A stretch of 64,000 bases of DNA from NCBI GenBank assembly GCA_902500055.1, contig GCA_902500055.1_4131.1. One strand, given 5' to 3'. Positions 1 through 64,000 of this stretch are shown here, piece after piece (positions within the stretch are counted from its first letter, which is position 1; every line of letters begins with the position of its first letter). The stretch is from Escherichia coli. Its GTDB lineage: Bacteria; Pseudomonadota; Gammaproteobacteria; Enterobacterales; Enterobacteriaceae. A model generated the notes under the pieces. The model worked only from the letters and a program-made list of their open reading frames with translations, searched no databases and was not told where the DNA came from. A program made the position numbers and the translations under genes.

Positions 1-266
1 GTACCTTTTTTAACATCACAGACTTCTTCCATCCAATGTGGATTTTCGTTTTTATCAGTGAAGATTTGTTCTGCTTCTTCTTTTGTTTCAGCTAGGACAA
101 TACGATCCCCTTCATCCAAATCACGGATACGATACACTTTCAGTTCTTGTTTCTTCTCAAGAATATTACACAGTTCACGTGCTTTTTCTTCATCGCACTT
201 CCCTTCATTAGCATAAAACCAAATTGCTTTTTTAATAAGGTCACGTTCTTCTTTAGAAAAAGACAT
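1..266 (-). CDS. hypothetical protein (partial, C-terminus outside window)
   Basis: Minus-strand ORF starting MSFSKEERDLIKK at 266 and running off the window start; consensus promoter immediately upstream. Confidence 0.5.
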   Translation of the reverse strand, partial: MSFSKEERDLIKKAIWFYANEGKCDEEKARELCNILEKKQELKVYRIRDLDEGDRIVLAETKEEAEQIFTDKNENPHWMEEVCDVKKG

Positions 267-311
267 AATATTTCCTATCATTTGTTAAAGTGGATTTCGT
301 TTGATATAAAC

Positions 312-339
312 ATTATACAGTACTGATATCTTATGTCAA
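312..339 (-). promoter_or_regulatory. sigma-70-type promoter (TTGACA-N16-TATAAT)
   Basis: Minus strand reads TTGACAtaagatatcagtactgTATAAT; perfect -35 and -10 hexamers. Confidence 0.6.
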
Positions 340-435
340 GTATTAATCACCAAAAATCATCAGATACCCAAACCAACCCACACAGACGACTAAGCTAACA
401 ATACCAAAGACAATCTCTAAAGTCATGTTACATCC

Positions 436-636
436 TTAATCAATGATTTTATATTCACGATGACCATAGAAGCCAGCTTCAAGGATGCGATTACCATCAG
501 CATCTTCCAAGTCCCAGCCACGGGATGTTTCGGCAATAATAGTCATGATGTGACCTCTTGGGAAAATCCCACTCAGAGTGGATACATCCTCAAGTAATTG
601 AACTTTCTTACCAACATTGGAATTCGGTTTAAACAT
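436..636 (-). CDS. hypothetical protein
   Basis: 66 aa ORF, no recognisable motif. Confidence 0.4.
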   Translation of the reverse strand: MFKPNSNVGKKVQLLEDVSTLSGIFPRGHIMTIIAETSRGWDLEDADGNRILEAGFYGHREYKIID

Positions 637-646
637 TTTATTTCCC

Positions 647-829
647 TTATTCGTTGATTACATCAAGTACTTTATCCAGCTTTTTACCAATGCTTTCCTT
701 TGGTTTCTCACCATTCTGGAATACATTAGTACTGCAATACTCAGGACGCGTATTAGGAAACTTCTCGTTCATCCAGGAGTGACCGTAAACACCCAGCATG
801 ATGCCAACGATAAGAATGATAATTTGCAT
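647..829 (-). CDS. hypothetical small membrane protein
   Basis: 60 aa ORF with hydrophobic N-terminus MQIIILIVGIMLGV. Confidence 0.3.
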   Translation of the reverse strand: MQIIILIVGIMLGVYGHSWMNEKFPNTRPEYCSTNVFQNGEKPKESIGKKLDKVLDVINE

Positions 830-844
830 GATAATTTCCTCTGA

Positions 845-1633
845 TTAAATGTTAGTAGTATAGTACTTGATTTCGTTTTGAATTGCAAGTTCTATTTGTT
901 TATTGAAAAGAATTCCAAACTCTTTGATTGATTCACAATCGAATTCAATAGAAAAAGTATACTCTGGTACACGTACATTGTCAATACCCAAATACTCTTT
1001 TATGTAAATTTTAATGAGTTCACATAGTGCAGTACTAAGACATTGAATTTCAAAATGTTTTGCACCTTTGTCAAAATACTTGAATGCATCAATATCACCT
1101 ACAATAAAACTATTCTTTAATGTAGTGAATAGGTTCTCAGGAAACACGGTAATAGGTGACATTGATTTAAGAATGTATGTATCTTTGGCATTCTTAATGT
1201 ACTCAATGAAGCAGTAGTTAACGTCAGGCTCGATTGAACGATCCGCGTTATGATACCAGTGTTTAAACTCACTGTATTCAGCAAACTTATGCTGGCGTAA
1301 TGCGTTACAATCTTCACACAGTGCAGTCATGTTCTCTTTATCATTACCGCCCTGAAGACAGTCCAGTACATTATGGTCTAACGTCATGCGTACAAGGCGT
1401 TTCCCTTTAAGTACATAAGGTCTGAATTTATAACGATCTTTAGTACTGTGCTTGTGTAAAGTGAATACTACATTTGATTCACCGCAACAATCACATTTAA
1501 AGCCATCACGTGACATTACATGAATGAGTTTTCGAGTATTTGGACCAAACTCTGATTTGGTAATGTTACCTACAATTTCTGATGGTTGGTAATATTTTGA
1601 ATTCCGTCGAATCAGTTCATCTATAGTGCTCAT
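845..1633 (-). CDS. HNH endonuclease
   Basis: Cys/His pattern CDCCGES...DHNVLDCLQGGNDKENMTALCEDCN typical of HNH nucleases. Confidence 0.7.
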   Translation of the reverse strand: MSTIDELIRRNSKYYQPSEIVGNITKSEFGPNTRKLIHVMSRDGFKCDCCGESNVVFTLHKHSTKDRYKFRPYVLKGKRLVRMTLDHNVLDCLQGGNDKENMTALCEDCNALRQHKFAEYSEFKHWYHNADRSIEPDVNYCFIEYIKNAKDTYILKSMSPITVFPENLFTTLKNSFIVGDIDAFKYFDKGAKHFEIQCLSTALCELIKIYIKEYLGIDNVRVPEYTFSIEFDCESIKEFGILFNKQIELAIQNEIKYYTTNI

Positions 1634-1634
1634 T

Positions 1635-1865
1635 TTACATTAATCCTTCTATGCTACAACCAATAAGTACTTTTTTAACTTCAACAACTCGTACCAAATA
1701 GAATCCATTTGAAAAGTTAAAACTATACATTTGTACTAAGGCATCTGCTTCAGATTTCGCACGGATACATGATAGATAAATTTCACGTATATCACCATCT
1801 AACGATACTTGTTTCTCTGCATCGATGACAATAGAACGAATCTCAAAACGAACACCATAACTCAT
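1635..1865 (-). CDS. hypothetical protein
   Basis: 76 aa ORF abutting neighbours on the same strand. Confidence 0.4.
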   Translation of the reverse strand: MSYGVRFEIRSIVIDAEKQVSLDGDIREIYLSCIRAKSEADALVQMYSFNFSNGFYLVRVVEVKKVLIGCSIEGLM

Positions 1866-2071
1866 TGAGTTTGTCCTACAATAAGCTTTGTGTTAGTATT
1901 ACTATTGTAACACCACATTTGTTCTTTATTAACTGTAATCCAAATATCTTTGTTTACTTGTTCGTATGTACTATCACGTACTGCTATGCATTGATTCATG
2001 GAATTCATTGGGGTTATTTGTATACCGGAATTAACAGAGAAAGCGACTACTAAAAAGATTACTGAATTCAT
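1862..2071 (-). CDS. hypothetical protein
   Basis: 69 aa ORF with hydrophobic N-terminus. Confidence 0.4.
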   Translation of the reverse strand: MNSVIFLVVAFSVNSGIQITPMNSMNQCIAVRDSTYEQVNKDIWITVNKEQMWCYNSNTNTKLIVGQTQ

Positions 2072-2658
2072 TGGATATTCCTTAATGGTTAATCATCCAT
2101 CTCTTCGAGATGTCTGTTCGCTTCTAATACTACGTATTCTACGCGAATGATTAATAACTGTCAAGGACTTTTAATATTGACGGGATTTGAGGAAGGGATT
2201 TTTCTTCCCCCCCCAAGGAGGGAAATTTGACGCTGATGGTATCAGAGCTATTGCATTGAAGATTACTCATAACGAGTGCGAAAGCGGGTCATCCTGTTTC
2301 TCTCTACTTCAGTTTCATATGACGGTCTACACTTTTAAACATAGTGTATCTTCATTAAGTATCTATGCAATCAAATACTTAATGTGAGTACTCAAATTTT
2401 GGACGCAACTTTCCTGTACAAAATTCGATAACTCTCCCTTAGATAATTCGTAAGGTGTTATCCTTATATGTCTATCAAGGAACCACCAGCTATCCTAACG
2501 TGGTTCTTTATACAGCCGCATTGCCGTGAGGGGTTCAAACTATGCCCACATCTAACGGGTTTCTTTTGCTGTTCGCACTGTCGGACTGCTCAACTGCCCT
2601 CTACGTTTTCGAGTGGATCAGGTACATGAATATCATGCCAACAGAATTGTACAAGATA

Positions 2659-2687
2659 ATTATATCACAAACTTTTACTTCATCCCA
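2659..2687 (-). promoter_or_regulatory. extended -10 promoter candidate
   Basis: Minus strand TGTGATATAAT with poor -35; points into the ORF-free island 2072..2650. Confidence 0.35.
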
Positions 2688-2688
2688 T

Positions 2689-2720
2689 AAAAAAAGGTTG
2701 GCATAAGCCAACCTTTTTTC
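2689..2720 (-). terminator. rho-independent terminator (bidirectional hairpin)
   Basis: ggttggc-ataa-gccaacc stem-loop flanked by A-run and T-run, directly after the sigma gene stop. Confidence 0.7.
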
Positions 2721-2721
2721 T

Positions 2722-3687
2722 TTAGAAATCTTCGTATTCGTACCCTTTTGCAAGTACTAACTTCTTAAGCTTTTGCATAGCTTCACTGTACTTTCGGTGT
2801 ATTGATGAACGGGATTTAACATATTTTCCATTATCATCAACAAAACCATTATCAGCAATCTCACGAAGCGTTTCAGGTTCATATTCACCTAGACCATGAA
2901 CACGCTGGATAATCTCACGTTCTTTAGTACTCAATTCGTTAGTCAGTTCATTGATAGCATAACGTAAAGGTGCACGGATACTATCAACATTGAGGTTAAA
3001 ATCAGAAGCAGGTGAATGAATAATGTCACCTAATGTACCATCTGTAACACCGTCTAATGGTGCATCCAGCGAAGTGTATTCGCTTTGAAATAACAAACAA
3101 TTATTAACATGCTGAATCTCAATCCCAGTACCCTCTGAGATTATTTCAGGAGTTGGGCGAACACCATGTTTACGCATATATTCCTGACAGAATCTTTTTA
3201 CTTTGATCTTATGAACACTCATATAACGTGGGAAGTGTACCATATAGTTAGCGTCAGAACTTTCGTTATAGACTGTCATGTAAATACTAGAAGAAGCATA
3301 GGTAATGAACTTAACATTCTTATTAAGATCAAAGGTTTTTAGTGCTCTCATGAACCCCTCAACACCATATGAAATCTTATCTTCAAATGGGATATAACAA
3401 GTACATTTACTTGCTACATCAATAATCAGTCCATAATTGTAACGAACTAACAGTTCAGTGTTTTTCTTTACATTGATACCAGCTTGAATATCACGAATTA
3501 GATCTTCATTGGAAACATTTGGTGGTCGCTTAAGTGTAATATTATATTTGAAACTGCTTTGTACTTTACCTTCATTTTCATCTTTATCTTCAACGAAATC
3601 TAAGGCTTCTAGTGTGTTGACTTCTTCATTAGCAAAACATTCATCCAGAACTTCTTCGGCAATTGTATTTAAATCAAGCTTTTTCAC
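2722..3687 (-). CDS. RNA polymerase sigma factor, sigma-70 family
   Basis: Region 2-like YGLIIDVASKCTCYIPFEDKISYGVEGFMRALKTFD and region 4-like EREIIQRVHGLGEYEPETLREIADNGFVDDNGKYVKSRSSIHRKYSEAMQKL. Confidence 0.8.
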   Translation of the reverse strand: MKKLDLNTIAEEVLDECFANEEVNTLEALDFVEDKDENEGKVQSSFKYNITLKRPPNVSNEDLIRDIQAGINVKKNTELLVRYNYGLIIDVASKCTCYIPFEDKISYGVEGFMRALKTFDLNKNVKFITYASSSIYMTVYNESSDANYMVHFPRYMSVHKIKVKRFCQEYMRKHGVRPTPEIISEGTGIEIQHVNNCLLFQSEYTSLDAPLDGVTDGTLGDIIHSPASDFNLNVDSIRAPLRYAINELTNELSTKEREIIQRVHGLGEYEPETLREIADNGFVDDNGKYVKSRSSIHRKYSEAMQKLKKLVLAKGYEYEDF

Positions 3688-3708
3688 TTACATCTCCTAA
3701 TGACGAAA

Positions 3709-4206
3709 TCAAAATCGATATACATTAATATTATCATCTGTGAAGCAATCATGGTTATGCACATCCATGAAAGTACTAAACACTTTATCATATAAAGTTG
3801 TATGTTCTTCATGAATAGCAGCATCTACCATGTATTCTCCACCACTTCCCATAAAGAAAGTGTAGTCTTCATGTAGATATTCAAGTTTTTTAATAAACTT
3901 TCCTTTAGTTAAAATCATATGAATAACATAATCTTTAGAAAGAAGCACACAATGGCAACTTAACTTTCTGTCAGGTATAACTGGTACTTTATTAATTAAC
4001 CAATCCAGTACTTTATCAATTTCACTTACTGCCCCACTAGCACTGAATAAACGGTCATGTACATATAAAGTTTTTTGATTAACAACTCCATATTGATATT
4101 TTGGTCTTAGTGGAAAAAAACCAAATAAGTTTCGTGGTATAGTTGACGTAACTCTAGAATCGGTAATCAATAAATTTAATCGTTTATCAATATAAACAGT
4201 TGTCAT
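3709..4206 (-). CDS. hslV: HslV-like Ntn-hydrolase peptidase (proteasome beta-type)
   Basis: N-terminal MTTVYID and motifs LFSASGAVSE and FMGSGGEYMVDAA align with HslV MTTIVSV, AGFAGGTADAF and IGSGGPYAQAAA. Confidence 0.55.
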   Translation of the reverse strand: MTTVYIDKRLNLLITDSRVTSTIPRNLFGFFPLRPKYQYGVVNQKTLYVHDRLFSASGAVSEIDKVLDWLINKVPVIPDRKLSCHCVLLSKDYVIHMILTKGKFIKKLEYLHEDYTFFMGSGGEYMVDAAIHEEHTTLYDKVFSTFMDVHNHDCFTDDNINVYRF

Positions 4207-4207
4207 A

Positions 4208-4627
4208 TTAAACCTTATCTAAGAATTTATCGTATATATAAAATTCTTTATCGGTGAATACATTAATTCTAGTATCGAATCTTTGCATCGTGTTCATATA
4301 CAATGAACTTTTTAAATAAAAATACAAAGCAACAAATTCTGATATATGCATATTCTTTTTATTGTTACATAAATTCTTTAGCATTTTGATGCTATCAAAT
4401 TCTTCTTTATCAAATCTGTACTGGTAAAAATTATATCTATTGAACTGGCACTCATAGATACGAAGTGCCATTATATCAATACATGCTTGCGATTTACAGT
4501 ACTTATTCAATACGTCATAATCACCCGTACATAATGCTACAAAGATTTTATGTGCAAGTGTAGCTTTTCCTTCAATCGTATGATAACCAAAGAACTTAAT
4601 GATTAAGTACTGAAGAAATCTAAACAT
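4208..4627 (-). CDS. hypothetical protein
   Basis: 139 aa ORF in tight minus-strand array. Confidence 0.5.
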   Translation of the reverse strand: MFRFLQYLIIKFFGYHTIEGKATLAHKIFVALCTGDYDVLNKYCKSQACIDIMALRIYECQFNRYNFYQYRFDKEEFDSIKMLKNLCNNKKNMHISEFVALYFYLKSSLYMNTMQRFDTRINVFTDKEFYIYDKFLDKV

Positions 4628-4632
4628 TTTAT

Positions 4633-4893
4633 TTAGAATTTCTCCGAAATTACAAGTGTATCATCATAATCATCAGCAATATCATGAAGAACTTTTAAGT
4701 TACTTTCACCAGAAACGCTTTTTACTTCGTTCAAAAGATAGTTTAGATCAACTTTAGTTACTTTTTCTGAATCAAACACACAGAAAGTTAATTCAGCGTT
4801 TGGACAGATCTTCTTCAGATTATCAGCAACCACTTGTTTGAAGTTGAAAGATGGGGAAGCAACTAGGTTAACTGCAACGAGAATAGATTTCAT
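4633..4893 (-). CDS. hypothetical protein
   Basis: 86 aa ORF. Confidence 0.5.
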   Translation of the reverse strand: MKSILVAVNLVASPSFNFKQVVADNLKKICPNAELTFCVFDSEKVTKVDLNYLLNEVKSVSGESNLKVLHDIADDYDDTLVISEKF

Positions 4894-4967
4894 AATGTTT
4901 TCCTTTCTAGCTGATAATTAAATTAGGAGCACATTGTACTCCATATTATTTGTTATGTCAAATACTT

Positions 4968-5219
4968 TTAGATACCAAGTGCAGTAGATAACTCTTTACG
5001 TTTGTTATATGAATCAGATTCAATCTTACTTTTCTTGTTGAAAAGGGATTCGATATCCTTATAGATTGCTTCGATAGATTTAGTTACTACCCATTCTGAT
5101 TCTTGAAGCATACCTTGGAGTCGTGCGTACTCAACTTTGATAGTACTGCGAAGTTCTTCACAAACTTCTTCATTCTTAATTAGTGCAGCACTAAGTTCTT
5201 TGACCTTATCGATGTTCAT
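4968..5219 (-). CDS. hypothetical protein
   Basis: 83 aa ORF, helical/charged composition. Confidence 0.45.
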   Translation of the reverse strand: MNIDKVKELSAALIKNEEVCEELRSTIKVEYARLQGMLQESEWVVTKSIEAIYKDIESLFNKKSKIESDSYNKRKELSTALGI

Positions 5220-5278
5220 AAGTTCCTTACTCTAATTTGTTTTTAACAAAATAATTATATATAACATACTAAATTATG

Positions 5279-5704
5279 TCAAGTATTTTTAGTACCTTCT
5301 TCTGCCATTTTTGTGATATACCAATTAAGTACTGATTTGTGTACCATAAAAAATGTGAATGCAAATATAGCAATAGCTGCTGATGTAACACTATTAGATA
5401 ATGACCCAAGTTGGATGTTAGTACCTAAAATAACAATAAATGGATACAACACAATCAATCTACTGTAAGGTTCGTCTCCAGTATCACGGAGAAATCCAAG
5501 CCTTTCATGATCAGTATCCATAGTGACAATTGGACAGAACATAAGTGCAGACATAAGAGCAATACCAATTTGTGCTACATTGGAAATTGTAAACCACAAA
5601 GGATTTAAACCATATGAAATATTATTTTCTGTACAGTAGTAACCAAACGAATTGAATGCACAAACTAAAAATACAAAAATACAAATCTTATTATAACCTC
5701 TCAT
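5279..5704 (-). CDS. hypothetical membrane protein
   Basis: Several hydrophobic segments. Confidence 0.5.
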   Translation of the reverse strand: MRGYNKICIFVFLVCAFNSFGYYCTENNISYGLNPLWFTISNVAQIGIALMSALMFCPIVTMDTDHERLGFLRDTGDEPYSRLIVLYPFIVILGTNIQLGSLSNSVTSAAIAIFAFTFFMVHKSVLNWYITKMAEEGTKNT

Positions 5705-6123
5705 TTGTTTAGCTCCGTTAATTTTCGTTTAACTTCTAGATCATGAAATTCATCGGCATATGAGTTTTGAACAGTTCTGATGTATTCCAACATAACAAAC
5801 ATAGTTCCACATACCCATAGATATGTATAGTAATCAAATACAAATGCATATAACATACACGGTACTAAAATGAAAGTGTAAACAAAACTATATCGGGTAG
5901 TTCCAAATACTTTCAGATATAACAAACGTCGATAATCACGGGCAAATGTATTGATGCACACTGAAAATGTAATTAATGTATACCATGAAATACCCTGAAT
6001 TAAACCTGAAACATTTAAAAGTTTATGTTCATCGGAAAACCCCAGTGCATTTAGCACTGGAGCCATAACCCAACCAATAATACTAATAAGAAAAAGATAT
6101 TTTGCATTACTTAGTGTGAACAT
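5701..6123 (-). CDS. hypothetical membrane protein
   Basis: Several hydrophobic segments; 4-nt overlap with downstream gene. Confidence 0.5.
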   Translation of the reverse strand: MFTLSNAKYLFLISIIGWVMAPVLNALGFSDEHKLLNVSGLIQGISWYTLITFSVCINTFARDYRRLLYLKVFGTTRYSFVYTFILVPCMLYAFVFDYYTYLWVCGTMFVMLEYIRTVQNSYADEFHDLEVKRKLTELNK

Positions 6124-6124
6124 A

Positions 6125-6583
6125 TTACTTTAGTCCCCATGCTTTTTTGATTGCATCAACAGAGTTTTGGTCCACTACTTCCTTTTTTTCTGATGTAGTT
6201 TGAAGTTTATTAATTACATATTCCTTTGCATCTTTTTCTATCATAAATTTACCATCAACCAACACACCAAAAACTTTAGAATTTCGGGCTGGATATGGAT
6301 TAATTTCATCAAGAGTACGGACTTTCTTATCAACTATAATGGCTTTGATGTAACCAGTTTCAAGTACTGTTGTAATCACAGTCATTTCAATTGCAACTGG
6401 TGAATCTTCCCAATACGCAATCCATTTAGTAAAGCTACGATCAGGTGAATCTTTTGTGCATTTTAATTTAATTGCACTATTAAAAATGTATTGTTTAAAA
6501 TTGTCATCGACAACTTCACTAATACTCAAATAACCTTCACGCTCTTCTGTGTTACGTTTGAAATTTGTAGCTAATACATCCAT
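6125..6583 (-). CDS. hypothetical protein
   Basis: 152 aa ORF. Confidence 0.5.
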   Translation of the reverse strand: MDVLATNFKRNTEEREGYLSISEVVDDNFKQYIFNSAIKLKCTKDSPDRSFTKWIAYWEDSPVAIEMTVITTVLETGYIKAIIVDKKVRTLDEINPYPARNSKVFGVLVDGKFMIEKDAKEYVINKLQTTSEKKEVVDQNSVDAIKKAWGLK

Positions 6584-6625
6584 TTTCCATCCCCCCTTGG
6601 GTTACTTGGTGTGTTAATTATAATA

Positions 6626-7102
6626 CTAAGAATCTTTGTTGTCAAACTTTTCCCTCAAGTATTTTTCTATTAATCTAATTTGTGTTGGTGGTAAGATAAA
6701 GTAATCGTACATAGATTTACTACCATGTATCGAACAACCTACACTAATACTATAATCATATGGATATAAGTATATTGGGTCTTGTATATCAGGTATGAAA
6801 ACTATTCTTGGTATATTACCATTTCCTATTCTTACTTGGACGTTATCATTATTATTAAGATAATTTCTTATACAGTACTCAATTATACCATTTACTTTAG
6901 AATCATAACCATAATTTTTATATTCAGGAAAAATGAAATAGCGTTCATGGTATAGATATGAGCATAGTAATGCTGGGAAAAAATTCCAAAAACCTTCATG
7001 CTTTGCAATTGTTTGTGCATATTTAAAATGATTAGCATTACTAAAAATATTATACAGCACAAAATACACAAATGGACTAACCAACAACACTATTGTTAAC
7101 AT
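6626..7102 (-). CDS. hypothetical membrane protein
   Basis: Hydrophobic N-terminus MLTIVLLVSPFVYFVLYNIF. Confidence 0.45.
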   Translation of the reverse strand: MLTIVLLVSPFVYFVLYNIFSNANHFKYAQTIAKHEGFWNFFPALLCSYLYHERYFIFPEYKNYGYDSKVNGIIEYCIRNYLNNNDNVQVRIGNGNIPRIVFIPDIQDPIYLYPYDYSISVGCSIHGSKSMYDYFILPPTQIRLIEKYLREKFDNKDS

Positions 7103-7563
7103 CAGAAGCCTCTGTATTTTTCATACACTTCAACGCATTCCATGATTTTGTCATCGTCCATCATATCATAGCCTTGTAGAAATTCTTCTTTATCAACCTT
7201 CCCTGCCATCATATCTGTGTCAGAAATTCTGGAGTCATAGAAGTAATACATATCTTTATAGTACTGGTTTTTGTGCTGCTCAATCTTTACTTTAGCATAT
7301 CCAGCACAAAATGAAGGAGATTTAACAACTTCCCATTTATGCTTCTTGATGGGTTTATCATTAGCATGTTTTTCCCTGTATGTCTGACGATAACGTTCAC
7401 GCATTTCAGGCATGTATTCTTCAGCAGTACGTTTAGGGGGAGTTTTACCAGTCCCAATAGTTTTAATAGTTTGACGTTGTTCTTCTGCGTGTACTGGGGA
7501 AATGAAACATGATGTACCAAACAGTACTGCTACGATAACCATAAAATTCTTAAACATAATCAA
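7102..7563 (-). CDS. hypothetical secreted protein
   Basis: Signal-peptide-like N-terminus MIMFKNFMVIVAVLFGTSCFISPVHA. Confidence 0.55.
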   Translation of the reverse strand: MIMFKNFMVIVAVLFGTSCFISPVHAEEQRQTIKTIGTGKTPPKRTAEEYMPEMRERYRQTYREKHANDKPIKKHKWEVVKSPSFCAGYAKVKIEQHKNQYYKDMYYFYDSRISDTDMMAGKVDKEEFLQGYDMMDDDKIMECVEVYEKYRGF

Positions 7564-7787
7564 ACCTCTTTTACAATAATATCGATTGATACTGGAATTG
7601 CAATTTCACTATTACATGAATATACATCAGCACAGTACTCAATATCTAGCACTTTATAATATTTCTCAAAACCACAAATGGTAAGATTCAACGTTGACCC
7701 AACTGCTGGGAGTACAGGAAATGATAAGAACGCAATTTTAGAATGAAATTCTTCATTGATATCTTGATATACAGTTGCAGTAATCAC
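7560..7787 (-). CDS. hypothetical protein
   Basis: 75 aa ORF, 4-nt overlaps with both neighbours. Confidence 0.4.
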   Translation of the reverse strand: MITATVYQDINEEFHSKIAFLSFPVLPAVGSTLNLTICGFEKYYKVLDIEYCADVYSCNSEIAIPVSIDIIVKEV

Positions 7788-8368
7788 AATGGTAACTCCT
7801 GTAGTGGTTTCATAATACCGAGTACTGGGTGATTTTCAATCATTGGTCGCCCTGGTACACCAGTGAGGATAACTGGGATAGAACTAATATCTTTTACATA
7901 GTTGAATCCCTCAAACGTGAACTCTTGTTTTTTCTCATTATACAATACCCATAGTATTACGTCAGCTTTTTTCTGGATATTTTTTAACTGTCGAGTACTA
8001 ACACATGGTCCAAAGTCAGTCCATGATTTATACTTGATACCTTTTACTTCAATACGAAGGTTGTTTACCTTAATATCACATTCACCGTCACGTGCTTCAT
8101 TTTGGAATGCTGGATCGATATTAAGTTTAATACCAGTATTGTTTTCAATTTCATTAAAAAGTACTAAAGATGCGTGCTCACACACCATACCAACAAAATG
8201 ACTATGTGCATGATTAAAACCATATGGCGATTTACTTGCTGGAGCCAAAAGTTTATATCTTTCTGATTTTTCAATCGCTTTTGCCATAAAGGAATCAGCT
8301 TCATCTTTATATAACTTAACAGTCATTTTTCCATTTTTCAGTACTAATCTATTATCAATAACATTCAT
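7784..8368 (-). CDS. hypothetical protein, possible PD-(D/E)xK nuclease
   Basis: Segment GECDIKVNNLRIEVKG resembles the D...E-x-K catalytic motif; weak. Confidence 0.45.
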   Translation of the reverse strand: MNVIDNRLVLKNGKMTVKLYKDEADSFMAKAIEKSERYKLLAPASKSPYGFNHAHSHFVGMVCEHASLVLFNEIENNTGIKLNIDPAFQNEARDGECDIKVNNLRIEVKGIKYKSWTDFGPCVSTRQLKNIQKKADVILWVLYNEKKQEFTFEGFNYVKDISSIPVILTGVPGRPMIENHPVLGIMKPLQELPL

Positions 8369-8433
8369 AAAAACACCTCATTATTCATTCACTACATGAT
8401 AACACCAAATCATACACCAGTCAAGCTCATTTT

Positions 8434-8460
8434 TTGGATATGCATAATAAATACGTTATA
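8434..8460 (+). promoter_or_regulatory. promoter candidate for plus-strand gene
   Basis: ttggat-N-TATAAT upstream of strong SD ggaggg and ATG at 8485. Confidence 0.35.
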
Positions 8461-8484
8461 ATAATTATACCAATGGAGGGATAA

Positions 8485-9639
8485 ATGTCAAGGTCAATTG
8501 CTGCGGCTGGACGCTATAAGTTTGGTGAATGTGGTTATGTTGTTGATGGTGCAATCCTCAATGATGGAACTAGACTAAAAAATATTAGAATCTATCGCCA
8601 AAGAAGCCATAGATTATATGATTTAGTTGATCCAAGAACTAATATAATATATCGTAAAGTACAAATAACAACTAAAGATAATAAAGGTTATCTATTAAAT
8701 TACAATAAAACTAATGACCAACTATTAAGTGAAATTAATAAAAATTGTTTCTTTGTTCGTGGATATTCTGAAGAGCCACAAGAAACTGATACTGGATTTG
8801 TATATAAATTTATGCTACATAAAACAATTTTAGGTAGTTCACAAACCTTGTATCATATGTATACACCTGAATGTGGTATTATAGATCGTGATATAGATAA
8901 TATTCTCATTTCACCAGTATTTGTTGGTAATGACTCAATTAGTGGTAAATTATTCAACACTGGTTCAGAAATTGATACTAACGGTATGGTAATAACAATC
9001 GTATTACCAGACGGGACAGAATACTTTACTACCCAATTTGTTAATGATGCATTTACAATTCCAGTTGATGTTATCACACAATCAGGGAAAGGTACTGCTA
9101 CACTCACTTCTCCATATTATAACACTAAAGTGGTGGAATTTGATGTTCTTGAAAGTGGTGAGGATATTGATTTTGTTACATCAGTTCTTCTATCCCAATT
9201 TGAACCTGTTTCGGAAGGTGTATTTTCTGCGGTTGTTCCATTTGATGTTCATGATCGTGGACAGTACTTAGCACTTCAAGCATACAGTGGTGACTTATAT
9301 CAAGTTGGTGTAGATCTTTCTGTAGACGCAGAAGGTAATATTACTGTGTATCAAACTGACAATTTACCTGTTTCTTTGAGTATAATCGGAAAAACACTGC
9401 ATACTACTCCTTTCCATAAAGAATATACTTTAAGTGAGTGGGTTCTCGGTGAAGACTCTATGTACTCTATCTCAGTTCCAGTAACTGAACATGGTAAAGC
9501 ACTACCACAAGTTCAATTATATTCTTCAGACAATCATGTAGTTCATAGTGAAATACAAGTGGATGAAGATGATAATGTAATTCTTAAAGTAGTAGAACCG
9601 CTTGACTGCTCAGTCGTAATAGTTGGTTACAACGCATAA
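8485..9639 (+). CDS. hypothetical protein
   Basis: 384 aa plus-strand ORF with good SD, ends at a convergent terminator. Confidence 0.6.
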   Translation: MSRSIAAAGRYKFGECGYVVDGAILNDGTRLKNIRIYRQRSHRLYDLVDPRTNIIYRKVQITTKDNKGYLLNYNKTNDQLLSEINKNCFFVRGYSEEPQETDTGFVYKFMLHKTILGSSQTLYHMYTPECGIIDRDIDNILISPVFVGNDSISGKLFNTGSEIDTNGMVITIVLPDGTEYFTTQFVNDAFTIPVDVITQSGKGTATLTSPYYNTKVVEFDVLESGEDIDFVTSVLLSQFEPVSEGVFSAVVPFDVHDRGQYLALQAYSGDLYQVGVDLSVDAEGNITVYQTDNLPVSLSIIGKTLHTTPFHKEYTLSEWVLGEDSMYSISVPVTEHGKALPQVQLYSSDNHVVHSEIQVDEDDNVILKVVEPLDCSVVIVGYNA

Positions 9640-9640
9640 T

Positions 9641-9672
9641 AAAAAAGCCACTACATTGTAGTGGCTTTAATT
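9641..9672. terminator. bidirectional rho-independent terminator
   Basis: agccactac-att-gtagtggct hairpin between convergent genes, flanked by A- and T-runs. Confidence 0.7.
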
Positions 9673-9680
9673 TTATCTAA

Positions 9681-10493
9681 TTATTTGAAATTGTCACGTA
9701 GAACTTCTTCAAGTGTTTTATCTGGATTGCTAATGGCTACATTATAAATCAATTCTTTAAATGCAGTTAGTGCCTGCTCAGTTGCTTCTGGACCAAAGTT
9801 CTCACTAATGCTTTTAAACATACTTTGTGCACGTTCTGATTTGATACAACTAGTTACAAACTTGTCAATTTCATTACGAAGCTGCTTAGTTGTCATGTCA
9901 CCAATGAGCATCTCACTAATTTCTTTTGGTTCATCTGCACTTGTTCGGACATTCGTAAAACCAAACACATCATCACCTGAGCCAAAGCTACGTTTTTCTT
10001 TTTTAGTTTCTTTTACTGGTTCTTCTTCAACTTCTTGTTCGTATTCTTTAGTAAAGAGATGAGATAGTACATCATCAAGATTTTTAACCATACCGTCAAT
10101 ACGAGATTCAGCATTCTTGGATACATGTTTGAATGCTTGCTCTAGTGCTTTTTCTTGAATCTGGTCACGAACATTATTAACTACATTACGAAGTTTTTCA
10201 TTACAGTTGTCTAAAATTTCTAATACTTCACCAGTTTTGATTTTTTCCAAAAGTACATCTAAATCAGATTTTACATGTTGTTTTTGACTTACTTCACCAT
10301 TAAGAATTGAATTCAATTCTTTAGCACCTTCAACTGCTTCTTCATGTGTTTTAAATTCAACTGGTACGTCAACACCATCCAGTACAATATTAAGCACTTT
10401 ACCATCAACGTAGGCGTAGGAGTAAGATGCTTTTTTGAAAGAAATAGTTTTGAAGAAAATGTTGCTCATATTGATATACTCCTTAATGCCCAC
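9681..10493 (-). CDS. hypothetical protein
   Basis: 270 aa acidic/coiled-coil-like ORF. Confidence 0.6.
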   Translation of the reverse strand: MGIKEYINMSNIFFKTISFKKASYSYAYVDGKVLNIVLDGVDVPVEFKTHEEAVEGAKELNSILNGEVSQKQHVKSDLDVLLEKIKTGEVLEILDNCNEKLRNVVNNVRDQIQEKALEQAFKHVSKNAESRIDGMVKNLDDVLSHLFTKEYEQEVEEEPVKETKKEKRSFGSGDDVFGFTNVRTSADEPKEISEMLIGDMTTKQLRNEIDKFVTSCIKSERAQSMFKSISENFGPEATEQALTAFKELIYNVAISNPDKTLEEVLRDNFK

Positions 10494-10824
10494 TAGCTGG
10501 GAAGGTTTTAAACATATAGTGACATTGTACTAAATCATCGAACTTCAAGCCGAAGTCTTTAGTACCCATCAGTGTGTGGTAAAAATAATGCGAAATTGTA
10601 TTAGTTTCAGCGTCTTTAATATATATACCAAATTCGGTACAGCAAAACTGAACAACTTCATTATAACTTTCTAACTTGGAAATTACAAGTACTTGATCAT
10701 AAGAATTTTTATCAAATCCAATGATGTACATTTCCTCTGTTTCTGGGTGTACAATCATCCCACCGCGAGAAATAATTTTCTCGAAGTTACTGCTCAAGTA
10801 CTGAATTGTTGAACTTAAGTTCAT
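10483..10824 (-). CDS. hypothetical protein
   Basis: 113 aa ORF; C-terminal DFGLKFDDLVQ only weakly resembles the paralog-family tail. Confidence 0.5.
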   Translation of the reverse strand: MNLSSTIQYLSSNFEKIISRGGMIVHPETEEMYIIGFDKNSYDQVLVISKLESYNEVVQFCCTEFGIYIKDAETNTISHYFYHTLMGTKDFGLKFDDLVQCHYMFKTFPASGH

Positions 10825-11037
10825 TTACAACTCCTTACGTATTACTCGTCCGGTAAGATGTTCATCTGTACAGAACTTCATTATAAATGCTTTTAGATGG
10901 AAGTCTTCTAAAATTCTATATGCTTGCTTTTTCATAACGACTTCCTTCTTCTCCACATCAACAATTATATCATGTTTCTCGTGAAGTTCCTGGATCATTT
11001 GATATGAATTCAAACTTAGTACGCTCATAACCACCAA
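10825..11037 (-). CDS. hypothetical protein
   Basis: 70 aa ORF; N-terminus overlaps 10970..11344 in another frame, start may be internal. Confidence 0.4.
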   Translation of the reverse strand: MVVMSVLSLNSYQMIQELHEKHDIIVDVEKKEVVMKKQAYRILEDFHLKAFIMKFCTDEHLTGRVIRKEL

Positions 11038-11344
11038 TGTCCTCCATCTCCCACAAAATTTGAACTGCCACTTCTAATTCGTGGTGAATTTGAAAATAAC
11101 CATTACTTGCAGTATAGATGTAGCCATTTTTAGTAATTGCATAACCCCACTTTTTACTTTGAGAATGCATCTCACGTTTCAACCCATAAGGTGATGGTGG
11201 CTTCTTGACTGGTTCTGGTTCTCGGTTTTCGTTGTAAATCTCTTGTTCGATTCGCAACGCTTTATGATATGAGTATACATGAATCAGGCGACAAAGTACA
11301 ATAGTAATGCAACAAATAATTGTAAATGTTATCAAGCTCATCAA
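10970..11344 (-). CDS. hypothetical membrane protein
   Basis: 124 aa ORF with hydrophobic N-terminus. Confidence 0.4.
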   Translation of the reverse strand: MMSLITFTIICCITIVLCRLIHVYSYHKALRIEQEIYNENREPEPVKKPPSPYGLKREMHSQSKKWGYAITKNGYIYTASNGYFQIHHELEVAVQILWEMEDIGGYERTKFEFISNDPGTSRET

Positions 11345-11760
11345 TTTGCCCTCTGCCTAGATACATATTCATTAATTGCATCTTCCAAATCATACCCTGA
11401 CATTTTTACATTATCAATTGAAACATGATATTTTTTCAGCACTTTTTGTCCAGCAGTGTTCTCCCATATAGACCCATCAGGCTCAATATGAACTTTATGG
11501 TTCAGGATGAAATCGAACATTTCTTCTTTTGATAAGTTTGCTTTACGGGTTTCAATGTGATTAGTATTAAGTAATTCACGAGTATGTTTAATGCCATATT
11601 CAGTGTGCTCACCAACACTACGATGCAAAACTTTTAACTGCTCGGCAGCAGTATCTTCATCATAAACATGAATAGTTTCAGTACTATATAAAATATCCTG
11701 AATATTACCAGTACTCACTTCTGTCCATGTGTCTTTGAAATGCACTTTGATTGTTTTCAT
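11341..11760 (-). CDS. hypothetical protein
   Basis: 139 aa ORF. Confidence 0.55.
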   Translation of the reverse strand: MKTIKVHFKDTWTEVSTGNIQDILYSTETIHVYDEDTAAEQLKVLHRSVGEHTEYGIKHTRELLNTNHIETRKANLSKEEMFDFILNHKVHIEPDGSIWENTAGQKVLKKYHVSIDNVKMSGYDLEDAINEYVSRQRAN

Positions 11761-11771
11761 AAAAGCTCTTG

Positions 11772-12218
11772 TTAGTTATATGCAGTGAATAGATCAATAT
11801 TTTTATCATCTACACTGATTAATTTACCAGTTGAACTAACAAACACAATATTACCACCAGGGGTGATTTGAACACGCTGGTTTACTGAATATTGATCACT
11901 AAGGTTATAATTAGCCCATTCAACTACATAACGCTGTTCAACACCGTTAGTATCATATAGATAAACGTGTGTAACGTCACGCATTTTTAAACGGTCTAAC
12001 AGTGTAGAGTTGTCCATGAAATCCGATGGTGTATTGCTGCGTAATGCAATACCGAACTCACCGATAACAGTACTAATTGTCAGTCCGTTTGAAAAACGGC
12101 TACAAAGAGTCTTCTCATCAGCAATATGCATCCATAAAACATTCTTTACATCAATATCAACAAATTCACAGTTTTCAAAAACCAAACCTACTTTGGAAAC
12201 TTTACCATTAAATTGCAT
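11772..12218 (-). CDS. hypothetical protein
   Basis: 148 aa ORF. Confidence 0.55.
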   Translation of the reverse strand: MQFNGKVSKVGLVFENCEFVDIDVKNVLWMHIADEKTLCSRFSNGLTISTVIGEFGIALRSNTPSDFMDNSTLLDRLKMRDVTHVYLYDTNGVEQRYVVEWANYNLSDQYSVNQRVQITPGGNIVFVSSTGKLISVDDKNIDLFTAYN

Positions 12219-12663
12219 TAGTAACTCCTATTTTTTTATATTTTAAAATTAAATCACTCACGGCTTTCATTAGCTTATATGGAATAGCTAACTCTTGAAC
12301 AGTACTTTCCATAAAATGTTCTTCTTCTGTATCATAAAATGTTGAACTATAGTGTTCACAATCATCTATACTATCATAAAAAGAAGACGTAAGTTTATCA
12401 ACAATGACAGTGATTTGTTTGTCAGTTTTGGCACATCCTACCTGAACGGTTAATCCAATATCATCAGCCTCTACACGAATTATAAACGAATTATTAGTAT
12501 AGTTCAGCCAACAATCTTCACCAAAGTATACAACACTGTGTTTCTTCTGAAATGAAGTTGCGGTGTTAAGAACACCAATAACAACATCAACTGTTTTTTC
12601 ATTTAAAATATTAGACATTTTTATTCCTGCTTCGTATGTTTCGTGAAATCTCAAATATTCCAT
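12208..12663 (-). CDS. EExFQxST-motif paralog family protein
   Basis: C-proximal TEEEHFMESTVQE; start probably at internal Met near 12618. Confidence 0.55.
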   Translation of the reverse strand: MEYLRFHETYEAGIKMSNILNEKTVDVVIGVLNTATSFQKKHSVVYFGEDCWLNYTNNSFIIRVEADDIGLTVQVGCAKTDKQITVIVDKLTSSFYDSIDDCEHYSSTFYDTEEEHFMESTVQELAIPYKLMKAVSDLILKYKKIGVTNAI

Positions 12664-13039
12664 TCAACTGCTCAACAGTTAAACCCTGTAAATCGTAAAC
12701 TGTTGATAGCTGAAAGAACATCTCTGAATCTATAGTATCATGTTCAATTGGAAGACTCAAGAGGTCTTTATTAATAAAATAATCATATGTTCGAATTGTC
12801 AAAGAATCACCAAAGATATCAATGTAAAATTTCGGAACATTATGTAACGAAACATCTATTAATATGTTTTCAGCATATCTACAAGAAATTTTAGAATTAT
12901 TTTTATAAGATTGGTATGAAAAATTATAAGGTTCATCGACCAATGTGTATGATGAGGTATCACCTTCGGAAAATATTACACCACATTCAATAAGATGTGT
13001 TAACGACTTAGGTGGAATTTTTAACATTTCACTTCCCAT
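12611..13039 (-). CDS. EExFQxST-motif paralog family protein
   Basis: C-proximal DSEMFFQLSTVYDLQGLTVEQL. Confidence 0.55.
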   Translation of the reverse strand: MGSEMLKIPPKSLTHLIECGVIFSEGDTSSYTLVDEPYNFSYQSYKNNSKISCRYAENILIDVSLHNVPKFYIDIFGDSLTIRTYDYFINKDLLSLPIEHDTIDSEMFFQLSTVYDLQGLTVEQLNGIFEISRNIRSRNKNV

Positions 13040-13457
13040 CCTTACTCATATTACTACGGATCACCCCACTAAGAAAACATATTTTCCTTAATGTATCATA
13101 ACTGATATTTGTAAGATCATGTACAAAATTCAACTGCAAGTACATTTCTTCAGTTAATTGATTAAATGTATCATCAACATGAATGTTAGTATGTTCCGTT
13201 ATATCTATTTCTATATTATTTTCCCAAATATCAATGCTAACAGCATAGTCTGATGTATGTCTGGATTGAACTGAAATAAAAATATTATTACTGTTGTATA
13301 ATGTCTCTGTGTATCCATTCAAAAATGATCCAACGACAACATCAAAAATGCCATCTCTAATTGGGTTTTTTGTTTCAAACGTATCACTACAAACTTGACG
13401 GTATACAATGTCAACATACTTATCAATTAAAGTAAACAAATAACTCATTGCATTCAC
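13029..13457 (-). CDS. EExFQxST-motif paralog family protein
   Basis: C-proximal TEEMYLQLNFVHDLTNISYDTL. Confidence 0.55.
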   Translation of the reverse strand: MNAMSYLFTLIDKYVDIVYRQVCSDTFETKNPIRDGIFDVVVGSFLNGYTETLYNSNNIFISVQSRHTSDYAVSIDIWENNIEIDITEHTNIHVDDTFNQLTEEMYLQLNFVHDLTNISYDTLRKICFLSGVIRSNMSKDGK

Positions 13458-13463
13458 CTATAT

Positions 13464-13496
13464 AAGAAAAAAGGCCGATTCATCGAATCAGCCTTA
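13464..13496 (-). terminator. rho-independent terminator
   Basis: Minus strand aaggctgattc-gatg-aatcggcctt followed by TTTTT. Confidence 0.6.
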
Positions 13497-13682
13497 AGTA
13501 TAACACAGTAGAAGTTAAAAAGTCAACTTCTAAATTACAGCATCCAAGAGGAATAAAAAGATACTGTTAGAGGGTAACGAATATAATGAATTTGAGGGTA
13601 ATATCATTATACGTAAAAAAGTGATAGCTTCTATACATAAGGAGGAATCAGTACTGACTAGAAGCTATCGGGTTAAACGATT

Positions 13683-13967
13683 TCAGTACTGAGTGTTTAG
13701 TTTAGGATGAGTATTTCCATCTTCGATTTGTTTTAGAATCGAGTCACGAATTTCTACTGCCCCTTGATAACTATATTTATCTTTTGGGATCACCCATGTA
13801 TATTCGCCATCAGTGGTTTTAAAATCAATACATGGATTATCCCTGTATTCAGATGCAATGATTGCAATAACATGTAATGAATTCAATGAATGATTTGTAT
13901 AAGGATAATTGTTATTATCTCTGAACGTGAATGTTTTAAGTTCATCAGGTGCAACAATGAATTCCAT
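13683..13967 (-). CDS. hypothetical protein
   Basis: 94 aa ORF. Confidence 0.5.
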   Translation of the reverse strand: MEFIVAPDELKTFTFRDNNNYPYTNHSLNSLHVIAIIASEYRDNPCIDFKTTDGEYTWVIPKDKYSYQGAVEIRDSILKQIEDGNTHPKLNTQY

Positions 13968-14158
13968 TATTCATCCTCGTACTTCTTGAATGGTGGAACA
14001 TCTACCTTGAAGTCTTTGCACATCTTAGTTGTACGAACTTCAGTATTGTTGTGATAATTTTTCTTAAATTCATAAGAAACATAATTACGAATACCAGGTG
14101 TATGAATAATAGCAAGAACCAATGTACGACCAAACAAGCATAATAAATTCCAGAACAT
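13967..14158 (-). CDS. hypothetical small membrane protein
   Basis: 63 aa, hydrophobic N-terminus. Confidence 0.4.
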   Translation of the reverse strand: MFWNLLCLFGRTLVLAIIHTPGIRNYVSYEFKKNYHNNTEVRTTKMCKDFKVDVPPFKKYEDE

Positions 14159-14167
14159 ATGAATCTC

Positions 14168-14533
14168 CTAATTGTGGGTTTTAACCAAACGTGAGACAGC
14201 TAGTATAGCATTAACCTCATCCAATGTCAACCCACCAATGTCATTAATCATTGAGTACTGAAATAGTGATTCTTCAGTGTAATGGTAATCATGAGAAGCA
14301 ATAAAGATTGCTGGTTTAGATGCATCCAAAATTATCTTTGTCATTGTACTATATATATCAAATTGATATAATAGATTTTCACCTGTATATGCTACGTAGA
14401 TATTATTTGAATAGGCTGGATGTACCATTGTAAAACCATCATAACATAATATTTTTATGTTCGGATCGTCAAAATTGCCTGTATAAAGGTTATTACAAAC
14501 ATCTTGCATTATACGTACTATTAGACTAGTCAT
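14168..14533 (-). CDS. EExFQxST-motif paralog family protein
   Basis: C-proximal TEESLFQYSMINDIGGLTLDEV. Confidence 0.55.
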   Translation of the reverse strand: MTSLIVRIMQDVCNNLYTGNFDDPNIKILCYDGFTMVHPAYSNNIYVAYTGENLLYQFDIYSTMTKIILDASKPAIFIASHDYHYTEESLFQYSMINDIGGLTLDEVNAILAVSRLVKTHN

Positions 14534-14954
14534 TTAACGGATTTAATACCTCTTCTGGAATCAATCTTTGAACTTTAAGGATAGCACTAATGTCATCAAA
14601 TGTTAATCCTAATGTGTTGTTAACGAGGCAGTACTGGAAGAATTTTTCTTCAGTGTTTATATCATCTACATTAAATTCAATGTTTTCATCAATATAATAA
14701 TCTTCATTAAAATTATCATATTCAGAAATTCTAAATGTAACAGTGTTCAAATACATATCAATTGAATAAAACTGCTTATTAAGTTCATAAGCCATAAAAA
14801 TATTAAAACATTTACTCAAATCAGTGATTTCATTCAATTCTGGATCATAGCAAAAAACACGCACTTCACCAACGTCTTCTACTTGTACATCGTGTAGTGA
14901 CCATGTTTTATTTTGTAATACATAATCAACAAATTTTACAATGTTCATTTTCAT
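14526..14954 (-). CDS. EExFQxST-motif paralog family protein
   Basis: C-proximal TEEKFFQYCLVNNTLGLTFDDI. Confidence 0.55.
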   Translation of the reverse strand: MKMNIVKFVDYVLQNKTWSLHDVQVEDVGEVRVFCYDPELNEITDLSKCFNIFMAYELNKQFYSIDMYLNTVTFRISEYDNFNEDYYIDENIEFNVDDINTEEKFFQYCLVNNTLGLTFDDISAILKVQRLIPEEVLNPLND

Positions 14955-14970
14955 TGTGTACCTTAAAAAT

Positions 14971-15672
14971 TTATTTACGATTCCTTGCGGAGTTTTTATT
15001 TCTTGCTCTAAATGTCGGTGTCATTGAATGACAATTCGGACAAAGAATTTTTAAATTCGATAGGTCATTATTTGTTGCATCACCATCAATATGTTCAACT
15101 TCGGTAAGGACTGCACCATCAACTGGATGACGTTCATCCCATCCACAATCTTCACATGCAGTTCCACGTGTTTCATGTAGGTATCTTCTCACATAATTAC
15201 TAATTTTGCAAGTCTTACCAGTACAACCCAGTTTATCACCAGCAAGCCAAGACTTAACATAAGTGTCATATTGGTGCTGTTTATGGCATTTCGAATCACA
15301 ATATTTCTTATCTGTTTTTCCTTTAGGTATAAATGTATTACATGATAAACAGTACTGATCCTTCACCATCTCACCTGTATGTCGGTTATAACCTTTATTA
15401 TTATAACTAGCAGCACAAGATTGATTGCAAAATTTCTTTACTTCAACCCCTTTACAAAAAGGTATTGAGTTATGACACATCAAACACAACGTTGGATTTT
15501 CATTATAATATCTTTCACGAAATTCTTTATTAAGATTCGACAATGTAAATCCATACTTTAATAGTATTGTATTATAAGAAGGTAGTTCTTTACATTCATT
15601 GATATCTTTTTTGGTTATATTTGATTTTTTATTTTTGTATAGATTGTACATAATCTCTTTCATAACATCCAT
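14971..15672 (-). CDS. HNH endonuclease with Cys-rich zinc-finger region
   Basis: CEDCGW...EVEHIDGDATNNDLSNLKILCPNCH HNH motif plus several CxxC pairs. Confidence 0.75.
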   Translation of the reverse strand: MDVMKEIMYNLYKNKKSNITKKDINECKELPSYNTILLKYGFTLSNLNKEFRERYYNENPTLCLMCHNSIPFCKGVEVKKFCNQSCAASYNNKGYNRHTGEMVKDQYCLSCNTFIPKGKTDKKYCDSKCHKQHQYDTYVKSWLAGDKLGCTGKTCKISNYVRRYLHETRGTACEDCGWDERHPVDGAVLTEVEHIDGDATNNDLSNLKILCPNCHSMTPTFRARNKNSARNRK

Positions 15673-15729
15673 ATCCTATATAAGTAATATATAGTATTTA
15701 GTGCTATGAAATAGATTCGAACTTATTTG

Positions 15730-15803
15730 TGCCCCAATTCCGACTCGAACGGAAAAATCTCACGATTACAAATCGTGTGCATTACCAATTTTGCTATTGA
15801 GGC
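15730..15803 (-). tRNA. tRNA-Thr (anticodon TGT)
   Basis: Hand-folded cloverleaf: acceptor GCCTCAA/TTGGGGC, anticodon stem CACGA/TCGTG with loop TTTGTAA, T-arm TTCCG-TTCGAGT-CGGAA. Confidence 0.65.
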
Positions 15804-15977
15804 TAATTTAGGAAGTAAGATAACCAACAAGTCTCCATACTCTTTCGCATTGAGGGGAGGTCATCTTACTGTATTATTTATCATTTTTATTTTTGCTTAT
15901 TTCGACGCATTAACTTGATTAAAGCAAGTGTAGGCATAGGTTGTGCTGAACAAAGTACTTCAAGCTGTTTGGCAGTC

Positions 15978-16064
<87 letters not shown>

Positions 16065-16066
16065 TA

Positions 16067-16192
<126 letters not shown>

Positions 16193-16211
16193 GCATACTC
16201 GAAGTACCTCT

Positions 16212-16317
<106 letters not shown>

Positions 16318-16361
16318 AATTGCTTTATAAGCTACTGAATCGGGAATCACAACCTCCCCAT

Positions 16362-16616
<255 letters not shown>

Positions 16617-16625
16617 TAATACCCG

Positions 16626-17027
16626 CTAGTAGTTTAAGTCTGCGGCGTTGAATACACCAAGTGAAGTCTTACCACGTAGTTTAGGTGAAAGGACATACTT
16701 TGTCAATTTCTTTTTACCGTACCAGTGATTGAATTCGTCTTCAGTAACATGTGGGTTCTGGAAATCGTATTCACGTTTCTTATGAAGTTTTTTAGCTTGT
16801 TCTGCAATCTTAGTTCGTTGATCTTCTGGAATGTCGAATGTATTGTTACGTTTGCACCATTCGTGCACTAATGCTTCCAGAAGGAACTGTTCAGTTTCTT
16901 TGACTAGAGTGATTTTAGTCAAGCCTTTTTCGATGTTCATATAATCATCGACATATCCATTCCAAATAACAATCTCTGGATTGCCGTCAATCTCTTGAAG
17001 CATTTTGATCAAGTCATTCTTTTTCAT
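16626..17027 (-). CDS. hypothetical protein
   Basis: 133 aa; N-terminus MKKNDLIKMLQ paralogous to 16398..16613. Confidence 0.5.
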   Translation of the reverse strand: MKKNDLIKMLQEIDGNPEIVIWNGYVDDYMNIEKGLTKITLVKETEQFLLEALVHEWCKRNNTFDIPEDQRTKIAEQAKKLHKKREYDFQNPHVTEDEFNHWYGKKKLTKYVLSPKLRGKTSLGVFNAADLNY

Positions 17028-17035
17028 TTAAATTC

Positions 17036-17347
<312 letters not shown>

Positions 17348-17397
17348 TTAATTAACAGTTAATCGCACCACCTATTGTGCTACAGAGTCATAATTAT

Positions 17398-18102
17398 TTA
17401 TAAGCCATGTCTTTTCAAAAATCTAGCAAACACATTTTTGGAAGCACCATAACTTTCATATATACTAACTTTTTTCTCACCATTATTCAAACGTTGTTTG
17501 ATATCTTCTATGTTATCTTCTAAACGTTTTACGTTTGCAAATTTCTTAGATGGTATATTATTTTTGGTTCTATAATTCAGTACTGAACCTGAACTAATAT
17601 TCATTATTTTAGCAATTTCAGTATCTAATAAACCTTGGTTAATATATTCTTTTACCTTTTCATAATCAACAGATGTTTCACCACCCTTTGTATTAGAAGG
17701 AGGCTTGACCATTTTTTGTGAACACTCAACACTACAATATTTTGTATATGATTTCACTTTAGTATGCCTACGGGTAAATTCCATATTACAACAAGCACAT
17801 ACAAATGAATCATATCGTGCTTGCACACCATTCTTATGTGTTTTATAACGATGTTCATCAACATGAAGTATTTGCAAATTTGACAAATCATCATTTGTGA
17901 AATCATTATCAATGTGGTCTGCTTCTTCAGACTCAGTTAAATATCTACCTTCTTGTACTGCTAATAGATATCTGGCATATTGAGTACTGCTTCTATCAGT
18001 TGGAGAATTATAAAGTATTACAGTTCTTCTACCTTCAGGGTTTATCTGTATATACCCATTCTCCCAATCATTACTGTATGGATATTCTAATTTTATTTTC
18101 AT
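17398..18102 (-). CDS. HNH homing endonuclease
   Basis: EEADHIDNDFTNDDLSNLQILHVDEH HNH core with basic HTH-like C-terminus. Confidence 0.7.
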   Translation of the reverse strand: MKIKLEYPYSNDWENGYIQINPEGRRTVILYNSPTDRSSTQYARYLLAVQEGRYLTESEEADHIDNDFTNDDLSNLQILHVDEHRYKTHKNGVQARYDSFVCACCNMEFTRRHTKVKSYTKYCSVECSQKMVKPPSNTKGGETSVDYEKVKEYINQGLLDTEIAKIMNISSGSVLNYRTKNNIPSKKFANVKRLEDNIEDIKQRLNNGEKKVSIYESYGASKNVFARFLKRHGL

Positions 18103-18433
18103 TATTTTATTTCAAAGTTTGTGAGCCATCTGTGAGTCGAACACAGTACCTAACGATTCGTATAATCTATAGTTTTCACTATAGTACGGACTATATCATC
18201 ATCCCATAGGGATGCCGGACGCTAATGATGTATTACACAGTAAGATCGTACTGTACCATCTAGTCTCTGCACCTTCCCAATACGCTTATTGGGCTTGGCT
18301 CAGGATTGTCATCACCATTACGTGTTAAGATTTCCCTGAATTCATCCAGTTTTTCAATCACCATTACTGATGAAAGTCACCATTGTCGATGAGTCGTTTG
18401 CTCTAACCACCGTGAGCTAATGGCCCGATTTAG

Positions 18434-18686
<253 letters not shown>

Positions 18687-18695
18687 TACTGAAAA

Positions 18696-19085
<390 letters not shown>

Positions 19086-19163
19086 ATCACCAACTTTAAT
19101 TAAAAAAAATGGATGGTGACGCTTTTAAACGTCGCTGTCAATTCAGCTTTATAACCACCCGTT

Positions 19164-19373
19164 TTAACTTACCTTTCGGCTACCTTGACGTGGGGCGTAC
19201 AGGCTACTAAAAGCAACTTCTGTAAACATATTTCCACGCCTTACCCTTTTAAATAAAAGTCCATCCGGTTTTCCAGTTTGATGAAGGACTGTCACCTCTA
19301 GTTTAAACCTGCTAGTCAAGTAATAATTGCCTATCGTCCAATTATCAAACCCGTCTAGGTTAACATTCACCAC
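19164..19373 (-). CDS. hypothetical protein
   Basis: 69 aa ORF in a GC-richer, possibly non-coding stretch. Confidence 0.3.
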   Translation of the reverse strand: MVNVNLDGFDNWTIGNYYLTSRFKLEVTVLHQTGKPDGLLFKRVRRGNMFTEVAFSSLYAPRQGSRKVS

Positions 19374-19455
19374 TTCCTAGAGTACCAGAGATCTTGTTCT
19401 GGATTGCATCGACGTAACTTACACCATATACGTCTGATTGTGGAATTCATTTTAT

Positions 19456-19486
<31 letters not shown>

Positions 19487-19525
19487 ACAAATCTGGACGT
19501 TCATCTTTAAACATATTAATATCCT

Positions 19526-19543
19526 CAGTACTGAATTATTTAG

Positions 19544-19548
<5 letters not shown>
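19526..19548 (-). repeat. promoter-like repeat copy 2
   Basis: cagtactgaattatttagtcaag; minus strand TTGACT -35. Confidence 0.5.
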
Positions 19549-19956
<408 letters not shown>

Positions 19957-19968
19957 GCTTTTTTTTAA

Positions 19969-20129
<161 letters not shown>

Positions 20130-20133
<4 letters not shown>

Positions 20134-20294
20134 ATTCGTACCATTAGTTCAATTAAGTACTTTTTATATTCTGGGTCGTTGATAAGTTTATCATACAGAT
20201 GCAACTTTGAAATGAATTCCCAATGATACTTTAGCCATTTACCAATACCTGCATATCTAAAATTAATATCATTCATCCATTCTTCATGCGTCAT
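20130..20294 (-). CDS. MTHEEW small protein, subfamily A
   Basis: 54 aa MTHEEWMNDINFRYAGIGKWLKYHWEF...MVRI; stop overlaps next start in ATGA. Confidence 0.5.
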
Positions 20295-20455
20295 ATTCGT
20301 ACCATTATTTCAATAAAGAACCACGGATACACTTCATGATTTATAAGTTTATCGTATTCTGCTGGGTCTGATATAATCTCCCAATGATATTTTCGCCAAT
20401 TACCTATGCCGGAGTATCTGAACTTTAGTTCACTTAACCATTCTTCATGGGTCAT
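20291..20455 (-). CDS. MTHEEW small protein, subfamily A
   Basis: 54 aa MTHEEWLSELKFRYSGIGNWRKYHWEI...MVRI; ATGA overlap with next gene. Confidence 0.5.
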   Translation of the reverse strand: MTHEEWLSELKFRYSGIGNWRKYHWEIISDPAEYDKLINHEVYPWFFIEIMVRI

Positions 20456-20489
20456 GGTTTTCCCTTTTAATTAATGGAATATAATTGTA

Positions 20490-21032
<543 letters not shown>

Positions 21033-21046
21033 AATATTATATTTTA

Positions 21047-21118
21047 TAAAGGGCCGGAGAATCGAACTCCGATTGGATTCTTAGAAGGAATCTGTTTTAT
21101 CCGTTAAACTAGCCCCTC
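21047..21118 (-). tRNA. tRNA-Arg (anticodon TCT)
   Basis: Hand-folded: D-stem GTTT/AAAC, anticodon stem GATTC/GAATC with loop CTTCTAA, T-arm CGGAG-TTCGATT-CTCCG; acceptor needs two G-U pairs. Confidence 0.55.
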
Positions 21119-21128
21119 AGTACTAATA

Positions 21129-21157
21129 ATTATATCACATCTTTTTGTGCTGTCCCA
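21129..21157 (-). promoter_or_regulatory. extended -10 promoter candidate upstream of tRNA-Arg
   Basis: Minus strand TGTGATATAAT about 10 nt upstream of the tRNA 5' end. Confidence 0.35.
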
Positions 21158-21161
21158 TTAT

Positions 21162-21458
21162 TTATGATTCGGTTTGGGGATTAAATTTGATAAATTCATC
21201 TTTATGTTCATCTTCGATTGCAATATCTTCTACATCTTCAGGCCAGATTGTGGTGTCATCTTGGAAGAAGCGATAATTATCGAATTCTGCACTACGTGTT
21301 CTTCCCTGTTTCCAACCAATAGTGCAGTCATGATATACATCACCACTACGTGTACGAATACTAATTGAGTCTTGTGTTTCATAAAGAACATCAATGCGTG
21401 TGTCACGACTTGTGTTGAATTTTTCAAAATGCATAATATTATCCTCATTTAGAACCAA
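21162..21458 (-). CDS. hypothetical protein
   Basis: 98 aa ORF. Confidence 0.5.
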   Translation of the reverse strand: MVLNEDNIMHFEKFNTSRDTRIDVLYETQDSISIRTRSGDVYHDCTIGWKQGRTRSAEFDNYRFFQDDTTIWPEDVEDIAIEDEHKDEFIKFNPQTES

Positions 21459-21528
21459 TGATAATCATTATATAATGAATTAATCATTTATGCAAGTGCT
21501 TTAGATACACTAACGCAATTTTCTATAT

Positions 21529-21708
21529 TCATTGTTTGATTGTTTTTCTAAATGCCAGTTCGCATATAAACCAGGGTTTTCTGGTATCCAAAACATATGA
21601 CCTGAAAAGATTTTCATCTCTTAAGATGTCATAGTGTACCTGACGAATACCATTCCCAAAGAAATCATGTTCTTTATGTTGTTTGGACATCCATTCTTTG
21701 TGTGTCAT
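21529..21708 (-). CDS. MTHEEW small protein, subfamily B
   Basis: 59 aa MTHKEWMSKQHKEHDFFGNGIRQVHYDILRDENLFRSYVLDTRKPWFICELAFRKTIKQ; below ORF-track cut-off. Confidence 0.5.
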   Translation of the reverse strand: MTHKEWMSKQHKEHDFFGNGIRQVHYDILRDENLFRSYVLDTRKPWFICELAFRKTIKQ

Positions 21709-21709
21709 T

Positions 21710-22045
<336 letters not shown>

Positions 22046-22050
22046 TCTTA

Positions 22051-22245
22051 CTATTTTTTATCTCTAATAGCAAGCTCGTAGATGAACCAGTGGTTGGAAT
22101 CTTCGTCCAAAACCAATGATTCGAACGTTTTTTTATCGTTCAAAATATCATAATGGCCTTGGCGTATACCAAATCCAAAATGATCATGTTTATATTTTAG
22201 TGACTCTATCCATTCTTCATGTGTCATTTTATGTATCCAGTTCAA
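22051..22245 (-). CDS. MTHEEW small protein, subfamily B
   Basis: Contains MTHEEWIESLKYKHDHFGFGIRQGHYDILNDKKTFESLVLDE...WFIYELAIRDKK; likely starts at the internal MTHEEW Met. Confidence 0.5.
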   Translation of the reverse strand: MNWIHKMTHEEWIESLKYKHDHFGFGIRQGHYDILNDKKTFESLVLDEDSNHWFIYELAIRDKK

Positions 22246-22305
22246 TTAAGTGTTTCATTTATTCTTCTGTAAAGAAAGCATTGCAATGGACAATGGAAAA
22301 GGTTA

Positions 22306-22485
22306 TTATATTTTTTTGTCTCTAACCGCAAGCTCATAGATGAACCAACGATTTCCATTCTCATCTAGTACATATGATTCGAACTTATATTTGTCTCGTA
22401 AAATATCGAAATGACCATCAATAAATCCATTTCCAAACTGGTCATAACGTTTTTTCATCATTGCCATCCATTCTTCATGTGTCAT
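22306..22485 (-). CDS. MTHEEW small protein, subfamily B
   Basis: 59 aa MTHEEWMAMMKKRYDQFGNGFIDGHFDILRDKYKFESYVLDENGNRWFIYELAVRDKKI. Confidence 0.5.
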   Translation of the reverse strand: MTHEEWMAMMKKRYDQFGNGFIDGHFDILRDKYKFESYVLDENGNRWFIYELAVRDKKI

Positions 22486-22667
22486 CTCTTAATATCCATA
22501 ACGGCTATACTAAAATATGTACCAAAATCATCACAATTGATAATGTTGTTATAGTACTCAATTGGGTTACGCAATGATATATACAATTCAAGCTTAAAAT
22601 AGTATATATCTGCTGCATTTATATTATAGTGTAGATTAAACCACTCATCAAATGTCTTAGGCTGCAT
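22482..22667 (-). CDS. hypothetical protein
   Basis: 61 aa ORF. Confidence 0.4.
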   Translation of the reverse strand: MQPKTFDEWFNLHYNINAADIYYFKLELYISLRNPIEYYNNIINCDDFGTYFSIAVMDIKR

Positions 22668-23061
22668 TATATTTATCTTTATAAAAATCCATGATTTTAG
22701 TCAACAGTACTGCAATCGTATAATCTAAATCAGGATAAAGTAAATTGTACTGAAATTCTTCCTCAACACTATAGTTAGTGGTACAGTACTGGTAATCTTT
22801 ATAACCTATTGAAAAATAATTCGGATACAATGTACAACGAAAGCGATAAGCTTCATCTGTCATATAATCATTGTATTCAACACAGAAGTATAGTGATTTT
22901 GAATTTAATTCGATAAGCTCCACGAAACCATCTGGTAATGAATGATTATAAATGGTATTATCATTATTAAACCATTCATAATATTTTTCTAAAAAATCAC
23001 TAATAGATACATCAAGACTTTGTATAGGTGGAGTTATGATAATTTGAACTTCGTTATTCAT
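22657..23061 (-). CDS. EExFQxST-motif paralog family protein (divergent)
   Basis: C-proximal SVEEEFQYNLLYPDLDYTIAVLL. Confidence 0.5.
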   Translation of the reverse strand: MNNEVQIIITPPIQSLDVSISDFLEKYYEWFNNDNTIYNHSLPDGFVELIELNSKSLYFCVEYNDYMTDEAYRFRCTLYPNYFSIGYKDYQYCTTNYSVEEEFQYNLLYPDLDYTIAVLLTKIMDFYKDKYNAA

Positions 23062-23606
23062 TTTCTCCCCTTATTATATTTTACATATGGGTTATCATAA
23101 AGATCATAACTTTTCTGAGCACGTTCTTTTTTGCGTTCATACATAATTCTATCATACTCCTTCGCTTTCCCATTTGCTTCATTATACAGTTTTAAAATTA
23201 GCAAAAATGTATCAAGGTCAGGGTAGTTTGCTGGATTGATAGTACTTAACATAAATCGTTCTTCTTCAGTTCTAGCAACATCAAACTCATACTTAATAGT
23301 TTTATACCCACTCCATTTATATGTGTGTATTACTTTGTTAGTAAGTACATTATATTCAACGAAATCAGTACTACCATCAAGTACACGAGTAATCTTAATA
23401 GATGTACCAATGACAATCTGTACAGAACTCATTTCTGAAGTTTTAAAGTAATAAATGTTATTACGGCGAAGATTAACTTCTCGATCTCCAATGCGAACAT
23501 GCTTAATAACTTCCATTAATGGTTCTGGTACACCACGAATTGGCATGTTAATGCTCCTTTTTAATTCTATACATTTTAACAGCACTGGTTTCCCAAAAGT
23601 CACCAT
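23058..23606 (-). CDS. EExFQxST-motif paralog family protein
   Basis: C-proximal TEEERFMLSTINPANYPDLDTF. Confidence 0.5.
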   Translation of the reverse strand: MVTFGKPVLLKCIELKRSINMPIRGVPEPLMEVIKHVRIGDREVNLRRNNIYYFKTSEMSSVQIVIGTSIKITRVLDGSTDFVEYNVLTNKVIHTYKWSGYKTIKYEFDVARTEEERFMLSTINPANYPDLDTFLLILKLYNEANGKAKEYDRIMYERKKERAQKSYDLYDNPYVKYNKGRK

Positions 23607-23784
23607 CTAAGTTGCTGAATTTATATATAGTTTCGAGATTTTCACCATCAAACGAAAACAACACAACATCTTCTTGTACAGTGCCGTTATGTAACATGAT
23701 ATCATAAACTTCATTTCTTACAAATAATTCTTTGGCCTTAGAAATATCAAAATCAATAAATTTCATATATCCTCCTATTATCAT
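23548..23784 (-). CDS. hypothetical protein
   Basis: 78 aa ORF; overlaps the N-terminus of the downstream ORF, whose start may be internal. Confidence 0.4.
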   Translation of the reverse strand: MIIGGYMKFIDFDISKAKELFVRNEVYDIMLHNGTVQEDVVLFSFDGENLETIYKFSNLDGDFWETSAVKMYRIKKEH

Positions 23785-23814
23785 TATTTGTATTATATCA
23801 GAGTTTCATTGCAT

Positions 23815-24207
23815 CTACCAGCATGTTTTCATAACTTCTGTGATGTGATTCATTTTATCTTTAAGTACGTAAGGGATGCAAATTTCACCTGGGCTTAACG
23901 TTGTGTTCTTTTGAAACTCATCTTCTTCGGAATCAGCCAGGTAAAATGGGTGTGTCACAAAGGTATCATCAACTGGACGATTATGTGGTTTCATTAATGC
24001 ATCATGATTGACAAAATAATAAGCATCAATATCAGGACGGAAATACAAACAATCAACCTTAATGCACGGGTGTAACCATAAGGACAAAGAATATGTTATT
24101 TGGTTACCAATTTGTCTTGGGCCTGATGCAATTGTATTGATGTTATTTTTATCTTGTACCATTTCATAAATGAAATCTATCATTTCGTGTAGTTCTGATT
24201 CAGTCAT
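23815..24207 (-). CDS. EExFQxST-motif paralog family protein (divergent)
   Basis: C-proximal SEEDEFQKNTTLSPGEI. Confidence 0.5.
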   Translation of the reverse strand: MTESELHEMIDFIYEMVQDKNNINTIASGPRQIGNQITYSLSLWLHPCIKVDCLYFRPDIDAYYFVNHDALMKPHNRPVDDTFVTHPFYLADSEEDEFQKNTTLSPGEICIPYVLKDKMNHITEVMKTCW

Positions 24208-24218
24208 TTTATTTCCTT

Positions 24219-24248
24219 AAAAAAATACCCAGTACTTGACTGGGTATT
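24219..24248 (-). terminator. rho-independent terminator
   Basis: 10-bp stem aatacccagt/actgggtatt followed by a T-run on the minus strand. Confidence 0.65.
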
Positions 24249-24433
24249 TACAAAGTAACGTTTAATCAGATTTATTTTCGTAATCTGTAAAAACAGTCAG
24301 GATTGTTGCACATAGTGAATCAACTACTGATGCACGTGTGTTATCAAGGTCTTTAGCTAGTGCTTGAATCTCTTGAAGTTTTACTACTAAGTCGATTTTT
24401 TGATTACTCATTACTTCTCCTATTGGATGTTTT

Positions 24434-24724
24434 TTAGATATTAATTTTTATACCACTAAGGTCTAGAACTTTTTTATTAGATACTGTTTCTGATTCTAAT
24501 TTAGTTTCTTTTACCTCAGTGTTAATATTTACGTCATCTTTGAGAATATCAGGGATAATACCATGTTGAATATCATCGTACATAGAAACAACGGTTTCGG
24601 CACAAGATAACATTTCACGAACTTTGTACTGATAACCCTGTGGTAACTCATTGATGATTTCCATAATATCTAATAATTTAGTTTGGACATCAATAAGAAT
24701 TTTTCTTGATTTTTCTGGTTCCAT
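24434..24724 (-). CDS. hypothetical protein
   Basis: 96 aa ORF. Confidence 0.5.
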   Translation of the reverse strand: MEPEKSRKILIDVQTKLLDIMEIINELPQGYQYKVREMLSCAETVVSMYDDIQHGIIPDILKDDVNINTEVKETKLESETVSNKKVLDLSGIKINI

Positions 24725-25230
24725 TACTCCAACTCCACAACATTACTTTTTTTGGATTTAATCACTGATGGTGGCTCATTAACGCTTGTTTGACCACGAA
24801 GTGATTTTTCCAACGCAATGATGCGTTTTAAAGTTTTTATTGATGGTCGCTTCTTCGTCAACTCAGCTTTTGCTTCTGAATAATATTTTCTTACATATCC
24901 ATAGGCATAATATTTTGAACCAATGAAAATTTCAGCAACTACTGGATTTGAGTATTGTGTATCAATCCCATTCTGTTCTGTCTCTACAGTGTAAAATGAA
25001 ATATTTGTATCACATGCTGAAATTTTAGCCACCAAAAGATTTGCATCGAACTTATCTAAAATTAGAGAAATTGTTTTTTCGGCATCAGCACTATATGGCA
25101 TAGCAGACATTAAAAGTTGGAATGTCTTAAAGTACTTACTTCCACTAATCATGGTATTGAAAATCAATCCAATGGTGATTAATGCAAGTGTACCAATACA
25201 CACAAACAAAAACCAATATTCAACACTCAT
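24724..25230 (-). CDS. hypothetical membrane-anchored protein
   Basis: N-terminal TM MSVEYWFLFVCIGTLALITIGLIF. Confidence 0.5.
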   Translation of the reverse strand: MSVEYWFLFVCIGTLALITIGLIFNTMISGSKYFKTFQLLMSAMPYSADAEKTISLILDKFDANLLVAKISACDTNISFYTVETEQNGIDTQYSNPVVAEIFIGSKYYAYGYVRKYYSEAKAELTKKRPSIKTLKRIIALEKSLRGQTSVNEPPSVIKSKKSNVVELE

Positions 25231-25295
25231 TTATAAATCCTCTTACTTTATATGATTAAAATGCCCCATCAAAAATGATGAGGCGGTAAGATAAA

Positions 25296-25505
25296 TTACT
25301 TACGATTTGCTTTACGCAGTTCAGATAGTTCTTCTTGAAGACTTTTCTTCCATGCAATCAAGTGAGCAAAACGGATTGGCCTTGCACCAGTACCGTGGAA
25401 TACTGCTAGAGCTTCTTCTGCTTGATGAATCTGGAATTGAATATAGTTCACAGTGCGGTCGAAGTCGGTGATATCTAGTACTTGTGCGTTAGTTTCTTTA
25501 GCCAT
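25296..25505 (-). CDS. hypothetical protein
   Basis: 69 aa ORF downstream of a promoter. Confidence 0.5.
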   Translation of the reverse strand: MAKETNAQVLDITDFDRTVNYIQFQIHQAEEALAVFHGTGARPIRFAHLIAWKKSLQEELSELRKANRK

Positions 25506-25588
25506 TTTAATACCCTTTTATTTCTTTTTTATGAAAAACCCTCATCATTGAGGAATGGTTTGCATTTTAATATCTGCCGATAACAAAC

Positions 25589-25617
25589 ATTATATCACAA
25601 TATCTGTTCTTGTCCAA
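25589..25617 (-). promoter_or_regulatory. sigma-70-type promoter with extended -10
   Basis: Minus strand TTGGAC-N17-TGTGATATAAT. Confidence 0.5.
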
Positions 25618-25620
25618 TTT

Positions 25621-25980
25621 TTAATTATTAGAAAGAACAATTTTTGAAACTGGTAAATCTGTATTATTTACACGTTGTTCATTATATCCATTCTGTACAA
25701 GAATGTCAATAACTTTAGACTTATCAATTGTAAATGATTCTAACATATCATATCGGTAATAACCAATAGTCTGACTGAACTCATATTTTCCTGGCTGTTG
25801 ACGACAACACGTATTTGTTTCAGCCATAATCTTATTGATTAGGTAATATGTTTCAGTACTATCAATATTTGGAATATAGATCTTATCATCAAAATGAATT
25901 ACTTCATGTTTATTCATAGAGTGATTCAATCTCCGCTTTAAGAATGGAAATAATCTCTTTCTGAAGGCCAGTAATTTCAC
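25621..25980 (-). CDS. hypothetical protein
   Basis: 119 aa ORF. Confidence 0.5.
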   Translation of the reverse strand: MKLLAFRKRLFPFLKRRLNHSMNKHEVIHFDDKIYIPNIDSTETYYLINKIMAETNTCCRQQPGKYEFSQTIGYYRYDMLESFTIDKSKVIDILVQNGYNEQRVNNTDLPVSKIVLSNN

Positions 25981-26179
25981 TGTTCAAAGATGATAGTCGC
26001 TTCGATAATGCCATGAATTGCTTTGCATCTTCTTTAGAACGGTCATTTCGTACTTTATCAGAACTCCAGTTAGCATATGATTGCTCATCTTTCCTGTTAA
26101 GGATATCCCAGTCTAAACGTACTAGTTTACGTTCTTTCTTCAGTTCGCTTAAGCGAGATTTCATTTCTTCTTTAGTCAT
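25910..26179 (-). CDS. hypothetical protein
   Basis: 89 aa charged helical ORF. Confidence 0.45.
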   Translation of the reverse strand: MTKEEMKSRLSELKKERKLVRLDWDILNRKDEQSYANWSSDKVRNDRSKEDAKQFMALSKRLSSLNSEITGLQKEIISILKAEIESLYE

Positions 26180-26469
26180 TAAATTGTTCCTTTCATGAAG
26201 TCTGGAATAACGATTACGATAGGAGGATTATACTCTACATAACCATTTTTTGTCAATAGACTTTTAATATCTGAAATCACATTATCATGCTGTTCAATAT
26301 CTTTATCACAAAAGATTTCCAATTCTTTCTGAAACGGTTTTTTAACCGAGATGTTTTGAGTCAGTGTTTGGATTCTCTGTAACATATCAATTGGATCTGG
26401 ACTGAACTCATTACCAACATAAAGAGTACCAGATGCATCTTTTTCTAGCAAGACTTCTAAAATTTTCAT
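26179..26469 (-). CDS. hypothetical protein
   Basis: 96 aa ORF. Confidence 0.5.
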   Translation of the reverse strand: MKILEVLLEKDASGTLYVGNEFSPDPIDMLQRIQTLTQNISVKKPFQKELEIFCDKDIEQHDNVISDIKSLLTKNGYVEYNPPIVIVIPDFMKGTI

Positions 26470-27302
26470 TTCTTATCCTTCAATTTACTAAAGTTTTCTC
26501 GTGTAAATCCAGGAACTGGAAAATATACATCACAGTCAACATCAGGATTAATAATTACCATGTCATTACATATTATATCACGAATTTTACTACCGTCCAC
26601 GATTTTTTGCATTAAATCATTCCATTTTTTACGAGAAACAACGAATGTACTAATTATACATAAATCATGTCCACGTTTTGAAATATATCCTAATACTTCA
26701 TTATCGTAAACAACACGTATGGTAACTTTTCCAATTGTTACCCCTCTTACTGGATTAATACTAGTATCTTCAAAAATTAATTCTAATTTAAGTTTACCAT
26801 TTGAAATAAGTGATGAAGTATATTTAGAAACCATTTTATCAATTTCTTGAGTCAAATCATCTCTACCTAGATATTCAAATACAGAATAAGTTAATTCGTC
26901 TGCACCTAACTGTTGGATAGTTGGAAGCTGGGCAACCATATCTAAAGATACAGGTTCGATATATATTCTTTCAATATCAGACGATTGTATAAATAGACAA
27001 CCATCAGGTGTCGTATCTCTAACAATTTCGGCATAATATGTATAAAGATAAAAAACATTAGACTCTGATGAGTCAGTTTCTACCCAAATCTCAGATTGTT
27101 TCATTTCATCTTTATGAAGAATTCGTTGAGTAAATCCTATGTAAAAACCAAGATATAAATCATCATCAGTTTCAAACGGATTAAACATCAAATACGGATA
27201 TTTGTCAAGGTACTCATTGAACTTACGCTGCACATCTCTATCACAATCCATGATATACTTTCGGAATTCAGAAATGATTATTTTTTCTAATGACATAATC
27301 AA
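26466..27302 (-). CDS. hypothetical protein
   Basis: 278 aa ORF. Confidence 0.6.
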   Translation of the reverse strand: MIMSLEKIIISEFRKYIMDCDRDVQRKFNEYLDKYPYLMFNPFETDDDLYLGFYIGFTQRILHKDEMKQSEIWVETDSSESNVFYLYTYYAEIVRDTTPDGCLFIQSSDIERIYIEPVSLDMVAQLPTIQQLGADELTYSVFEYLGRDDLTQEIDKMVSKYTSSLISNGKLKLELIFEDTSINPVRGVTIGKVTIRVVYDNEVLGYISKRGHDLCIISTFVVSRKKWNDLMQKIVDGSKIRDIICNDMVIINPDVDCDVYFPVPGFTRENFSKLKDKK

Positions 27303-27496
27303 TCCTCAAGATGCATGTAGTACATAAACATCGCCAACCATATAAAAAAGCCGAAACAACGAAGTAAAATATCAATTGTTGGATCTGTCCCACCATTAAC
27401 TTGGTAAACGATTACTGGGATTAAAGCAATAGTAAGAGACACAGCACATAAGATGAATGCAACAAACACCTCAAACATAAACTTAATCGTTTCCAT
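27299..27496 (-). CDS. hypothetical small membrane protein
   Basis: 65 aa with two hydrophobic segments. Confidence 0.45.
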   Translation of the reverse strand: METIKFMFEVFVAFILCAVSLTIALIPVIVYQVNGGTDPTIDILLRCFGFFIWLAMFMYYMHLED

Positions 27497-28055
27497 TATT
27501 ATCCTTCAGTGTGTAGTGTAGTACATCTAAAAAGTTATACATTGATTCATTACGCATAACCTTGATTGTTAAATTACGACAACCCAACATACGTTTGAGG
27601 CGACGCTTCACCGCAGTTAAATCATGTGTACTATTCGTATACAGACCATTAACCTGACCTGGAACAGTTGGCACATGAAGAATGTAATCATAATTCATTA
27701 GTAAGCGTTGATTATATTTCTTTAATGCTTGCTTGTATTCTGAAATATTTTCAAAGAATGTACAATAACGGTCGTAACGATTCATTTTATTCAAAATTGA
27801 AATACGAAAAGCGTTACCACTATTCCAATCATCTTCAGTTGGGTTTGGGTTGATATGTGCCATGTTAGCTGTACTGTACCCACCACTTGTGAAAACTTCA
27901 GAATATCCATTCTCAAAAACATACAATGTTGCTTTGTGGCCTCTGAATTCTTTACGGTACTTTGACAGTACTTGGATGTGATTACGCTTGGACTTGTACA
28001 TTTCGTAACCTTCATAATCTGAACTGAATTCACAAATTTTATCAACACCAGCCAT
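27483..28055 (-). CDS. hypothetical protein
   Basis: 190 aa ORF. Confidence 0.55.
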   Translation of the reverse strand: MAGVDKICEFSSDYEGYEMYKSKRNHIQVLSKYRKEFRGHKATLYVFENGYSEVFTSGGYSTANMAHINPNPTEDDWNSGNAFRISILNKMNRYDRYCTFFENISEYKQALKKYNQRLLMNYDYILHVPTVPGQVNGLYTNSTHDLTAVKRRLKRMLGCRNLTIKVMRNESMYNFLDVLHYTLKDNNGND

Positions 28056-28255
28056 TTCGTATATCCTCGTTTAATTAATATAGGAGTATTATACATACTC
28101 CATTTTCATGTGTCAAGCTTTATAATACGGAAGACTTTTTACTAAAGATTCAGACGTATTATTTTTTACCCATGTACTACCGTTGTCATTAGATACGTAT
28201 CCAGTACCATTAATAAATTTACGCATAATACCAGTAAAAATGTTAGTGTATACCA

Positions 28256-28453
28256 TTATTCAGTATCCTTCGGTTTAGAATGCAAACCATACTTTTCATC
28301 ATAACGATCATAGGTAGTGCCATTAGTACTGGCTTTGATGCTTTCTGTTCGATTGATTTTTTCAATCTTAACACCACGATAACCAATCTCTTCTTTAAAT
28401 TGTTCCCATGATTCACGTAGACTCATTTTAGCCCCTTTTGTTATTTCATACAC
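28256..28453 (-). CDS. hypothetical protein
   Basis: 65 aa ORF. Confidence 0.45.
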   Translation of the reverse strand: MYEITKGAKMSLRESWEQFKEEIGYRGVKIEKINRTESIKASTNGTTYDRYDEKYGLHSKPKDTE

Positions 28454-28586
28454 TCACGTAGGTCAATCTTTTCAACTGAACCACCGAGTACTAGATAGTG
28501 AAAATTAGAATCTTTGTTTGCCATATTCAAAAGATCTGCTTTCTGTTGAAGCGTAAAGCGTGAAGTACTGTTACGTACTGGCATAG

Positions 28587-29030
28587 TTACTCCTTAAAGT
28601 AGATATCACGAATTTGCTTAATCATCTCTAACTCTTGAAGTCCTATCATACCAAAGTTTTCTTGTACTGTCAACTGTTGGAAGTACATTTCCTCTAAATT
28701 ATCATAAGGAATATCCACTAATGATAAAGGAACACGTTCACCACGGTATAGCAGATCTTCAACTAAAAGTTTTAAAATCATGATAGAAAATGAATCTTTT
28801 TGGATATGAAATTTGTAAAATGTCTGGTTAGTACTGAACATTGTATTTGATGGATTGAAACCCATTTCAACAAATACTGTATCTTTATCATTATGTGTGA
28901 CATATGTACATCTTGAATTCGCAAGAACTTTAGATTTTGGGAAATAAAAATCACCCATCAACTTCTGTCGTTTCCAATCCTCGTATACAACTGGATGCTT
29001 AACCTTCTTCAATTGGTGCAGTACTGTCAT
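28587..29030 (-). CDS. EExFQxST-motif paralog family protein
   Basis: C-proximal LEEMYFQQLTVQENFGMIGLQEL. Confidence 0.55.
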   Translation of the reverse strand: MTVLHQLKKVKHPVVYEDWKRQKLMGDFYFPKSKVLANSRCTYVTHNDKDTVFVEMGFNPSNTMFSTNQTFYKFHIQKDSFSIMILKLLVEDLLYRGERVPLSLVDIPYDNLEEMYFQQLTVQENFGMIGLQELEMIKQIRDIYFKE

Positions 29031-29410
29031 AGTTTTTTCCAGTCCAATGAATCGAAATCGATTTGCTCAGGATTATCAACAGCGACAACTCGTGCATTAT
29101 GAAGAGTTTCAAAGTAGCCGTTCCACGGTGTTCGTAATGGAACTGTCACATCGCCAACTTTAACCAAGAATGAATATTCTGGTGATATTGGGTCAAACCA
29201 CTCTTTTTGTTTAGCATTTTCAACGATAGTTTCGTGTTCTTTAGTATAGCAATTATCTTGCTTCATATAAAACACCCAATGCTCTTTTAGGCACTGTAAA
29301 GCAGCAACTGCTTCCTCTTTAGAAGACCATTGAATATCAATTGTATTAAGAACGTCATAACAATTTTCAGTGTCCCCTGTAGTGTAATGTACTTCAATGC
29401 TGTATTTCAT
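29027..29410 (-). CDS. hypothetical protein
   Basis: 127 aa ORF inside the paralog array but lacking the motif. Confidence 0.5.
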   Translation of the reverse strand: MKYSIEVHYTTGDTENCYDVLNTIDIQWSSKEEAVAALQCLKEHWVFYMKQDNCYTKEHETIVENAKQKEWFDPISPEYSFLVKVGDVTVPLRTPWNGYFETLHNARVVAVDNPEQIDFDSLDWKKL

Positions 29411-29865
29411 TAATCATCGCCTTTTAGTAATTTACAAATTTCAATCATATGATAATAACATGTATTCCAAAATTGTCCATTAGTACTTCCAACATCATGC
29501 ACAGTACTTTGTTGGAAAACATATTCATCGTTGAACATCATTTTAATATCATCAATGTAAAATTCTGGTTTTGAATCATTATTGTATTCAATACTCGTTT
29601 CACCATCTGGATCAAGTGAAATTGATGATATGTCGTGAATTCCTCTCGGATTTGTTGGATAAATTCTCAACGTAAGAGGATAGAAGTCTGGATCGGTTTC
29701 ATAAGTATATTCGATTATGTAATAACCATCACCAGTAATTGATTGATATTTAAATGTAGTTTCAATTGAATTTGAGATGTTAAATCCCAGTTTCTTTATC
29801 TCATGTAGATGTGATAATATTTTATGTAAAGATCCTAAAACATGAATCAAATTATCAATTTTCAT
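29410..29865 (-). CDS. EExFQxST-motif paralog family protein
   Basis: C-proximal NDEYVFQQSTVHDVGSTNGQF. Confidence 0.55.
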   Translation of the reverse strand: MKIDNLIHVLGSLHKILSHLHEIKKLGFNISNSIETTFKYQSITGDGYYIIEYTYETDPDFYPLTLRIYPTNPRGIHDISSISLDPDGETSIEYNNDSKPEFYIDDIKMMFNDEYVFQQSTVHDVGSTNGQFWNTCYYHMIEICKLLKGDD

Positions 29866-30404
29866 TTACGATCCTTTGAAAAGTTCAGTTTAAAAGTTTT
29901 ACCAAATTCCATTGTAGCTTTACCCAGATTGTTAATATTTTCTTTCAACATTTCTTGCATCTTCCTAATACTTTCAATCCAGGCTTCTTCTTCGATACGA
30001 AGAATTGGTCGCAATCGTTCCTGAATATCGTTAAAACGTGTATTGAGTTCAACCAATGATTCATATGTGAAATCTTTCATATCGATAATAGTACTTCTTT
30101 GAAAGAATTCTTCTTCAGACAAATTACTTAAAATGATTTTATCACGACCAATAGATAATGTCAATTCATCATCTTTATTTTTTTTAATTACAATACTAAT
30201 AGGTGTTTTTAATGTAATGCAAATATCATGATTATTAAATGTTTCAGTTTGGTTTGACATTCTGAATTGAAGTTTCCCAGATAAAGCATGTACTGGTGAT
30301 GGTTGCTTTTTACCAGTAATAACATCTTCCCATGAATCGAGAATATTATTAATAATTTTAACATAAGGAATTGGCATATATGCACCTATGAAAAATCCAC
30401 GCAT
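29862..30404 (-). CDS. EExFQxST-motif paralog family protein
   Basis: C-proximal SEEEFFQRSTIIDMKDFTYESL. Confidence 0.55.
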   Translation of the reverse strand: MRGFFIGAYMPIPYVKIINNILDSWEDVITGKKQPSPVHALSGKLQFRMSNQTETFNNHDICITLKTPISIVIKKNKDDELTLSIGRDKIILSNLSEEEFFQRSTIIDMKDFTYESLVELNTRFNDIQERLRPILRIEEEAWIESIRKMQEMLKENINNLGKATMEFGKTFKLNFSKDRK

Positions 30405-30419
30405 TGCGTGGATTTGTAA

Positions 30420-30950
30420 TTATTCAAGTATAGTAATTTCAATTAAACGAATTTCGATAAACTCGTTTTCAGTTTCCCATGACGTGCCAAATTTCTTTTC
30501 AAGTTCAGATTTCACATCACTTTTAAATTTTCCCATAGTATTAGGAATAATTTGTTTGGTTAATTTGTCGTAACCACAATAAAACATAGGTTTCTCCCTT
30601 CGAGATATTAGCTGAACAAAATCTTTTGGATATGCAGGTATGTTATGCATCACTTCATGAATACACTCAGTACTTGAATCTTGTACTTTGTACATTACAT
30701 TAAGTTTACCTCTGAAATTTGCGGTCATATCAACAATAGTTCCTTTACCCGATTTAAGTAAAGTTCCATTCTTTGAATGAGAGCAATAAAATACCTCATC
30801 ACCAATATTAGGATAATACAAATTAAATTCTAATTCAGATTTTACAGCCAGACGTTTGAAACTTTCTGCACGTTTTATATAAGTTTGGTGTTTGTTTATG
30901 TTCAAAAGAATATATCTCGTAGTAAGTGTGATATAACTGGCATAGTCCAT
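30420..30950 (-). CDS. hypothetical protein
   Basis: 176 aa ORF; start overlaps the methyltransferase 3' end. Confidence 0.5.
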   Translation of the reverse strand: MDYASYITLTTRYILLNINKHQTYIKRAESFKRLAVKSELEFNLYYPNIGDEVFYCSHSKNGTLLKSGKGTIVDMTANFRGKLNVMYKVQDSSTECIHEVMHNIPAYPKDFVQLISRREKPMFYCGYDKLTKQIIPNTMGKFKSDVKSELEKKFGTSWETENEFIEIRLIEITILE

Positions 30951-31762
30951 CCATTCCCAAGCATTTTGTATGCTTGTGTTGAACTACTAACTTTGAAGTA
31001 GTTTACATCAATTCCTTGCAACATGCAACACTCTTGTACTGTTAAATGACGATAGTCCACATTTCGCTTACCATGTTCAATAAGGAAATCCCTATCGATA
31101 TCAGGTTCTTTGAAAACAATTTGTCTTCTTGATTTATTAAAGTACTGGTTACAATCACCACCTTTAAAATAGTTAGCATCTATACAGTACGAAGCGGTTC
31201 TGTCAGTGTACCAACCATCTTCAATAATATCTTGAAGTTTAGGTGCATTGGATAATGCAGGTGGTATAAAAAGCTTATCAGTACTGTACCAGTAATATCT
31301 CTGCCTGAAGTGAGGCGTATAATGCTGGGAGTTTATCAGTACTGGTGCAACACCAATCTCTTTGTTGAATATATCCAATGATTCTTTTTTCATTTTAACA
31401 TTCTCAAACAAAAAATTCAAATTGGGATTTAAACTTTTTATGTGATTGAAAATGTCCATCATTGTGTAAAATAACATACTACGTGGATCTTGTAATCCTA
31501 ATTGTTTCCCAGCCGTTGATAGTCCTTGACATGGACTACCCCCGATAAGTAAATCAATTTTATCCCACTCAATATCCCATTCTCTCCATTTAGTTACATC
31601 ACCCAATTGGGTGATATCAGGAAAGTTAGCTTGGGATTCAGCTATTGCGTACTTGTCAATTTCGGATGAATAATATTTTTCAACAGGGATGCCAGCATCT
31701 TTTAATGCCATGTATCCCACACTCATCCCATTAAAAAGAGATAGTACTCGGATAGGTTTCAT
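30902..31762 (-). CDS. DNA (cytosine-5)-methyltransferase
   Basis: Motif I LFNGMSVGY, motif IV GGSPCQGLS, motif VI ENV, C-terminal LTVQECCMLQG and YKMLGNGWTMPV. Confidence 0.8.
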   Translation of the reverse strand: MKPIRVLSLFNGMSVGYMALKDAGIPVEKYYSSEIDKYAIAESQANFPDITQLGDVTKWREWDIEWDKIDLLIGGSPCQGLSTAGKQLGLQDPRSMLFYTMMDIFNHIKSLNPNLNFLFENVKMKKESLDIFNKEIGVAPVLINSQHYTPHFRQRYYWYSTDKLFIPPALSNAPKLQDIIEDGWYTDRTASYCIDANYFKGGDCNQYFNKSRRQIVFKEPDIDRDFLIEHGKRNVDYRHLTVQECCMLQGIDVNYFKVSSSTQAYKMLGNGWTMPVISHLLRDIFF

Positions 31763-31814
31763 ATAAAATCCTTTTTATATTGTTAAGGTACTATAATATA
31801 TTATAGCATCTTAT

Positions 31815-32105
31815 TTAGAAATCTTCCAAACTTTTTTCATCACACCATCGTGATGTACAGATGATTGCAGATGCCATAATTGAAGCACTTGCACGTCCTC
31901 CACCGAGTAAGTACTGGCTAATTACACCAATCATATTGAACACTTTATCATACTCGGTTAGTTGTTCAAAACCTTTCTTCCAATGCTGATATTCTTCTTC
32001 TGTGACATTAAACTCACCATCAAGTTCCTTTAAAATCTTTTTAAGCACAGCACTATGTTCACTCATCATCATCTCCATATCGTTCGTCATAAAAATCATC
32101 ATCAC
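31815..32105 (-). CDS. hypothetical protein
   Basis: 96 aa ORF. Confidence 0.45.
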   Translation of the reverse strand: MMMIFMTNDMEMMMSEHSAVLKKILKELDGEFNVTEEEYQHWKKGFEQLTEYDKVFNMIGVISQYLLGGGRASASIMASAIICTSRWCDEKSLEDF

Positions 32106-32144
32106 GATCTAATGGTTCTTTTGGCTTTTCAGACATATATTTCC

Positions 32145-32405
32145 TCACATGGTAAAGGTATTATCACCATCCATATCTTCATCAGTTGCTTCAGCTAATG
32201 TCTTGATTGTAAGTAATCCACGCTTCACGTACAACATGAAGACCTTTTCATAATTACCAAACATAATCTCAGGTGACATGTAATTCTCTGTTACAATGAC
32301 GATTGGACGGCCCTGTGAAAGCATACGAAACATAGTACGATATTTGTCAAATGTACGAAATTCATCCATGTTCATCATGTGGCGTTTACGAACTACTTTA
32401 GTCAT
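32145..32405 (-). CDS. hypothetical protein
   Basis: 86 aa ORF. Confidence 0.45.
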   Translation of the reverse strand: MTKVVRKRHMMNMDEFRTFDKYRTMFRMLSQGRPIVIVTENYMSPEIMFGNYEKVFMLYVKRGLLTIKTLAEATDEDMDGDNTFTM

Positions 32406-32419
32406 CTTATTACCTTTAG

Positions 32420-32860
32420 TTAATTGAACTCTACTTCTGGGTAATGATTATAGAACATCTCACGAACTGCGTCAAGATGTTCTTGAAATTGTTTTATATC
32501 TTCTAATGATGGTGCATCAATAACAGTACTAAGTTGAAACAACGATTCTTCTGTGTTATATAGTGACATATCAAATGAGTTATTGTTGTCATCAGTTATG
32601 ATATTATCACAAATTTCGTAAGTGTCAATACAAACATCATCAAGTGTTGTATTATCATATACAGTGTATACGAATACAAAAATAAAAGAAGAATGTTCTT
32701 TACCATAACGCGGTGGGTCATATGTCACATAGCATTTGTGGTCAAATGTATCGAGTTCCATAGACACCACCCCAGCTTCACGATATTCATTAGTTTCACT
32801 GGTAAGATCCGGTATTGATGTTATCGAAAGTAAGTGGAGAAATTTACTTGGATTTAGCAT
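32420..32860 (-). CDS. EExFQxST-motif paralog family protein
   Basis: C-proximal TEESLFQLSTVIDAPSLEDI. Confidence 0.55.
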   Translation of the reverse strand: MLNPSKFLHLLSITSIPDLTSETNEYREAGVVSMELDTFDHKCYVTYDPPRYGKEHSSFIFVFVYTVYDNTTLDDVCIDTYEICDNIITDDNNNSFDMSLYNTEESLFQLSTVIDAPSLEDIKQFQEHLDAVREMFYNHYPEVEFN

Positions 32861-33315
32861 TTCACCACCATTGGATTTTGCGACTGTATATTAAAAAGGG
32901 ATAATACAAAAGTACTCAATTTTTCGAAACAATCTACTAATACATTTAACTCATCATAACTAACACCAATTTCACGAATAAGCGATTGTTGAAAGAATCC
33001 TTCTTCGGTTAACGTTAAACTACTAACCTCAGTTATGTTATAATAACTGTGGGATGTTGTGGTTGATATTAGTTGTATTGCAATCGTATCTGATGTTGTG
33101 TTGTACAGATATAAATATTTTGTTTTTCTTTCCAATGGATCTATACATGAAAGATCGATCATGTCATAGGTTTTTCCAATAAAAATATTACAATCATCTG
33201 ACAATTCACAACAAATGCGTATATGTTCTTTCGGGTCATGAACACGTTGTGTGTCAAATTCACATGACATTGCAATTTCAAAATGATTTTTTATTTCGTC
33301 AACATTCATCTGCAC
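32854..33315 (-). CDS. EExFQxST-motif paralog family protein
   Basis: C-proximal TEEGFFQQSLIREIGVSYDEL. Confidence 0.55.
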   Translation of the reverse strand: MQMNVDEIKNHFEIAMSCEFDTQRVHDPKEHIRICCELSDDCNIFIGKTYDMIDLSCIDPLERKTKYLYLYNTTSDTIAIQLISTTTSHSYYNITEVSSLTLTEEGFFQQSLIREIGVSYDELNVLVDCFEKLSTFVLSLFNIQSQNPMVVKC

Positions 33316-33683
33316 CCACCATTAATTCTTATATTTGTATAGTTTAATGCTTTTTTAATAATACCAATTTCTGTAATTCCTATTACATTTTTCTCAATCA
33401 ATGACAATTGGAATAGTTCCTCTTCGGAAATATCAATACTGTGGATTCTTGTACAATAATCGTTGAAGTCATATACATATCGTATTGTATAGTCGTTTAT
33501 AGAAACTGATACAATTGCAATCCCATCATGGATGTAAGTTAGTTCATTTGAGTATCTATTAAAAATTAACCTATCTGGTGAACCTATTGGTAGTTGAAAT
33601 GTATTTCTAGTATCTTGAACAATAACAAAATCATCATCTATATTTCTACTCAGAACACCCAAAATATCATATATAGTAGTCAT
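33306..33683 (-). CDS. EExFQxST-motif paralog family protein
   Basis: C-proximal SEEELFQLSLIEKNVIGITEI. Confidence 0.55.
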   Translation of the reverse strand: MTTIYDILGVLSRNIDDDFVIVQDTRNTFQLPIGSPDRLIFNRYSNELTYIHDGIAIVSVSINDYTIRYVYDFNDYCTRIHSIDISEEELFQLSLIEKNVIGITEIGIIKKALNYTNIRINGGCR

Positions 33684-33684
33684 G

Positions 33685-34089
33685 TTATTCTTTACCTTCA
33701 GCAGTTCTGATAATTTTCATAACTTCTCTGGATAGTGCGTATATTTTTTTATAGTACTCAAATGTAACTGAACCAAAATCATTAATAGTACTAGCCATGA
33801 AGAACGATTCTTCTGTATATAGTTCATTTGACAAAGCAACCAGTTCTTGGTGAAATTTTGCGTCCTTCCAATAACGAAATTCAAAAACAAATTGTCCGTC
33901 ATGACCGACTCTACAACATTCAGAACGATCACTGTCTACACAGCTAAACACAATATCCCTTTCAGAGTCGTACCAGATATTTCCAATATTTGTTTCAATA
34001 ACAGCATAATCAATTTTTTTAGAATTTGGAATTAAACCTTTTTTCACCAGCACTAAACTGGTATTATCAATATCTAGTAAACTTACCAT
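33685..34089 (-). CDS. EExFQxST-motif paralog family protein
   Basis: C-proximal TEESFFMASTINDFGSVTFEY. Confidence 0.55.
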   Translation of the reverse strand: MVSLLDIDNTSLVLVKKGLIPNSKKIDYAVIETNIGNIWYDSERDIVFSCVDSDRSECCRVGHDGQFVFEFRYWKDAKFHQELVALSNELYTEESFFMASTINDFGSVTFEYYKKIYALSREVMKIIRTAEGKE

Positions 34090-34090
34090 A

Positions 34091-34501
34091 TCAATTCCCC
34101 ATTACTAAAGTGTTTTTAATCTCCAACAATTCACTATACATATTCTTCAATTGTAATATATCTTCAAAAGTAATACCACCAAGATCATCAACTAATGAAC
34201 GTTGGAATAAAGATTCACTTGTTTGTAATGTATCTAAATCGGTGATTTTTAATAAAGAACTTGGATTAAGTGTTTCGACTAGTAGTATGTTTTTGTATGG
34301 TACATATGTGATCTTGATGTTCTTTTTATAATTAATCTTATAAAATCGCATAATTGACGATTCATCACTTAGTTGGATAATTGGGTCGTCTTGATCATTA
34401 GACCACCATACAGTACTAGTCATATGATTGACGTGGTGGTTCAATTCTGATATGTCCAAATCTAAAAAATATTTTAGTTCATTGTGTAAATCTAAACTCA
34501 T
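34091..34501 (-). CDS. EExFQxST-motif paralog family protein
   Basis: C-proximal TSESLFQRSLVDDLGGITFEDI. Confidence 0.55.
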   Translation of the reverse strand: MSLDLHNELKYFLDLDISELNHHVNHMTSTVWWSNDQDDPIIQLSDESSIMRFYKINYKKNIKITYVPYKNILLVETLNPSSLLKITDLDTLQTSESLFQRSLVDDLGGITFEDILQLKNMYSELLEIKNTLVMGN

Positions 34502-34556
34502 AAATTTATCCTCAATGCAGCATCATCATGTATTGTAGGATAAACCCACAATAATG

Positions 34557-34952
34557 TCAAGATGTGAAATAATTATACCAGTAATATAGTTCTTTTAATT
34601 CTTCAGTACTGAACAATACTTCTTCTATTGTAGATTGTTGAAAGTGATATTCATCATTTAGATACATAGAAATATTACTATATACTTTCCTATTGTATTG
34701 ACATAAAAAAGAAGTTTTTTGATTAATGTATTCCGTAAATGTTAATTTATCTAACTCAATATCGAATGATAATTTAATAATATGACTATTATCATTTACA
34801 TACATTAGTTTCTTTGAAAAATGATCAATTGTAATATATTCTTTATGAGAGAACTGAAATATATTATTAAATTTATTACCATTTGTGCTTCTAAATTTTT
34901 CAAGGTAATAAGAAAGTGGTTTAATTATTGAAGTTCCAATATTGTTCTTCAT
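34557..34952 (-). CDS. EExFQxST-motif paralog family protein
   Basis: C-proximal NDEYHFQQSTIEEVLFSTEEL. Confidence 0.55.
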   Translation of the reverse strand: MKNNIGTSIIKPLSYYLEKFRSTNGNKFNNIFQFSHKEYITIDHFSKKLMYVNDNSHIIKLSFDIELDKLTFTEYINQKTSFLCQYNRKVYSNISMYLNDEYHFQQSTIEEVLFSTEELKELYYWYNYFTS

Positions 34953-34973
34953 ATATCCTCAATTTTAGATAAG

Positions 34974-34996
34974 AAAAATGCCCCGAAGATCGGGGC
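34974..34996 (-). terminator. rho-independent terminator
   Basis: gccccga-aga-tcggggc hairpin followed by TTTTT on the minus strand. Confidence 0.6.
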
Positions 34997-35112
34997 AGTA
35001 CTAAAATGATTTTGTACCAAAAGGGGAATAAGAACAAAATGAAAATATAATAACGCATCATTATTATGTAAGGGAGGAAAGTAACATGATATGTTAACCA
35101 TTTCTGGTATAT

Positions 35113-35664
35113 TTATTTATCATTTAATTCTTTAAGTTGGGTTTGTATATCTTTAGTTATATTTCGAATTTTCTTAAAGCAATAAACACTATCGTCCAAT
35201 TCGATTTTAAGTTCATGTGTAAATGCATACAGAAGTTCAGCAAATACTAAATCTTGACGCATCCAGTTTCCATCTTTATATAAAGTCATTACACAATATG
35301 GGCATTCACTATTAGAAGTTTGCTTTCCAATAAAAACACTTTGAATTGATTCATGCTTAAAGCCAATAAAACTTTCATTTATTTTTTTAATTTCAGTACT
35401 GATATCGAATTTAGCACTGGTGTTGATTGCAAAAATTTTATTTCCACTTTCATCAGTATTGATGTTGAGTTCAATATCACTACCTAGTTTACGTACTGCT
35501 AGAGTATAAAGAAGTAATTCATACATGTCGTAACTTGTTACATTACCATTTGGTGCAATTACATCAACACTAACACCGTGCATTTTTACTTCTGTATTAA
35601 ATCCATCTTTATCAGAAAGAAAATCAGTGATTTGCTTTGTAAGGATTTTAATTTGGTCTATCAT
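35113..35664 (-). CDS. hypothetical protein
   Basis: 183 aa ORF. Confidence 0.55.
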   Translation of the reverse strand: MIDQIKILTKQITDFLSDKDGFNTEVKMHGVSVDVIAPNGNVTSYDMYELLLYTLAVRKLGSDIELNINTDESGNKIFAINTSAKFDISTEIKKINESFIGFKHESIQSVFIGKQTSNSECPYCVMTLYKDGNWMRQDLVFAELLYAFTHELKIELDDSVYCFKKIRNITKDIQTQLKELNDK

Positions 35665-35684
35665 ATTTCATTTCCTTATGTGAT

Positions 35685-35709
35685 AAAAGCCTCCATGATG
35701 GAGGCTTTT
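35685..35709 (-). terminator. rho-independent terminator
   Basis: aaaagcctccat-ga-tggaggctttt hairpin with flanking A/T runs. Confidence 0.65.
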
Positions 35710-35717
35710 ATATTTAC

Positions 35718-36146
35718 TTAGAGAGATTCTTCGTATTCAGCAACAATCTCAACCATTTCATTAATGAACTTGATGTGAGAATGTGTCACTGTACGGAAGT
35801 CGTAAACAAGTGACTGTTGGAAAAATACATCTTCATCAAGAGAACCATCAAAGTTCAAATCAATGTTTTCATCGTCATTGCTTGGTGCAACTTTAATATT
35901 CAGAAGATTTTCATCAACTGCAAGTTTTACAACACAACCCAGTGCAATGGCAAGAACATATGCTGGTTTCTTAGCTTTTTCATTACGGAATGGTGCACGT
36001 AGAGCACAAAAAGTACTGCTAATCTCATCATTTGGTTCTTTGTATTTAACATTGACCATTAGTTCTTCGATTTTGACGCTCTCAATAACACGACCAGTTT
36101 CTGGAGCGAAGAAAGAATGTTCACGGATAGTTTGTTCGATATTCAT
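35718..36146 (-). CDS. EExFQxST-motif paralog family protein
   Basis: C-proximal DEDVFFQQSLVYDFRTVTHSHI. Confidence 0.55.
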   Translation of the reverse strand: MNIEQTIREHSFFAPETGRVIESVKIEELMVNVKYKEPNDEISSTFCALRAPFRNEKAKKPAYVLAIALGCVVKLAVDENLLNIKVAPSNDDENIDLNFDGSLDEDVFFQQSLVYDFRTVTHSHIKFINEMVEIVAEYEESL

Positions 36147-36149
36147 ATA

Positions 36150-36344
36150 TTATTCCTTATTTAGATTGCTAAAAATACGAAGATTGCGGTTTGCTTTAAA
36201 CTGTTTCAAATCACCAAATCTATCATCAACGATGAAAGTTGCTGATTTCTTTGACTGACATATTGTACAAATCAACATACCTTGTATTGTATACTCAGTT
36301 GAGCAATTTGTACAGTACTTTTTTTCATAAAGTTCAGTACTCAT
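36150..36344 (-). CDS. hypothetical zinc-ribbon protein
   Basis: CTNC...CTIC paired CxxC motifs. Confidence 0.45.
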   Translation of the reverse strand: MSTELYEKKYCTNCSTEYTIQGMLICTICQSKKSATFIVDDRFGDLKQFKANRNLRIFSNLNKE

Positions 36345-36676
36345 AAAACCTTCACATCAGTACGTTTTTCTCTTTGTTCTTTTTTAACCTCATCAGTTCT
36401 AGTATCTTCTAATTGTAACACAACTTCTTTTAGAATGTCAACATCAATTGTTGCTTCTACATATTGATAGTCGTTTACACCAAAAACATACTTTACTGCA
36501 ACCCATACACGGTTATACCATTTTAAAAAAGGATTTAAACGCATACTTATCAGACATTGACCAAGTTTATCATCTCCATATTCCTCTGTCAAGTCAAATT
36601 GTGCAATGTGAACGCAATGCTCCATTTTATCGCCACAAGAACAACGTAAAATATACTCTTTACTATCTTCACTCAT
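36341..36676 (-). CDS. hypothetical Cys-rich protein
   Basis: CSCGDKMEHCVH motif. Confidence 0.5.
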   Translation of the reverse strand: MSEDSKEYILRCSCGDKMEHCVHIAQFDLTEEYGDDKLGQCLISMRLNPFLKWYNRVWVAVKYVFGVNDYQYVEATIDVDILKEVVLQLEDTRTDEVKKEQREKRTDVKVL

Positions 36677-37095
36677 ACTGGATAAGCCTTTAAAAATTGT
36701 TTAAGAACTCCAAACTTAGATGAATCGTAATCGTATTGATAGTTAAGCTCTCGCTTATCATTCATACGATACACCATATGAAAATTTGGATAACCAATTC
36801 TAACAGGTTTTTTAGGATTAGCAAGTAAAATTGCCCATTCTTTTACAGGAAATACGTTTTCAGACAGCATTTTGATATTTGTTTCAAAATACTTCATGGC
36901 TTGCTTTCCGTGCTTGTAATCTTCTTCACTAATCTCTTGACAATCAATTCTATGTGTTTCGGTATCTAACACCCATTGTTGATCTTCGGTATATAAATCA
37001 ATTACATCATCAATAGTATAACTATCAGGTAAATCATAAAATACCCAATGAGATAAACCAGAACTTACACCAATTCGAATTTTAAAGAACTTCAT
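36673..37095 (-). CDS. hypothetical protein
   Basis: 140 aa ORF. Confidence 0.5.
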   Translation of the reverse strand: MKFFKIRIGVSSGLSHWVFYDLPDSYTIDDVIDLYTEDQQWVLDTETHRIDCQEISEEDYKHGKQAMKYFETNIKMLSENVFPVKEWAILLANPKKPVRIGYPNFHMVYRMNDKRELNYQYDYDSSKFGVLKQFLKAYPV

Positions 37096-37253
37096 TCTTT
37101 ATCACCTTTTACATAATTATAACACACGACACAGTGAATTACAAGAAGAATTATTTCCACAATATTAAGAGACAATACATGACTCTGCGGTGTGAAAAGT
37201 GCCAATAACAACATTATAGCAGGTATTGTGAATATTTTCCAAGTTTTTTTCAT
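37092..37253 (-). CDS. hypothetical small membrane protein
   Basis: Start trimmed to internal Met (MKKTWKIFTIPAIMLLLALF) so it abuts rather than overlaps the upstream gene. Confidence 0.35.
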   Translation of the reverse strand: MKKTWKIFTIPAIMLLLALFTPQSHVLSLNIVEIILLVIHCVVCYNYVKGDKE

Positions 37254-37254
37254 T

Positions 37255-37485
37255 TTATTCCTTTGTATATGCATATGGTAAAAATAAAACCTCTGCATTA
37301 GGAATGCATTGTGCCAATCCTTCAACAATAGATTTGTTTTTATTACATTGCCAAACTTTAGTAATTTTATGTCTAAATACTTTTTTATCAACGACAATCC
37401 AGTACATGTCCATTTTAACAGTACTGTTATCAGATGGTGTTAGTAAAGTATCGATGTCATATGTATCAAAGATTTTGTCGTTCAT
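37255..37485 (-). CDS. hypothetical protein
   Basis: 76 aa ORF. Confidence 0.4.
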   Translation of the reverse strand: MNDKIFDTYDIDTLLTPSDNSTVKMDMYWIVVDKKVFRHKITKVWQCNKNKSIVEGLAQCIPNAEVLFLPYAYTKE

Positions 37486-37747
37486 ATAATCTCCTAATAA
37501 AATATTCTCGATTCTCTCTTATATACCCAGATACACAGTTAGTTGTGGCTTGGTTAGTGAATGAAATCTCACTATTGGACACGCCATTTGCATCACACAA
37601 AGGACATATTCCCATGTACTTGGGGGTCGGGTAGGTGTCCAATTTGTATTTTCCATTACATACCATGTACTGCTGTGGCAATACATCTAATATTATTTCA
37701 TATTCTTCATCAAACACCTTGAAGCATACCCAACATTTACCCATCAT
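37466..37747 (-). CDS. hypothetical zinc-binding protein
   Basis: CWVC...CNGK...CPLC cysteine pairs. Confidence 0.45.
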   Translation of the reverse strand: MMGKCWVCFKVFDEEYEIILDVLPQQYMVCNGKYKLDTYPTPKYMGICPLCDANGVSNSEISFTNQATTNCVSGYIRENREYFIRRLYERQNL

Positions 37748-38228
37748 AGTTTTCCTTTAACACAGTTCTTATATATTCGAATGTTTTAACAAACCAATCA
37801 TGTTCGTCGGATACATCTACAACTTTACCACCATATACATAGTAATGGTAAAAAGGCAACTTGCTTTTTCTTAATCTTTCGGCTAACTCTGGATTTTGAA
37901 TTATTTTAGCACAAATAGCATCTTGAATAATAGAAATACAATCATCCGTCATTTCAATTCGATCATGCATATATTTGTTAGCGGCTGCTTTTGCTGCTGC
38001 ACCAGATACTTTTCTAAGGTCATCATGTTTTTGCCCAGTTAAAAACCAAAAGTAAAATGTTTCAACTGAAGGGAACCAACCATATGGTTCAAGTGTGAAG
38101 CTATGCGAAGAAAAGTTAGATAGATCTCTACCTAACTTCGTTCTGGCTTTACTATAAATGTTAATATGTCGGTATCCATCATCAGTAGGGTCAATGAAGT
38201 TAAATGACTCTTCTGGGAATTCAAACAT
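37737..38228 (-). CDS. NADAR-domain (YbiA-like) protein
   Basis: HINIYSKARTKLGRDLSNFSSHSF...SVETFYFWFL resembles the YbiA pattern FYS...FSNF...TSEHYFQ. Confidence 0.45.
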   Translation of the reverse strand: MFEFPEESFNFIDPTDDGYRHINIYSKARTKLGRDLSNFSSHSFTLEPYGWFPSVETFYFWFLTGQKHDDLRKVSGAAAKAAANKYMHDRIEMTDDCISIIQDAICAKIIQNPELAERLRKSKLPFYHYYVYGGKVVDVSDEHDWFVKTFEYIRTVLKENYDG

Positions 38229-38230
38229 AA

Positions 38231-38584
38231 TTATTCTTCTTCTCCTGAAGGTGTTCCACGTAGTTTATCAAAATCAACCCAAATACCATGCTGGTTTTTA
38301 AATCGACATTTCTCATAGTACCAACTATAGTCTGTTTCAACACCTTGTGAAATAGAACGCACACTACAATCATACATATTATATAAATGTTCCCTGACAA
38401 TATATGTATTAATCAGTACAACGAATAATACAATAATACCACAGATTTTAGGATGGTCCATAATCAAGTCAAGTACTGAACTAGTTTCAGAACTATCAAT
38501 CTTACTTCTACAAATAGCAACAATTTTAAGAACAGAGAATGATACCAGTAATGAAATTACAATAACACTTAAATAAATTAGCAT
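38231..38584 (-). CDS. hypothetical membrane protein
   Basis: Two hydrophobic segments. Confidence 0.5.
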   Translation of the reverse strand: MLIYLSVIVISLLVSFSVLKIVAICRSKIDSSETSSVLDLIMDHPKICGIIVLFVVLINTYIVREHLYNMYDCSVRSISQGVETDYSWYYEKCRFKNQHGIWVDFDKLRGTPSGEEE

Positions 38585-38587
38585 AAA

Positions 38588-39169
38588 TTACACTCCTACA
38601 CCAAAACGTAAAATAATATTATTAACAAACACTAAATCAAAAGGTGACTTTGGTTCAGATACTGAGTACTGAAATGATTCTGCTGCGAAATTTTCTCTAT
38701 TATACCATGTTTCAGAATTTATTAGCATTTTTTTATCACCAATCGTCACTGAATGTAATGGAACATTTGAAGAAGAATTTATTGAATATGCATTAAGATT
38801 ACCGTTTTCATCTAATGTGATACTAAGATAATATTTTTTCTCAATATCAGGAATAAGTTCTTTTGTATACGAATAGATTGAATCAACCCATTCATCATGT
38901 ACATTTTCTGCACCAATCAGGTGTCCGAATGATAAATTACGTTTAACTGGCTTTGATCCTGGTCGAGTTAGAATGAATTGTTTTGTTAAGTAAAAATTAT
39001 TATGTTTTACTTCAATATTAACATTTTTAAAATTCACCACTTTATCATATACATTTCGAAAAACTGTTATATCCCAAGTACTAATTTCATCCATAATACT
39101 TATCACCAGTTCTTCTAGTTCTTGTATAAATGGCAAATCATCTTGATGAAATCTAGTCATGGTTTTCAT
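38588..39169 (-). CDS. hypothetical protein
   Basis: 193 aa ORF. Confidence 0.55.
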   Translation of the reverse strand: MKTMTRFHQDDLPFIQELEELVISIMDEISTWDITVFRNVYDKVVNFKNVNIEVKHNNFYLTKQFILTRPGSKPVKRNLSFGHLIGAENVHDEWVDSIYSYTKELIPDIEKKYYLSITLDENGNLNAYSINSSSNVPLHSVTIGDKKMLINSETWYNRENFAAESFQYSVSEPKSPFDLVFVNNIILRFGVGV

Positions 39170-39770
39170 ATACCTTTTTCAAATTCATAATTTCAAGAAT
39201 GCTGTATTCTTTATCACCAATCAAATCTTCAGTGAATGCAGTGGGGTCGGCATCGCTATACAACTTACCATTGATGATAACACAACCATTACTAAGATAC
39301 AATGCACTCATGATCTGTTGTCCTTCTTTCACATTTTGTGCTAGACCTGTATTTGTTACTACAAATCCATTTGTTGCTAATGATGATGTTAGTTCTGACC
39401 ATTCAACTGATATTAAGTCGCGATAGTCCTTAGATACTTTTATATTCACAATACAAGCAACTCGTTTAATAGGTGGAGTGCTAATCGTGTACATTTGTGG
39501 TTGTTGGTAATTAGAGTTGTATGTTTGTGGTGTTTTAACAGCAGTTCCTGAATTTTGAGTTGATTTGGTAATTACTGGTTCTACACTGGGGACTGTTGTT
39601 CTTAGTGATATAATACGTCCAGTTTCATCCAATTTAAGGACTAAACGATGAGTTTCATCCTCAGAGTAATAGGGAAACAAGCCACCGGAATTCATATTTT
39701 GAAGCATTTTAATTAATTCATAAGTATTTTTTAAAAACATAGTACACCCCATAGAAAAGGGGGAGTACAA
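39153..39770 (-). CDS. hypothetical protein
   Basis: 205 aa ORF. Confidence 0.55.
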   Translation of the reverse strand: MYSPFSMGCTMFLKNTYELIKMLQNMNSGGLFPYYSEDETHRLVLKLDETGRIISLRTTVPSVEPVITKSTQNSGTAVKTPQTYNSNYQQPQMYTISTPPIKRVACIVNIKVSKDYRDLISVEWSELTSSLATNGFVVTNTGLAQNVKEGQQIMSALYLSNGCVIINGKLYSDADPTAFTEDLIGDKEYSILEIMNLKKVYENHD

Positions 39771-39788
39771 AGTACTCCCAACATTTAA

Positions 39789-40343
39789 TTATAGTTTAAT
39801 TGATTCTTGAATACCAGTATCCATTGCTTTCTTGGTACGTGTATCAGATACTACTGTACAAAGGTGTTCAATATTTTCACTTGGAAACGTATTCGAATCA
39901 AGAATTTTGGAATTCCAGAAGCCTTTGCGGAACTTAGCATAATCAGTACACTGGTCAATTTTCATTTTCTGAAGATTGTTGAACTTTGTACGTCCTGTTT
40001 CAATTGTCACCATCAATTCCTGATAAATTTTAGGATCAAGATTTGGAACCTGTTGTTGAATCTGTGACATTACAAACTTCTGGTCAACACCTTCACGCCC
40101 TTTAAAGTATGATTCAATCGTTTCTTTCAACGCATCTTTATACTTATCGGCTACTTGAACCTTATCTTGAATAGTAAGAGTATAATTGCTAAGTTGACTT
40201 TCTGATGCATCATAATACTTTTTAATGTTTCCTTCAAACTCAACTGCACGATCATGTGCACCAACATACATACTAATAGAACCAAACACCATTAGTACGA
40301 TAACTACCAAAATACCAATTAACGCAAGGAGTTTACCATTCAT
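39789..40343 (-). CDS. LemA-like membrane protein (tentative)
   Basis: N-terminal TM plus C-terminal IETGRTKFNNLQKMKIDQCTDYAKFRKGFWNS resembling the LemA C-terminal region. Confidence 0.4.
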   Translation of the reverse strand: MNGKLLALIGILVVIVLMVFGSISMYVGAHDRAVEFEGNIKKYYDASESQLSNYTLTIQDKVQVADKYKDALKETIESYFKGREGVDQKFVMSQIQQQVPNLDPKIYQELMVTIETGRTKFNNLQKMKIDQCTDYAKFRKGFWNSKILDSNTFPSENIEHLCTVVSDTRTKKAMDTGIQESIKL

Positions 40344-41434
40344 AAATCGTTATCCCTCATATAAAGGCCAATGAAAATAGACAGAATCAACAACACAATG
40401 GAAGCACCGATAAGAACATCTTTTCTAGGTTCCATTTTTACTGACAAGTACTCAAACTCTTTATTAGAGAGTCTCTCAAAATGTTTGTCAATATTATGTA
40501 CTTCTTTAACTAGTAAGTCAAGAGTTAATTTTTCATTTAATGCATCAATACGCATCTTTGCATGTAACTCTTCATTCTTCATTCCTTGTGCAAATGATGT
40601 ACTGTAAAATTTGACAACGTTACCATCATTGTCAATACCAAAGAACATAATAACATCATTCTTCTTACCACCACGCCACGATGCAAGGGTAGCATCAACA
40701 AAATCCACATCTTTGTAATCATAAACTAGTACTTGGATGTTTACCTGCTTTCGTGCACCCATCGTTTTTAGCTCATTACGAAGGTATTCATCGTAACCAT
40801 CAACGTTGTAATTTGTAGTGTTAATTACGTGATGTGTTTTGTAATAATCAACTACACTTGGGTATTCTGGAATAGTACTAAGATACTTTTCATCATACAT
40901 GTTGTGTAGTTCTTCAGGACTAAACAATGAGTTCTTATCAGCAAATAGATAGTTGATATATGAACTCTCTGCGGCGGCATAGTCACCAATCATAACTTGC
41001 TGCCAACGTGGTGGTGTCATTGTACCTTGACGGTTCACACGTTCAATCTCAAACTCACCTACTGTACTTTTCACATACCAATCAACTTCATATGAGTAAT
41101 CAAAAACCTTATATGATTCACACTCACGATGTGATTTACCTTTACTATCATATCGCGTATGGCACTTCTCATGCCATGTATAGTGCTTACATGAACTAGA
41201 TTGTGTGCAATATTCTTTGTGGCTGTATTTTGAAGTTACTTGACCATTCAGAATCTCAACATCATAAAGCTGGCTATAGTTGATTGCGTATGAAATACCA
41301 AGAACAAGAGCCGCACCAACCAGACAACAACCAATATGAATCAATAGTTCTTTAGTACTGATATGCTTATCGTACATGTATTTCATAACGAATACAACGA
41401 TAAGAGCAGGTATTAACAGAATAATGAAATTCAT
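40340..41434 (-). CDS. hypothetical membrane protein with N- and C-terminal TM segments
   Basis: TM helices at both ends flanking a Cys/His-rich extracytoplasmic domain. Confidence 0.55.
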   Translation of the reverse strand: MNFIILLIPALIVVFVMKYMYDKHISTKELLIHIGCCLVGAALVLGISYAINYSQLYDVEILNGQVTSKYSHKEYCTQSSSCKHYTWHEKCHTRYDSKGKSHRECESYKVFDYSYEVDWYVKSTVGEFEIERVNRQGTMTPPRWQQVMIGDYAAAESSYINYLFADKNSLFSPEELHNMYDEKYLSTIPEYPSVVDYYKTHHVINTTNYNVDGYDEYLRNELKTMGARKQVNIQVLVYDYKDVDFVDATLASWRGGKKNDVIMFFGIDNDGNVVKFYSTSFAQGMKNEELHAKMRIDALNEKLTLDLLVKEVHNIDKHFERLSNKEFEYLSVKMEPRKDVLIGASIVLLILSIFIGLYMRDNDL

Positions 41435-41437
41435 GTA

Positions 41438-42127
41438 TTAATCCATTTTAAGCTTGTTTAGACAGAATGAAATCTGGATTGCTTCACGTGCTGCATCAAA
41501 CAGTGGGTGATGTAACTCCAACCCATTAATCCCACACGTATTTGCATATGTGATAAATTTATCCAACTGTACCGAAACGATTTCATCCATTTCAATACGA
41601 GCTTCTTCATTCAATAAACGTTTCAATGTGCGTGCATTTTCAGGTGCATCATACTTCCACAACTCACCAGCGTTCATTAGTTTTAAATGGTTTGCTTGTA
41701 AAATACTACAATCGAAGTTACATCCGTTGCCCCAGACTGAATGAGGAACTTCTTCACCATAATCATTGTAACGTAATTCTTTCCAGAAATCAACAATACT
41801 ACTGTATGCAAAAAATCGTCGTGATTGACCATTCGGTCCATACAGTTCAGGTGCTTTGAGTTTCATAGTACTGGCAACTTCAGAATATGCATTAGGGTAT
41901 TCTTTCTGACATGTATTCATCCAAAAATCCATTGCACCTGCGTCTGATTTTAAACCAGCAGCAACTTGATCCTGGTATGGTAATTTAATATATAAGAACT
42001 GACGAATGTCATTTTCAGGTTTACTTGGAACTACTACTGCTGCGTAATTTGGGATAATAATATCATAACCGGAAAGTTCAGGTGTTCCAAGAGCTTCAAT
42101 ATCAACACTAATATGACGACGTTTCAT
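41438..42127 (-). CDS. dexA: DEDD-family 3'-5' exonuclease (DexA-like)
   Basis: Exo I-like ISVDIEALGT and Exo III-like HHPLFDAAREA; size matches T4 DexA. Confidence 0.6.
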   Translation of the reverse strand: MKRRHISVDIEALGTPELSGYDIIIPNYAAVVVPSKPENDIRQFLYIKLPYQDQVAAGLKSDAGAMDFWMNTCQKEYPNAYSEVASTMKLKAPELYGPNGQSRRFFAYSSIVDFWKELRYNDYGEEVPHSVWGNGCNFDCSILQANHLKLMNAGELWKYDAPENARTLKRLLNEEARIEMDEIVSVQLDKFITYANTCGINGLELHHPLFDAAREAIQISFCLNKLKMD

Positions 42128-42149
42128 AAGTTAGTTCCTTATCTGTACA

Positions 42150-42193
42150 TTAAAAAGAGTGCGTTTTCAATAAGATTATATTAAAAACGCACT
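42150..42193 (-). terminator. hairpin terminator candidate
   Basis: 11-bp stem gagtgcgtttt/aaaacgcactc with a long loop, followed by TTTTT on the minus strand. Confidence 0.35.
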
Positions 42194-42206
42194 CATATGT
42201 CAACTA

Positions 42207-43343
42207 TTACTTGTTAGCTTTTTCGGCAATTTCACGAAGAGTGTCTTCCAGTTCATAGGAAAGTTGTGCAATTTCCTGTTTAGCACGTTCACGTTCCAAT
42301 TTACCTTTTTTCTCTTCTTCAATAACTGCTTCAATACTGTCAATCATCGTTTTATGTACATTACGCAAGGTTTTAATATCCACAATACCACGGTTGTTTG
42401 CCTTTGCTGCGTCCAACATATTTGCTGCAACCATTTTAGAGTTAGTTTCCAAAAGACGGTTTGTCTCATTATCAATTAGATTGCCTAGTTCATTATCCTT
42501 ACGTTGACGCTCGGAAATTAACTGTTCAGCCAATTGAGACTTCCATGCTGGAATAACAACAGATTTTAAATCTTCAAACTTAGAAACAGTGTTCAAGTTT
42601 ACTTTTTTCATACTCATCAAACGTGGACCACTTAGCTCGCACATCATGATAAGACGACGAATCTTATCTTCTTGTTTAGAAAGTGCTTCACAAATCATCT
42701 TTTGCTCTTGAATAGCAAAAGAGTCTACATTTTTGTCTGCTTGCATTTCTAATAATAATGCATCTTGTGTTTTAGTTACTTCTTCTAAACCAACTAATGT
42801 ATCACGTAATTCAAACAAATATTCTTTGTTTTCATTATATGCTTTATCAAGCCATTCACATTCTCCGTGCTGGCGATTAATACCAGTTTGAAGAGTTTTC
42901 ATAATTTCGTCAATTTGCTCTTTACTGTTTTTGTACTGATCACCTACTTTCTGTTGAGCATTAACAAAGAATTTCTTAATACGACCAACAATTGATTTAT
43001 CTTCTTGAAGACTGTCAATATCAACTGCACGAGTCAACGTAAGAATTGTGGTGATTGATTTACCAAACTCGGTATTGTCATCCGTTACATTAACTTTAGA
43101 CATAATTTCATCAGCCAAACGCCCAACAGCAGCACCAGCAGTTGTACCAACAGTATTGATGTTTTGAACTGTTAGAGACATAGTATTTCCCTTAACATCT
43201 TTCAGTACTGGTAGTGATTTTGTAGTTTGGTTAAAAATATCACTTGCATCAATTGTATGACCTTTAGACGCAGTTTTAGTAGTGCGTTTTGCTGATTTAG
43301 CTGCGGTGGATGCTTTTTTAGGATTGATTTCTTTCTCGGACAT
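42207..43343 (-). CDS. hypothetical coiled-coil protein
   Basis: 378 aa, basic Lys/Ala/Thr-rich N-terminus then long helical region. Confidence 0.6.
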   Translation of the reverse strand: MSEKEINPKKASTAAKSAKRTTKTASKGHTIDASDIFNQTTKSLPVLKDVKGNTMSLTVQNINTVGTTAGAAVGRLADEIMSKVNVTDDNTEFGKSITTILTLTRAVDIDSLQEDKSIVGRIKKFFVNAQQKVGDQYKNSKEQIDEIMKTLQTGINRQHGECEWLDKAYNENKEYLFELRDTLVGLEEVTKTQDALLLEMQADKNVDSFAIQEQKMICEALSKQEDKIRRLIMMCELSGPRLMSMKKVNLNTVSKFEDLKSVVIPAWKSQLAEQLISERQRKDNELGNLIDNETNRLLETNSKMVAANMLDAAKANNRGIVDIKTLRNVHKTMIDSIEAVIEEEKKGKLERERAKQEIAQLSYELEDTLREIAEKANK

Positions 43344-43391
43344 TTAGTATTCCTCGTTTAATTTAATATGATGTGCTGCTCTGTGATAAAC

Positions 43392-43420
43392 ATTATACGG
43401 GCAGCACGTATGATAGTCAA
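43392..43420 (-). promoter_or_regulatory. sigma-70-type promoter (TTGACT-N17-TATAAT)
   Basis: Minus strand TTGACTatcatacgtgctgcccgTATAAT about 50 nt upstream of the ATG. Confidence 0.6.
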
Positions 43421-43428
43421 GTATTTTT

Positions 43429-44556
43429 TTACTCTTTGTTACCATATGCCAGATTACGAATAATTTCTACAGTACTCTCATCCACAGCTTTACCTGTCTG
43501 TGATTGTAAACGATTGATAATCAAAGGAATAGTAATAGTTTGAATATCTACCATACGATTCATATCAACTTGATATTGCTTACTTGTTGCAATAATGCTC
43601 GTTTCAGTCATGGAGGTGGTGATTCCCATTTTCATAATACGTTCTAATGTTAATTCATATTCAAACGCATCATCCACACAACGTAGTGCGTATTCACAAC
43701 CCAACTTACCATATTCAAGTTCATTTTTGATTTCATTAACTTCGTTTCTAAGTTCTGAAAACATCGTACTAAGACCACTAAACTTATTAGTGTCATACTT
43801 AACTGCTTCATTTAGTGCTTTCATCACTTTTGGCAAATCTGATGGTTGCACTTTGATATCAGTTTTACCAAACAATTTCTGTGTAAAGGTCGGCTTCAAT
43901 GGGAACAACGTCTCCAACGCAACAGTAAGGTTATTCATAAGCATTCTAATATAATCACTATGCTGTTGTAATGCTGAGTTAAGATCCAATTGACGTTCTG
44001 AAATTTGTTGAATCTTAGTTCCAATTTCTTGTGCACAAACTGGTAAGTTTACAAACCAGTCTAGTACTTTTACTGAATTCTTTTCAATAGTACTAGGGAA
44101 TTCAACCCATCTTTCAATGTCATCAATTCTGCTATCGTCTGGGTTGATAGGTTTTTTCTTAAGAACAATAGGTGCAGGTACATCTGGTGATGTTTGTACC
44201 AAGTCTAAACGTGGTTTGGCACGACCTTCTTTCCATTCACGATATTCACGCTCTAATGGCGGTACTGGCATGTTAGGATCAATTCTAATATTACTAAAAT
44301 GAATTTTATCCTTCATTAAATCAAGAACTTTCAGACGTTTATTATCAAAATAGATTTCATCTAATGACAGAGTTTTTACATCAAATAACGGATTACCCAG
44401 CGAGTCATAGGTGCGACGTACAATTACATTGTAAATGTATTTTTTGTTTGATGAACGGTCATATTGTTTCAATAAAGAGTTCAGTACATAATTATAGTTA
44501 AATTCTTGAATCTCAACTTCTTTGCCATTTTCAATGAAAAAATATTTACCTTTCAT
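43429..44556 (-). CDS. hypothetical protein
   Basis: 375 aa ORF. Confidence 0.6.
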   Translation of the reverse strand: MKGKYFFIENGKEVEIQEFNYNYVLNSLLKQYDRSSNKKYIYNVIVRRTYDSLGNPLFDVKTLSLDEIYFDNKRLKVLDLMKDKIHFSNIRIDPNMPVPPLEREYREWKEGRAKPRLDLVQTSPDVPAPIVLKKKPINPDDSRIDDIERWVEFPSTIEKNSVKVLDWFVNLPVCAQEIGTKIQQISERQLDLNSALQQHSDYIRMLMNNLTVALETLFPLKPTFTQKLFGKTDIKVQPSDLPKVMKALNEAVKYDTNKFSGLSTMFSELRNEVNEIKNELEYGKLGCEYALRCVDDAFEYELTLERIMKMGITTSMTETSIIATSKQYQVDMNRMVDIQTITIPLIINRLQSQTGKAVDESTVEIIRNLAYGNKE

Positions 44557-44597
44557 TATAAAACCTCATAATCAATTAAAATTTACGCTATGGTGAT

Positions 44598-44626
44598 ATT
44601 GTACATACTTCGACTACACATGTCAA
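44598..44626 (-). promoter_or_regulatory. sigma-70-type promoter (TTGACA-N17-TACAAT)
   Basis: Minus strand TTGACAtgtgtagtcgaagtatgTACAAT. Confidence 0.5.
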
Positions 44627-44652
44627 CACCTGAAAAGAAAAAAGGACGCACC

Positions 44653-45471
44653 TTAGTGCATCCTTTTGTTACTTTTATCCTTGTACCATACAAATGTCTT
44701 GACAGGTGGATATTTTTCATTCTTTGGTGGTTCAGGCATGTCGTATACAGTTGCATTTCTAAACTTAAGAATGTATGTGTCCATTAAACGGATTATACAA
44801 TAGTTTAAACATTTTTGTGCTCTTTCTTTCCAAAAATGTTTATATGGTTCTGGACAACCAAGATAATCAAGTTTATACATACTCATAGCAACTTGCATAA
44901 ATCTTTGGGCCGAGAATTTTCGCTTATCAATCTTACTTGCTCTGTGTTGGTCACATGTCCAACTTGATACACCAGGCAAGTGACAAAACAAATCAAAACT
45001 AACCATACTATCAAAGTATTTGTTATGACCATGTAACTCACCATAAAATACAGCTTCTGACACAGTATCATATAATGAGAAATTTGAATGTATATGTTCA
45101 TTATCAAAAATACTTTTTAAATCTTTATAAGTTTCTGGAACAGGTGGCTCAGGTAATACTTCACCGAATACTTCAACACACCATATCTTCCATAAACCTT
45201 TTGTAAATTTATTTTCTAATTCTCTATCACTATCAATATAAAAAGTTTTTTCATTTATGAAAACTTTTCTAGCCATGTATGCTTTAAAAATTGCATCTGG
45301 ATCAATGTCTTCACGATTTACATCATCCCAGCCTTTACCAATTCTTGAAATTTCAAATCTACGCATATACATACGACATGCTAAATCTTTAGTAAGGCTG
45401 CGACGATACTTTTCATCCTGATGTAATTTGGTTGTTTCGTGAAGAGATTTAAGCATATTTAAAATTCTCAT
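44653..45471 (-). CDS. hypothetical protein
   Basis: 272 aa ORF. Confidence 0.6.
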   Translation of the reverse strand: MRILNMLKSLHETTKLHQDEKYRRSLTKDLACRMYMRRFEISRIGKGWDDVNREDIDPDAIFKAYMARKVFINEKTFYIDSDRELENKFTKGLWKIWCVEVFGEVLPEPPVPETYKDLKSIFDNEHIHSNFSLYDTVSEAVFYGELHGHNKYFDSMVSFDLFCHLPGVSSWTCDQHRASKIDKRKFSAQRFMQVAMSMYKLDYLGCPEPYKHFWKERAQKCLNYCIIRLMDTYILKFRNATVYDMPEPPKNEKYPPVKTFVWYKDKSNKRMH

Positions 45472-46148
45472 CGCAACACCAAATATTTCCCGTTTCTTCC
45501 AATTACATATTGATCACCACTTCGTAGTACTGTATAGCTTTCCCCTAGTATGGAACTAAGACGCGAAGTGTCTAATTGTGTATCATTCTTTAATAACTTT
45601 TTCACATATGTTTCTGAAACAAAACCGCTTCCAGTACTGTAATGTAATTTACCATATGCTGTTTTTAATGTCAACATGTTTCCTTCTTTGATTACTGAAA
45701 CACCAGCATAATCAAGGAACTCACTAATTGAACTAGGAATACCCAAATCAATTCTCTGCTGTATTTCTTCAAAATCAACATCGATTGGGTCATTAACACC
45801 ATATAGTTGTATTTTCCAACCTGGGTCTGGACAAATATTTTCAATAGTTTTAATTAAACGTAAAAGTTTTTCAGGGAATTCGGCATTTCGTTCCATTTCA
45901 ACATAAACTTGATATCGACCATCTAAATTTGGTGTTTCTGCTGCTTCTGTATCAGCTACATCAATAGGTGATTTTTCAATAAAAGAAGATAAATCATATG
46001 CTGCATCAAAATTGTTAAGTACCTGAAACATAATAACAATATTACTATCTTCAATTTTAGGAGTATATTCATCAACACTAATGATAGGATGAATCAAATC
46101 TTTGAGAACTTGCGGACGTAAGCCTTGTTCATTTAATTTCTTTTTCAT
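45468..46148 (-). CDS. hypothetical protein
   Basis: 226 aa ORF, 4-nt overlap with downstream gene. Confidence 0.6.
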   Translation of the reverse strand: MKKKLNEQGLRPQVLKDLIHPIISVDEYTPKIEDSNIVIMFQVLNNFDAAYDLSSFIEKSPIDVADTEAAETPNLDGRYQVYVEMERNAEFPEKLLRLIKTIENICPDPGWKIQLYGVNDPIDVDFEEIQQRIDLGIPSSISEFLDYAGVSVIKEGNMLTLKTAYGKLHYSTGSGFVSETYVKKLLKNDTQLDTSRLSSILGESYTVLRSGDQYVIGRNGKYLVLR

Positions 46149-46711
46149 TACATTCCACCTTCTTGTGTCTCATCCGTTACTTCTACATCTAAATCCACAT
46201 CATCACCAGTTACAGGTTCTTCAATATTCTCAGGAGAATTCATTGGATTACTATTGAATTCTGCTGCCATTAGTTTATATTCATCAAAACTTTCTGGATT
46301 AATCAAGTTTCGTGGAATCTGCACTCTAACCAATAGTACTGGGATTCTTTCATTTTTTGGTATACGTACAGAGCCAGATTGTGTCGCTACACTTTTCATG
46401 TCAGCTTGACGATTTGGTTCTTTAATAGGAGTTATTTCATAATCAGCTTTAACATATACTTTAGTTCCATGTTTCTCTAAAATAGAGAATGCGGTAGGAT
46501 CGGGAAAATTTTCACGATAGTATTTAAATGTAACAGTACACCAATACTTACTTACAATTGGCCCCTCTACCAACTCACCCTCAATAATTCCTTTATACGC
46601 ATATAAATCATTATCATCGAAATATTTCTCTACAGCAAGAAGTATATCTAACATACCACTGTTATCATACAACTGCTGAATAGCATTATCTGTATAATCT
46701 AAATCGTCCAT
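46148..46711 (-). CDS. hypothetical protein
   Basis: 187 aa ORF with acidic C-terminus. Confidence 0.6.
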   Translation of the reverse strand: MDDLDYTDNAIQQLYDNSGMLDILLAVEKYFDDNDLYAYKGIIEGELVEGPIVSKYWCTVTFKYYRENFPDPTAFSILEKHGTKVYVKADYEITPIKEPNRQADMKSVATQSGSVRIPKNERIPVLLVRVQIPRNLINPESFDEYKLMAAEFNSNPMNSPENIEEPVTGDDVDLDVEVTDETQEGGM

Positions 46712-46759
46712 ATTTTATATTATCCTTAAAAACTAGCACATATAATACTATTTACTACT

Positions 46760-46786
46760 TTTAAAATACAACAAAAGGGGTTTGAA
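46760..46786 (-). terminator. rho-independent terminator
   Basis: ggggttt-gaatc-aaacccc hairpin followed by a T-rich run on the minus strand. Confidence 0.6.
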
Positions 46787-46807
46787 TCAAACCCCAATTT
46801 AAAAGTT

Positions 46808-47452
46808 TTATTTGTAATATTTACCTAGTACTGAATAAATTTTCAGTCTAAGTTCTGTCCAGTTTTCGATATATTCAAAACCACTATGATTCTTATACAT
46901 AGTATTATGAGAACATCCCATCATAACTGATGGAATACCAAGACCCATAGCAGTTTCAATATTATTGATATAATCATCAATCATTAGTTTTACATCATAT
47001 CGTGTTTGTAAATCCTCTAATGCTTCTTTCTTTGATTCATTCATTTCTATGATAATAATCTCATCAAAGCAGTTTTCACCAAATTCACGCATTAGATTTA
47101 CATTTCGTAAAACTTCACCATAGCCTTTTTTACCACATTTTGTGAGTACTACGAATTTTTCTTTATGAAAACGATCACGTAGCTCTTGTACAATATCAAC
47201 TGTATTTGGTTCGACTGGCTTTAACAACCCAAACAAATATGATTGTTGGTTGAACTGTTCAAGAATCTTTTTAACTTCAGGTTGAGGAACACCCAACCAG
47301 TCTGATAAATCATATTCTAATGGGTATGGTGTTGATGGTGTGATATTATAAGTTTGTTTTACAAACTCAGAAAGCATACCCATATGGTCCAATAGAACTT
47401 CATCACAATCAAAAACTATACAACGTGGTTTCATTACATGTTCCCCGAACAA
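46808..47452 (-). CDS. HAD-superfamily hydrolase (possible nucleotidase)
   Basis: N-terminal FDCDEV DxD motif typical of HAD phosphatases. Confidence 0.5.
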   Translation of the reverse strand: MFGEHVMKPRCIVFDCDEVLLDHMGMLSEFVKQTYNITPSTPYPLEYDLSDWLGVPQPEVKKILEQFNQQSYLFGLLKPVEPNTVDIVQELRDRFHKEKFVVLTKCGKKGYGEVLRNVNLMREFGENCFDEIIIIEMNESKKEALEDLQTRYDVKLMIDDYINNIETAMGLGIPSVMMGCSHNTMYKNHSGFEYIENWTELRLKIYSVLGKYYK

Positions 47453-48423
47453 ATTAGGTCAATCTCACACAGTAAAGCACTAAGATTCATTTCACGGTCT
47501 GATACTGTTGCTTGCTTAACAACTGCATCACGAATTTTAACTTTAATCTTCATCAGTGTGATTTCATCAGTACTGAACATTTCAGCATTACGATACAGAT
47601 AAGAAAAGAATGCATCCATCTCATCATCAGGGATATTTTGTACAATTTGTTCACGCATTTGGCGAATGTTGCCTGCCTTTAATGCTTCAACAATTGCAGT
47701 ACGATACCCTGCTGAATTTTCAATACTATCTTCAAGTTTTACTAGCTTACCATCAACAACTGAACTTTGCAATACGTTTAGTGTTTTACGGAAATCAGGA
47801 TAGGAAGCATTGATGTACTTTTGAACTTGTTCAACACTATCATCACTACTCAAATCAACACCTTCTGCTAGAAGAATATTATAAATTCGAGTCATGAATT
47901 GTTCCATATCATGCTTTTCGATTGTAATAACTTGAACACGAGAAATGATAGGTTTTTGAATTTTATGTGGTTCGTTACTTGTTAAAATAAAGCGAGCATT
48001 TTCATGATAGTCTTCCATTACACGTTTCAAACTACCTTGTGCTTTGTGGTTCATCTGCTCCATTTCTTCAAGAACAAAAATACGATATCTACCAAAACAT
48101 GATAGCTTTGCTGCGGCATCGATTTTGTCACGAACAGCATCAATGCCTTCATCGGACATGTTAAGCGTGGTCACATCACTTGGATCAAGGTGTCCATTTT
48201 GAACTAGTCCATTAATTAGTACTTTGATCGCAGATGTTTTACCAGTTCCTGCTGGGCCAAAAAACCCAATATGTGGAATGTCACCAGTCTTAATCCATTC
48301 TTCCATTTTCTGGCGTAGTGCATCGTTTTTTGATACATAATCTTCCATTGATTGTGGGCGATATTTTTCAGTCCATAGTGTGGTCATTTGTATTTCCTTA
48401 TGTGTACGTGTTATAGAATCCAA
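47434..48423 (-). CDS. clamp loader ATPase subunit (gp44/RFC-like)
   Basis: WTEKYRPQSMEDY, Walker A GPAGTGKT, and overall RFC small-subunit layout. Confidence 0.8.
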   Translation of the reverse strand: MDSITRTHKEIQMTTLWTEKYRPQSMEDYVSKNDALRQKMEEWIKTGDIPHIGFFGPAGTGKTSAIKVLINGLVQNGHLDPSDVTTLNMSDEGIDAVRDKIDAAAKLSCFGRYRIFVLEEMEQMNHKAQGSLKRVMEDYHENARFILTSNEPHKIQKPIISRVQVITIEKHDMEQFMTRIYNILLAEGVDLSSDDSVEQVQKYINASYPDFRKTLNVLQSSVVDGKLVKLEDSIENSAGYRTAIVEALKAGNIRQMREQIVQNIPDDEMDAFFSYLYRNAEMFSTDEITLMKIKVKIRDAVVKQATVSDREMNLSALLCEIDLICSGNM

Positions 48424-48683
48424 TCGGCTGAATTATATAATAAAGCCGTGAAAAGTTCTTCTGTCATTTCCAATTGATTTAATAAAAAATTAAAAGAATT
48501 TGCCTTATTTTTAATCCCAGTACTTTCAGCTTGGGCTGATGCAACTAATAAAACTTTAAACATATCATGTGAAACTTCATATACATATTTGGTATTTTTT
48601 CTATCTTCAAACATGAATCTTCCGTTTTTAGATACTAATGTTACATCCTTGAAACTAAATTTTCCATCATCAGTTATCATCAA
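48411..48683 (-). CDS. hypothetical protein
   Basis: 90 aa ORF. Confidence 0.45.
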   Translation of the reverse strand: MMITDDGKFSFKDVTLVSKNGRFMFEDRKNTKYVYEVSHDMFKVLLVASAQAESTGIKNKANSFNFLLNQLEMTEELFTALLYNSADWIL

Positions 48684-48736
48684 AATCTGTCCAAATAAAA
48701 AGCCCAGATATTCATCCGAGCTTTAATTATATTTTA

Positions 48737-49063
48737 TTAACGACCAAAGGTTAGCATTTTAGTTCGTGGATCTTCATCTGAAACTAAACTAACTGCGGCT
48801 GGATAATCAACCAAGTTTAATTCAATACCATCAACTTCAATAGTTCTTGACCATCGACCATGATCAATTAAAATCCATTGACCTTCTTTAATATCAGTAA
48901 TGTCTTCGCCTACAGAATAAACTTTTGCCCAGCGAGAACGAATACCTCTAATTTTACCGTCATCGTTTGTTAAAACGATACCACCTGCTGTTTTGCGTTC
49001 ACCATGTTCCAGTTCAGTTACCAGTACTTTACCTTTACATGCAGTCATTACTTTATTAGTCAT
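48737..49063 (-). CDS. groES: co-chaperonin GroES/gp31-like
   Basis: ERKTAGGIVLT matches the GroES ETKSAGGIVLT signature; about 100 aa. Confidence 0.7.
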   Translation of the reverse strand: MTNKVMTACKGKVLVTELEHGERKTAGGIVLTNDDGKIRGIRSRWAKVYSVGEDITDIKEGQWILIDHGRWSRTIEVDGIELNLVDYPAAVSLVSDEDPRTKMLTFGR

Positions 49064-49071
49064 TTAATATA

Positions 49072-49416
49072 TTACTCCTGATCTTTGGTTCTAGCTCGAC
49101 GTGGTGCTTTCTTCTCTTCAGAAACCTCAGCTTCTTGTTCTTCGGGCTTAACTTCAAAACTCTCATCATCCCATACTTCATCCGTACCATGTTCAGTACT
49201 ATGAAGTTGATGTTCAGGGATATAATCAGGAATTTGCATTTCTCGTTCTTTTTCTTGAATCAACTCTTCACGAGTTTTAATAATTGTTCCACCGGAACCG
49301 ATTTTATCACCACGTGCGTTTAGATTAGCATTACCCAATGCTACCTGATGTTGATTTTGGTACTTGAGCATATCCATGTCAATTGTTGTACCACGATAAG
49401 TTGTATGTTTAGACAT
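49072..49416 (-). CDS. hypothetical protein
   Basis: 114 aa charged ORF downstream of a promoter. Confidence 0.5.
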   Translation of the reverse strand: MSKHTTYRGTTIDMDMLKYQNQHQVALGNANLNARGDKIGSGGTIIKTREELIQEKEREMQIPDYIPEHQLHSTEHGTDEVWDDESFEVKPEEQEAEVSEEKKAPRRARTKDQE

Positions 49417-49461
49417 ATCAAAATCCTTTTATTGTATGTGTGATATAAGCCTACAATAAAC

Positions 49462-49491
49462 ATTATATCACATGTTTTTCTACCATTTCAA
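49462..49491 (-). promoter_or_regulatory. sigma-70-type promoter with extended -10
   Basis: Minus strand TTGAAA-N18-TGTGATATAAT. Confidence 0.5.
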
Positions 49492-49998
49492 AAATTCGTT
49501 AACATCAAGTTCGTACTTCAATGAATCTACCATATGTAGTCCAATCAAAAACAAACAGTATGATGCAACAGAGCTTCCACGACCTAGACCCCAAAAGATC
49601 TCATTTTCTTCCATATAATCAACAAGCCATATCATACATCTTAGTAGCTTTGTCATATTATAATATTCATATAAATCAAGTTCATACTCAACACGTTTTC
49701 GTGCTTCATCGGATGTGCATTTTTGTAAGAAAAAGTCACGCAGATTTATATTGTCGTATACTGGATCATATCGCCACAGTTCATGATTTTTATCATGCTC
49801 AATTGTATAATCCAGCATACGTTGTTCTAAGCCAAATTTTTTACAGTTATCATTGAATTTCAACCTTTCAGGTTCATCAATTTCCTGCAATTGTAAGTAC
49901 TGGATATCTGCACCGCAATTGATTGCATAAACAACTGCGTTAAGATTACATTTCACATCACCATTGGGACTTATAAATCTGTTTCCTTGTACTTTCAT
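49480..49998 (-). CDS. hypothetical protein with DnaE-like C-terminal motif
   Basis: C-terminus WGLGRGSSVASYCLFLIGLHMVDSLKYELDVNEFL resembles the Pol III alpha GPGRGSGAGSLVAYAL...FERFL segment. Confidence 0.5.
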   Translation of the reverse strand: MKVQGNRFISPNGDVKCNLNAVVYAINCGADIQYLQLQEIDEPERLKFNDNCKKFGLEQRMLDYTIEHDKNHELWRYDPVYDNINLRDFFLQKCTSDEARKRVEYELDLYEYYNMTKLLRCMIWLVDYMEENEIFWGLGRGSSVASYCLFLIGLHMVDSLKYELDVNEFLKW

Positions 49999-50269
49999 TT
50001 TTCTTCTTCTGGGCCTCTTCGTTGTCAGTTAGATATGAATCCATATCGAAGATACATGGGTCTTCTTCGTCATAAACAGTTTTTTCTTTTTGTCCTTGGC
50101 GAAGTTCTAGTTCAGCATAACATTGATTTAAGACAGTTTGCATATTACCAATAATCATGTCGCTTAGGCCAGCAGCACGAGCAGAAGTTAAACGCATAGA
50201 CTGTTCATTAATTTTTAACTGTAGTTCTTTTTCCGTCATTCCAGACGGGTCAAAAAACGGATTAAACAT
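49958..50269 (-). CDS. hypothetical protein
   Basis: 103 aa ORF. Confidence 0.45.
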   Translation of the reverse strand: MFNPFFDPSGMTEKELQLKINEQSMRLTSARAAGLSDMIIGNMQTVLNQCYAELELRQGQKEKTVYDEEDPCIFDMDSYLTDNEEAQKKKNESTRKQIYKSQW

Positions 50270-50270
50270 A

Positions 50271-52691
50271 TTAACCTCCTATGTTATTGTTTTGCAATGT
50301 AATCAAAAATGTATCTGAAACATAATTCACTGATTCATGCGAAAAGTATCCGAATTCAACCGATGTGATTTCGAACTCTACACCTACCATTGTACCATGT
50401 TCATTGTTCTGAAGTAAAGTGTTAAAAAATGCTTCACCTTTCCCTGGTTGACAATATGCAACTGGAATGATAGGCATGAATTTTTTCTGTATACCATCTT
50501 CAATGTATGGGTGATTCATAAATCTTGGAACCGTATCAAGCATTTCATCACTGATACTTGGTATCGCATCAACGTATAGACCACGATTTTGTAAATCGGT
50601 TGGGTCTTTTACTAAGTTGGTTGTGTCTTCACCAATAGCCTGAAAAATATTTTGTCGTAAACCAAATAATTCACCAAGCTGACCGTTGTCGATTTGAGTA
50701 TATTGACGTGGATTTTTGGATACAGATACTAAAGATCCTTCAGGTAAAACCTCTCTATATAATAGATCATATTGTAAGTTACCTTTATTGTCAAGTGCTG
50801 ATATTATTTTATAATTACCCATTACCATTTTAAATTTTCCATTTGGAATAGTAGTTCCATTTGGGTTAATTATACTATTTCTCAATACTTTCTTGATATC
50901 AGAAAGGTTAGTATATGGATACGTTTGACTTAGGAAGTTTTCTTTCAATAACATCTTCGGTATTTTCTGAAGACCATATCTATTGTCAGATTGTCGGAAA
51001 AATAGTTGATTAGTGAATGATGAAGTACTGATACATTTAAACCATTCTCTCTCAAATGCAACCGAAGGTAATACATGTGCACTCAAATAATTCTGTCCGA
51101 ATCCTCTTACAATCTTAAGGTTAAATATTTTTCTTGCTTCACCACCTTCAGTACTAAATGCTTTAACATAAAACGATAATTTAATATCATCATTTTCACT
51201 AAAATCAATACTTTTGGCATATGCAGTTCCTACAAGATATCCATCTGGTGTCAAATCTATCCCATACTTTCTAATGTCATCACCACCATCTAAAACATAC
51301 GAAACTTGATTAGAGCTATCAGTTTCAATTTTAGGATATATACTGTCTCCAAAATATTCACCAACATGTATGGTTCCTAAATCACTATCAGTAATAAAGT
51401 TTATATTATTACCTTCTTCTGCGTTTATCAAAACCCTGAACATTTTTTGCATACCAATGATATTATCACCAAGAGTAGAGTCATAATATCCTAAATCAAT
51501 CCAATCACTACTATCATAAACGGGCTTAATTGTTCCATTATCGTATTCACCACTAATTACGTATGGATACACAACATTATCTTTTAATTGATATAAATGA
51601 TTGGGTAGTGGTTTTTCTGAAATAGAATATATAGTATCTATGTCTTCAGGACAAACCCACATTTGATATGCTTTATATCGTTGATTGATAGCAAACCTTT
51701 CACTTTCTTCGGTGTATGTACTTAATATATCAACAATCTCAACTTTAAAATATGCATCACAAGCATCTGAGTCATATAAAAATGTTTGCAATAATTGCCC
51801 ATTTGGGTTGAACACCATTCCAGTGTCAATTAAATTACCATTTCTATTTTGAATATTAACTTTTACTTCTTTGTTTATACCAGAAATAGGCCATGTTGAT
51901 TGTGCTGGCTTGAATACTGCGAAATCATTCGTAATATGTTTATCTGGAACTTCAGAAATATCCATGTCAATCAAACGATATGCTGGAAAAAAGACACGAG
52001 GTGTAATATCAGTAGTCATGTCAGTACCCAAAATGAAAGGTCGTCTTCTTCCAAATCCTTGAACGAACAATGTACTGTTGGAGCCATACTCAACATCACC
52101 AATACAATAAAGCTTTTTGTCATCACCAATCTCAACTCCGGGTGTAACCCAAACTTCTTGACTATCATATGTTATTGATGTATCAGTTAATCCTAGAACA
52201 CCACTTGGTGAAATATTTCCAAAATACATAACATTTACTGCTTGTAAATAAAAATTTATAATTTCTGTATTATTATAGGTTCCATCATTTTTACAATGAA
52301 TTTTTATAAAATAAACATCTTCACTATTAGTACTTGCAGATAAGTTAAATTCATTTTTGCTGATTTTACACTTATGCTTACCATTTACTAATTTATTACC
52401 AGTTGTACCATCTGAAATAGGAACAAAAGTATTTTCGTCATTACCAACATAAAAAGTATAATGTGGTTCTGGATCAAATACAGCACCTGAACTATCCAAG
52501 CATTGTATGTTAAGAATCATTTCTAAGTATTCATCTTCATTTAATACATAGCTATCATCCGTTGTGCTTTCTTTATTGATACTCAAACGCACAAGAATGT
52601 CTTGTCCTTCTTGTATATATCGAGCATCGGCTTTTATATCCCATCGTGGGGTAAAAGTTGTCATTATAATTCTCCATAGCCAAGCTGCCAT
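50271..52691 (-). CDS. hypothetical large protein (possible virion/late protein)
   Basis: 806 aa ORF; TATAAATA late-promoter-like octamer just upstream. Confidence 0.65.
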   Translation of the reverse strand: MAAWLWRIIMTTFTPRWDIKADARYIQEGQDILVRLSINKESTTDDSYVLNEDEYLEMILNIQCLDSSGAVFDPEPHYTFYVGNDENTFVPISDGTTGNKLVNGKHKCKISKNEFNLSASTNSEDVYFIKIHCKNDGTYNNTEIINFYLQAVNVMYFGNISPSGVLGLTDTSITYDSQEVWVTPGVEIGDDKKLYCIGDVEYGSNSTLFVQGFGRRRPFILGTDMTTDITPRVFFPAYRLIDMDISEVPDKHITNDFAVFKPAQSTWPISGINKEVKVNIQNRNGNLIDTGMVFNPNGQLLQTFLYDSDACDAYFKVEIVDILSTYTEESERFAINQRYKAYQMWVCPEDIDTIYSISEKPLPNHLYQLKDNVVYPYVISGEYDNGTIKPVYDSSDWIDLGYYDSTLGDNIIGMQKMFRVLINAEEGNNINFITDSDLGTIHVGEYFGDSIYPKIETDSSNQVSYVLDGGDDIRKYGIDLTPDGYLVGTAYAKSIDFSENDDIKLSFYVKAFSTEGGEARKIFNLKIVRGFGQNYLSAHVLPSVAFEREWFKCISTSSFTNQLFFRQSDNRYGLQKIPKMLLKENFLSQTYPYTNLSDIKKVLRNSIINPNGTTIPNGKFKMVMGNYKIISALDNKGNLQYDLLYREVLPEGSLVSVSKNPRQYTQIDNGQLGELFGLRQNIFQAIGEDTTNLVKDPTDLQNRGLYVDAIPSISDEMLDTVPRFMNHPYIEDGIQKKFMPIIPVAYCQPGKGEAFFNTLLQNNEHGTMVGVEFEITSVEFGYFSHESVNYVSDTFLITLQNNNIGG

Positions 52692-52702
52692 TATCTATAG
52701 AT

Positions 52703-52710
52703 TATTTATA
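52703..52710 (-). promoter_or_regulatory. T4-type late promoter candidate (TATAAATA)
   Basis: Minus-strand TATAAATA close to the annotated ATG; true start may be the internal Met. Confidence 0.3.
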
Positions 52711-52741
52711 TAAAGGACAAGGAAGACCCATAAGGTCTTCC
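52711..52741 (-). terminator. hairpin terminator candidate
   Basis: ggaagacc-cataa-ggtcttcc 8-bp stem followed by a T-rich run on the minus strand. Confidence 0.45.
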
Positions 52742-52751
52742 ATTAAATATA

Positions 52752-54164
52752 TCAATTGTCTGATTTAGGAGTAAAGTCAATCTTTCTTAGTTCTTTTAGT
52801 TCAGATTTATAAATGTCCCAAATTAAGTCATGATTAGATAACAGTTCATTGTACTTATCCATCAAATCAAGATTATCTTGAATATCTTGTAGTACTGATT
52901 GATAATTATCTTGCGTCCAGCGATATGAAGGGAAGTTTACAATGCTTTGAATATTCTCTTCCGTTGCTTCAATTTCGGTATTTAACGATTTAACGAATTC
53001 AACCATTTCAGCACGGTTTGCAAATCCTTTTACCTTAGCAATCATATCATTATCGAAACATTCTTTAATTAGAATTTTATAACGAACTTCAGCAGCACAA
53101 TCATCAAGTTTCTTTTCATAACGCTTGATGTAATATTTGAAACGGAAATCAACGAAGTCTTTAATCAAATCCATCGTAGTATCGTAAACTTTCACTTTGC
53201 CATTTTCACCTAGAACAGTTAAATGTTGAGTCATTTTTTTGTTAATGCCAAAATACTCAATAACATCCATCTCTGTCCATTTAGCTGACGTTCCACGTGG
53301 AAGTTTAATGGTAATATCAATTACATCAGTACTATCATTGTCATAATCACGAATCTCACCATCATCACTCATTTTGATTAGTTTTTCGATGAATTTCTCA
53401 ATACTGTAATTAGGTGGTAAGCCTGTTACTTTAACAGTGCTTGCATCAATAACCTCAGCTTTACCATAGAATTCATACTTATTTTCATCAAGCTTAGTCA
53501 CAACATCACTTGCACCACATGAAACATAATATGGGGTCATTTCTTTTAGTGGTTTTTTATCAATAGCACGAATGCAATTATCAATAATATCTTCAATTTT
53601 ATGTGGTAGAATTGTACTCTTATAACCAACTGACATACTATCATTACCAAACAATGATAATGGAATAATAGGCAAGAAATGAACAGGTTCATATGTTGTC
53701 CCGTCATAGTTCTCTTTCATTGGTATAATATCAGCATCACGCAAAACAAGCATCTCAGTACTCTTATTCTTTTTAACATAAGTGTAACGAGCAGATGCTG
53801 GTGTACTGTTTACTTGTGTACCAAAACCACCACGTTTTCCAATAAGAGGATAGTTGTTAGCTACTGGAGATGCTAGATTTTGAAGTGTTCCTGATGCTGA
53901 CATGTCCCCATGAAGATAGATACCATCACTAATCATTTTTCCAGCACATGATACTGTTTTAATTTCCCCACTAATTTTAGATAATGTGAAGATTGCTTTA
54001 CGTTGTGAACTCTTTAGACCATCAATTCCAGGAATAGCACGGTCTAGTGTATACATCGAATATTCTAGTGATGTTGTATTCACATAATCAGAACTGTTAT
54101 AATCTAGTAGAGTTAGTGTTTGGTTATCGATATTATGATTTTCTGTTTTTTTACTTTTAGCCAT
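52752..54164 (-). CDS. DNA topoisomerase II medium subunit (gp52/GyrA-like)
   Basis: DRAIPGIDGLKSSQRKAIF resembles GyrA RALPDVRDGLKPVHRR; catalytic-Tyr region TPASARYTYV. Confidence 0.75.
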   Translation of the reverse strand: MAKSKKTENHNIDNQTLTLLDYNSSDYVNTTSLEYSMYTLDRAIPGIDGLKSSQRKAIFTLSKISGEIKTVSCAGKMISDGIYLHGDMSASGTLQNLASPVANNYPLIGKRGGFGTQVNSTPASARYTYVKKNKSTEMLVLRDADIIPMKENYDGTTYEPVHFLPIIPLSLFGNDSMSVGYKSTILPHKIEDIIDNCIRAIDKKPLKEMTPYYVSCGASDVVTKLDENKYEFYGKAEVIDASTVKVTGLPPNYSIEKFIEKLIKMSDDGEIRDYDNDSTDVIDITIKLPRGTSAKWTEMDVIEYFGINKKMTQHLTVLGENGKVKVYDTTMDLIKDFVDFRFKYYIKRYEKKLDDCAAEVRYKILIKECFDNDMIAKVKGFANRAEMVEFVKSLNTEIEATEENIQSIVNFPSYRWTQDNYQSVLQDIQDNLDLMDKYNELLSNHDLIWDIYKSELKELRKIDFTPKSDN

Positions 54165-54180
54165 TCCATTGTCTCTTGGT

Positions 54181-54203
54181 AAAAGGGGAACACCATGTTC
54201 CCC
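54181..54203 (-). terminator. hairpin terminator candidate between the topoisomerase genes
   Basis: ggggaaca-cca-tgttcccc hairpin followed by TTTT on the minus strand. Confidence 0.45.
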
Positions 54204-54214
54204 ATTAGTCTATA

Positions 54215-56179
54215 TTATTCCATCCAGTTCTTACGATCATCTGCACGTTTCTTGTTGAAAATCAAATCAAGAGTTTCTCCAAGACGTCCATCATCGGTGA
54301 TCGCTACTGCAACACTATTAGTGAATGCATCACGGAAGTTTGCTTTTTCTAAAGTTCCTAAACCTTTTGCACGCGTTGCTTTCCAGCCTTTCCAATCATC
54401 TGGGTTATATTCATGCACATTATGACCATAGTAGTATTTTGATTCTTTACCTTTCTCAAGAATGATAAATGGTGTTTTGAATACATACACAAATGGATTT
54501 TCTGGGTCTTGAAACAATTCAGGCCAGAATTTAAATAAGAAGTTACACACTAGAGCACCAATGTTCTTCCCATCTTCATCTTCATCAGCACAGATGTAAA
54601 GCTTACCATAGTTTAGTTCAGAACGTTCTGCTTTAACACCTGGAACTAAGTTGATACTAGCCATTATATCATGTAAAGCCATTGAATCCATTAATTCTTT
54701 GGTTTTCTCAGTACCACTGACGTTCATAATTTTCCCACGCAATGGTAGAATACCATGAATACTTGGTATACGAGCACTAGCCATGTTGGAAATTGCAGAG
54801 TCACCTTCTGCAATCAATAGAATACACTGTGAACGGTCTGTTCCAGTACTATCCAATAGTTTTGCAACTTTACCTTTTAGAAGTTTCTTTGCTAGGCGAC
54901 GATCTTCTTCTGCATCTTTCTTATTTGTACGGGCAGCACAACGTTCGAAGATTTCATCAACCCATTCTTTGTTCTTCTTAACTAATTCATCAAACCATTC
55001 GGTACTCATAGCTTGTTGAATTGGACGGATTACGTTTTCATTAGTTAGTTTAGATTTAATCTGTGAGTTGAATGAAGGTGCTTTCATAGTTGTGACATTA
55101 TAAATCAACAAACCTTCTTCAATATCAGAACGATTAGGTTTCATCCTACGTTTCTTAGATTCTTTCTCTAGTGCAGTTCCTACACCGAGTGAGAAGAATT
55201 TCTTGAATGTATCAAGATGTGTACCACCATCAAATGCAGGAGCATTGTTAACCAACCCATGCATATGGAAATTCGTGTTCATGCCAGCTACTGCATTAGG
55301 AACAATATAAAAAGTACTGTTAAAATTGAATGAATCATCTTTAACATTCAACTGCATTAATTTAGATGCATTGAAGAGTGCTTTTTCAGTGTTTCCTTTA
55401 ATAGCAATACGTTTCCCGTTCAGAAAGATTTTATAAGTTGGGTTAGCTGCTGCCATTTCTTTAAGAATACTATAAAGTAATTCGGTTGGTAGTTTTCTGT
55501 TTGGAAAAACTTCTTTACTCAAAGTAAAACGAATTGTTGTTCCAGTTTTATCGGTTTGTACCTTTCTAATAGTAGGTTCGTGTACATGAAGCTCAGGGAA
55601 CATAATAGTTCCTTCCTCAAACTTCTGATTGAACTTATAAAACCCATCATAACCATCATTACTACTTTGTGTTTTATACGGACGACCTTGGCGATGAATT
55701 TCTAACTCTGCCTTAGAACTGACAATCATTGCAACAGAACCACCTAAACCATTCTGACCAATCGTTTCATCACGTTTTGAATCGTCAAAGTTACGGCCTG
55801 TTTTTGTTTCAGTCATTACCATAGTACACAAGTTTTTCTGATACTCTGGAACATAATCAATTGGAATACCACGTCCATTGTCACTAATTTCAAATGATAG
55901 TTCTTCTTCATTGAAATCAACTTTCAAAACAGGTTCTTTGGTTCCAGCTTTTTTAAATTCATCTAAGCTGTTATCAATAATTTCACGTGTAGCAGTAAGA
56001 ATTGCAGGAACCCATTCTACGTTCTTAACCTCATAACCTGATTCGCCAAAAATCAGTACTTGACTTTCATGCACTGAACGAGAACCAAGATACATCTCGG
56101 TACGCAAACGAGCATGTTGATAATCATTTAGTCGTTGAACATCATGTTCCTGTAGAACAGCACTTTCTTTCTTAGCCAT
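54215..56179 (-). CDS. DNA topoisomerase II large subunit (gp39/GyrB-like ATPase plus Toprim)
   Basis: GHKL ATPase motifs IIDNSLDE and GQNGLGGSVAMIVS, Toprim LLIAEGDSA. Confidence 0.85.
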   Translation of the reverse strand: MAKKESAVLQEHDVQRLNDYQHARLRTEMYLGSRSVHESQVLIFGESGYEVKNVEWVPAILTATREIIDNSLDEFKKAGTKEPVLKVDFNEEELSFEISDNGRGIPIDYVPEYQKNLCTMVMTETKTGRNFDDSKRDETIGQNGLGGSVAMIVSSKAELEIHRQGRPYKTQSSNDGYDGFYKFNQKFEEGTIMFPELHVHEPTIRKVQTDKTGTTIRFTLSKEVFPNRKLPTELLYSILKEMAAANPTYKIFLNGKRIAIKGNTEKALFNASKLMQLNVKDDSFNFNSTFYIVPNAVAGMNTNFHMHGLVNNAPAFDGGTHLDTFKKFFSLGVGTALEKESKKRRMKPNRSDIEEGLLIYNVTTMKAPSFNSQIKSKLTNENVIRPIQQAMSTEWFDELVKKNKEWVDEIFERCAARTNKKDAEEDRRLAKKLLKGKVAKLLDSTGTDRSQCILLIAEGDSAISNMASARIPSIHGILPLRGKIMNVSGTEKTKELMDSMALHDIMASINLVPGVKAERSELNYGKLYICADEDEDGKNIGALVCNFLFKFWPELFQDPENPFVYVFKTPFIILEKGKESKYYYGHNVHEYNPDDWKGWKATRAKGLGTLEKANFRDAFTNSVAVAITDDGRLGETLDLIFNKKRADDRKNWME

Positions 56180-56213
56180 TTGAATTCCTTATCATGTCTC
56201 TTTGTCATAAAAC

Positions 56214-56241
56214 ATTGTATCACCAATGTTTTGTTTGTCTC
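56214..56241 (-). promoter_or_regulatory. promoter candidate (GAGACA-N16-TACAAT)
   Basis: Minus-strand hexamers upstream of the topoisomerase large-subunit gene. Confidence 0.4.
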
Positions 56242-56273
56242 AAAAAAAATATCGGAACGATTTGTCCCGATAT
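56242..56273 (-). terminator. rho-independent terminator
   Basis: atatcgggac-aaatc-gttccgatat hairpin followed by TTTTTTTT on the minus strand. Confidence 0.6.
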
Positions 56274-56277
56274 ATTA

Positions 56278-57068
56278 TTATTTTACTAACATAAGTTGAA
56301 GTTCGGCACTTGGACTTGATTCATCATCACTCCAGTACTTATGAACCTTATCTGGACTCGCCTTTGCAAGTACTTCACCACCACCAACAATATAAACTTG
56401 ATGGGAACCAATTAAACGGGTCCAGAATTTAATTGCATCATCAGTATGCAGACTATCACTCAGAACTTTAATACCATGTGATATCATATCCATAAAAATA
56501 TTATAAATTATACCTTTAGTTCCAGTTTTAGATGCAGTTGCGGCAATTTCAAAAACGTTTTGAACACCAAGTACTGCATCATTGGATAAATGCCCACTAA
56601 CTATAGCAAGCTGTTTACCAGACTTATCGTAAGCGATAAATCCAGTACCGTTTTTGTTCATATATACATCATAGTCTTTATGTTCTGCGAACTTAACCAT
56701 GTTGTGCTTACCTGTCATTTCGGCAGTTTTATCGACAAACTCGTCTCGGTCTTGACCTTGAAAACTATCGAAACGTTGTGGCATTTCATCCAACTTATCT
56801 TTGTCGTCTTCACATGAATCCATTATATCACAAGTTCTGTCGTCTGTATCAGCTAATTCTGCATCTTGTACAATATCGACTAAACTACGCATACTTGCTT
56901 CTTTTACTTTATTAGGAAGTTTAGAACTTTTTTTAAGATTTCCTTCCTTTTCATCAGCGGCATTCCATTCTTTAGCAGCACTTTGTGAAATTCCAGCTTT
57001 CTTTGCAAATTCTGGATTGTGTGCGGCGGCTGCGAAGAATTTAGCCTGACTTTTACTCTTACTTGGCA

Positions 57069-57069
<1 letters not shown>
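56278..57069 (-). CDS. hypothetical protein
   Basis: 263 aa ORF. Confidence 0.55.
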
Positions 57070-59236
<2,167 letters not shown>

Positions 59237-59246
59237 AGTCTATATT

Positions 59247-60309
<1,063 letters not shown>

Positions 60310-60353
60310 GTAATAAAAGCTCCAATATGATTTTAATGTTTTGTTCGATAGTA

Positions 60354-60382
60354 ATTATAGGATAGAACATTAGTTCTGTCAA
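60354..60382 (-). promoter_or_regulatory. sigma-70-type promoter (TTGACA-N17-TATAAT)
   Basis: Minus strand TTGACAgaactaatgttctatccTATAAT about 45 nt upstream of the IF-3-like ATG. Confidence 0.6.
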
Positions 60383-60573
60383 GCACTATCATTGTGTTTT
60401 TTAATTGCTTCACAGATTGCTTGAACTTGAACAAGATAAGTTTTTGCAAATTCTGCTTGGGTTCGCACACGGGGGTTCGGTGCGTCTTTGATCATAAGTT
60501 CTAGGTCATAAACTACCTTATCAAAAACTCCCTTGTCTTCAATAATACGATCATAAAATGTTTTGTCAGTCAT
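60379..60573 (-). CDS. hypothetical protein
   Basis: 64 aa ORF. Confidence 0.45.
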   Translation of the reverse strand: MTDKTFYDRIIEDKGVFDKVVYDLELMIKDAPNPRVRTQAEFAKTYLVQVQAICEAIKKHNDSA

Positions 60574-60596
60574 GTCAAGAACTCCATGTTATAAAA

Positions 60597-61187
60597 TTAT
60601 AATTTAACGTAAGATACTACAGATGCATCAGAAACAGAAGGAACATTAAGATACACGTTCTCATACTCAATGAAATCAACAGTACTTGTAGTAAGTGCGT
60701 TCTTGATTCTCTGAATGGTTTTTTGTACAGTTATTTCTTCATTTACGATAGCATTAGTACCGTCACCTTTCAATGAATCATTGATTAGTTTTTGAATTAT
60801 TTCAGCAGCTTTTGCAGTTTTCATATCTTCAGTAGTTAGTGCAGCTTGGTCAGCAACACTTAGTGTGTTAATAAACGGTTGATAACTAATATAACCAACT
60901 GTAATTGTTGCACCAGTTGGGATAGTTTTTGCAGTCCCAGGTGTAGAAAATTCAACTTTACTATAAACTGGTACTGAATACGTTGAGAGCAAACGTGAAA
61001 GTTGTAGATAACGCAAAAGTGCGATTGACTTATCAATAGTTTGCTGGTCAGTAGGTGCGGTTGTTGGGGAAGATGAATCATAATCACCATACATATAATA
61101 TGGGATATTATCTAGGTTCGTCCCTGAAACTTCAATTTTAAATACTTGTAGTAAATTGTTCATTGTATATTCTTCTCCATAATACAA
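60597..61187 (-). CDS. hypothetical protein
   Basis: 196 aa ORF. Confidence 0.5.
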   Translation of the reverse strand: MYYGEEYTMNNLLQVFKIEVSGTNLDNIPYYMYGDYDSSSPTTAPTDQQTIDKSIALLRYLQLSRLLSTYSVPVYSKVEFSTPGTAKTIPTGATITVGYISYQPFINTLSVADQAALTTEDMKTAKAAEIIQKLINDSLKGDGTNAIVNEEITVQKTIQRIKNALTTSTVDFIEYENVYLNVPSVSDASVVSYVKL

Positions 61188-61246
61188 AACACTTTTGATT
61201 ATTTATTATTAAAAATCAAAAATATTTACGTATAACATTTAGTTTT

Positions 61247-62590
61247 TTAGAATCGTGCATTTTGTCTCAACATAACACTATATCGTGGACGTGTCATGGC
61301 AGTGTATAAAATTCTACACTTAGTATCATTTGTACCAATACGTTCAATAAAATCAGTATCAAACCAAATGTTATCAAAAGTACTTCCTTGCGATTTATGA
61401 ACAGTTGTTGCGTAAGGATAATTGATAATATGCAATTTATTCTTTATTACATAGTAATCCTGCCACATATATGGTTTCTTTGTCAATGGATTTATTTCTT
61501 TTTTCTCAATATCCTTAACAAGTTTATCTAGTTTTTCGTCCATTGCAATTCTTGTTTCTGGTCCTACGCCTAAAATATAACTACCATTAGGTAAACGGAA
61601 TTGCCAACAATCAATCCCCATAAAACTTTCACGTTTCACTTCAGGACATTGTATAATTTGTTGTACTACATATGGACTATTCTCAGTTATGCTTTCAAAA
61701 ACAATTGGTTCACCTTTAGTAAATTCATCTGGTACTTCAAATAGTTGACTTCTAATGTAAATATTAGCCAAATTAACTCGATAGTTAGTATATGCTAAGA
61801 TTTTATTTTCATTTACGAAATCAAATATTTTTTTAGATGAACCCTTGTTTTCCATAATAAATTCACGATAAACATCTAAAAATAAATCTTCATCATCAAT
61901 AGGTGTAATAGTGCTTAAACCATATGTCTGATGCATAATATCAAATGGATTTTTACTAGTTCCAATACACTCTCGAATAGCAGTTGCAACTGCCAAAATC
62001 GGATTATCCAATGCTTGACGTAAAACCTCAGTTAACTCATATTGAACAGGTACATCAAACGTAGGAGACAATTTAGTCTCTCCCATTGTACCTTCGGACT
62101 CAACTGGGGGCAATTGACAACGATCACCAATGAATAAAACTGCTCGACGGACACGCCACAATTGATCCTGAATATGTTGGAATAATTCTTCTGAAATCAT
62201 ACTACACTCATCAACAATAAGAATGTCAACGTTAGTATTACTAACTTTACTTTGGGGATCATGTTTCAGTACTTGACGATTCTTTTCATATACTAATTTT
62301 AGTCCTAAAAAAGAGTGTATTGTACTAACTTGTGCATCTTCCTTAGTAAGACCAGCATTATTGATTAGCATATTACGAATAACAGCATTGGCTTTATGTG
62401 TAGGTGAAGTTACTGCAATATTATAGTTTTTACATAGTGCTTTTACAATCTCAGCAGTAGTGAATGTTTTTCCAGTTCCTGCTGGGGCAGACAAAACCGA
62501 AATGGTCTTACCTGCATAGTTGTAAACACGATCTATAAAATCATCAAAGATTTCTTGTTGCTTATCCGTAAGCTTAATTTTACTCATCAT
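61247..62590 (-). CDS. dda: Dda-like SF1 DNA helicase
   Basis: Walker A SAPAGTGKTFT, DEcSM-like LIVDECSMIS, and C-terminal TVHKSQGSTFD. Confidence 0.8.
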   Translation of the reverse strand: MMSKIKLTDKQQEIFDDFIDRVYNYAGKTISVLSAPAGTGKTFTTAEIVKALCKNYNIAVTSPTHKANAVIRNMLINNAGLTKEDAQVSTIHSFLGLKLVYEKNRQVLKHDPQSKVSNTNVDILIVDECSMISEELFQHIQDQLWRVRRAVLFIGDRCQLPPVESEGTMGETKLSPTFDVPVQYELTEVLRQALDNPILAVATAIRECIGTSKNPFDIMHQTYGLSTITPIDDEDLFLDVYREFIMENKGSSKKIFDFVNENKILAYTNYRVNLANIYIRSQLFEVPDEFTKGEPIVFESITENSPYVVQQIIQCPEVKRESFMGIDCWQFRLPNGSYILGVGPETRIAMDEKLDKLVKDIEKKEINPLTKKPYMWQDYYVIKNKLHIINYPYATTVHKSQGSTFDNIWFDTDFIERIGTNDTKCRILYTAMTRPRYSVMLRQNARF

Positions 62591-62617
62591 TCCCTCGACT
62601 GATTTTTACATTTCAAG

Positions 62618-63920
<1,303 letters not shown>

Positions 63921-64000
63921 ATTACTTCTTTCTCCATATAAACTATGTAAAACGTAAAAATGGGTAAATACTTTATAAAAATAACAATAAGATTGGAGAT

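Follow-up and report, generated by a model that had tools for sequence, protein, structure and literature searches.

What occupies the gap between a sigma-factor gene and a short downstream ORF in a Rak2-like phage region, where no gene is apparent? The gap lies at positions 2072–2690 of the stretch of DNA analysed here (64,000 nucleotides, termed the window). Region 1800–2900 matches Escherichia phages phAPEC6 and 121Q at 99.7% and 99.5% identity, respectively; like these two phages, the window belongs to Asteriusvirus, a group of Rak2-like jumbo myoviruses of ~350 kb. A preliminary description had suggested either a phage noncoding RNA or, beside an HNH endonuclease gene, an intron-like element in a degraded state. 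The noncoding RNA half of that reading is right and the intron half wrong. We find that the gap almost certainly holds a transcribed, structured RNA gene, and that the RNA of 2175–2657 is a member of a new family, without match in Rfam or in the literature searched. Large, intricately folded RNAs of bacteria and phages are rare, and each class (RNase P, group I and II introns, OLE, GOLLD, ROOL) has opened new biology.

A gene-free gap with its own promoter

Genes flanking the gap are on the minus strand: the sigma-factor ORF upstream (2722–3687; Pfam Sigma70_r2, r3 and r4) and, as the first downstream ORF and outside the element, a 69-aa ORF with no Pfam family (1862–2071). Only short ORFs of 39–66 aa occur between them, in keeping with the earlier view that the gap is ORF-free; over 47 homologous copies the longest ORF had a median of 57 aa, and no frame was shared. 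These short ORFs, and the hypothetical proteins that some annotators call there, might be taken to mean that one or more small proteins were missed by ORF calling. This is scarcely credible given the short median length, the indels of any length between conserved blocks, and tblastn matches between copies that fall in differing frames and strands, as for conserved noncoding DNA. The elevated G+C content reported earlier was also borne out, at 39.4% for 2072–2690 and 41.4% for 2175–2657 against a window mean of 32.9% (sd 2.7%); the 41.4% value is unmatched by any other 483-base window of the 64 kb.

As previously stated, the gap directly follows the terminator of the sigma-factor gene. This intrinsic terminator (2689–2719, minus strand; read from the sequence) looks bidirectional. 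Its hairpin GGTTGGC-ATAA-GCCAACC at 2696–2713 (stem 2696–2702/2707–2713) lies between A7 and T6; read in the minus sense, the terminator has a U7 tract. The hairpin is absent from the output of a consensus scan, and weak Rfam matches to terminator-type sRNAs fall on the terminator.

The inward-pointing extended −10 promoter that had been noted at 2659–2687 is present on the minus strand. It comprises a −35-like TGGGAT (2687→2682), a 17-base spacer and an extended −10 TGaTATAAT (2667→2659), the stretch TGTGATATAAT (2669→2659) following the pattern TG-n-TATAAT. From this sequence the RNA is expected to start near 2652. All 41 diverged copies have an extended −10 at the same distance upstream (TGnTATAAT in 39, TGnTATACT in two), and the −35-like element ahead of it is TGAAAC, TGGAAC or TGGGAT. 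The promoter of the RNA copies is the “divergent RpoD-like” type of the CBB paper, TGAAACG plus TATA, which that paper places mostly before DNA-synthesis genes (PMC5259590).

The neighbour that had been taken for an HNH endonuclease gene, a 262-aa ORF at 845–1633, gave no Pfam match at all. Because the RNA recurs at four unrelated sites in each genome, that ORF is not a partner common to the copies.

A folded RNA supported by covariation

The conserved core (2175–2657, minus strand) has 483 nt here and 482–572 nt elsewhere; it is multi-domain, with three covariation-supported pseudoknots. The window core matched the nhmmer model with E = 8.7e-112 over model positions 8–508. Structure was studied in an alignment (A1) of 41 representatives at <95% identity, with mean pairwise identity of 68%. 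From RNAalifold and an exhaustive search for stacked covarying column pairs we built a 76-pair model with 15 helices. Conservation of structure among homologues, which had been named as a check, is abundant: with the three pseudoknots included, 96.5% of cells were paired over the 41 copies, versus 36–45% with partners slid by 1–3 columns, 58 of the 76 pairs had changes on both sides, and the covariation score was 0.513 versus 0.06–0.11 for slid partners, pair figures that are somewhat inflated by selection of the model on the scoring alignment itself. None of 500 shuffles reached any of these measures. Six island copies that were outside model building (see below) kept 60–70 of the 76 pairs, with 7–17 pairs changed on both sides.

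Model pairs in A1 included 241 G-U and only 16 A-C combinations, an excess showing that it is the window's minus strand that folds. The partner strand of the invariant G run (helix 15) likewise changes only between C and U, so that G-U pairs are kept in the minus sense. With a promoter that points in, G-U pairs that fix the strand, and 15 helices covarying across 41 copies, the phage noncoding RNA of the preliminary description is upheld. Folding of the single sequence gave a minimum free energy of −122 kcal/mol and z = −1.24 versus shuffles; stability is not exceptional, and folding of one sequence alone could not have decided the question. The evidence for structure is comparative, not thermodynamic.

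These pair statistics also bear on a DNA-level repeat without RNA function, whether a miniature mobile element, a recombination hotspot, a cluster of protein-binding sites or a decayed intron. Copies are indeed dispersed and repeated, with all four co-oriented in the one genome scanned whole; inverted CUGA...UCAG-like words are found at the ends; and part of the element is annotated as a repeat_region in UE-S1. However, compensatory changes and the asymmetry of G-U over A-C mark selection on one transcribed strand rather than on duplex DNA, the copies are old (one of them syntenic between genera, see below), and there is neither an intron model match nor a split host gene. Pair statistics largely refute such a repeat, which we regard as very improbable.

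Group I and group II introns were considered separately. Neither RF00028 nor RF00029 matched at the element; the Rfam scan with the same library found a group I intron at 18167–18481 of the window (RF00028, 99 bits). No split host gene or exons were found, and the element is intergenic with its own promoter, at four unrelated loci per genome. The degraded-intron proposal was accordingly dropped.

Organization of the RNA gene

Pseudoknot 1 forms between a 5′ strand, CUGUUGGC (2637–2644, minus strand; consensus CUGNNUGRY), and the loop of a GCA..UGC hairpin ~70 nt downstream (helix 1; A1 columns 28–35 with 111–118). Both sides change in seven of its eight pairs, and RNAalifold finds it too. Pairing of the 5′ end with the 3′ CGUCAG, as a closing helix, had been a candidate and was dropped, the hairpin loop being the better-supported partner of the 5′ strand. 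Pseudoknot 2 joins the loop of a 13-bp hairpin to a strand ~150 nt further on, with 7 bp as found; six pairs were scored, of which five change on both sides. Pseudoknot 3 (2284–2328, minus strand; helices 11 and 13) pairs GACCGUCAU (2328→2319) with AUGAC in the loop of a GAGAG/CUUUC hairpin (2292→2284); the window copy has the compensatory combination GUCAU/AUGAC, and most copies have GUUGC/GCAAC.

Near-invariant core sequences, single-stranded and helical, extend from GAAACCCGUUAG (2563→2552) to CACGGCAAUGCGGC (2528→2515), spanning 2515–2563 on the minus strand. Both of these are invariant unpaired blocks, as are CUAAGGGAG and AACCCGC among others, and between invariant blocks the two halves of segments change together: GGAACCAC..GUGGUUCC, GAAGUAC..GUACUUC and GCAUGAC..GUUCAUGC. 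Toward the 3′ end, an invariant G run (G8 at 2214→2207 here, G6 elsewhere) and a C/U partner strand form a hairpin (helix 15; 2198–2225, minus strand). The last block of the core is CCCGUCAAU (2176–2184, minus strand), which reads CGUCAG/A in all copies. Of the local hairpins noted earlier, cctta-gataattcg-taagg does exist in the sequence (~2437–2457), but covariation prefers pairing of its CCUU with an upstream AAGG, and the CCUUA/UAAGG hairpin was not retained.

Conservation continues past the core. A GURUUAAAC-like word lies in copies between the core end and tail hairpin I (2117–2147, minus strand; read by eye and unscored), which here has the stem UUCGC/GCGAA and a loop with ACGUAGU; elsewhere the stems are unrelated while the loop consensus RAACGWAGYGAR is kept, in phage and island copies alike (by eye). 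Tail hairpin II (2097–2114, minus strand; read by eye) is GAC-AUCUC-GAAG-AGAU-GG here and UUGAC-stem-loop-stem-GGCAA elsewhere, with stems CAUUC/GAAUG, CUAAC/GUUAG, CUUGC/GCAAG, CUCGC/GCGAG and CAAUC/GAUUG (also by eye). This tail conservation, to about 2097, makes the whole gap 2072–2690 one unit. A promoter consensus scan found a sigma-70-type promoter overlapping tail hairpin I (TTGACA-17-TAGAAT at 2164→2136, minus strand; 11 of 12 consensus bases), which probably serves the operon of the 69-aa ORF downstream. Its counterparts occupy other tail positions in other copies.

In about half of the copies, E. coli-phage copies B and C among them, CAUCGUCAG is separated from the G-run hairpin by an inserted intrinsic terminator of good quality. 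Inserted terminators are constructed in at least two different ways among copies, and one group of copies instead has a hairpin and U run directly after the start. Sequence 3′ of the inserted terminators (the G-run hairpin, CGUCAG and the two tail hairpins) is conserved to the same degree as the rest. No copy has a terminator within 160 nt past the core. Another variable feature is a peripheral hairpin module, UACAAUAUAGAUCCGUCCAAAA, found at two alternative positions in different paralogs.

Could the RNA be a cis-regulatory leader, either a polymerase-modifying antitermination RNA like those of HK022 put or a giant attenuator controlling read-through of the embedded terminator? It directly follows a strong promoter, it has the same orientation as local genes, and many copies have an internal terminator or a terminator-like hairpin right past the start. 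The terminator-free 160 nt past the element make read-through to downstream genes likely in most copies. The put RNAs also come directly after a promoter and in more than one copy, and they influence the outcome at downstream terminators. Against this, copy B is followed by ~430 nt of noncoding DNA and then a convergent gene, island copies face a convergently oriented repressor gene from its 3′ side, and in several copies, the window's included, the next gene has a separate sigma-70-type promoter. The RNA is moreover 5–7 times larger than known antitermination RNAs (~500 nt, versus ~70 nt for put). We consider a leader improbable, and the situation of copy B and of the island copies shows that this is an independently promoted gene, not a leader of downstream genes.

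An old paralogous family in Rak2-like phages

BLAST of 2072–2690 against phage records found 257 places in 62 records. There were four places per Asteriusvirus record and three to five in other genera, with cross-genus identity of only ~70%; relatives in Mimasvirus and Eneladusvirus have five copies. The other genera with copies were Mimasvirus (CBB, GAP32), Eneladusvirus (Serratia BF, Yersinia fHe-Yen9, Erwinia pEa_SNUABM), Salmonella 7t3/Munch-like phages and Xanthomonas phages. The window itself contains a single copy within its 64 kb. In a complete relative, OR844650, the only Asteriusvirus genome that was scanned whole, copies are at 18.2, 128.4, 208.2 and 261.5 kb in one orientation. We also examined the gene-strand map and cumulative GC skew of a whole genome; skew tracked gene orientation, with nothing specific at the four copies.

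Public collections were scanned with sequence patterns and nhmmer; among phage genomes and viral contigs this gave 57 copies of full length. An initial 14-base pattern gave mainly chance matches on the viral collection, and longer patterns were used instead. Metagenomes and genome assemblies added approximately 70 matches, some full-length and others partial. PLSDB plasmids had no match to the RNA.

Clustering placed the Mimasvirus and Eneladusvirus-like copies in approximately five groups, mostly with one member per genome; one cluster has two copies from each of two genomes, and Asteriusvirus copies form clusters of their own. Identity is ~60–65% between copies within a genome, and at least ~75% within a cross-genus cluster. 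Copy D of the E. coli phage and one CBB copy are syntenic, each followed by a hypothetical gene and then a Dam methylase gene. Together, the divergence within genomes, the cross-genus clusters and the synteny indicate old paralogs that have been kept separately, not recently mobile elements. The four to five old paralogs per genome provide a natural series for study, in a family whose comparative support, three pseudoknots included, is unusually clean.

Copies in chromosomal islands

A genome-collection scan found full-length copies in Enterobacterales chromosomes as well, a single copy per small integrase-bearing island. Three unrelated island backbones were distinguished. The first, seen in Buttiauxella, Enterobacter chinensis, an Enterobacteriaceae strain and several metagenome contigs, has the order integrase, RNA, convergent cI-like repressor (HTH plus S24 peptidase), divergent Ner-like regulator and cargo; its integrase is of the tyrosine type in some islands and of the large serine type in others. 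PADLOC identified a Kiwa defence system in the cargo of one island. The second, in Serratia fonticola GTA-SR07, has the RNA after a large serine recombinase and two ParB_N/RepB proteins, adjoining tilS and a duplicated rof gene. The third is a ~10.5-kb island beside ffs in E. coli LR-29-1 (NZ_AP027515), whose integrase is disrupted by IS3 and whose cargo includes DuOB, DUF488 and DUF4326; its RNA copy (E = 1e-112) scored equal to the window's own. Among 5426 complete E. coli genomes, two carry the RNA. Island sites differ: rof-tilS, ffs, and positions beside dapE-, thiM/D- and rlmI-like genes. None of the viral-collection matches that were examined proved to be an island.

Promoter type and layout, fold and tail hairpins are all retained in the island copies. 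The copy in the E. coli island shares 85% identity with one of Serratia phage BF, which suggests recent exchange. The remaining island copies are closest (70–82%) to a copy on a T4-like phage fragment.

We compared 129 island ORFs with 0.9 Mb of Rak2-like phage DNA, and the sole real protein match was the DUF4326 cargo protein. Pfam scans of ORFs in the examined parts of the islands identified no replication or packaging domain. Because these protein comparisons were nearly empty, the RNA unit is, within the comparisons run, the one non-cargo element common to the three backbones and the jumbo phages. The RNA-bearing islands have traits of satellites, namely an integrase, a regulatory switch, defence cargo and, by Pfam and PADLOC in the parts examined, no recognized virion genes. 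In their integrase, cI/Cro-like switch and defence cargo, and in having no recognized morphogenesis genes in the parts examined, they resemble P4-like elements, PICI, PLE and PICMI. We know of no satellite that is linked to a jumbo phage or that shares a large structured RNA with its helper.

Relation to known RNAs

Absence of an Rfam hit had been named among the grounds for refutation, and indeed no family matched; this shows only that the catalogue does not yet include the family. Rfam 15 (4227 models) gave nothing at E ≤ 1 in 2175–2657 except an 18-nt match of the G run to whalefall-1 (E = 0.65), and at gathering score there was no hit. Four further copies, two of CBB and two from islands, had no match at E ≤ 0.1. 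Covariance models for GOLLD, ROOL, OLE, HEARO and raiA did not match the RNA, nor did the RNAI model in the Rfam scan of the region. In the literature searched there was neither a description of the RNA loci nor a transcriptome for any enterobacterial Rak2-like phage, and jumbo-phage satellites were likewise absent.

The nearest kind is GOLLD/ROOL, large ornate noncoding RNAs that are common in phages and prophages: several hundred nucleotides long, phage-borne, with many covarying helices and pseudoknots. Those RNAs are often beside tRNA genes, whereas the nearest tRNA here is at 15.7 kb of the window and the tRNA cluster is ~13 kb from the RNA element. They also occur once per genome, as against the four to five diverged paralogs here, which extend to integrative chromosomal islands. 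Self-assembly is known for GOLLD and ROOL (PMC12286853).

Possible functions

What use could one RNA have both to a virulent 350-kb phage with several copies and to gene-poor islands with one? The simplest function for such a distribution is a cis-acting origin or mobilization signal. Our leading interpretation, held at a probability of roughly 0.4, is that the unit is a cis-acting origin or mobilization RNA of the phage replisome that has been hijacked by satellite-like islands. The unit would act as a cis-acting handle for replication and mobilization by the T4-like replication machinery of the phage. Its transcript would be an origin or pre-primer RNA, like ColE1 RNA II or the transcripts of the T4 R-loop origins oriF and oriG. 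Whether a persistent RNA-DNA hybrid arises at the invariant G run would depend on the fold, perhaps acting together with RNase H or a phage protein, and the tail hairpins on the displaced strand would assist lagging-strand or helicase loading. Several dispersed origins would supply one 350-kb genome. Islands with one copy, which in the parts examined lack recognizable replication or packaging genes, would be amplified and packaged as minimal satellites upon infection by a Rak2-like phage.

Two precedents shape this proposal. ColE1 RNA II is a folded transcript of ~0.5 kb whose 3′ part forms the priming hybrid with a G-rich segment, with hairpin signals on the displaced strand. The RNA described here is similar in having a promoter, a 483-nt covarying core, a G-rich segment and hairpins after it; it differs in having no homology to RNA II and in being far more conserved and pseudoknotted, and a priming role for it is putative. 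The T4 replisome uses several promoters whose R-loop transcripts prime leading-strand synthesis. The four to five copies here, each with a dedicated promoter in phages with a T4-like replisome, parallel the several oriF/oriG-type origins per genome; T4 origin transcripts are, however, short and without a conserved fold, and no unwinding element was identified here. Plasmids bearing T4 origins were reportedly replicated and packaged by T4, in work by Kreuzer and Alberts; packaging of origin-bearing DNA of this sort would explain why gene-poor islands carry a single copy.

In favour of an origin, we count the three unrelated island backbones that share essentially only the RNA unit with the phages, the defence cargo (Kiwa) of islands, as in known satellites, and the use of the CBB promoter type mainly ahead of DNA-synthesis genes, reported in the CBB paper (PMC5259590). 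Against it, the terminator that about half of the copies have just ahead of the G run would end most transcripts before the proposed hybrid site, and conservation this strong is more characteristic of ribozymes and RNP RNAs. Transcript-primed origins known so far, to our knowledge, need neither three pseudoknots nor long invariant single strands, which also counts against an origin. Neither an initiator nor iterons nor an obvious unwinding element came to light.

The chief competitor is a trans-acting structured RNA: a ribozyme, the RNA subunit of a phage RNP, an RNA that self-assembles or one that soaks up a host factor, made early and abundantly from four or five genes. Given the inserted terminators and the ribozyme- or RNP-like conservation, this tentative reading is nearly as likely as an origin RNA. 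Islands would then keep their copy for purposes of their own or use it as a decoy, titrating a phage partner in defence, which would fit their defence cargo. Fifteen helices, three pseudoknots and many invariant unpaired blocks are typical of catalytic and RNP RNAs; the grafting of UACAAUAUAGAUCCGUCCAAAA at two positions in paralogs is like that of ribozyme peripheral elements; the 3′ end is set by terminators in about half of the copies; and every copy stands alone as a gene under its own promoter, copy B having no downstream gene.

Abundant large noncoding RNAs of other large lytic phages add to the case for action in trans. The PA5oct report describes four lncRNAs defined by RNA-seq (lncRNA001–004), two of them each at ~1–5% of phage reads (PMC7318152), and the ICP1 report an abundant ncRNA of ~800 nt (PMC7567579). 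These actively transcribed regions are, like the loci studied here, free of ORFs and hundreds of bases long. PA5oct is distantly related to the Rak2-like phages, and its four lncRNA loci had no similarity to the RNA family by nhmmer at maximum sensitivity. A trans-acting RNA leaves unexplained the conservation 3′ of the inserted terminators, the retention of each of four or five diverged paralogs, and the placement of the RNA in the conserved backbone rather than the variable cargo of three island types. Nor did protein comparison reveal a linked partner-protein gene in phages or islands, the DUF4326 cargo protein being the only one that the two share.

Returning to the origin RNA, we propose in addition, as a possibility that we think less likely than not, that this structured RNA defines the replication origins of Rak2-like jumbo phages and that an unrecognized class of minimal satellites has captured the RNA gene, to be copied by the helper's replisome and packaged into its virions. 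If so, no satellites of jumbo phages would have been known before them, and their content would hardly go beyond an integrase, a switch, defence cargo and the RNA. An RNA common to virulent 350-kb phages and host islands gives an experimental handle on replication start in jumbo T4-like phages and on jumbo-phage satellites.

Annotators leave the RNA loci blank or call spurious hypothetical proteins in them, the repeat_region of UE-S1 covering part of one. Rak2-like phages are under development for therapy, and these loci in their genomes now stand blank or misannotated as proteins.

Variable parts of the RNA

Within the RNA itself we found a hairpin module, AAAUUUUGUACAAUAUAGAUCCGUCCAAAAUUU (window about 2380–2412), whose position differs with the paralog. 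In A1, the alignment of 41 diverged copies, it occupies either columns 361–404 or columns 541–569; both sites are filled in some island copies and neither in copy B, one of the four Asteriusvirus paralogs. The module behaves like a transplantable peripheral element. Beyond the RNA, one paralog group, comprising copy B (ECO103 genome 127.9–128.4 kb) together with its CBB, BF and other members, carries a conserved bidirectional terminator, AAAAAAACCAGC-N5-6-GCTGGTT, 60–90 nt past the tail hairpins. This terminator also serves a convergent gene.

Other RNA genes and a neighboring ORF

The published account of the related jumbo phage PA5oct (PMC7318152) gives four annotated lncRNAs (MK797984 8263–8498, 21951–22401, 103065–103668 and 246116–246734), with roughly 1–5% of phage reads coming from each of two of them. 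Searching with nhmmer at maximum sensitivity, we detected no similarity between these four loci and the RNA-element family.

The preliminary description placed an HNH endonuclease next to the RNA element. For the 262-aa minus-strand ORF so named (window 845–1633), a Pfam search at E≤0.01 gave no match; its translation shows an HNH-like pattern (LDHN...N...CEDCN), which makes it a candidate member of that family.

Five tRNA genes (Thr, Asn, Ser, Arg and Gly) are clustered on the minus strand at window 15729–22023, ∼13 kb from the RNA element. A group I intron appears to interrupt the anticodon loop of a tRNA gene with a CAU anticodon (window 18122–18426, minus strand; flanking sequences GGGCCATTAGCTCACGGTGGTTAGAGCAAACGACTCAT ... 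AATCGTTAGGTACTGTGTTCGACTCACAGATGGCTCA). Rfam family RF00028 matched at 18167–18481 with 99 bits; the split gene was not among the ARAGORN calls.

RNA-bearing chromosomal islands

The island of E. coli LR-29-1 has an AT-rich stretch ∼400 nt past the RNA (locus L367, 14960–15040) in which TTATCGATCGTT-like words are repeated; these could be iterons or sites for an island regulator. In the Serratia fonticola chromosome, two near-identical, adjacent copies of the Rho-inhibitor gene rof (L234, 4775–5038 and 5227–5490) adjoin the island, a doubling that probably resulted from integration. Another of these islands encodes Kiwa defence in full (KwaA and KwaB; L259, 13083–14625), and the cargo of the E. 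coli island includes DuOB, DUF488 and DUF4326/mSLOG genes.

Follow-up and report, generated by a model that had tools for sequence, protein, structure and literature searches.

A divergent sigma-70-family factor of Rak2-like jumbo phages is a possible 'middle' sigma of a three-step transcription cascade

Results

The sigma gene is the last gene of an early-region operon

The window analysed here, a 64-kb stretch of DNA, is ~98–99% identical to Rak2-like jumbo coliphages of the 121Q/PBECO4/SHEFM2K type. Its minus strand carries a gene for a sigma-70-family sigma factor, the last in an operon whose genes are tightly packed between the promoter at 4961–4933 and the sigma gene. The following features make up the locus (coordinates are those of the window; the basis of each call is in brackets).

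2689–2715, minus strand: intrinsic terminator directly 3′ of the sigma stop codon, AAGGTTGGC-ttat-GCCAACCTT followed by a T-run (sequence reading)
2722–3687, minus strand: sigma-70-family sigma factor gene, 321 aa, GTG start, TAA stop at 2724–2722 (ORF, Pfam/NCBIfam/PHROG, PDB alignments, structure model and Foldseek)
3694–3698, minus strand: Shine-Dalgarno sequence AGGAG, 6 nt 5′ of the sigma GTG start (sequence reading)
3709–4893, minus strand: three small co-operonic genes 5′ of the sigma gene (ORFs, PHROG, neighbourhood comparison), namely
3709–4206, minus strand: small gene, 165 aa, PHROG 24804, weak HslV-peptidase signal
4208–4627, minus strand: small gene, 139 aa
4633–4893, minus strand: small gene, 86 aa
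4933–4961, minus strand: class 1 promoter of the sigma operon, TTGACA-N17-TACAAT, the nearest promoter-like site 5′ of the sigma gene (promoter scan)

The gene is real and full-length, and all homologues in our alignments share the N-terminus MKKLDLN. It is not new: it has been annotated and published for this giant E. coli phage group, as 'RNA polymerase sigma factor' in 121Q, PBECO4, SHEFM2K and others, and to its existence and annotation we add nothing. The sigma of Rak2-like jumbo phages is discussed in three papers (PMC5259590, PMC7824862, PMC11895373), none of which links it to a promoter class or mentions the W-dyad loss or the region 4.2 insertion reported below; the CBB paper describes the same placement of the gene in the early region (PMC5259590). 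Searching the literature, we found no transcriptomic or biochemical study of this sigma.

The terminator was absent from the list made by the automated scan and was found by reading the sequence. For the three co-operonic proteins, Pfam and PDB searches returned nothing above threshold and PHROGs gave only the weak HslV-family match; RaK2 and 7t3 also have the 165-aa gene directly 5′ of the sigma gene. In the ORF-poor stretch downstream of the sigma gene, an Rfam search gave no credible family and the folding z-score was only −1.96. The original prediction had placed the sigma gene in a phage with T4-like replication genes, and the annotations of the 98–99% identical relative SHEFM2K agree: the part that matches the window includes a clamp loader, topoisomerase II, a Dda-like helicase and RNase H, and the next ~40 kb hold gp43, gp32, UvsX, gp41- and gp61-like genes.

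The protein has regions 2, 3 and 4 of the sigma-70 family

Alignments and an AlphaFold model (pLDDT about 80–89 across residues 50–320) divide the protein as follows.

3540–3687, minus strand: N-terminal acidic region, aa 1–49, 14 D+E versus 5 K+R (composition, structure model, clade conservation)
3250–3462, minus strand: sigma2 domain, aa ~76–146, regions 2.1–2.4 (alignments with E. coli RpoD, RpoS and FliA; PDB alignment)
3010–3228, minus strand: sigma3 domain, aa ~154–226 (Pfam Sigma70_r3; model helices 154–174, 180–187 and 191–199)
2749–2979, minus strand: sigma4 domain, aa ~237–313, regions 4.1–4.2 (partial Pfam r4; model helices 234–249, 254–264, 274–280 and 293–313)

The protein passes the cutoffs of Pfam Sigma70_r3 (37.8 vs. 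25.3 bits) and of the NCBIfam sigma-70 family profile TIGR02937 (44.7 vs. 42.9 bits), and its sole PHROG match is PHROG 351, 'RNA polymerase sigma factor' (E = 2.6e-60). Pfam r2 (23.0 vs. 24.0 bits) and r4 (23.8 vs. 24.1 bits) fall just under their cutoffs; the r4 match (aa 251–279) is confined to the first half of the profile (positions 4–28 of 50), because a 9-aa hairpin interrupts the helix-turn-helix. In a phmmer search of the PDB, residues 74–279 align with E. coli sigma70 residues 373–578 (E about 1e-14), and all PDB alignments end at about aa 280. In Foldseek, the model matched chains of sigmaS and of SigA, with about 265 aligned columns and E about 1e-11.

The core-binding helix of the sigma2 domain is DKISYGVEGFMRALKTF, and the domain keeps sigma70 residues N383, L386, F419, K426, F427, T429 and Y430; in the PDB and RpoD alignments over aa 74–146, D403, G408, G411, A415, F419, F427 and Y430 are conserved. 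The N-terminal region begins with a conserved short helix, MKKLDLNxIxEEVLDECF (model helix 6–18), and its remainder is predicted to be disordered (pLDDT <40). For region 1.2 there is neither a Pfam Sigma70_r1_2 match nor a recognisable helix, residues 19–59 being predicted unstructured, and only an 'LTxEEE'-like segment can be aligned with RpoD.

Profiles, PDB alignments and structure model thus uphold the claim of a full sigma-70-family factor with regions 2, 3 and 4, unlike the minimal T4 late sigma gp55. The DNA-recognition helices of regions 2.4 and 4.2, on which the original prediction staked its assignment, are both present, those of the region 4.2 helix-turn-helix (274–280 and 293–313) in model and alignment alike, and only specificity residues differ. 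At 23–24% identity to RpoD and RpoS, the protein lacks the marks of Group 1/2 (RpoD/RpoS-type) factors, namely the region 1.2 helix, W433/W434, Q437/T440 and the −35 reading set, and it stays below the equivalog cutoffs: the best partial NCBIfam match, RpoD_Cterm, scores 88 bits vs. a cutoff of 354, and rpoS_proteo 70.5 vs. 378.7. It belongs with the Rak2-like jumbo-phage sigmas (a PHROG 351 subgroup, the orthologues of 121Q gp167), early-region position included.

Residues that confer promoter specificity are altered

Three segments depart from sigma70.

3286–3294, minus strand: codons of S132-S133-S134, opposite sigma70 T432-W433-W434; the W-dyad is lost (alignments with sigma70)
2830–2856, minus strand: 9-aa insertion ADNGFVDDN, aa 278–286, between the two helices of the region 4.2 helix-turn-helix (alignments, structure model)
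2788–2814, minus strand: recognition helix SRSSIHRKY, aa 292–300, opposite sigma70 T583–E591 (alignments)

In every clade member the positions of W433 and W434 hold S, T or A. E458 is lost clade-wide, and Q437, T440 and H455 are lost in the 121Q type, where Q437 and T440 are replaced by M137 and Y140; the residues of the A-11 and T-7 pockets of region 2 are largely conserved. The 9-aa insertion, also clade-wide, is modelled as a β-hairpin. Genetics and structures of sigma70 have established which bases are read by R584, E585, R588 and Q589. From this −35 reading set only R584 is kept; E585 is changed to S, R588 to H and Q589 to R, and the neighbouring R586 to S.

A small promoter class precedes replication genes

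One class of promoter-like sites, class 2, has the pattern A/T-tract, G(A/G)GACA(A), 16 bp, TGnTA(T/C)AAT. A search for NNGACA-N16-TAYAAT, with NN other than TT, found 12 sites on the coding strand in 161 kb of SHEFM2K (~1.2 expected per spacer) and 2 on the other strand; TGn is present in 11 of the 12. These sites precede the genes for Dda, topoisomerase II, exonuclease, primase and gp32, a gene just before DNA polymerase, and the gene for a gp55-like late sigma. Few sites make up the class, about 12 in the 161 kb and 4–5 in the window:

2659–2686, minus strand: class 2-type promoter GGGATG-N16-tgaTATAAT, just 3′ of the sigma terminator and directed toward the ORF-poor stretch (sequence reading)
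21129–21156, minus strand: class 2-type promoter GGGACA-N16-tgaTATAAT, in the tRNA region
25589–25616, minus strand: class 2-type promoter TGGACA-N16-tgaTATAAT
56214–56241, minus strand: class 2 (putative middle) promoter, T-tract, GAGACA, N16, tgaTACAAT, 62 nt 5′ of the topoisomerase II large subunit gene
62928–62955, minus strand: class 2 promoter AGGACA-N16-tgaTATAAT, 5′ of the Dda-like helicase gene and within the RNase H gene

The GGGATG variant is also seen at orthologous 7t3 promoters. CBB's published −35 motif TGAAACG, tried as the local box, was not enriched in the window, where the two strands have 9 and 4 copies and no copy is accompanied by a −10; its local equivalent is GRGACA. 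Class 2, which has a host-like extended −10 and spacing, a lineage-specific −35 box and a place before replication genes, is the more likely target of the phage sigma.

The −35 box varies in step with the recognition helix

The same gene is found in 121Q (gp167), PBECO4, Sharanji (WNN14470.1), RaK2 (ORF244), CBB (CBB_513) and GAP32, with the same early-region placement throughout. The 121Q-type orthologues are 99–100% identical (121Q, PBECO4 and Sharanji 99.4–99.7% to the present protein) and do not differ from it as a system; across the clade, identity is 31–46% (RaK2, 7t3, CBB and XbC2), with the W-dyad loss and the region 4.2 insertion shared.

At orthologous promoters (pre-polymerase, RNase H, ssb, primase and exonuclease), the −10 and the spacing of 16 bp (16–17 in RaK2) are near-constant and the box is lineage-specific. 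It is GRGACA in the 121Q type and 7t3 (helices SRSSIHRKY and SRTSLHRCY), tTGAAC(A/G) in RaK2 (VRGTLHYKF) and tGAAAC(G) in CBB and XbC2 (SKATLSRRY). The −35 box thus changes between phage lineages in step with the sigma recognition helix, in a sample of few independent lineages in which CBB and XbC2 represent one genus; within each helix type, the hosts differ. Retention of R584 parallels the shared GAC core of the box, and the changes at E585, R588 and Q589 parallel the changed upstream box positions. A one-residue code, in which His at the R588 position specifies G at box position 3, was contradicted by RaK2, and we therefore describe the relation as co-variation of helix type with box type. 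Phages of the PA5oct type serve as a natural control: they share the replication module, are absent from the 91 tblastn matches of the sigma (E ≤ 1e-5) and have plain TTGACA-N17-TATAAT promoters at ssb and primase.

An extended −10 can suffice for host sigma70 where a −35 element is missing, and the box could then be bound by a MotA-like phage activator instead of by the phage sigma. Class 2 would in that case belong to host sigma70, through the extended −10 and a MotA/AsiA-like activator on the box, and the phage sigma would read another class. TGn, the hallmark of −35-independent sigma70 promoters, is at nearly every class 2 site, the sigma70 residues that read TG and −12 are missing from the phage sigma, and CBB and XbC2 carry an HTH regulator gene two genes 5′ of the sigma gene. 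We nonetheless consider this explanation unlikely. The recognition helix of the phage sigma varies with the box; no MotA- or AsiA-like annotation occurs in the 161 kb of SHEFM2K examined; and a k-mer search of the intergenic DNA of the window, beyond promoter classes 1–3, ribosome-binding sites, terminators and the palindrome CAGTACTG, found no further over-represented motif, and hence no fourth promoter-like one.

Near-consensus promoters are best read as host sigma70 promoters

Class 1 comprises sites with at most one mismatch to TTGACA-N16–18-TATAAT, counted against shuffled sequence. On the minus (coding) strand there are 29, 11 of them perfect, vs. 3.9 ± 2.0 expected; the plus strand has 1 vs. 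2.8 expected. The abundance of near-consensus promoters claimed by the original prediction is therefore genuine and confined to the coding strand. Only these near-consensus sites are enriched and informative, since a relaxed scan (9 of 12 matches) of positions 1–8000 gave no excess (36 vs. 41). Consensus TTGACA sites cluster in the early region; the structural region has none of them and shows TATAAATA instead.

It had also been suggested that the phage supplies its sigma for these very sites, which would duplicate or replace host sigma70, for example after inactivation of the host sigma. The strong, strand-specific enrichment, the largely conserved A-11 and T-7 pockets and the RpoD, RpoS and SigA best matches in sequence and structure are all compatible with this; we nevertheless judge it improbable. 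The sigma gene itself lies behind a class 1 promoter, so class 1 must fire before the phage protein is made and hence with host sigma70. The changes at E585, R588 and Q589, the hairpin in the helix-turn-helix and the lost W-dyad also speak against the suggestion. Moreover, phage early genes typically have perfect host-type promoters, which work without a phage factor, and a phage sigma of host specificity would not tell phage from host DNA. The abundant TTGACA-N17-TATAAT sites are thus best read as host-sigma70 early promoters. The suggestion survives in part: the phage sigma probably does serve promoters that resemble housekeeping promoters, and its link to the abundant sites is unsupported.

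Even less probable, in our view, is a protein with little promoter specificity that mainly competes for core RNA polymerase, shutting off the host by displacing sigma70, or a decaying relic. The unusual melting and specificity residues, above all the missing W-dyad, and the Pfam r2 and r4 scores just below cutoff would suit such a protein. The full-length gene is however kept in all of the Rak2-like clade, insertion and recognition helix pattern included, at identities of 31–100%, and conservation of Y430, the pocket residues and the HTH scaffold argues for selection for DNA binding and not for decay.

The contrast with T4 gp55 drawn by the original prediction is correct in that the present protein is not of the minimal gp55 type, and incomplete in that SHEFM2K encodes a separate gp55-like protein (M2K_0523, PHROG 234, E = 8.4e-18), whose gene adjoins gp46/47-like genes, as in T4. 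That the phage sigma is itself the late sigma, reading the late-type motifs TATAAATAAT found on the coding strand before virion genes, is very improbable, given this separate protein, the identity of TATAAATA as the gp55 motif and the early-region position of the sigma gene.

Discussion

A three-step cascade

The sigma most likely switches host RNA polymerase from early to replication genes. We propose, with confidence about evenly balanced, that it is the 'middle' sigma of a three-step cascade in Rak2-like jumbo phages, from host sigma70 through the phage sigma to the gp55-like factor. In the first step, host sigma70 holoenzyme would fire the many near-consensus TTGACA-N17-TATAAT promoters in the early region with its small ORFs, among them the one at 4961–4933 that drives the operon ending in the sigma gene; that layout is observed, and we infer the timing. 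In the second, the 321-aa protein would use its conserved sigma2 and sigma4 surfaces to bind host core RNA polymerase and would take the enzyme to class 2 promoters, where the altered region 4.2 (SRSSIHRKY and the β-hairpin insertion) may read the −35 box and the largely conserved A-11 and T-7 pockets the host-like −10. In the third, the gp55-like factor would drive the T4-type late promoters before structural genes. By sigma replacement, the phage sigma would do the job that MotA/AsiA appropriation of sigma70 does in T4. Tentatively, then, a true sigma, without the W-dyad, with a hairpin in region 4.2 and with a recognition helix that co-evolved with a GRGACA, TGAACA or GAAACG box, replaces the MotA/AsiA step of T4 within a three-sigma cascade.

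The −10 of class 2 is a canonical extended −10, yet W433/W434 and E458 are lost, as are Q437, T440 and H455 in the 121Q type; naively, a changed −10 preference would have been expected, and this observation runs against the cascade model.

Comparison with known systems

In the cascade of Bacillus phage SPO1, host sigmaA gives way to gp28 and then to gp33/34. An early-made phage sigma redirects host core to the next promoter class (PMC13401047). The present arrangement is similar, in that a phage sigma behind a host-type early promoter is proposed to redirect host core to the next temporal class. SPO1 sigmas are small, highly diverged proteins, and their promoters are not known to have either element in common with those of the host; here, in contrast, −10 and spacing are host-like, only the −35 box is changed, and the last step uses a T4 gp55-type factor.

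Two other sigma-70-family proteins of enterobacterial phages, gp36 of coliphage phiEco32 and gp47 of Salmonella phage 7-11, work with E. coli core in vitro (PMC8948821); gp36 has no region 4 homology and reads the single element tAATGTAtA, and gp47 reads GTAAtg-N16-aCTA at late genes. Unlike either, the present sigma has a complete, insertion-bearing region 4, and TGnTATAAT is retained in its candidate promoters.

The promoter classes of T4 are summarised in PMC6024815. As at T4 middle promoters, class 2 keeps a host-type −10 and has a phage-specific box for the −35, before replication genes and ahead of the gp55 step. The mechanism would differ from MotA/AsiA, being sigma replacement and not remodelling of the host sigma; neither MotA nor AsiA was found in the genome parts examined. 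Like gp55, the present sigma would, judged by its family, be a phage-encoded specificity factor for host core polymerase, although it is of another family (PHROG 351 vs. 234) and the lineage has its own gp55-like gene elsewhere. RpoS and RpoD are its best sequence and structure matches, with regions 2.1–4.2 colinear and an RpoS-like length; it departs from them in its low identity, the missing region 1.2 helix and W433/W434, the changed −35 residues and the 9-aa hairpin in the helix-turn-helix.

If the model is correct, a T4-related lineage makes its early-to-middle switch by sigma replacement and not by appropriation. The five lineages would then offer naturally matched pairs of region 4.2 helix and −35 box on an otherwise constant promoter scaffold, a compact system for the evolution of −35 specificity and for orthogonal promoters in E. 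coli, and a sigma without the W433/W434 wedge would be able to open a TATAAT-type −10.

A full-length sigma factor of Rak2-like jumbo phages

The original prediction of a sigma-70-family factor at 2722-3687 proved correct, with reading frame, profile, structural and model evidence in agreement. The local features are:

2722-3687, (-): sigma-factor ORF, 321 aa, GTG start
6 nt 5' of the GTG start, (-): AGGAG at the ribosome-binding site position
2715-2689, (-): intrinsic terminator directly 3' of the sigma gene
4961-4933, (-): class 1 (host-type) promoter of the sigma operon

The protein matched Pfam Sigma70_r3 above cutoff, and r2 and r4 just under theirs, the r4 match being confined to the first half of the profile. 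It passed the NCBIfam sigma-70 superfamily model, its best partial matches there (RpoD_Cterm, 88 bits; RpoS, 70 bits) lying far under the equivalog cutoffs, and matched PHROG 351, 'RNA polymerase sigma factor' (E 2.6e-60). Residues 74-279 were colinear with E. coli σ70 373-578 (phmmer against the PDB). An AlphaFold model built from 27 sequences was confident across residues 50-320, and its top Foldseek matches were σS and SigA chains (~265 columns).

The first 8 kb of the window share 98-99% identity with the E. coli jumbo phages SHEFM2K, 121Q, PBECO4, Sharanji, phAPEC6 and G17, and the remainder is colinear with SHEFM2K (~98%) apart from a swapped tRNA cassette. The gene is real, correctly placed, and already annotated and published: the records of these phages label it RNA polymerase sigma factor, and its orthologue in the Pectobacterium phage CBB, CBB_513, is listed with regions 2, 3 and 4 and lies in an early region rich in RpoD-like promoters (PMC5259590). 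Group 2 jumbo phages have a minimal sigma, a fuller RpoD-like one, or both (Iyer et al., 2021), and the Sharanji paper treats the sigma as a hallmark of that group. By tblastn the gene occurs throughout the ~350-kb Rak2-like clade (RaK2 and K64-1, 43% identity; 7t3, 37%; GAP32, CBB and Serratia BF, 35%; Xanthomonas XbC2, 31%). A literature search for experimental work on this sigma found none.

Immediately 5' of the sigma gene lies a gene for a 165-aa protein (3709-4206, (-); PHROG 24804), a position kept in RaK2 and 7t3. The protein has a weak HslV-family peptidase PHROG match (E 1.7e-5) and an Ntn-hydrolase-like N-terminus (MTT...), and possibly works together with the sigma. Some 1 kb 3' of the sigma gene is an HNH endonuclease gene (845-1633, (-), 262 aa), so called from weak Pfam HNH matches and the label in relatives.

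The residues that read promoter DNA are altered

We aligned the protein with 11 close family members and E. coli RpoD, RpoS and FliA, later adding RaK2, 7t3, CBB and XbC2. Core-binding helix residues are kept (D403, G408, G411, A415 and F419, σ70 numbering), as are N383, L386, F419, K426, F427, T429 and Y430, which we take from established σ70 structures to line the A-11 and T-7 pockets. The helices of regions 2.4 and 4.2 are both present, with specificity residues that differ. W433/W434 are replaced by S133/S134 (S, T or A in all clade members), Q437 and T440 by M and Y in the 121Q-type sigma, and E458 by V. The recognition helix reads SRSSIHRKY, against TRERIRQIE in σ70; R584 is retained; S, S, H and R stand in place of E585, R586, R588 and Q589. 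A 9-aa insertion (ADNGFVDDN, aa 278-286), modelled as a β-hairpin, separates the two HTH helices of region 4.2. Residues 1-49 are acidic and predicted to be disordered save for one conserved short helix, and neither the alignment nor the structure model contained a recognisable region 1.2 helix in the N-terminus. Identity to RpoD, RpoS and FliA is 24%, 23% and 20%, and thus gives no sign of recent host capture.

Consensus promoters are attributed to host σ70

The reported abundance of near-consensus TTGACA/TATAAT (class 1) promoters was borne out strand-specifically: 29 sites with at most one mismatch to TTGACA-N16-18-TATAAT lie on the coding strand (3.9 ± 2.0 expected), 11 of them perfect, against 1 on the opposite strand (2.8 expected). 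They stand 59-97 nt upstream of start codons. Across 161 kb of SHEFM2K they are dense in the small-ORF region and sparser over replication genes, with none in the structural module.

The sigma gene is the final member of a tight four-gene operon headed by the class 1 site at 4961-4933. Because the sigma is itself made from a class 1 promoter, that class cannot depend on it; together with the changed -35-reading residues, this argues that class 1 sites are ordinary host-σ70 early promoters, as in T4. The original idea that the sigma serves host-like promoters is probably right, though not for the abundant consensus sites.

The palindrome CAGTACTG occurs 25 times in the window (0.79 ± 0.89 expected, a count of 25 being reached in none of 100 shuffles), for example at 318, 13649, 16247, 18684, 19456, 19526, 22705, 31279 and 47568, and most densely at 13.6-22.8 kb. 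Four copies, usually as TTCAGTACTGA, fall between the -35 and -10 elements of host-type promoters. The palindrome could serve a phage repressor as its operator, or be a site connected with modification or restriction.

A second promoter class precedes replication genes

Intergenic regions contained a second σ70-like form, class 2: an A/T-tract, G(A/G)GACA(A), 16 bp and TGnTA(T/C)AAT.

56241-56214, (-): class 2 promoter, topoisomerase II
62955-62928, (-): class 2 promoter
25616-25589, (-): class 2 promoter
21156-21129, (-): class 2 promoter
2686-2659, (-): class 2-type promoter, GGGATG variant, ahead of an ORF-poor stretch

On the coding strand of 161 kb of SHEFM2K, NNGACA (not TT)-N16-TAYAAT occurred at 12 sites (~1.2 expected; 2 on the other strand), 11 of which carry TGn. 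Class 2 sites precede Dda, exonuclease, primase and gp32 (two sites), as well as the gene before DNA polymerase, a Lon-like protease and the gp55-like gene. Class 2 is how the 'divergent RpoD-like' class described for CBB (TGAAACG plus TATA) appears here; in CBB that class was noted before DNA-synthesis genes and the gp55-like gene, and was assigned to no factor (PMC5259590).

The ORF-poor stretch (2170-2650, (-), ~480 nt) is relatively GC-rich, directly follows the sigma terminator and is itself followed by a host-type promoter (2164-2136). It had no credible Rfam match and a folding z-score of -1.96; RaK2 likewise shows a gap free of ORFs downstream of its sigma gene.

The -35 box varies with the recognition helix

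Orthologous class 2 promoters (pre-polymerase gene, RNase H, ssb, primase, exonuclease and two others) were compared in five lineages. All keep the extended -10 and a 16-bp spacer (16-17 bp in RaK2); the -35 box varies.

Recognition helix and -35 box by lineage
121Q-type (E. coli): SRSSIHRKY; GRGACA
7t3 (Salmonella): SRTSLHRCY; GGGAC(A), GAGACA, GGGATG
RaK2 (Klebsiella): VRGTLHYKF; tTGAAC(A/G)
CBB (Pectobacterium): SKATLSRRY; tGAAAC(G), GGAATG
XbC2 (Xanthomonas): SKATLSRRY; tGAAAC(G), GGAATG

Three helix types pair with three box types, and the same helix type goes with the same box across different hosts, although CBB and XbC2 belong to one genus, so that independent co-variation events are few. 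Region 4.2 of σ70 is essentially identical among enterobacterial hosts; a lineage-specific box would therefore need a phage-encoded reader. PA5oct-type Pseudomonas phages serve as a natural control: they have the replication module in common with this group (gp32 42% identical, 11 records) but are absent from the 91 tblastn hits of the sigma, and their ssb and primase promoters are plain TTGACA-N17-TATAAT. A one-residue prediction, in which His at the R588 position gives G at box position 3, was contradicted by RaK2.

That reader could also be a MotA-like activator at class 2 promoters used by host σ70. The class 2 -10 is canonical, yet the W-dyad and the residues that read TG are missing from the phage sigma. 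Since σ70 can do without a -35 element at extended -10 promoters, this alternative stays live alongside direct reading of the box by the phage sigma.

A gp55-like factor and late-type promoters

The original contrast with T4 gp55 holds in that this sigma is fuller, but it is half the picture, since SHEFM2K encodes a separate gp55-like protein and the lineage therefore has both kinds. This protein, M2K_0523 (phrog_234, 'late sigma transcription factor', E 8.4e-18), adjoins the SbcCD (gp46/47-like) genes, just as the T4 late sigma gene lies beside gp46/47. T4-late-like TATAAATAAT motifs sit ahead of virion genes, many of them in the SHEFM2K structural module.

52709-52702 and 61206-61198, (-): T4-late-like motifs (TATAAATAAT / ATAAATAAT), ahead of the gene for a ~800-aa virion protein and another gene

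Because such motifs lie among replication genes, genes of different temporal classes are intermingled along the genome. The best-supported model, with confidence evenly divided for and against, is a cascade in which host σ70 would act first, this sigma would follow, its modified region 4.2 recognising the lineage-specific box, and the gp55-like factor would act last.

An intron-containing tRNA in a mosaic cluster

The tRNA cluster (17300-19446 and 14964-21545) is mosaic. One cassette is replaced relative to the otherwise ~98% identical SHEFM2K, with ~2.1 kb having no counterpart there and flanks 94% identical. ARAGORN called tRNA-Thr, Asn, Ser(GCT), Arg(TCT) and Gly in the cluster, and made no call for a putative tRNA(CAT) gene at 18120-18481, (-). 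This gene seems to be split in the anticodon loop by a group I intron (Rfam RF00028, 99 bits, E 2e-24). The exons (5', 18426-18389; 3', 18158-18120) have acceptor arms that pair, with ~230 nt between them. The intron allele also occurs in TH47, in Turkey5, where its label is 'HNH homing endonuclease', and, without annotation, in Klebsiella Muenster-type phages; WPEC5, EJP2 and ELP-22 carry an intronless tRNA-Met at the corresponding place.

Follow-up and report, generated by a model that had tools for sequence, protein, structure and literature searches.

A compact proteasome-family Ntn hydrolase in a jumbo coliphage, predicted to be active and distinct from HslV

Phage-encoded proteasome homologues have, to our knowledge, been recognised only since 2021, and we know of none for which the substrate, the partner or the quaternary structure is known. 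The stretch of DNA analysed here (64,000 nucleotides, referred to as the window) contains a gene for a 165-aa protein that a sequence-only reading had described as an HslV-like proteasome-type peptidase without an adjacent HslU. This raises the questions of whether the protein is an HslV at all, whether its active site is likely to be functional, and how such a peptidase would work without that unfoldase. As a kind, phage proteasome homologues are already known (PMC8665760). New here are the architecture, with helix H2 missing and a hairpin at the site of the connectase lid, and the presumed early-region context, in a genome that encodes a full Clp system alongside a further paralogue. Our preferred reading, which we hold at a probability of roughly 70%, is a minimal phage-specific peptidase with a Thr nucleophile that is predicted to be active, would be expressed early and would act on restricted or unstructured substrates with no dedicated unfoldase.

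The gene and its phage family

The gene has the features given in the sequence-only reading, namely an open reading frame at positions 3709-4206 with an MTT start and the motifs SASGA (residues 55-59) and GSGG (residues 120-123). It lies on the minus strand, and the N-terminal sequence of the product is MTTVYIDKRLNLLITDSRVT.

3709..4206, minus strand: gene for the 165-aa proteasome-type Ntn hydrolase, hereafter the Ntn gene (open reading frame, orthologues, AlphaFold2 fold, phrog_24804)

The source of the window is a 121Q/PBECO4-like (Asteriusvirus) jumbo coliphage of ~348-350 kb, and window positions 2700-5000 share 99.5% identity with phage SHEFM2K and ~98% with 121Q, PBECO4, phAPEC6 and Sharanji. 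The 165-aa protein is the orthologue of 121Q gp166 and of phAPEC6 gp067c, both recorded as hypothetical proteins. With tblastn we found 52 matching phage records at 29-99% identity, full-length in 51 of the 52, from phages of Escherichia, Klebsiella (RaK2, K64-1), Salmonella (Munch, SE_PL) and Erwinia; all named matches are jumbo phages or phage contigs labelled E. coli or Salmonella. Compared with the Turkey3 orthologue (74.5% identical) the dN/dS is 0.056, at a saturated dS, and the gene is under strong purifying selection.

The 165-aa proteins form a small, isolated family with a length range of 165-188 aa. A phmmer search of 1.84 billion cluster representatives returned 16 proteins, ~13 of which are genuine full-length relatives, and a profile search of 5.8 billion proteins gave 22 matches, none of which (0/22) has a precomputed Pfam domain. 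Nearly all records annotate the orthologues as ‘hypothetical protein’; the exceptions are Turkey3 (‘ATP-dependent protease’) and fEgEco12 (‘HslV’ in UniRef). Our literature search found no paper that discusses the gene, and the fEgEco12 paper is silent on the fEgEco12 orthologue.

Sequence links to HslV and proteasome families

Curated models do not recognise the protein. Searches of Pfam and NCBIfam gave zero matches for it at E<=10, and the HslV equivalog models TIGR03692 and PRK05456 did not reach their curated cutoffs; in the same NCBIfam run E. coli HslV, as the positive control, scored 304 and 288 bits. Among 20 family members, only two reached PF00227 (Proteasome), with a best E of 0.086, and none matched the NCBIfam HslV/proteasome models. 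When PDB sequences were searched with phmmer and with the family profile, no proteasome or HslV chain was among the matches; those obtained (an aminopeptidase fragment, a tRNA methyltransferase and a TCR chain) are spurious. PADLOC gave no match for the protein or for the neighbouring genes.

The sequence link to HslV comes from the PHROG collection. Its best match to the 165-aa protein is phrog_24804 (E=1.7e-103), to which no function is assigned there, and a secondary match is phrog_1040, ‘peptidase HslV family’ (E=1.7e-5, residues 1-128). This second link is reproducible, given that 12 of the 20 family members match phrog_1040 (best E=8.8e-11) and that E. coli HslV matches the same profile (E=1.1e-22). 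Residue 1 of the family and residue 1 of E. coli HslV both fall at position 14 of the profile.

Profile-profile comparison gave less. With hhalign, the family profile aligned to E. coli HslV, to a 197-aa paralogue (described below) and to the alignment of the 121Q gp475 type over the GSG segment only, at a probability of at most 7.5%. Greedy local hhalign against HslV extended over 147 columns with weak statistics (E=0.0011, probability 21%), and the 165-aa family goes undetected by an HMM of the gp475-type sub-family. In a tblastn search of the phage collection, E. coli HslV matched only host DNA in ‘unverified phage’ records. The matches in a search for HslV relatives were all at least 85% identical, so they were of no use for deepening the profile.

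Fold and architecture

From 15 sequences, AlphaFold2 (AF2) produced a model with a pLDDT of 83.6 and a pTM of 0.74; from 20 more diverse sequences the values were 93.7 and 0.85, every one of the five models exceeded a pLDDT of 92.8, and the topology was unchanged. The model contains the alpha-beta-beta-alpha Ntn core of the MEROPS T1-type superfamily, to which 20S subunits, HslV, Anbu, BPH and connectase belong. Foldseek against the PDB returned S. aureus HslV (E=1.1e-5), connectase, 20S subunits and PurO, all of which are proteasome-type Ntn folds, and no unrelated fold matched better. Because these matches are spread over the Ntn branches, the protein is better described as a proteasome-type Ntn hydrolase than specifically as an HslV; in structural comparison 20S beta and Anbu are at least as similar to it as HslV is. 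The models thus place it in the proteasome family of Ntn hydrolases, approximately equidistant from all characterised branches. In BFVD, the best matches outside the family are assorted phage proteasome-like proteins (TM 0.57-0.68), among which a 146-aa ‘Proteasome subunit beta’ of Caulobacter phage CcrBL9 is a moderate match (TM 0.60/0.67, 14% identity).

Three helices of the model can be named: H1 (residues 60-72), H3, which follows S121 (itself preceded by a strand at 116-119), and H4 (135-151). Between strands 52-58 and 84-89 both AF2 models contain only one helix, 60-72, and in the joint alignment HslV has ~24 extra residues between these strands; hence we take helix H2 to be missing from the family. 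The second peculiarity is an insertion:

4084..4146, minus strand: family-specific beta-hairpin insertion, residues 21-41, at the S3/S4 site (AF2 models, joint alignment)

Its strands (18-27 and 31-41) are present in both AF2 models and lie between Thr20 and Lys45, which are separated by 24 residues, compared with 11 between T21 and K33 in HslV. Relative to HslV and to phrog_1040 proteins the insertion amounts to 13-20 residues, and it is longer still in the most distant members.

Taken with the sequence searches, the description as an HslV-like peptidase holds for the proteasome/HslV fold family and for the catalytic residues, but not for HslV orthology, for which the HslV models fail and H2 is absent. 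The 165-aa protein is not an HslV orthologue. It shares with HslV a mature N-terminus that is predicted to be Thr1, and differs in being unrecognised by TIGR03692, PRK05456 and PF00227, in lacking H2 and in carrying the S3/S4 hairpin. The few labels reading ‘ATP-dependent protease subunit HslV’ are over-specific, and in ~50 genomes ‘hypothetical protein’ could become ‘proteasome-like Ntn peptidase’.

The closest architectural parallel is found among the 22 new proteasome homologues described by Fuchs, Alva and Lupas (PMC8665760). In that survey, H2 alone is absent from just two of the homologues, namely PPH, a family of ~140 aa that occurs in tailed phages or prophage regions, and RPC, which is related to PPH; S3/S4 is the site of the connectase specificity lid (PMC8665760). 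Like PPH, the 165-aa family is phage-encoded and compact, has Thr right after Met, lacks the C-terminal S12/H5 as well as H2, keeps H1, H3 and H4, and has no AAA+ partner. PPH, compared here by its description, has ~140 residues and no insertions, whereas the 165-aa family has 165-188 residues and the S3/S4 hairpin. None of the listed cluster accessions (four per member) is the PPH (WP_042125023.1), RPC or DPH representative. On the models, then, the family is PPH-like in the absence of H2, but longer and with an S3/S4 insertion.

Other branches are further away. Compared with 20S beta, Anbu and BPH, the protein has no propeptide, no H2 and no alpha-type partner subunit, is shorter (165 versus 185-230 aa) and gives no significant sequence-model match. 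Proteins of phrog_1040 (for example 121Q gp475 and the T5-like Eps7 type) are likewise orphan phage proteasome homologues with a Met-Thr start and HMM similarity, but the 165-aa family falls into a separate PHROG, phrog_24804, and is missed by the gp475-type profile. The gp475 type measures ~180-200 aa, has no S3/S4 insertion, has sequence aligned at HslV H2 and is more widespread (198 records versus 52).

The location of the hairpin also brings up a different function, that of a connectase-like specific processing enzyme or ligase/transpeptidase, which would be monomeric or form small oligomers and would use the S3/S4 insertion as a specificity lid. Connectase has the same catalytic triad as the one proposed here. 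It lacks both H1 and H2, however, and its lid is mobile and made of two helices, whereas the 165-aa family retains H1 and has a beta-hairpin at S3/S4; identity to connectase is 7-10%. Moreover, connectase occurs only in methanogenic archaea, where it acts on a substrate dedicated to it (PMC8665760), and no candidate substrate motif was identified for the phage protein. We consider this reading very unlikely; the protein is probably a peptidase and not a ligase, although the two chemistries look alike at the sequence level.

Catalytic residues

Across 20 sequences reaching down to 24% identity, twelve residues are invariant (M1, T2, T3, D16, T20, K45, D51, G58, G120, S121, G122 and D153), and R18 and Q44 are almost so. 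Those with a predicted catalytic role are encoded as follows.

4201..4206, minus strand: Met1-Thr2 codons (ATG-ACA); Thr2 is the predicted nucleophile after Met removal (invariance, alignment to HslV Thr1)
4159..4161, minus strand: Asp16 codon, equivalent of HslV/proteasome Asp17, in TDSRVT (residues 15-20) (invariance, MAFFT and hhalign)
4072..4074, minus strand: Lys45 codon, probable Lys33 equivalent (invariance, position before strand 46-49)
4033..4035, minus strand: Gly58 codon, probable oxyanion-hole Gly (proteasome Gly47; HslV G45/G48 region)
3841..3849, minus strand: Gly120-Ser121-Gly122 codons, equivalent to HslV G123-S124-G125 and proteasome G128-S129-G130 (every alignment method tried)
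3748..3750, minus strand: Asp153 codon, probable equivalent of proteasome Asp166 (invariance, position directly after H4)

In a joint L-INS-i (MAFFT) alignment that also contained genuine HslVs and HslV-family proteins of phages, T2, D16 and G120-S121-G122 fall in the columns of T1, D17 and G123-S124-G125. The greedy local hhalign alignment, weak as it is (probability 21%), gives the same pairs and adds T20/T21 and the ASG/AGG segments. Gly58 lies at the end of strand 52-58, just ahead of H1, and is aligned to the AGGTAD segment of HslV. A Thr or Ser is conserved at position 156 and probably corresponds to Ser169. In proteasome beta subunits Ser129 and Asp166, the latter after H4, are active-site positions, and they match S121 and D153.

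The lysine needs more care. Lys45 is the sole invariant Lys of the family and stands immediately ahead of strand 46-49, but both alignments place it two residues off HslV K33, beside the large insertion, and for this reason we call it only the probable Lys33 equivalent. The two residues whose loss would have counted against the sequence-only reading, the catalytic Thr and Lys, are thus both conserved, T2 and K45 being invariant in all 20 sequences, with the match of the latter to Lys33 a likely one.

The N-terminus is constrained by the DNA itself. Seven orthologues with identities of 27-100% all have an in-frame stop codon 1-7 codons ahead of ATG-ACN-ACN. A propeptide is therefore impossible, and Thr2 becomes N-terminal once Met1 is removed. 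Methionine aminopeptidase removes Met before small second residues, and Met1 is probably removed in this way. We propose that the host enzyme would trim Met1, and that the free amino group and the hydroxyl of Thr2 would then serve as base and nucleophile. Asp16 and Lys45 would complete the triad, Gly58 would form the oxyanion hole, and Ser121, Asp153 and Thr156 would orient the active site, as in 20S beta and HslV. The triad Thr1/Asp17/Lys33 and the oxyanion Gly47 used for this assignment are those listed for the superfamily in PMC8665760.

This constellation bears on whether the protein is active at all. A catalytically dead structural or decoy protein, or a locus with no functional gene, would fit the failure of every curated family model and the ‘hypothetical protein’ label of nearly all records. 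It is hard to reconcile with catalytic positions that stay invariant down to 24% identity, with strong purifying selection, with a very confident AF2 fold and with full-length frames in 51 of 52 records, and we give it hardly any credence.

We also rejected the idea of a prohead protease, since the head maturation protease is a different protein and the proteins detected by mass spectrometry in the phAPEC6 virion do not include the orthologue gp067c.

Genomic neighbourhood and predicted expression

On the minus strand, the Ntn gene is the third in a tight array that runs from an 86-aa ORF over a 139-aa ORF to the Ntn gene and then to a sigma factor gene. The genes around it and the promoter-like sites upstream are listed in order of position.

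2722..3687, minus strand: phage sigma-70-family sigma factor, 21 nt downstream of the Ntn gene (Pfam Sigma70_r2/r3/r4)
4208..4627, minus strand: 139-aa ORF (phrog_37211, no function assigned), just upstream of the Ntn gene
4633..4893, minus strand: 86-aa ORF (phrog_26969, no function assigned), first gene after the nearest promoter-like site
4933..4961, minus strand: nearest upstream sigma-70-like promoter, TTGACA-17-TACAAT, 11/12
5254..5282, minus strand: perfect sigma-70 consensus promoter, TTGACA-17-TATAAT
6617..6645, minus strand: perfect sigma-70 consensus promoter
8464..8491, minus strand: perfect sigma-70 consensus with extended -10 TG, heading the array of minus-strand genes

The stop codon of the 139-aa ORF lies 1 nt before the start of the Ntn gene (TAAtATG), so the two are probably co-translated. 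No function is assigned by Pfam or PHROG to any neighbouring gene besides the sigma factor gene. Perfect TTGACA-N16-18-TATAAT sites occur ten times in the window, compared with 0.23 expected, and all ten are on the minus strand; three of them lie at most 5 kb upstream of the Ntn gene. In the related phage CBB, RpoD-like promoters are concentrated in a stretch where the ORFs are short and where the sigma factor gene also lies; this stretch was read as an early, host-takeover region (PMC5259590). The promoter consensus and the analogy with CBB suggest that the Ntn gene, too, is transcribed early by host RNA polymerase. In our preferred reading, the host sigma-70 enzyme would transcribe it from these consensus promoters alongside the phage sigma factor gene, in a presumed host-takeover region. 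HslV, by contrast, is encoded in the hslVU heat-shock operon.

The same context invites a more specific proposal, namely a stand-alone mini-proteasome of the first minutes of infection that is co-transcribed with the phage sigma factor and destroys or processes one specific host protein or a few, such as a transcription factor, a sigma-70 competitor or an anti-phage defence protein, with the hairpin as the specificity element and no need for an unfoldase. If true, it would be the first biological role assigned to any viral proteasome homologue; we rate it as distinctly unlikely in this full form.

The order of Ntn gene and then sigma factor gene is kept in RaK2 (46% identity), Munch (29%) and Hallingskeid (43%, with two small ORFs between). 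However, synteny in the clade extends over the whole block around the Ntn gene, and a sigma gene is missing from the vicinity of the two most distant homologues, so the adjacency is no evidence of a functional link, and a specific link between the Ntn gene and the sigma factor is unsupported.

Unfoldases, the second paralogue and other proteostasis genes

The window contains no HslU-like gene, as the sequence-only reading had noted, and the rest of the genome was covered through the 352-kb relative genome OR844650, in which the orthologue of the 165-aa protein is 98.8% identical. The whole of OR844650 was searched by tblastn with E. coli HslU, ClpX, ClpA, Lon, FtsH, ClpP, ClpS and HslV. HslU, ClpX, Lon and FtsH were absent from it beyond weak AAA+ cross-matches to one clpA-like gene. 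Hence, unlike for HslV, hslU is neither adjacent to the Ntn gene nor present in the relative genome. In the phage collection, HslU matches came from Erwinia and Salmonella jumbo phages and from four Escherichia-labelled records.

Three further proteolysis genes were found in OR844650. It has a ClpA homologue of 769 aa (43% identity, E=5e-157) with Clp_N, AAA, AAA_2 and ClpB_D2-small domains, and a ClpP homologue (36% identity, E=2e-33; PF00574 E=4e-41). About 4 kb from clpP lies a second proteasome-type gene, whose 197-aa product starts with MTCIIAH, matches phrog_1040 with E=4e-24 and is the counterpart of 121Q gp475 (‘protease’). This paralogue belongs to a family that is already annotated and occurs in 198 phage records, including T5-like, Aeromonas, Vibrio and Geobacillus phages. 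The phage ClpA has ‘SIGM’ at the expected place of the docking loop, presumably where the IGL ClpP-docking loop of ClpA is located. As this motif is retained there, the partner of the phage ClpA is presumably ClpP, which makes it an unlikely partner of the 165-aa protein.

The protein could still obtain an unfoldase from the host. HslV (ClpQ), which is activated by the AAA+ ATPase HslU, is a dodecamer of two stacked hexameric rings. As an HslV analogue the 165-aa protein would form rings, the C-terminal tails of host HslU would dock onto them, and the hybrid ATP-dependent protease would redirect host proteolysis. In general proteasome architecture, the H1/H2 face is taken to meet the regulator, and here H2, part of what is probably the regulator-facing surface, is deleted. 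Both curated HslV equivalog models and Pfam Proteasome fail, and the predicted structure does not favour HslV over 20S beta or Anbu. The second paralogue, which is far more HslV-like (phrog_1040 E=4e-24 versus 1.7e-5), would fit this role better. The survey of new homologues assigns the ring-ring contacts to H3/H4 and found no co-occurring AAA+ partner for these homologues, the phage type included (PMC8665760). We therefore regard recruitment of host HslU as unlikely.

A related possibility is that the protein is one subunit of a multi-component phage protease, either co-assembled with the gp475-type paralogue or served by the ClpA-like unfoldase. The same genome does hold the 197-aa paralogue, the 769-aa ClpA and ClpP, with ClpS in the window, and another jumbo phage has two HslV genes and no HslU (PMC7823757). 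However, the two paralogues do not strictly co-occur (among Klebsiella-phage records, ten have the 165-aa family and two the 197-aa paralogue), their genes are >200 kb apart, and the ‘SIGM’ loop suggests that ClpA serves ClpP. Co-assembly or service by ClpA thus seems highly improbable.

What is left is the minimal peptidase of our preferred reading. Because no HslU is encoded and the helix is missing, the 165-aa protein is probably independent of an unfoldase. It would then cut peptide bonds in a few host or phage proteins, or in unstructured substrates, and would not use a dedicated AAA+ unfoldase.

The wider set of host-like genes proposed from the window alone was borne out by Pfam, in which ClpS, IF-3, the GroES-like protein and the sigma-70-type factor each score above the curated cutoff. 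Apart from the sigma factor gene, they are:

48737-49063: Cpn10/GroES-like protein (Pfam, above curated cutoff)
59247..59792, minus strand: ClpS-domain protein, a ClpA adaptor (PF02617, 24.7 bits versus a cutoff of 23; 121Q gp48 annotation)
59806-60309: IF-3 (Pfam, above curated cutoff)

OR844650 extends this proteostasis and expression toolkit beyond the content of the window, adding ClpA, ClpP and the second HslV-family paralogue. A genome with ClpS, ClpA, ClpP, a GroES-like protein, a KTSC-domain protein and two Ntn genes is a good system in which to ask why large phages bring proteolysis machinery. The 165-aa family is experimentally tractable, given that phages of this group (121Q, PBECO4, phAPEC6, Sharanji) can be cultivated in E. 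coli. The KTSC-domain protein is encoded in the window and also scores above its curated Pfam cutoff; the 121Q record notes it as DnaJ-like, and the Pfam calls in the window agree with the 121Q annotation.

Clp homologues and other host-like genes

Homologues of both ClpA (769 aa, full-length, 43% identical to E. coli ClpA) and ClpP (231 aa) are encoded by OR844650, the 352-kb relative, at sites outside the window, and together with the ClpS-domain protein encoded in the window they make up a phage-borne ClpS-ClpA-ClpP set. The window also encodes an initiation factor IF-3 with both domains, a KTSC-domain protein and a Cpn10/GroES-like protein, which, like the ClpS-domain protein, score above the curated Pfam cutoffs. 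The KTSC-domain protein is described as DnaJ-like in the record of the related phage 121Q.

Proteostasis and expression genes (L008 and L009, stretches of OR844650)
L008:8203-10512, minus strand, ClpA homologue
L009:42986-43681, minus strand, ClpP homologue
L009:38177-38839, minus strand, second proteasome-type Ntn paralogue
window 48737-49063, minus strand, Cpn10/GroES-like protein
window 58630-59175, minus strand, KTSC-domain protein
window 59247-59792, minus strand, ClpS-domain protein
window 59806-60309, minus strand, IF-3

The second proteasome-type Ntn paralogue lies approximately 4 kb from clpP in OR844650 and matches the PHROG profile phrog_1040, 'peptidase HslV family' (E=4e-24). Its true start is an internal MTCIIAH, giving a protein of 197 aa (OR844650 234180-234770), and its 121Q counterpart, gp475, is annotated as 'protease'. 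In the phage collection this family spans 198 phage records, T5-like phages among them.

Several short 'UNVERIFIED' records in the same collection (OR851161, OR851086, OR845448, OR846938 and others) contain true bacterial hslVU genes, which match those of the host at 95-98% identity. These genes are contaminating host DNA, and such contamination of phage records can give rise to false 'phage HslVU' matches.

Promoters and tRNA genes

Perfect TTGACA-N16-18-TATAAT sites number ten in the whole window, against a chance expectation of 0.23, and all ten are on the minus strand. They probably mark phage transcription units read early by the host RNA polymerase.

Perfect sigma-70 consensus promoters in the window
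312-339, minus strand
5254-5282, minus strand
6617-6645, minus strand
8464-8491, minus strand
16096-16123, minus strand
25681-25709, minus strand
26227-26256, minus strand
28088-28116, minus strand
42175-42203, minus strand
60354-60382, minus strand

At the promoter-like site at 4933-4961, the nearest upstream of the 165-aa gene, a terminator-like GC hairpin (GGAGTACAATGTGCTCC; 4926-4942, minus strand) overlaps the -10 element, and could be either a joint terminator/promoter junction or a chance match.

Five tRNA genes are present. This set is not the one annotated for the corresponding region of 121Q, where Met, Leu and a second Ser tRNA are additionally listed.

tRNA genes in the window
15729-15803, minus strand, Thr-tgt
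17316-17389, minus strand, Asn-gtt
18581-18670, minus strand, Ser-gct
21046-21119, minus strand, Arg-tct
21952-22023, minus strand, Gly-tcc

Other observations

A 262-aa ORF (window 845-1633, minus strand) has paired Cys motifs (CDCCGESN ... CEDCNALRQHK), by which it looks like a putative HNH-type zinc-finger nuclease. In the closely related phage SHEFM2K (L004, its positions 1-50000; approximately 35-45 kb), small paralogous genes form long tandem arrays, for example five adjacent members of phrog 9317 and several from phrogs 15629, 13866 and 12674.

Follow-up and report, generated by a model that had tools for sequence, protein, structure and literature searches.

A predicted large, lineage-specific family of small proteins sharing a TEEx[FY]FQxS helix in enterobacterial RaK2-like jumbo phages

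The 64-kb window analysed here (the whole stretch of DNA, 64,000 nucleotides) carries twenty minus-strand ORFs that were originally predicted to encode paralogous small proteins with a common motif near the C-terminus, which raises the question of whether these ORFs form one family, how large that family is and what it may do for the phage. Leave-one-out and family HMMs confirmed, at the level of sequence, a single paralogous family of small proteins with 17 secure and 3 possible members, in agreement with the earlier count of 20.

The secure members, all on the minus strand, are given with their motif and leave-one-out HMM E value. The first cluster comprises 12208..12663 (TEEEHFMESTVQE; 5.2e-6), 12611..13039 (DSEMFFQLSTVYD; 7.8e-11), 13029..13457 (TEEMYLQLNFVHD; 4.1e-5), 14168..14533 (TEESLFQYSMIND; 1.2e-11), which at 121 aa is the most compact, and 14526..14954 (TEEKFFQYCLVNN; 2.9e-5). 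The true start of 12208..12663 is probably internal, yielding 136 aa; PHROG 24027 (unknown function) matches residues 16-151 and the counterpart in 121Q and phAPEC6 is annotated as 411 nt, 136 aa. Further members are 19544..19897 (TEEEYFQMSTVQE; 3.5e-9) and 23058..23606 (TEEERFMLSTINP; 2.3e-5 from an HMM built without that sequence), the latter with a basic C-terminal tail and a pI of 9.45. The remaining members are 28587..29030 (LEEMYFQQLTVQE; 8.8e-6), 29410..29865 (NDEYVFQQSTVHD; 4.2e-5), 29862..30404 (SEEEFFQRSTIID; 7.3e-9) with a tail extending ∼74 aa past the motif, 32420..32860 (TEESLFQLSTVID; 2.9e-9) with a net charge of about -21, 32854..33315 (TEEGFFQQSLIRE; 7e-10), 33306..33683 (SEEELFQLSLIEK; 1.5e-3, and 2.3e-13 with a 186-sequence HMM that includes this protein), 33685..34089 (TEESFFMASTIND; 1.1e-9), 34091..34501 (SESLFQRSLVDD followed by LGGITFED; 9e-9), 34557..34952 (NDEYHFQQSTIEE; 1.3e-7) and 35718..36146 (DEDVFFQQSLVYD; 1.2e-5).

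The three possible divergent members, also on the minus strand, were the top-ranked non-members (HMM E 0.013-0.042); in place of the full motif, and equally far from the C-terminus, they have the degenerate form [DE]EFQ[KY]x[TL]. Iterated HMM searches gave E 0.0023-0.0035 for two of the three, and hhalign gave E 0.004-0.025 over the motif only. Individually, 18696..19085 (DEADEFQKRTVYE) had HMM E 0.027-0.042, iterated HMM E 0.0023 and hhalign E 0.014 across 38 columns at the motif; 22657..23061 (SVEEEFQYNLLYP) had values of 0.035, 0.0035 and 0.025, respectively; and 23815..24207 (SEEDEFQKNTTLS) had HMM E 0.013 and profile-profile E 0.0043 across 19 columns, with the motif invariant in its orthologues.

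Across the family the motif is a near-invariant 13-residue consensus, T-E-E-x-[FY]-F-Q-x-S-[TL]-[VIL]-x-D. Each Glu was present in 146/155 aligned sequences, Phe in 153/155, Gln in 137/155 and Ser in 143/155, and the 155-sequence profile revealed no conserved polar position in the domain outside the motif helix. The window held 14 loose and 7 strict matches, on the minus strand only, versus a mean of 0.022 loose and 0 strict in 500 residue shuffles, a frequency far above chance. Conservation is at the protein level since the invariant Ser (AGT and TCN), Phe (TTT and TTC) and Gln (CAA and CAG) each use alternative codons. The N-terminal regions are divergent, as had been proposed, N-terminal parts alone being missed by leave-one-out HMMs (E > 0.27); in the family alignment, hydrophobic and aromatic beta-strand positions nevertheless follow a shared pattern there. 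Distant representatives align across 80-130 residues, so the similarity extends past a short low-complexity stretch. The proteins are stand-alone, about 115-200 aa across the family, and mostly acidic, with a median pI of 4.7 versus 5.7 in neighbouring ORFs.

The AlphaFold2 model of 33685..34089 (pLDDT 81, pTM 0.67) showed seven strands (13-86) followed by a helix at 93-102, corresponding to the motif, and a helix at 110-130; pLDDT over the motif helix was about 90. A lower-confidence model of 34091..34501 had the same topology, and thus two paralogues ∼20% identical are predicted to share one fold. Overall, the prediction is of one alpha/beta domain in which a short N-terminal helix leads into a 7-stranded antiparallel beta-meander; a C-terminal helix-loop-helix follows, with the motif as its first helix. 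The original prediction pictured diversified domains carrying a conserved module; the model instead shows one compact domain from which the motif is not separable. Structural matches to polo-box, p32/Mam33 and TipC2 proteins were weak and point to no function.

The proposal that the proteins belong to no described family held against all databases searched. At gathering score no Pfam family matched the 20 window proteins (sub-threshold noise for 29862-30404 only), and no Pfam family was matched by more than two of 149 family members. Ten members had no match in NCBIfam, and a literature search found no description of the family; annotated names are all 'hypothetical'. Window paralogues matched one PHROG apiece (E 1e-56 to 1e-118), a different one each time, and sister PHROGs weakly; no PHROG with an assigned function was matched, all those found being of 'unknown function'. 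PHROGs holding paralogues or orthologues include 24027, 17453, 24510, 24941, 24321, 27549, 21500, 23322, 38573, 30548, 34619, 13866 and others. The paralogues are filed there singly as separate families, and the superfamily link, motif, fold and copy number are absent from that resource.

The estimate of about 20 members was sound for the window but too low for the family, some two-thirds of which lie outside it. In a 96%-identical complete genome, a non-iterated HMM recovered 48 ORFs at E<1e-3, and iteration raised the number to 60, of which 50 have an explicit motif; they all lie on a single strand and form arrays at 28-49 kb and 265-295 kb, the second array including five very recent duplicates. 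Thus, about 50-60 members genome-wide account for roughly a tenth of the genes of this 350-kb E. coli jumbo phage. A Klebsiella RaK2-like phage encoded 33-36 members, tblastn found the family in Munch, 7t3, EJP2, CBB, GAP32, RaK2 and K64-1, and tandem arrays were also present in RaK2 and in a metagenome scaffold. Public data yielded 142 clusters at 50% identity, with lengths all within 62-217 aa. Judging by the sequences searched, only phages of Enterobacterales seem to carry the family, and the window region matched RaK2-group genomes at the DNA level across only 2-5% of its length. The comparisons indicate that the ORFs are real genes and that they compose a very large, lineage-specific multigene family of enterobacterial RaK2-like jumbo phages, with the many tandem paralogues, clade restriction, conserved core and variable surface of viral multigene families.

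Each of the 17 secure members had a single syntenic counterpart, a 1:1 orthologue, in TH47, which is 87.8% identical at the nt level. Relative to TH47, pooled omega was 0.28 for members versus 0.17 for neighbouring genes, and dN was 0.159 versus 0.077; omega was 0.08-0.44 in 16 of the 17. Amino-acid divergence is therefore twice that of neighbouring genes, and it is concentrated in the beta-sheet: 39% of sites differed between orthologues in the beta region, compared with 22% in the C-terminal helix and 14% in the motif, which evolves three times slower than the sheet. The fast-evolving members 13029..13457 and 32854..33315 retained 44% and 49% aa identity to their TH47 orthologues.

Against an expectation of 2.7, sigma-70 sites matching at 11/12 or more numbered 27 on the coding strand of the window and 1 on the opposite strand; they mostly lie 30-50 nt ahead of a start codon. 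Examples with 11/12 matches on the minus strand are 34532..34560 (TTGACA-17-TACAAT), 31 nt upstream of 34091-34501, and 19929..19956 (TTGACT-16-TATAAT), 32 nt upstream of 19544-19897. A minus-strand hairpin resembling an intrinsic terminator (34979..34997; 8-bp stem with 6 G-C pairs, and a T-run) separates 35113-35664 from member 34557-34952 and is a likely operon boundary. The promoter pattern suggests that members are probably transcribed early by the host sigma-70 RNA polymerase; an early, host-takeover region was inferred by the authors for the equivalent short-ORF block of CBB (PMC5259590). The family lies amid strong host-type promoters and short ORFan genes, away from replication and morphogenesis modules. 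Ten neighbouring ORFs scanned against Pfam had no match; other recognisable neighbours were HNH endonucleases, tRNAs and a Dcm methylase, and homing endonucleases are interspersed among the members. Virion content was assessed from the ESI-MS/MS list of 62 proteins of the relative phAPEC6, from which the members are absent (PMC7247149). The family occupies gp083c-gp134c and about gp400c-466c in that phage; both arrays fall within gaps in the list, one between gp078c and gp149c and the other between gp347 and gp549, which argues that members are not structural (PMC7247149).

Among known systems, the MGF360/505 families of ASFV and the poxvirus ankyrin/PRANC and Bcl-2-like sets likewise comprise dozens of one-strand tandem paralogues among short accessory or early genes, with a conserved core and a rapidly diverging surface, conserved within a clade and absent outside it. 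The zinc-ribbon expansion of Bacillus phage G, at roughly 35 copies (PMC7824862), shares these features and is exceeded by the 50-60 copies (∼10% of genes) found here. None of these has a sequence or fold relationship to the jumbo-phage family. Three weak structural resemblances were also considered. The MAM33 fold consists of a helix, seven antiparallel strands and two C-terminal helices assembled as a homotrimeric doughnut with an asymmetric acidic face; p32/gC1qBP/Mam33 proteins had no sequence match, no Pfam MAM33 match and no significant fold match (Foldseek E about 0.5, TM below 0.3), the family proteins are smaller and the TEExFFQxS motif has no counterpart in p32. The polo-box domain is a six-stranded sheet with one helix, lies C-terminal to a kinase domain and binds phosphopeptides through conserved basic residues (His/Lys). 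The match to the Cdc5/PLK1 PBD, the PLK4 cryptic polo box and PB3 was weak, the 155-sequence profile contained no conserved His, Lys or Arg, and members stand alone with no kinase domain. The third comparison was with TipC2, which confers immunity to the type VII toxin TelC, and more broadly with tandem arrays of polymorphic-toxin immunity proteins. TipC2 gave a weak structural score and no sequence relationship, and neither an adjacent toxin gene nor a toxin domain was found among the window neighbours scanned.

The best explanation, which we hold tentatively and at rather less than even confidence, is that the family is a diversified, early, non-virion panel of intracellular binders or inhibitors built on one fold. 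Each member would be a small (about 115-200 aa), mostly acidic, cytoplasmic protein outside the virion, transcribed early by host sigma-70 RNA polymerase. The motif helix and conserved aromatic sheet positions would stabilise the fold, while the fast-evolving sheet and loops would allow each paralogue to recognise a different host target in takeover or counter-defence. The promoter context, non-virion status, acidity and fast sheet divergence fit the effector, host-takeover or anti-defence role that was originally suggested, which is still a hypothesis. Family membership and scale, the predicted fold, the selection pattern, the promoter context and the absence from a relative's virion proteome are what the analysis showed; that members are expressed early, reside in the cytoplasm and act as binders, and which targets they have, is inferred. 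Speaking against a binder panel, an arms-race family might show strain-to-strain gene gain and loss, yet the 17 window members are kept 1:1 in phages 12% divergent in DNA and omega is well below 1 in all but one. The near-invariance of E, E, Q, S and D on one short helix is beyond the usual needs of fold stability and favours a shared functional site, as in an adaptor or hub whose invariant acidic-aromatic helix docks one common host or phage machine (a protease or chaperone, RNA polymerase or the sliding clamp) while the variable sheet brings clients. This arrangement, which would parallel in a phage the F-box/PRANC-type adaptor families that large eukaryotic viruses encode, is unlikely. Polar residues of exposed type are near-invariant among 155 divergent sequences, the Ser is kept through both codon families, the motif evolves slowly relative to the sheet, and 121Q also has an annotated ClpS-like adaptor; the apparent restriction to Enterobacterales phages would be expected if the partner were host- or clade-specific. 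The core Q-x-S-[LT]-[VIL] is also similar to bacterial clamp-binding motifs, e.g. QLSLF and QMSLL. However, the motif is predicted as a well-ordered helix within a folded domain and no free linear motif, conserved Tyr/Phe sheet positions suggest that it is at least partly buried against the sheet, and every partner named is a candidate. The stronger proposal, in which the TEEx[FY]FQxS helix would serve every member as a common docking module so that ∼60 beta-sheet domains plug into one host or phage machine, is distinctly unlikely. If it held, one such machine (a protease/unfoldase, RNA polymerase, the clamp or the like) would be turned by the phage on dozens of targets in the host, making the family a bacteriophage counterpart of F-box/PRANC families on a fold not yet in the PDB.

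A role internal to the phage, in which the acidic members might, for instance, chaperone or help assemble basic phage proteins, or organise replication or transcription, is also unlikely given the setting among host-type promoters and short ORFans, the lack of members with virions (PMC7247149) and the fast divergence of the sheet, which is not usually seen in proteins that partner conserved phage proteins. Invariant acidic, Gln and Ser residues could suggest an enzyme in which the E-E...Q.S...D cluster forms a catalytic, metal- or nucleotide-binding site, an improbable reading because a single 10-residue helix carries every conserved polar residue, neither sequence nor fold matches any enzyme family and 50-60 copies of one enzyme per genome are difficult to rationalise. 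Tandem arrays with very recent duplicates and interspersed homing endonucleases would suit a non-functional or selfish expansion of duplicated DNA with little selective value; this is already disfavoured, and very improbable, by the low omega of 16 of the 17 members and their retained 1:1 orthologues, the 33-60 copies kept across genera with almost no shared DNA similarity in equivalent regions and the conservation of the motif at the protein level. Scarcely credible is a processing site, in which the motif, resembling the potyviral NIa/TEV site E-x-x-Y-x-Q, would free a ∼30-aa C-terminal peptide. The sole PDB sequence match of the family profile was an expression-tag TEV linker (DYDIPTTENLYFQGS), which at E 1.2 is not significant; ExxYxQ fits, but the residue after Gln (P1'), G or S in such substrates, is variable, Ser occupies P2' and the motif is predicted as a helix, where a cleavable site would lie in an accessible, unstructured segment. 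No 3C/NIa-like protease is known to us from either these phages or E. coli, and virion mass spectrometry detected no members.

More than 80% of the genes in these 350-kb phages are unannotated, and about a tenth of the gene set can now be assigned to one superfamily with a clear diagnostic motif and a predictable fold. This unites no fewer than 16 PHROGs, probably more, that had been listed apart as 'unknown' and opens them to study as a whole. The invariant helix provides an experimental handle through point mutants and as partner bait, and the panel of paralogues is a natural binder library. As these phages are under development for therapy, the effects of 50-60 presumably early proteins on the host matter. 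The 33-60 copies maintained across genera infecting Escherichia, Klebsiella, Salmonella, Cronobacter and Pectobacterium must reflect a major part of how these non-nucleus-forming jumbo phages handle their hosts.

At least 20 paralogous small proteins sharing a C-proximal motif, [TS]EEx[FYL]FQxSTVxD, had been proposed for the window. All of the quoted ORFs and motifs were found, each on the minus strand, and 17 ORFs were secure members by HMM, the remaining three being possible members only, with degenerate motifs and weak HMM scores. The count of 17 secure members includes the ORF at 23058-23606, which scored 2.3e-5 against a model that never included it. In the three possible members (18696-19085, 22657-23061 and 23815-24207) the place of the family motif, measured from the C-terminus, is taken by [DE]EFQ, a variant with a single aromatic; these ORFs ranked first among non-members with a 186-sequence HMM (E 0.013-0.042). 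Iteration of the HMM improved two of them to E ~0.003, and profile-profile comparison aligned all three over the motif only (E 0.004-0.025), results consistent with possible membership judged from sequence. The ORF at 21162-21458, which reads RFFQDDTT, was rejected as a member with an HMM E-value of ~1 or higher. The family signal in the window members sits mostly within the final ~40 residues, and the marked divergence described for the N-terminal regions was borne out, the N-terminal parts alone giving no significant match (E > 0.27).

Loose and strict forms of the motif matched 14 and 7 times in the window, in minus-strand ORFs only, compared with means of 0.022 and 0 over 500 residue shuffles. 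The codons of the invariant motif serine were AGT in six cases and TCN in five, and phenylalanine and glutamine each used both codons. Since synonymous codons vary, the motif is conserved at the protein level, and a conserved DNA or RNA element was ruled out.

Comparison with the related phage TH47 (87.8% DNA identity) revealed syntenic 1:1 orthologues for all 17 secure members. Pooled dN/dS was 0.28 for the members (dN 0.159) versus 0.17 for other genes of the region (dN 0.077). Since dN/dS is below 1 and syntenic orthologues are present, spurious ORFs were ruled out. The substitution rates mark the members as real genes, subject to purifying selection and diverging approximately twice as fast as the genes around them. 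Identity to the syntenic orthologue falls to 44% for the member at 13029-13457 and to 49% for that at 32854-33315, versus 93-98% for flanking genes a few hundred bases away, a mosaic divergence that suggests recombination or locally accelerated evolution. The member at 19544-19897 had a dN/dS of ~1.

Megablast placed the window in the genus Asteriusvirus, E. coli jumbo myoviruses with genomes of ~350 kb, the matching relatives being 121Q, PBECO4, G17, CRJP21, Sharanji and phAPEC6, with 96-98% identity over the family region. The family was counted in the complete genome of ECO103 4-12-1 (OR844650.1; 351,992 bp), a 96%-identical relative. A non-iterated HMM identified 48 family ORFs at E<1e-3 and three iterations raised the number to 60; the explicit motif is present in 50, and all are on one strand. 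Seventeen correspond to the window, ~38 lie in a second array at 265-295 kb and a few are elsewhere. The second array, equivalent to 164.8-189.8 kb of 121Q and to gp~400c-466c of phAPEC6, where all genes are likewise annotated as hypothetical, is larger than the window set; the window holds only about one third of the family. Its members have longer post-motif tails (34-69 aa) and include five near-identical tandem duplicates (DSEEYYFQNSTVYDDE...).

Among 1.84 billion representative proteins, 142 clusters (50% identity) were recovered at E<=1e-3, all 62-217 aa in length; in many of them the alignment covers 80-130 residues, and the motif is present in nearly all. Across 155 aligned sequences the columns of the motif are T (98) or S (34), E (146), E (146), x, F/Y/L, F (153), Q (137) or M (18), x, S (143), T (87) or L (61), V/I/L, x and D (109). 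Outside the motif, only alternating hydrophobic or aromatic positions typical of beta-strands are kept. A Klebsiella RaK2-like genome holds 33-36 members in two arrays, and tandem runs of 7-9 members were found in RaK2 and in a 7.4-kb metagenomic scaffold. A peptidyl-tRNA hydrolase 2 (PTH2) gene lies amid a run of nine members on metagenome scaffold ERZ28616885 (L009; 2125-2520). Matches by tblastn were obtained in jumbo phages of Salmonella (Munch, 7t3), Klebsiella, Cronobacter (GAP32), Pectobacterium (CBB) and Escherichia (EJP2). The arrays and the tblastn matches across these phages mark the family as a hallmark of the enterobacterial RaK2-like clade, where it accounts for ~10% of the gene set. 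A degenerate DNA pattern of the motif matched RaK2 only in IMG/VR, a collection poor in these phages.

The original prediction could assign the proteins to no described family, and indeed no window member reached any Pfam threshold. A Pfam scan revealed no family shared among 149 members, and the members scanned against NCBIfam had no match. One of the 149 representatives, not a window protein, matched RecQ-1-like_HTH (PF21220; E 3.7e-12) and may be a fusion protein or may not belong to the family; the match was absent from all 40 representatives and window proteins that were scanned one by one. Each paralogue has a PHROG to itself, of unknown function and with weak cross-matches to sister PHROGs, and source names in a 15-billion-protein collection were all hypothetical or uncharacterised. 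Features overlapping the family region in Asteriusvirus records are annotated as hypothetical protein except for one DNA methyltransferase. No description of the family was found in the accessible text of papers on RaK2, CBB, phAPEC6, PA5oct, Sharanji, UE-S1 or jumbo-phage comparisons. The superfamily, with its motif, fold and size, is unrecorded in Pfam-A, NCBIfam, PHROGs, protein names and searchable papers. Large DNA viruses are known to carry multigene families, and for RaK2-like phages paralogy has been mentioned in passing. The sole phage expansion found with a stated size, that of Bacillus phage G, comprises ~35 copies (PMC7824862), compared with 50-60 for the present family.

The fold of two window members was predicted with AlphaFold2. 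The model of 34091-34501, built on a shallow alignment, was of low confidence (pLDDT 61), and that of 33685-34089, built with 149 diverse homologues, reached a pLDDT of 81 and a pTM of 0.67. The two models agree in topology: seven consecutive beta-strands follow a short N-terminal helix and lead into the motif helix, a short loop and a long C-terminal helix. The motif helix spans residues 93-102 (E-E-S-F-F-M-A-S-T-I; pLDDT ~90) in the 33685-34089 model, and the loop between the two C-terminal helices corresponds to the DxGGxT tail noted earlier. Since this topology is common to both models, the prediction is one compact alpha/beta domain, and the earlier idea of a conserved module attached to diversified, unrelated domains is not borne out. 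Foldseek found no significant match in the PDB (best E 0.11, TM below 0.37), and its matches in BFVD were uncharacterised RaK2 and GAP32 relatives only. The sole match of the family profile to PDB sequences was the His-tag/TEV linker DYDIPTTENLYFQGS of the unrelated entry 9m0a (E 1.2). The protein p32 has its secondary-structure elements in the order predicted here and is likewise very acidic; the likeness is one of topology and no evidence of homology.

The family genes are interspersed with three minus-strand ORFs read from sequence as HNH-type homing endonuclease-like (14971-15672, 17398-18102 and 20490-21014) and with tRNA genes. The presence of the HNH-type ORFs varies between strains since TH47 lacks an orthologue of that at 14971-15672 at the syntenic site. 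Between the first cluster and the second are five tRNA genes, all on the minus strand: Thr-TGT (15729-15803), Asn-GTT (17316-17389), Ser-GCT (18581-18670), Arg-TCT (21046-21119) and Gly-TCC (21952-22023). The 121Q annotation lists a partly different set there (Gly, Ser, Leu, Ser, Met, Asn, Thr). A Dcm-type cytosine methyltransferase gene (30902-31762, minus strand) is embedded in the third cluster; it had no orthologue among the TH47 ORFs scanned, and both flanking genes were matched, a pattern that may reflect replacement, loss or a disrupted ORF. Ten neighbouring ORFs had no match in a Pfam scan. Outside the window, two 121Q genes (34461-35006 and 104809-105483) are annotated as a ClpS-like protease adaptor and as a T7 gp0.7-like protein kinase. 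As a bare lead, the family, whose motif serine is invariant, could have either of them as a partner or a modifier.

Near-consensus sigma-70 promoters (>=11/12) number 27 on the coding (minus) strand of the window, 10 of them perfect, and one on the plus strand, with 2.7 expected from Markov shuffles. Most precede a start codon by 30-50 nt, and members 34091-34501 and 19544-19897 each have one immediately upstream. Across the genome, the density of such sites peaks near the region equivalent to the window and immediately upstream of the second array. This density on the coding strand would be the signature of early transcription by host RNA polymerase. The equivalent block of CBB, with short ORFs, RpoD-like promoters and a phage sigma factor, is interpreted by its authors as an early, host-takeover region (PMC5259590). 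No gene from either array is among the 62 proteins of the phAPEC6 virion proteome (PMC7247149), and this mass-spectrometry list rules out the family as virion components. A non-family ORF at 36341-36676 (minus strand) has orthologues annotated in RefSeq as virion structural protein (PBECO4 gp428, 121Q gp78); its phAPEC6 orthologue, gp135c, is absent from the same list. The median pI of the members is 4.7 versus 5.7 for neighbours, and their net charge falls to -21. We infer early expression and a cytoplasmic location for the members.

Overall, it is secure that these are small, acidic, non-virion proteins of a very large, clade-specific and undescribed family with one predicted alpha/beta fold, an invariant helix and an early-type transcriptional context. 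The function that we favour, tentatively and with somewhat less than even confidence, is that of a diversified panel of proteins that bind or inhibit targets inside the cell, for host takeover or counter-defence. The share of aligned sites that differ between orthologues is 39% for the beta region, 14% for the motif and 22% for the C-terminal helix. On the favoured reading, the predicted fold would be held together by the motif helix as its keystone, and the fast-changing sheet would serve as the surface for target recognition. The main rival is an adaptor role in which every paralogue docks on one common partner through the invariant polar/aromatic face of the helix; the chance of this appears small. 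A phage-internal chaperone or organiser is about as improbable as the adaptor role. The motif resembles bacterial clamp-binding motifs, which is a lead only. Its TEEx[FY]FQxS core also fits the TEV/NIa recognition consensus ExxYxQ, likewise a lead only; the fit is probably coincidence, and a protease site is an unlikely explanation, as are an enzyme family and junk duplication. The family is real, large and open to experiment.
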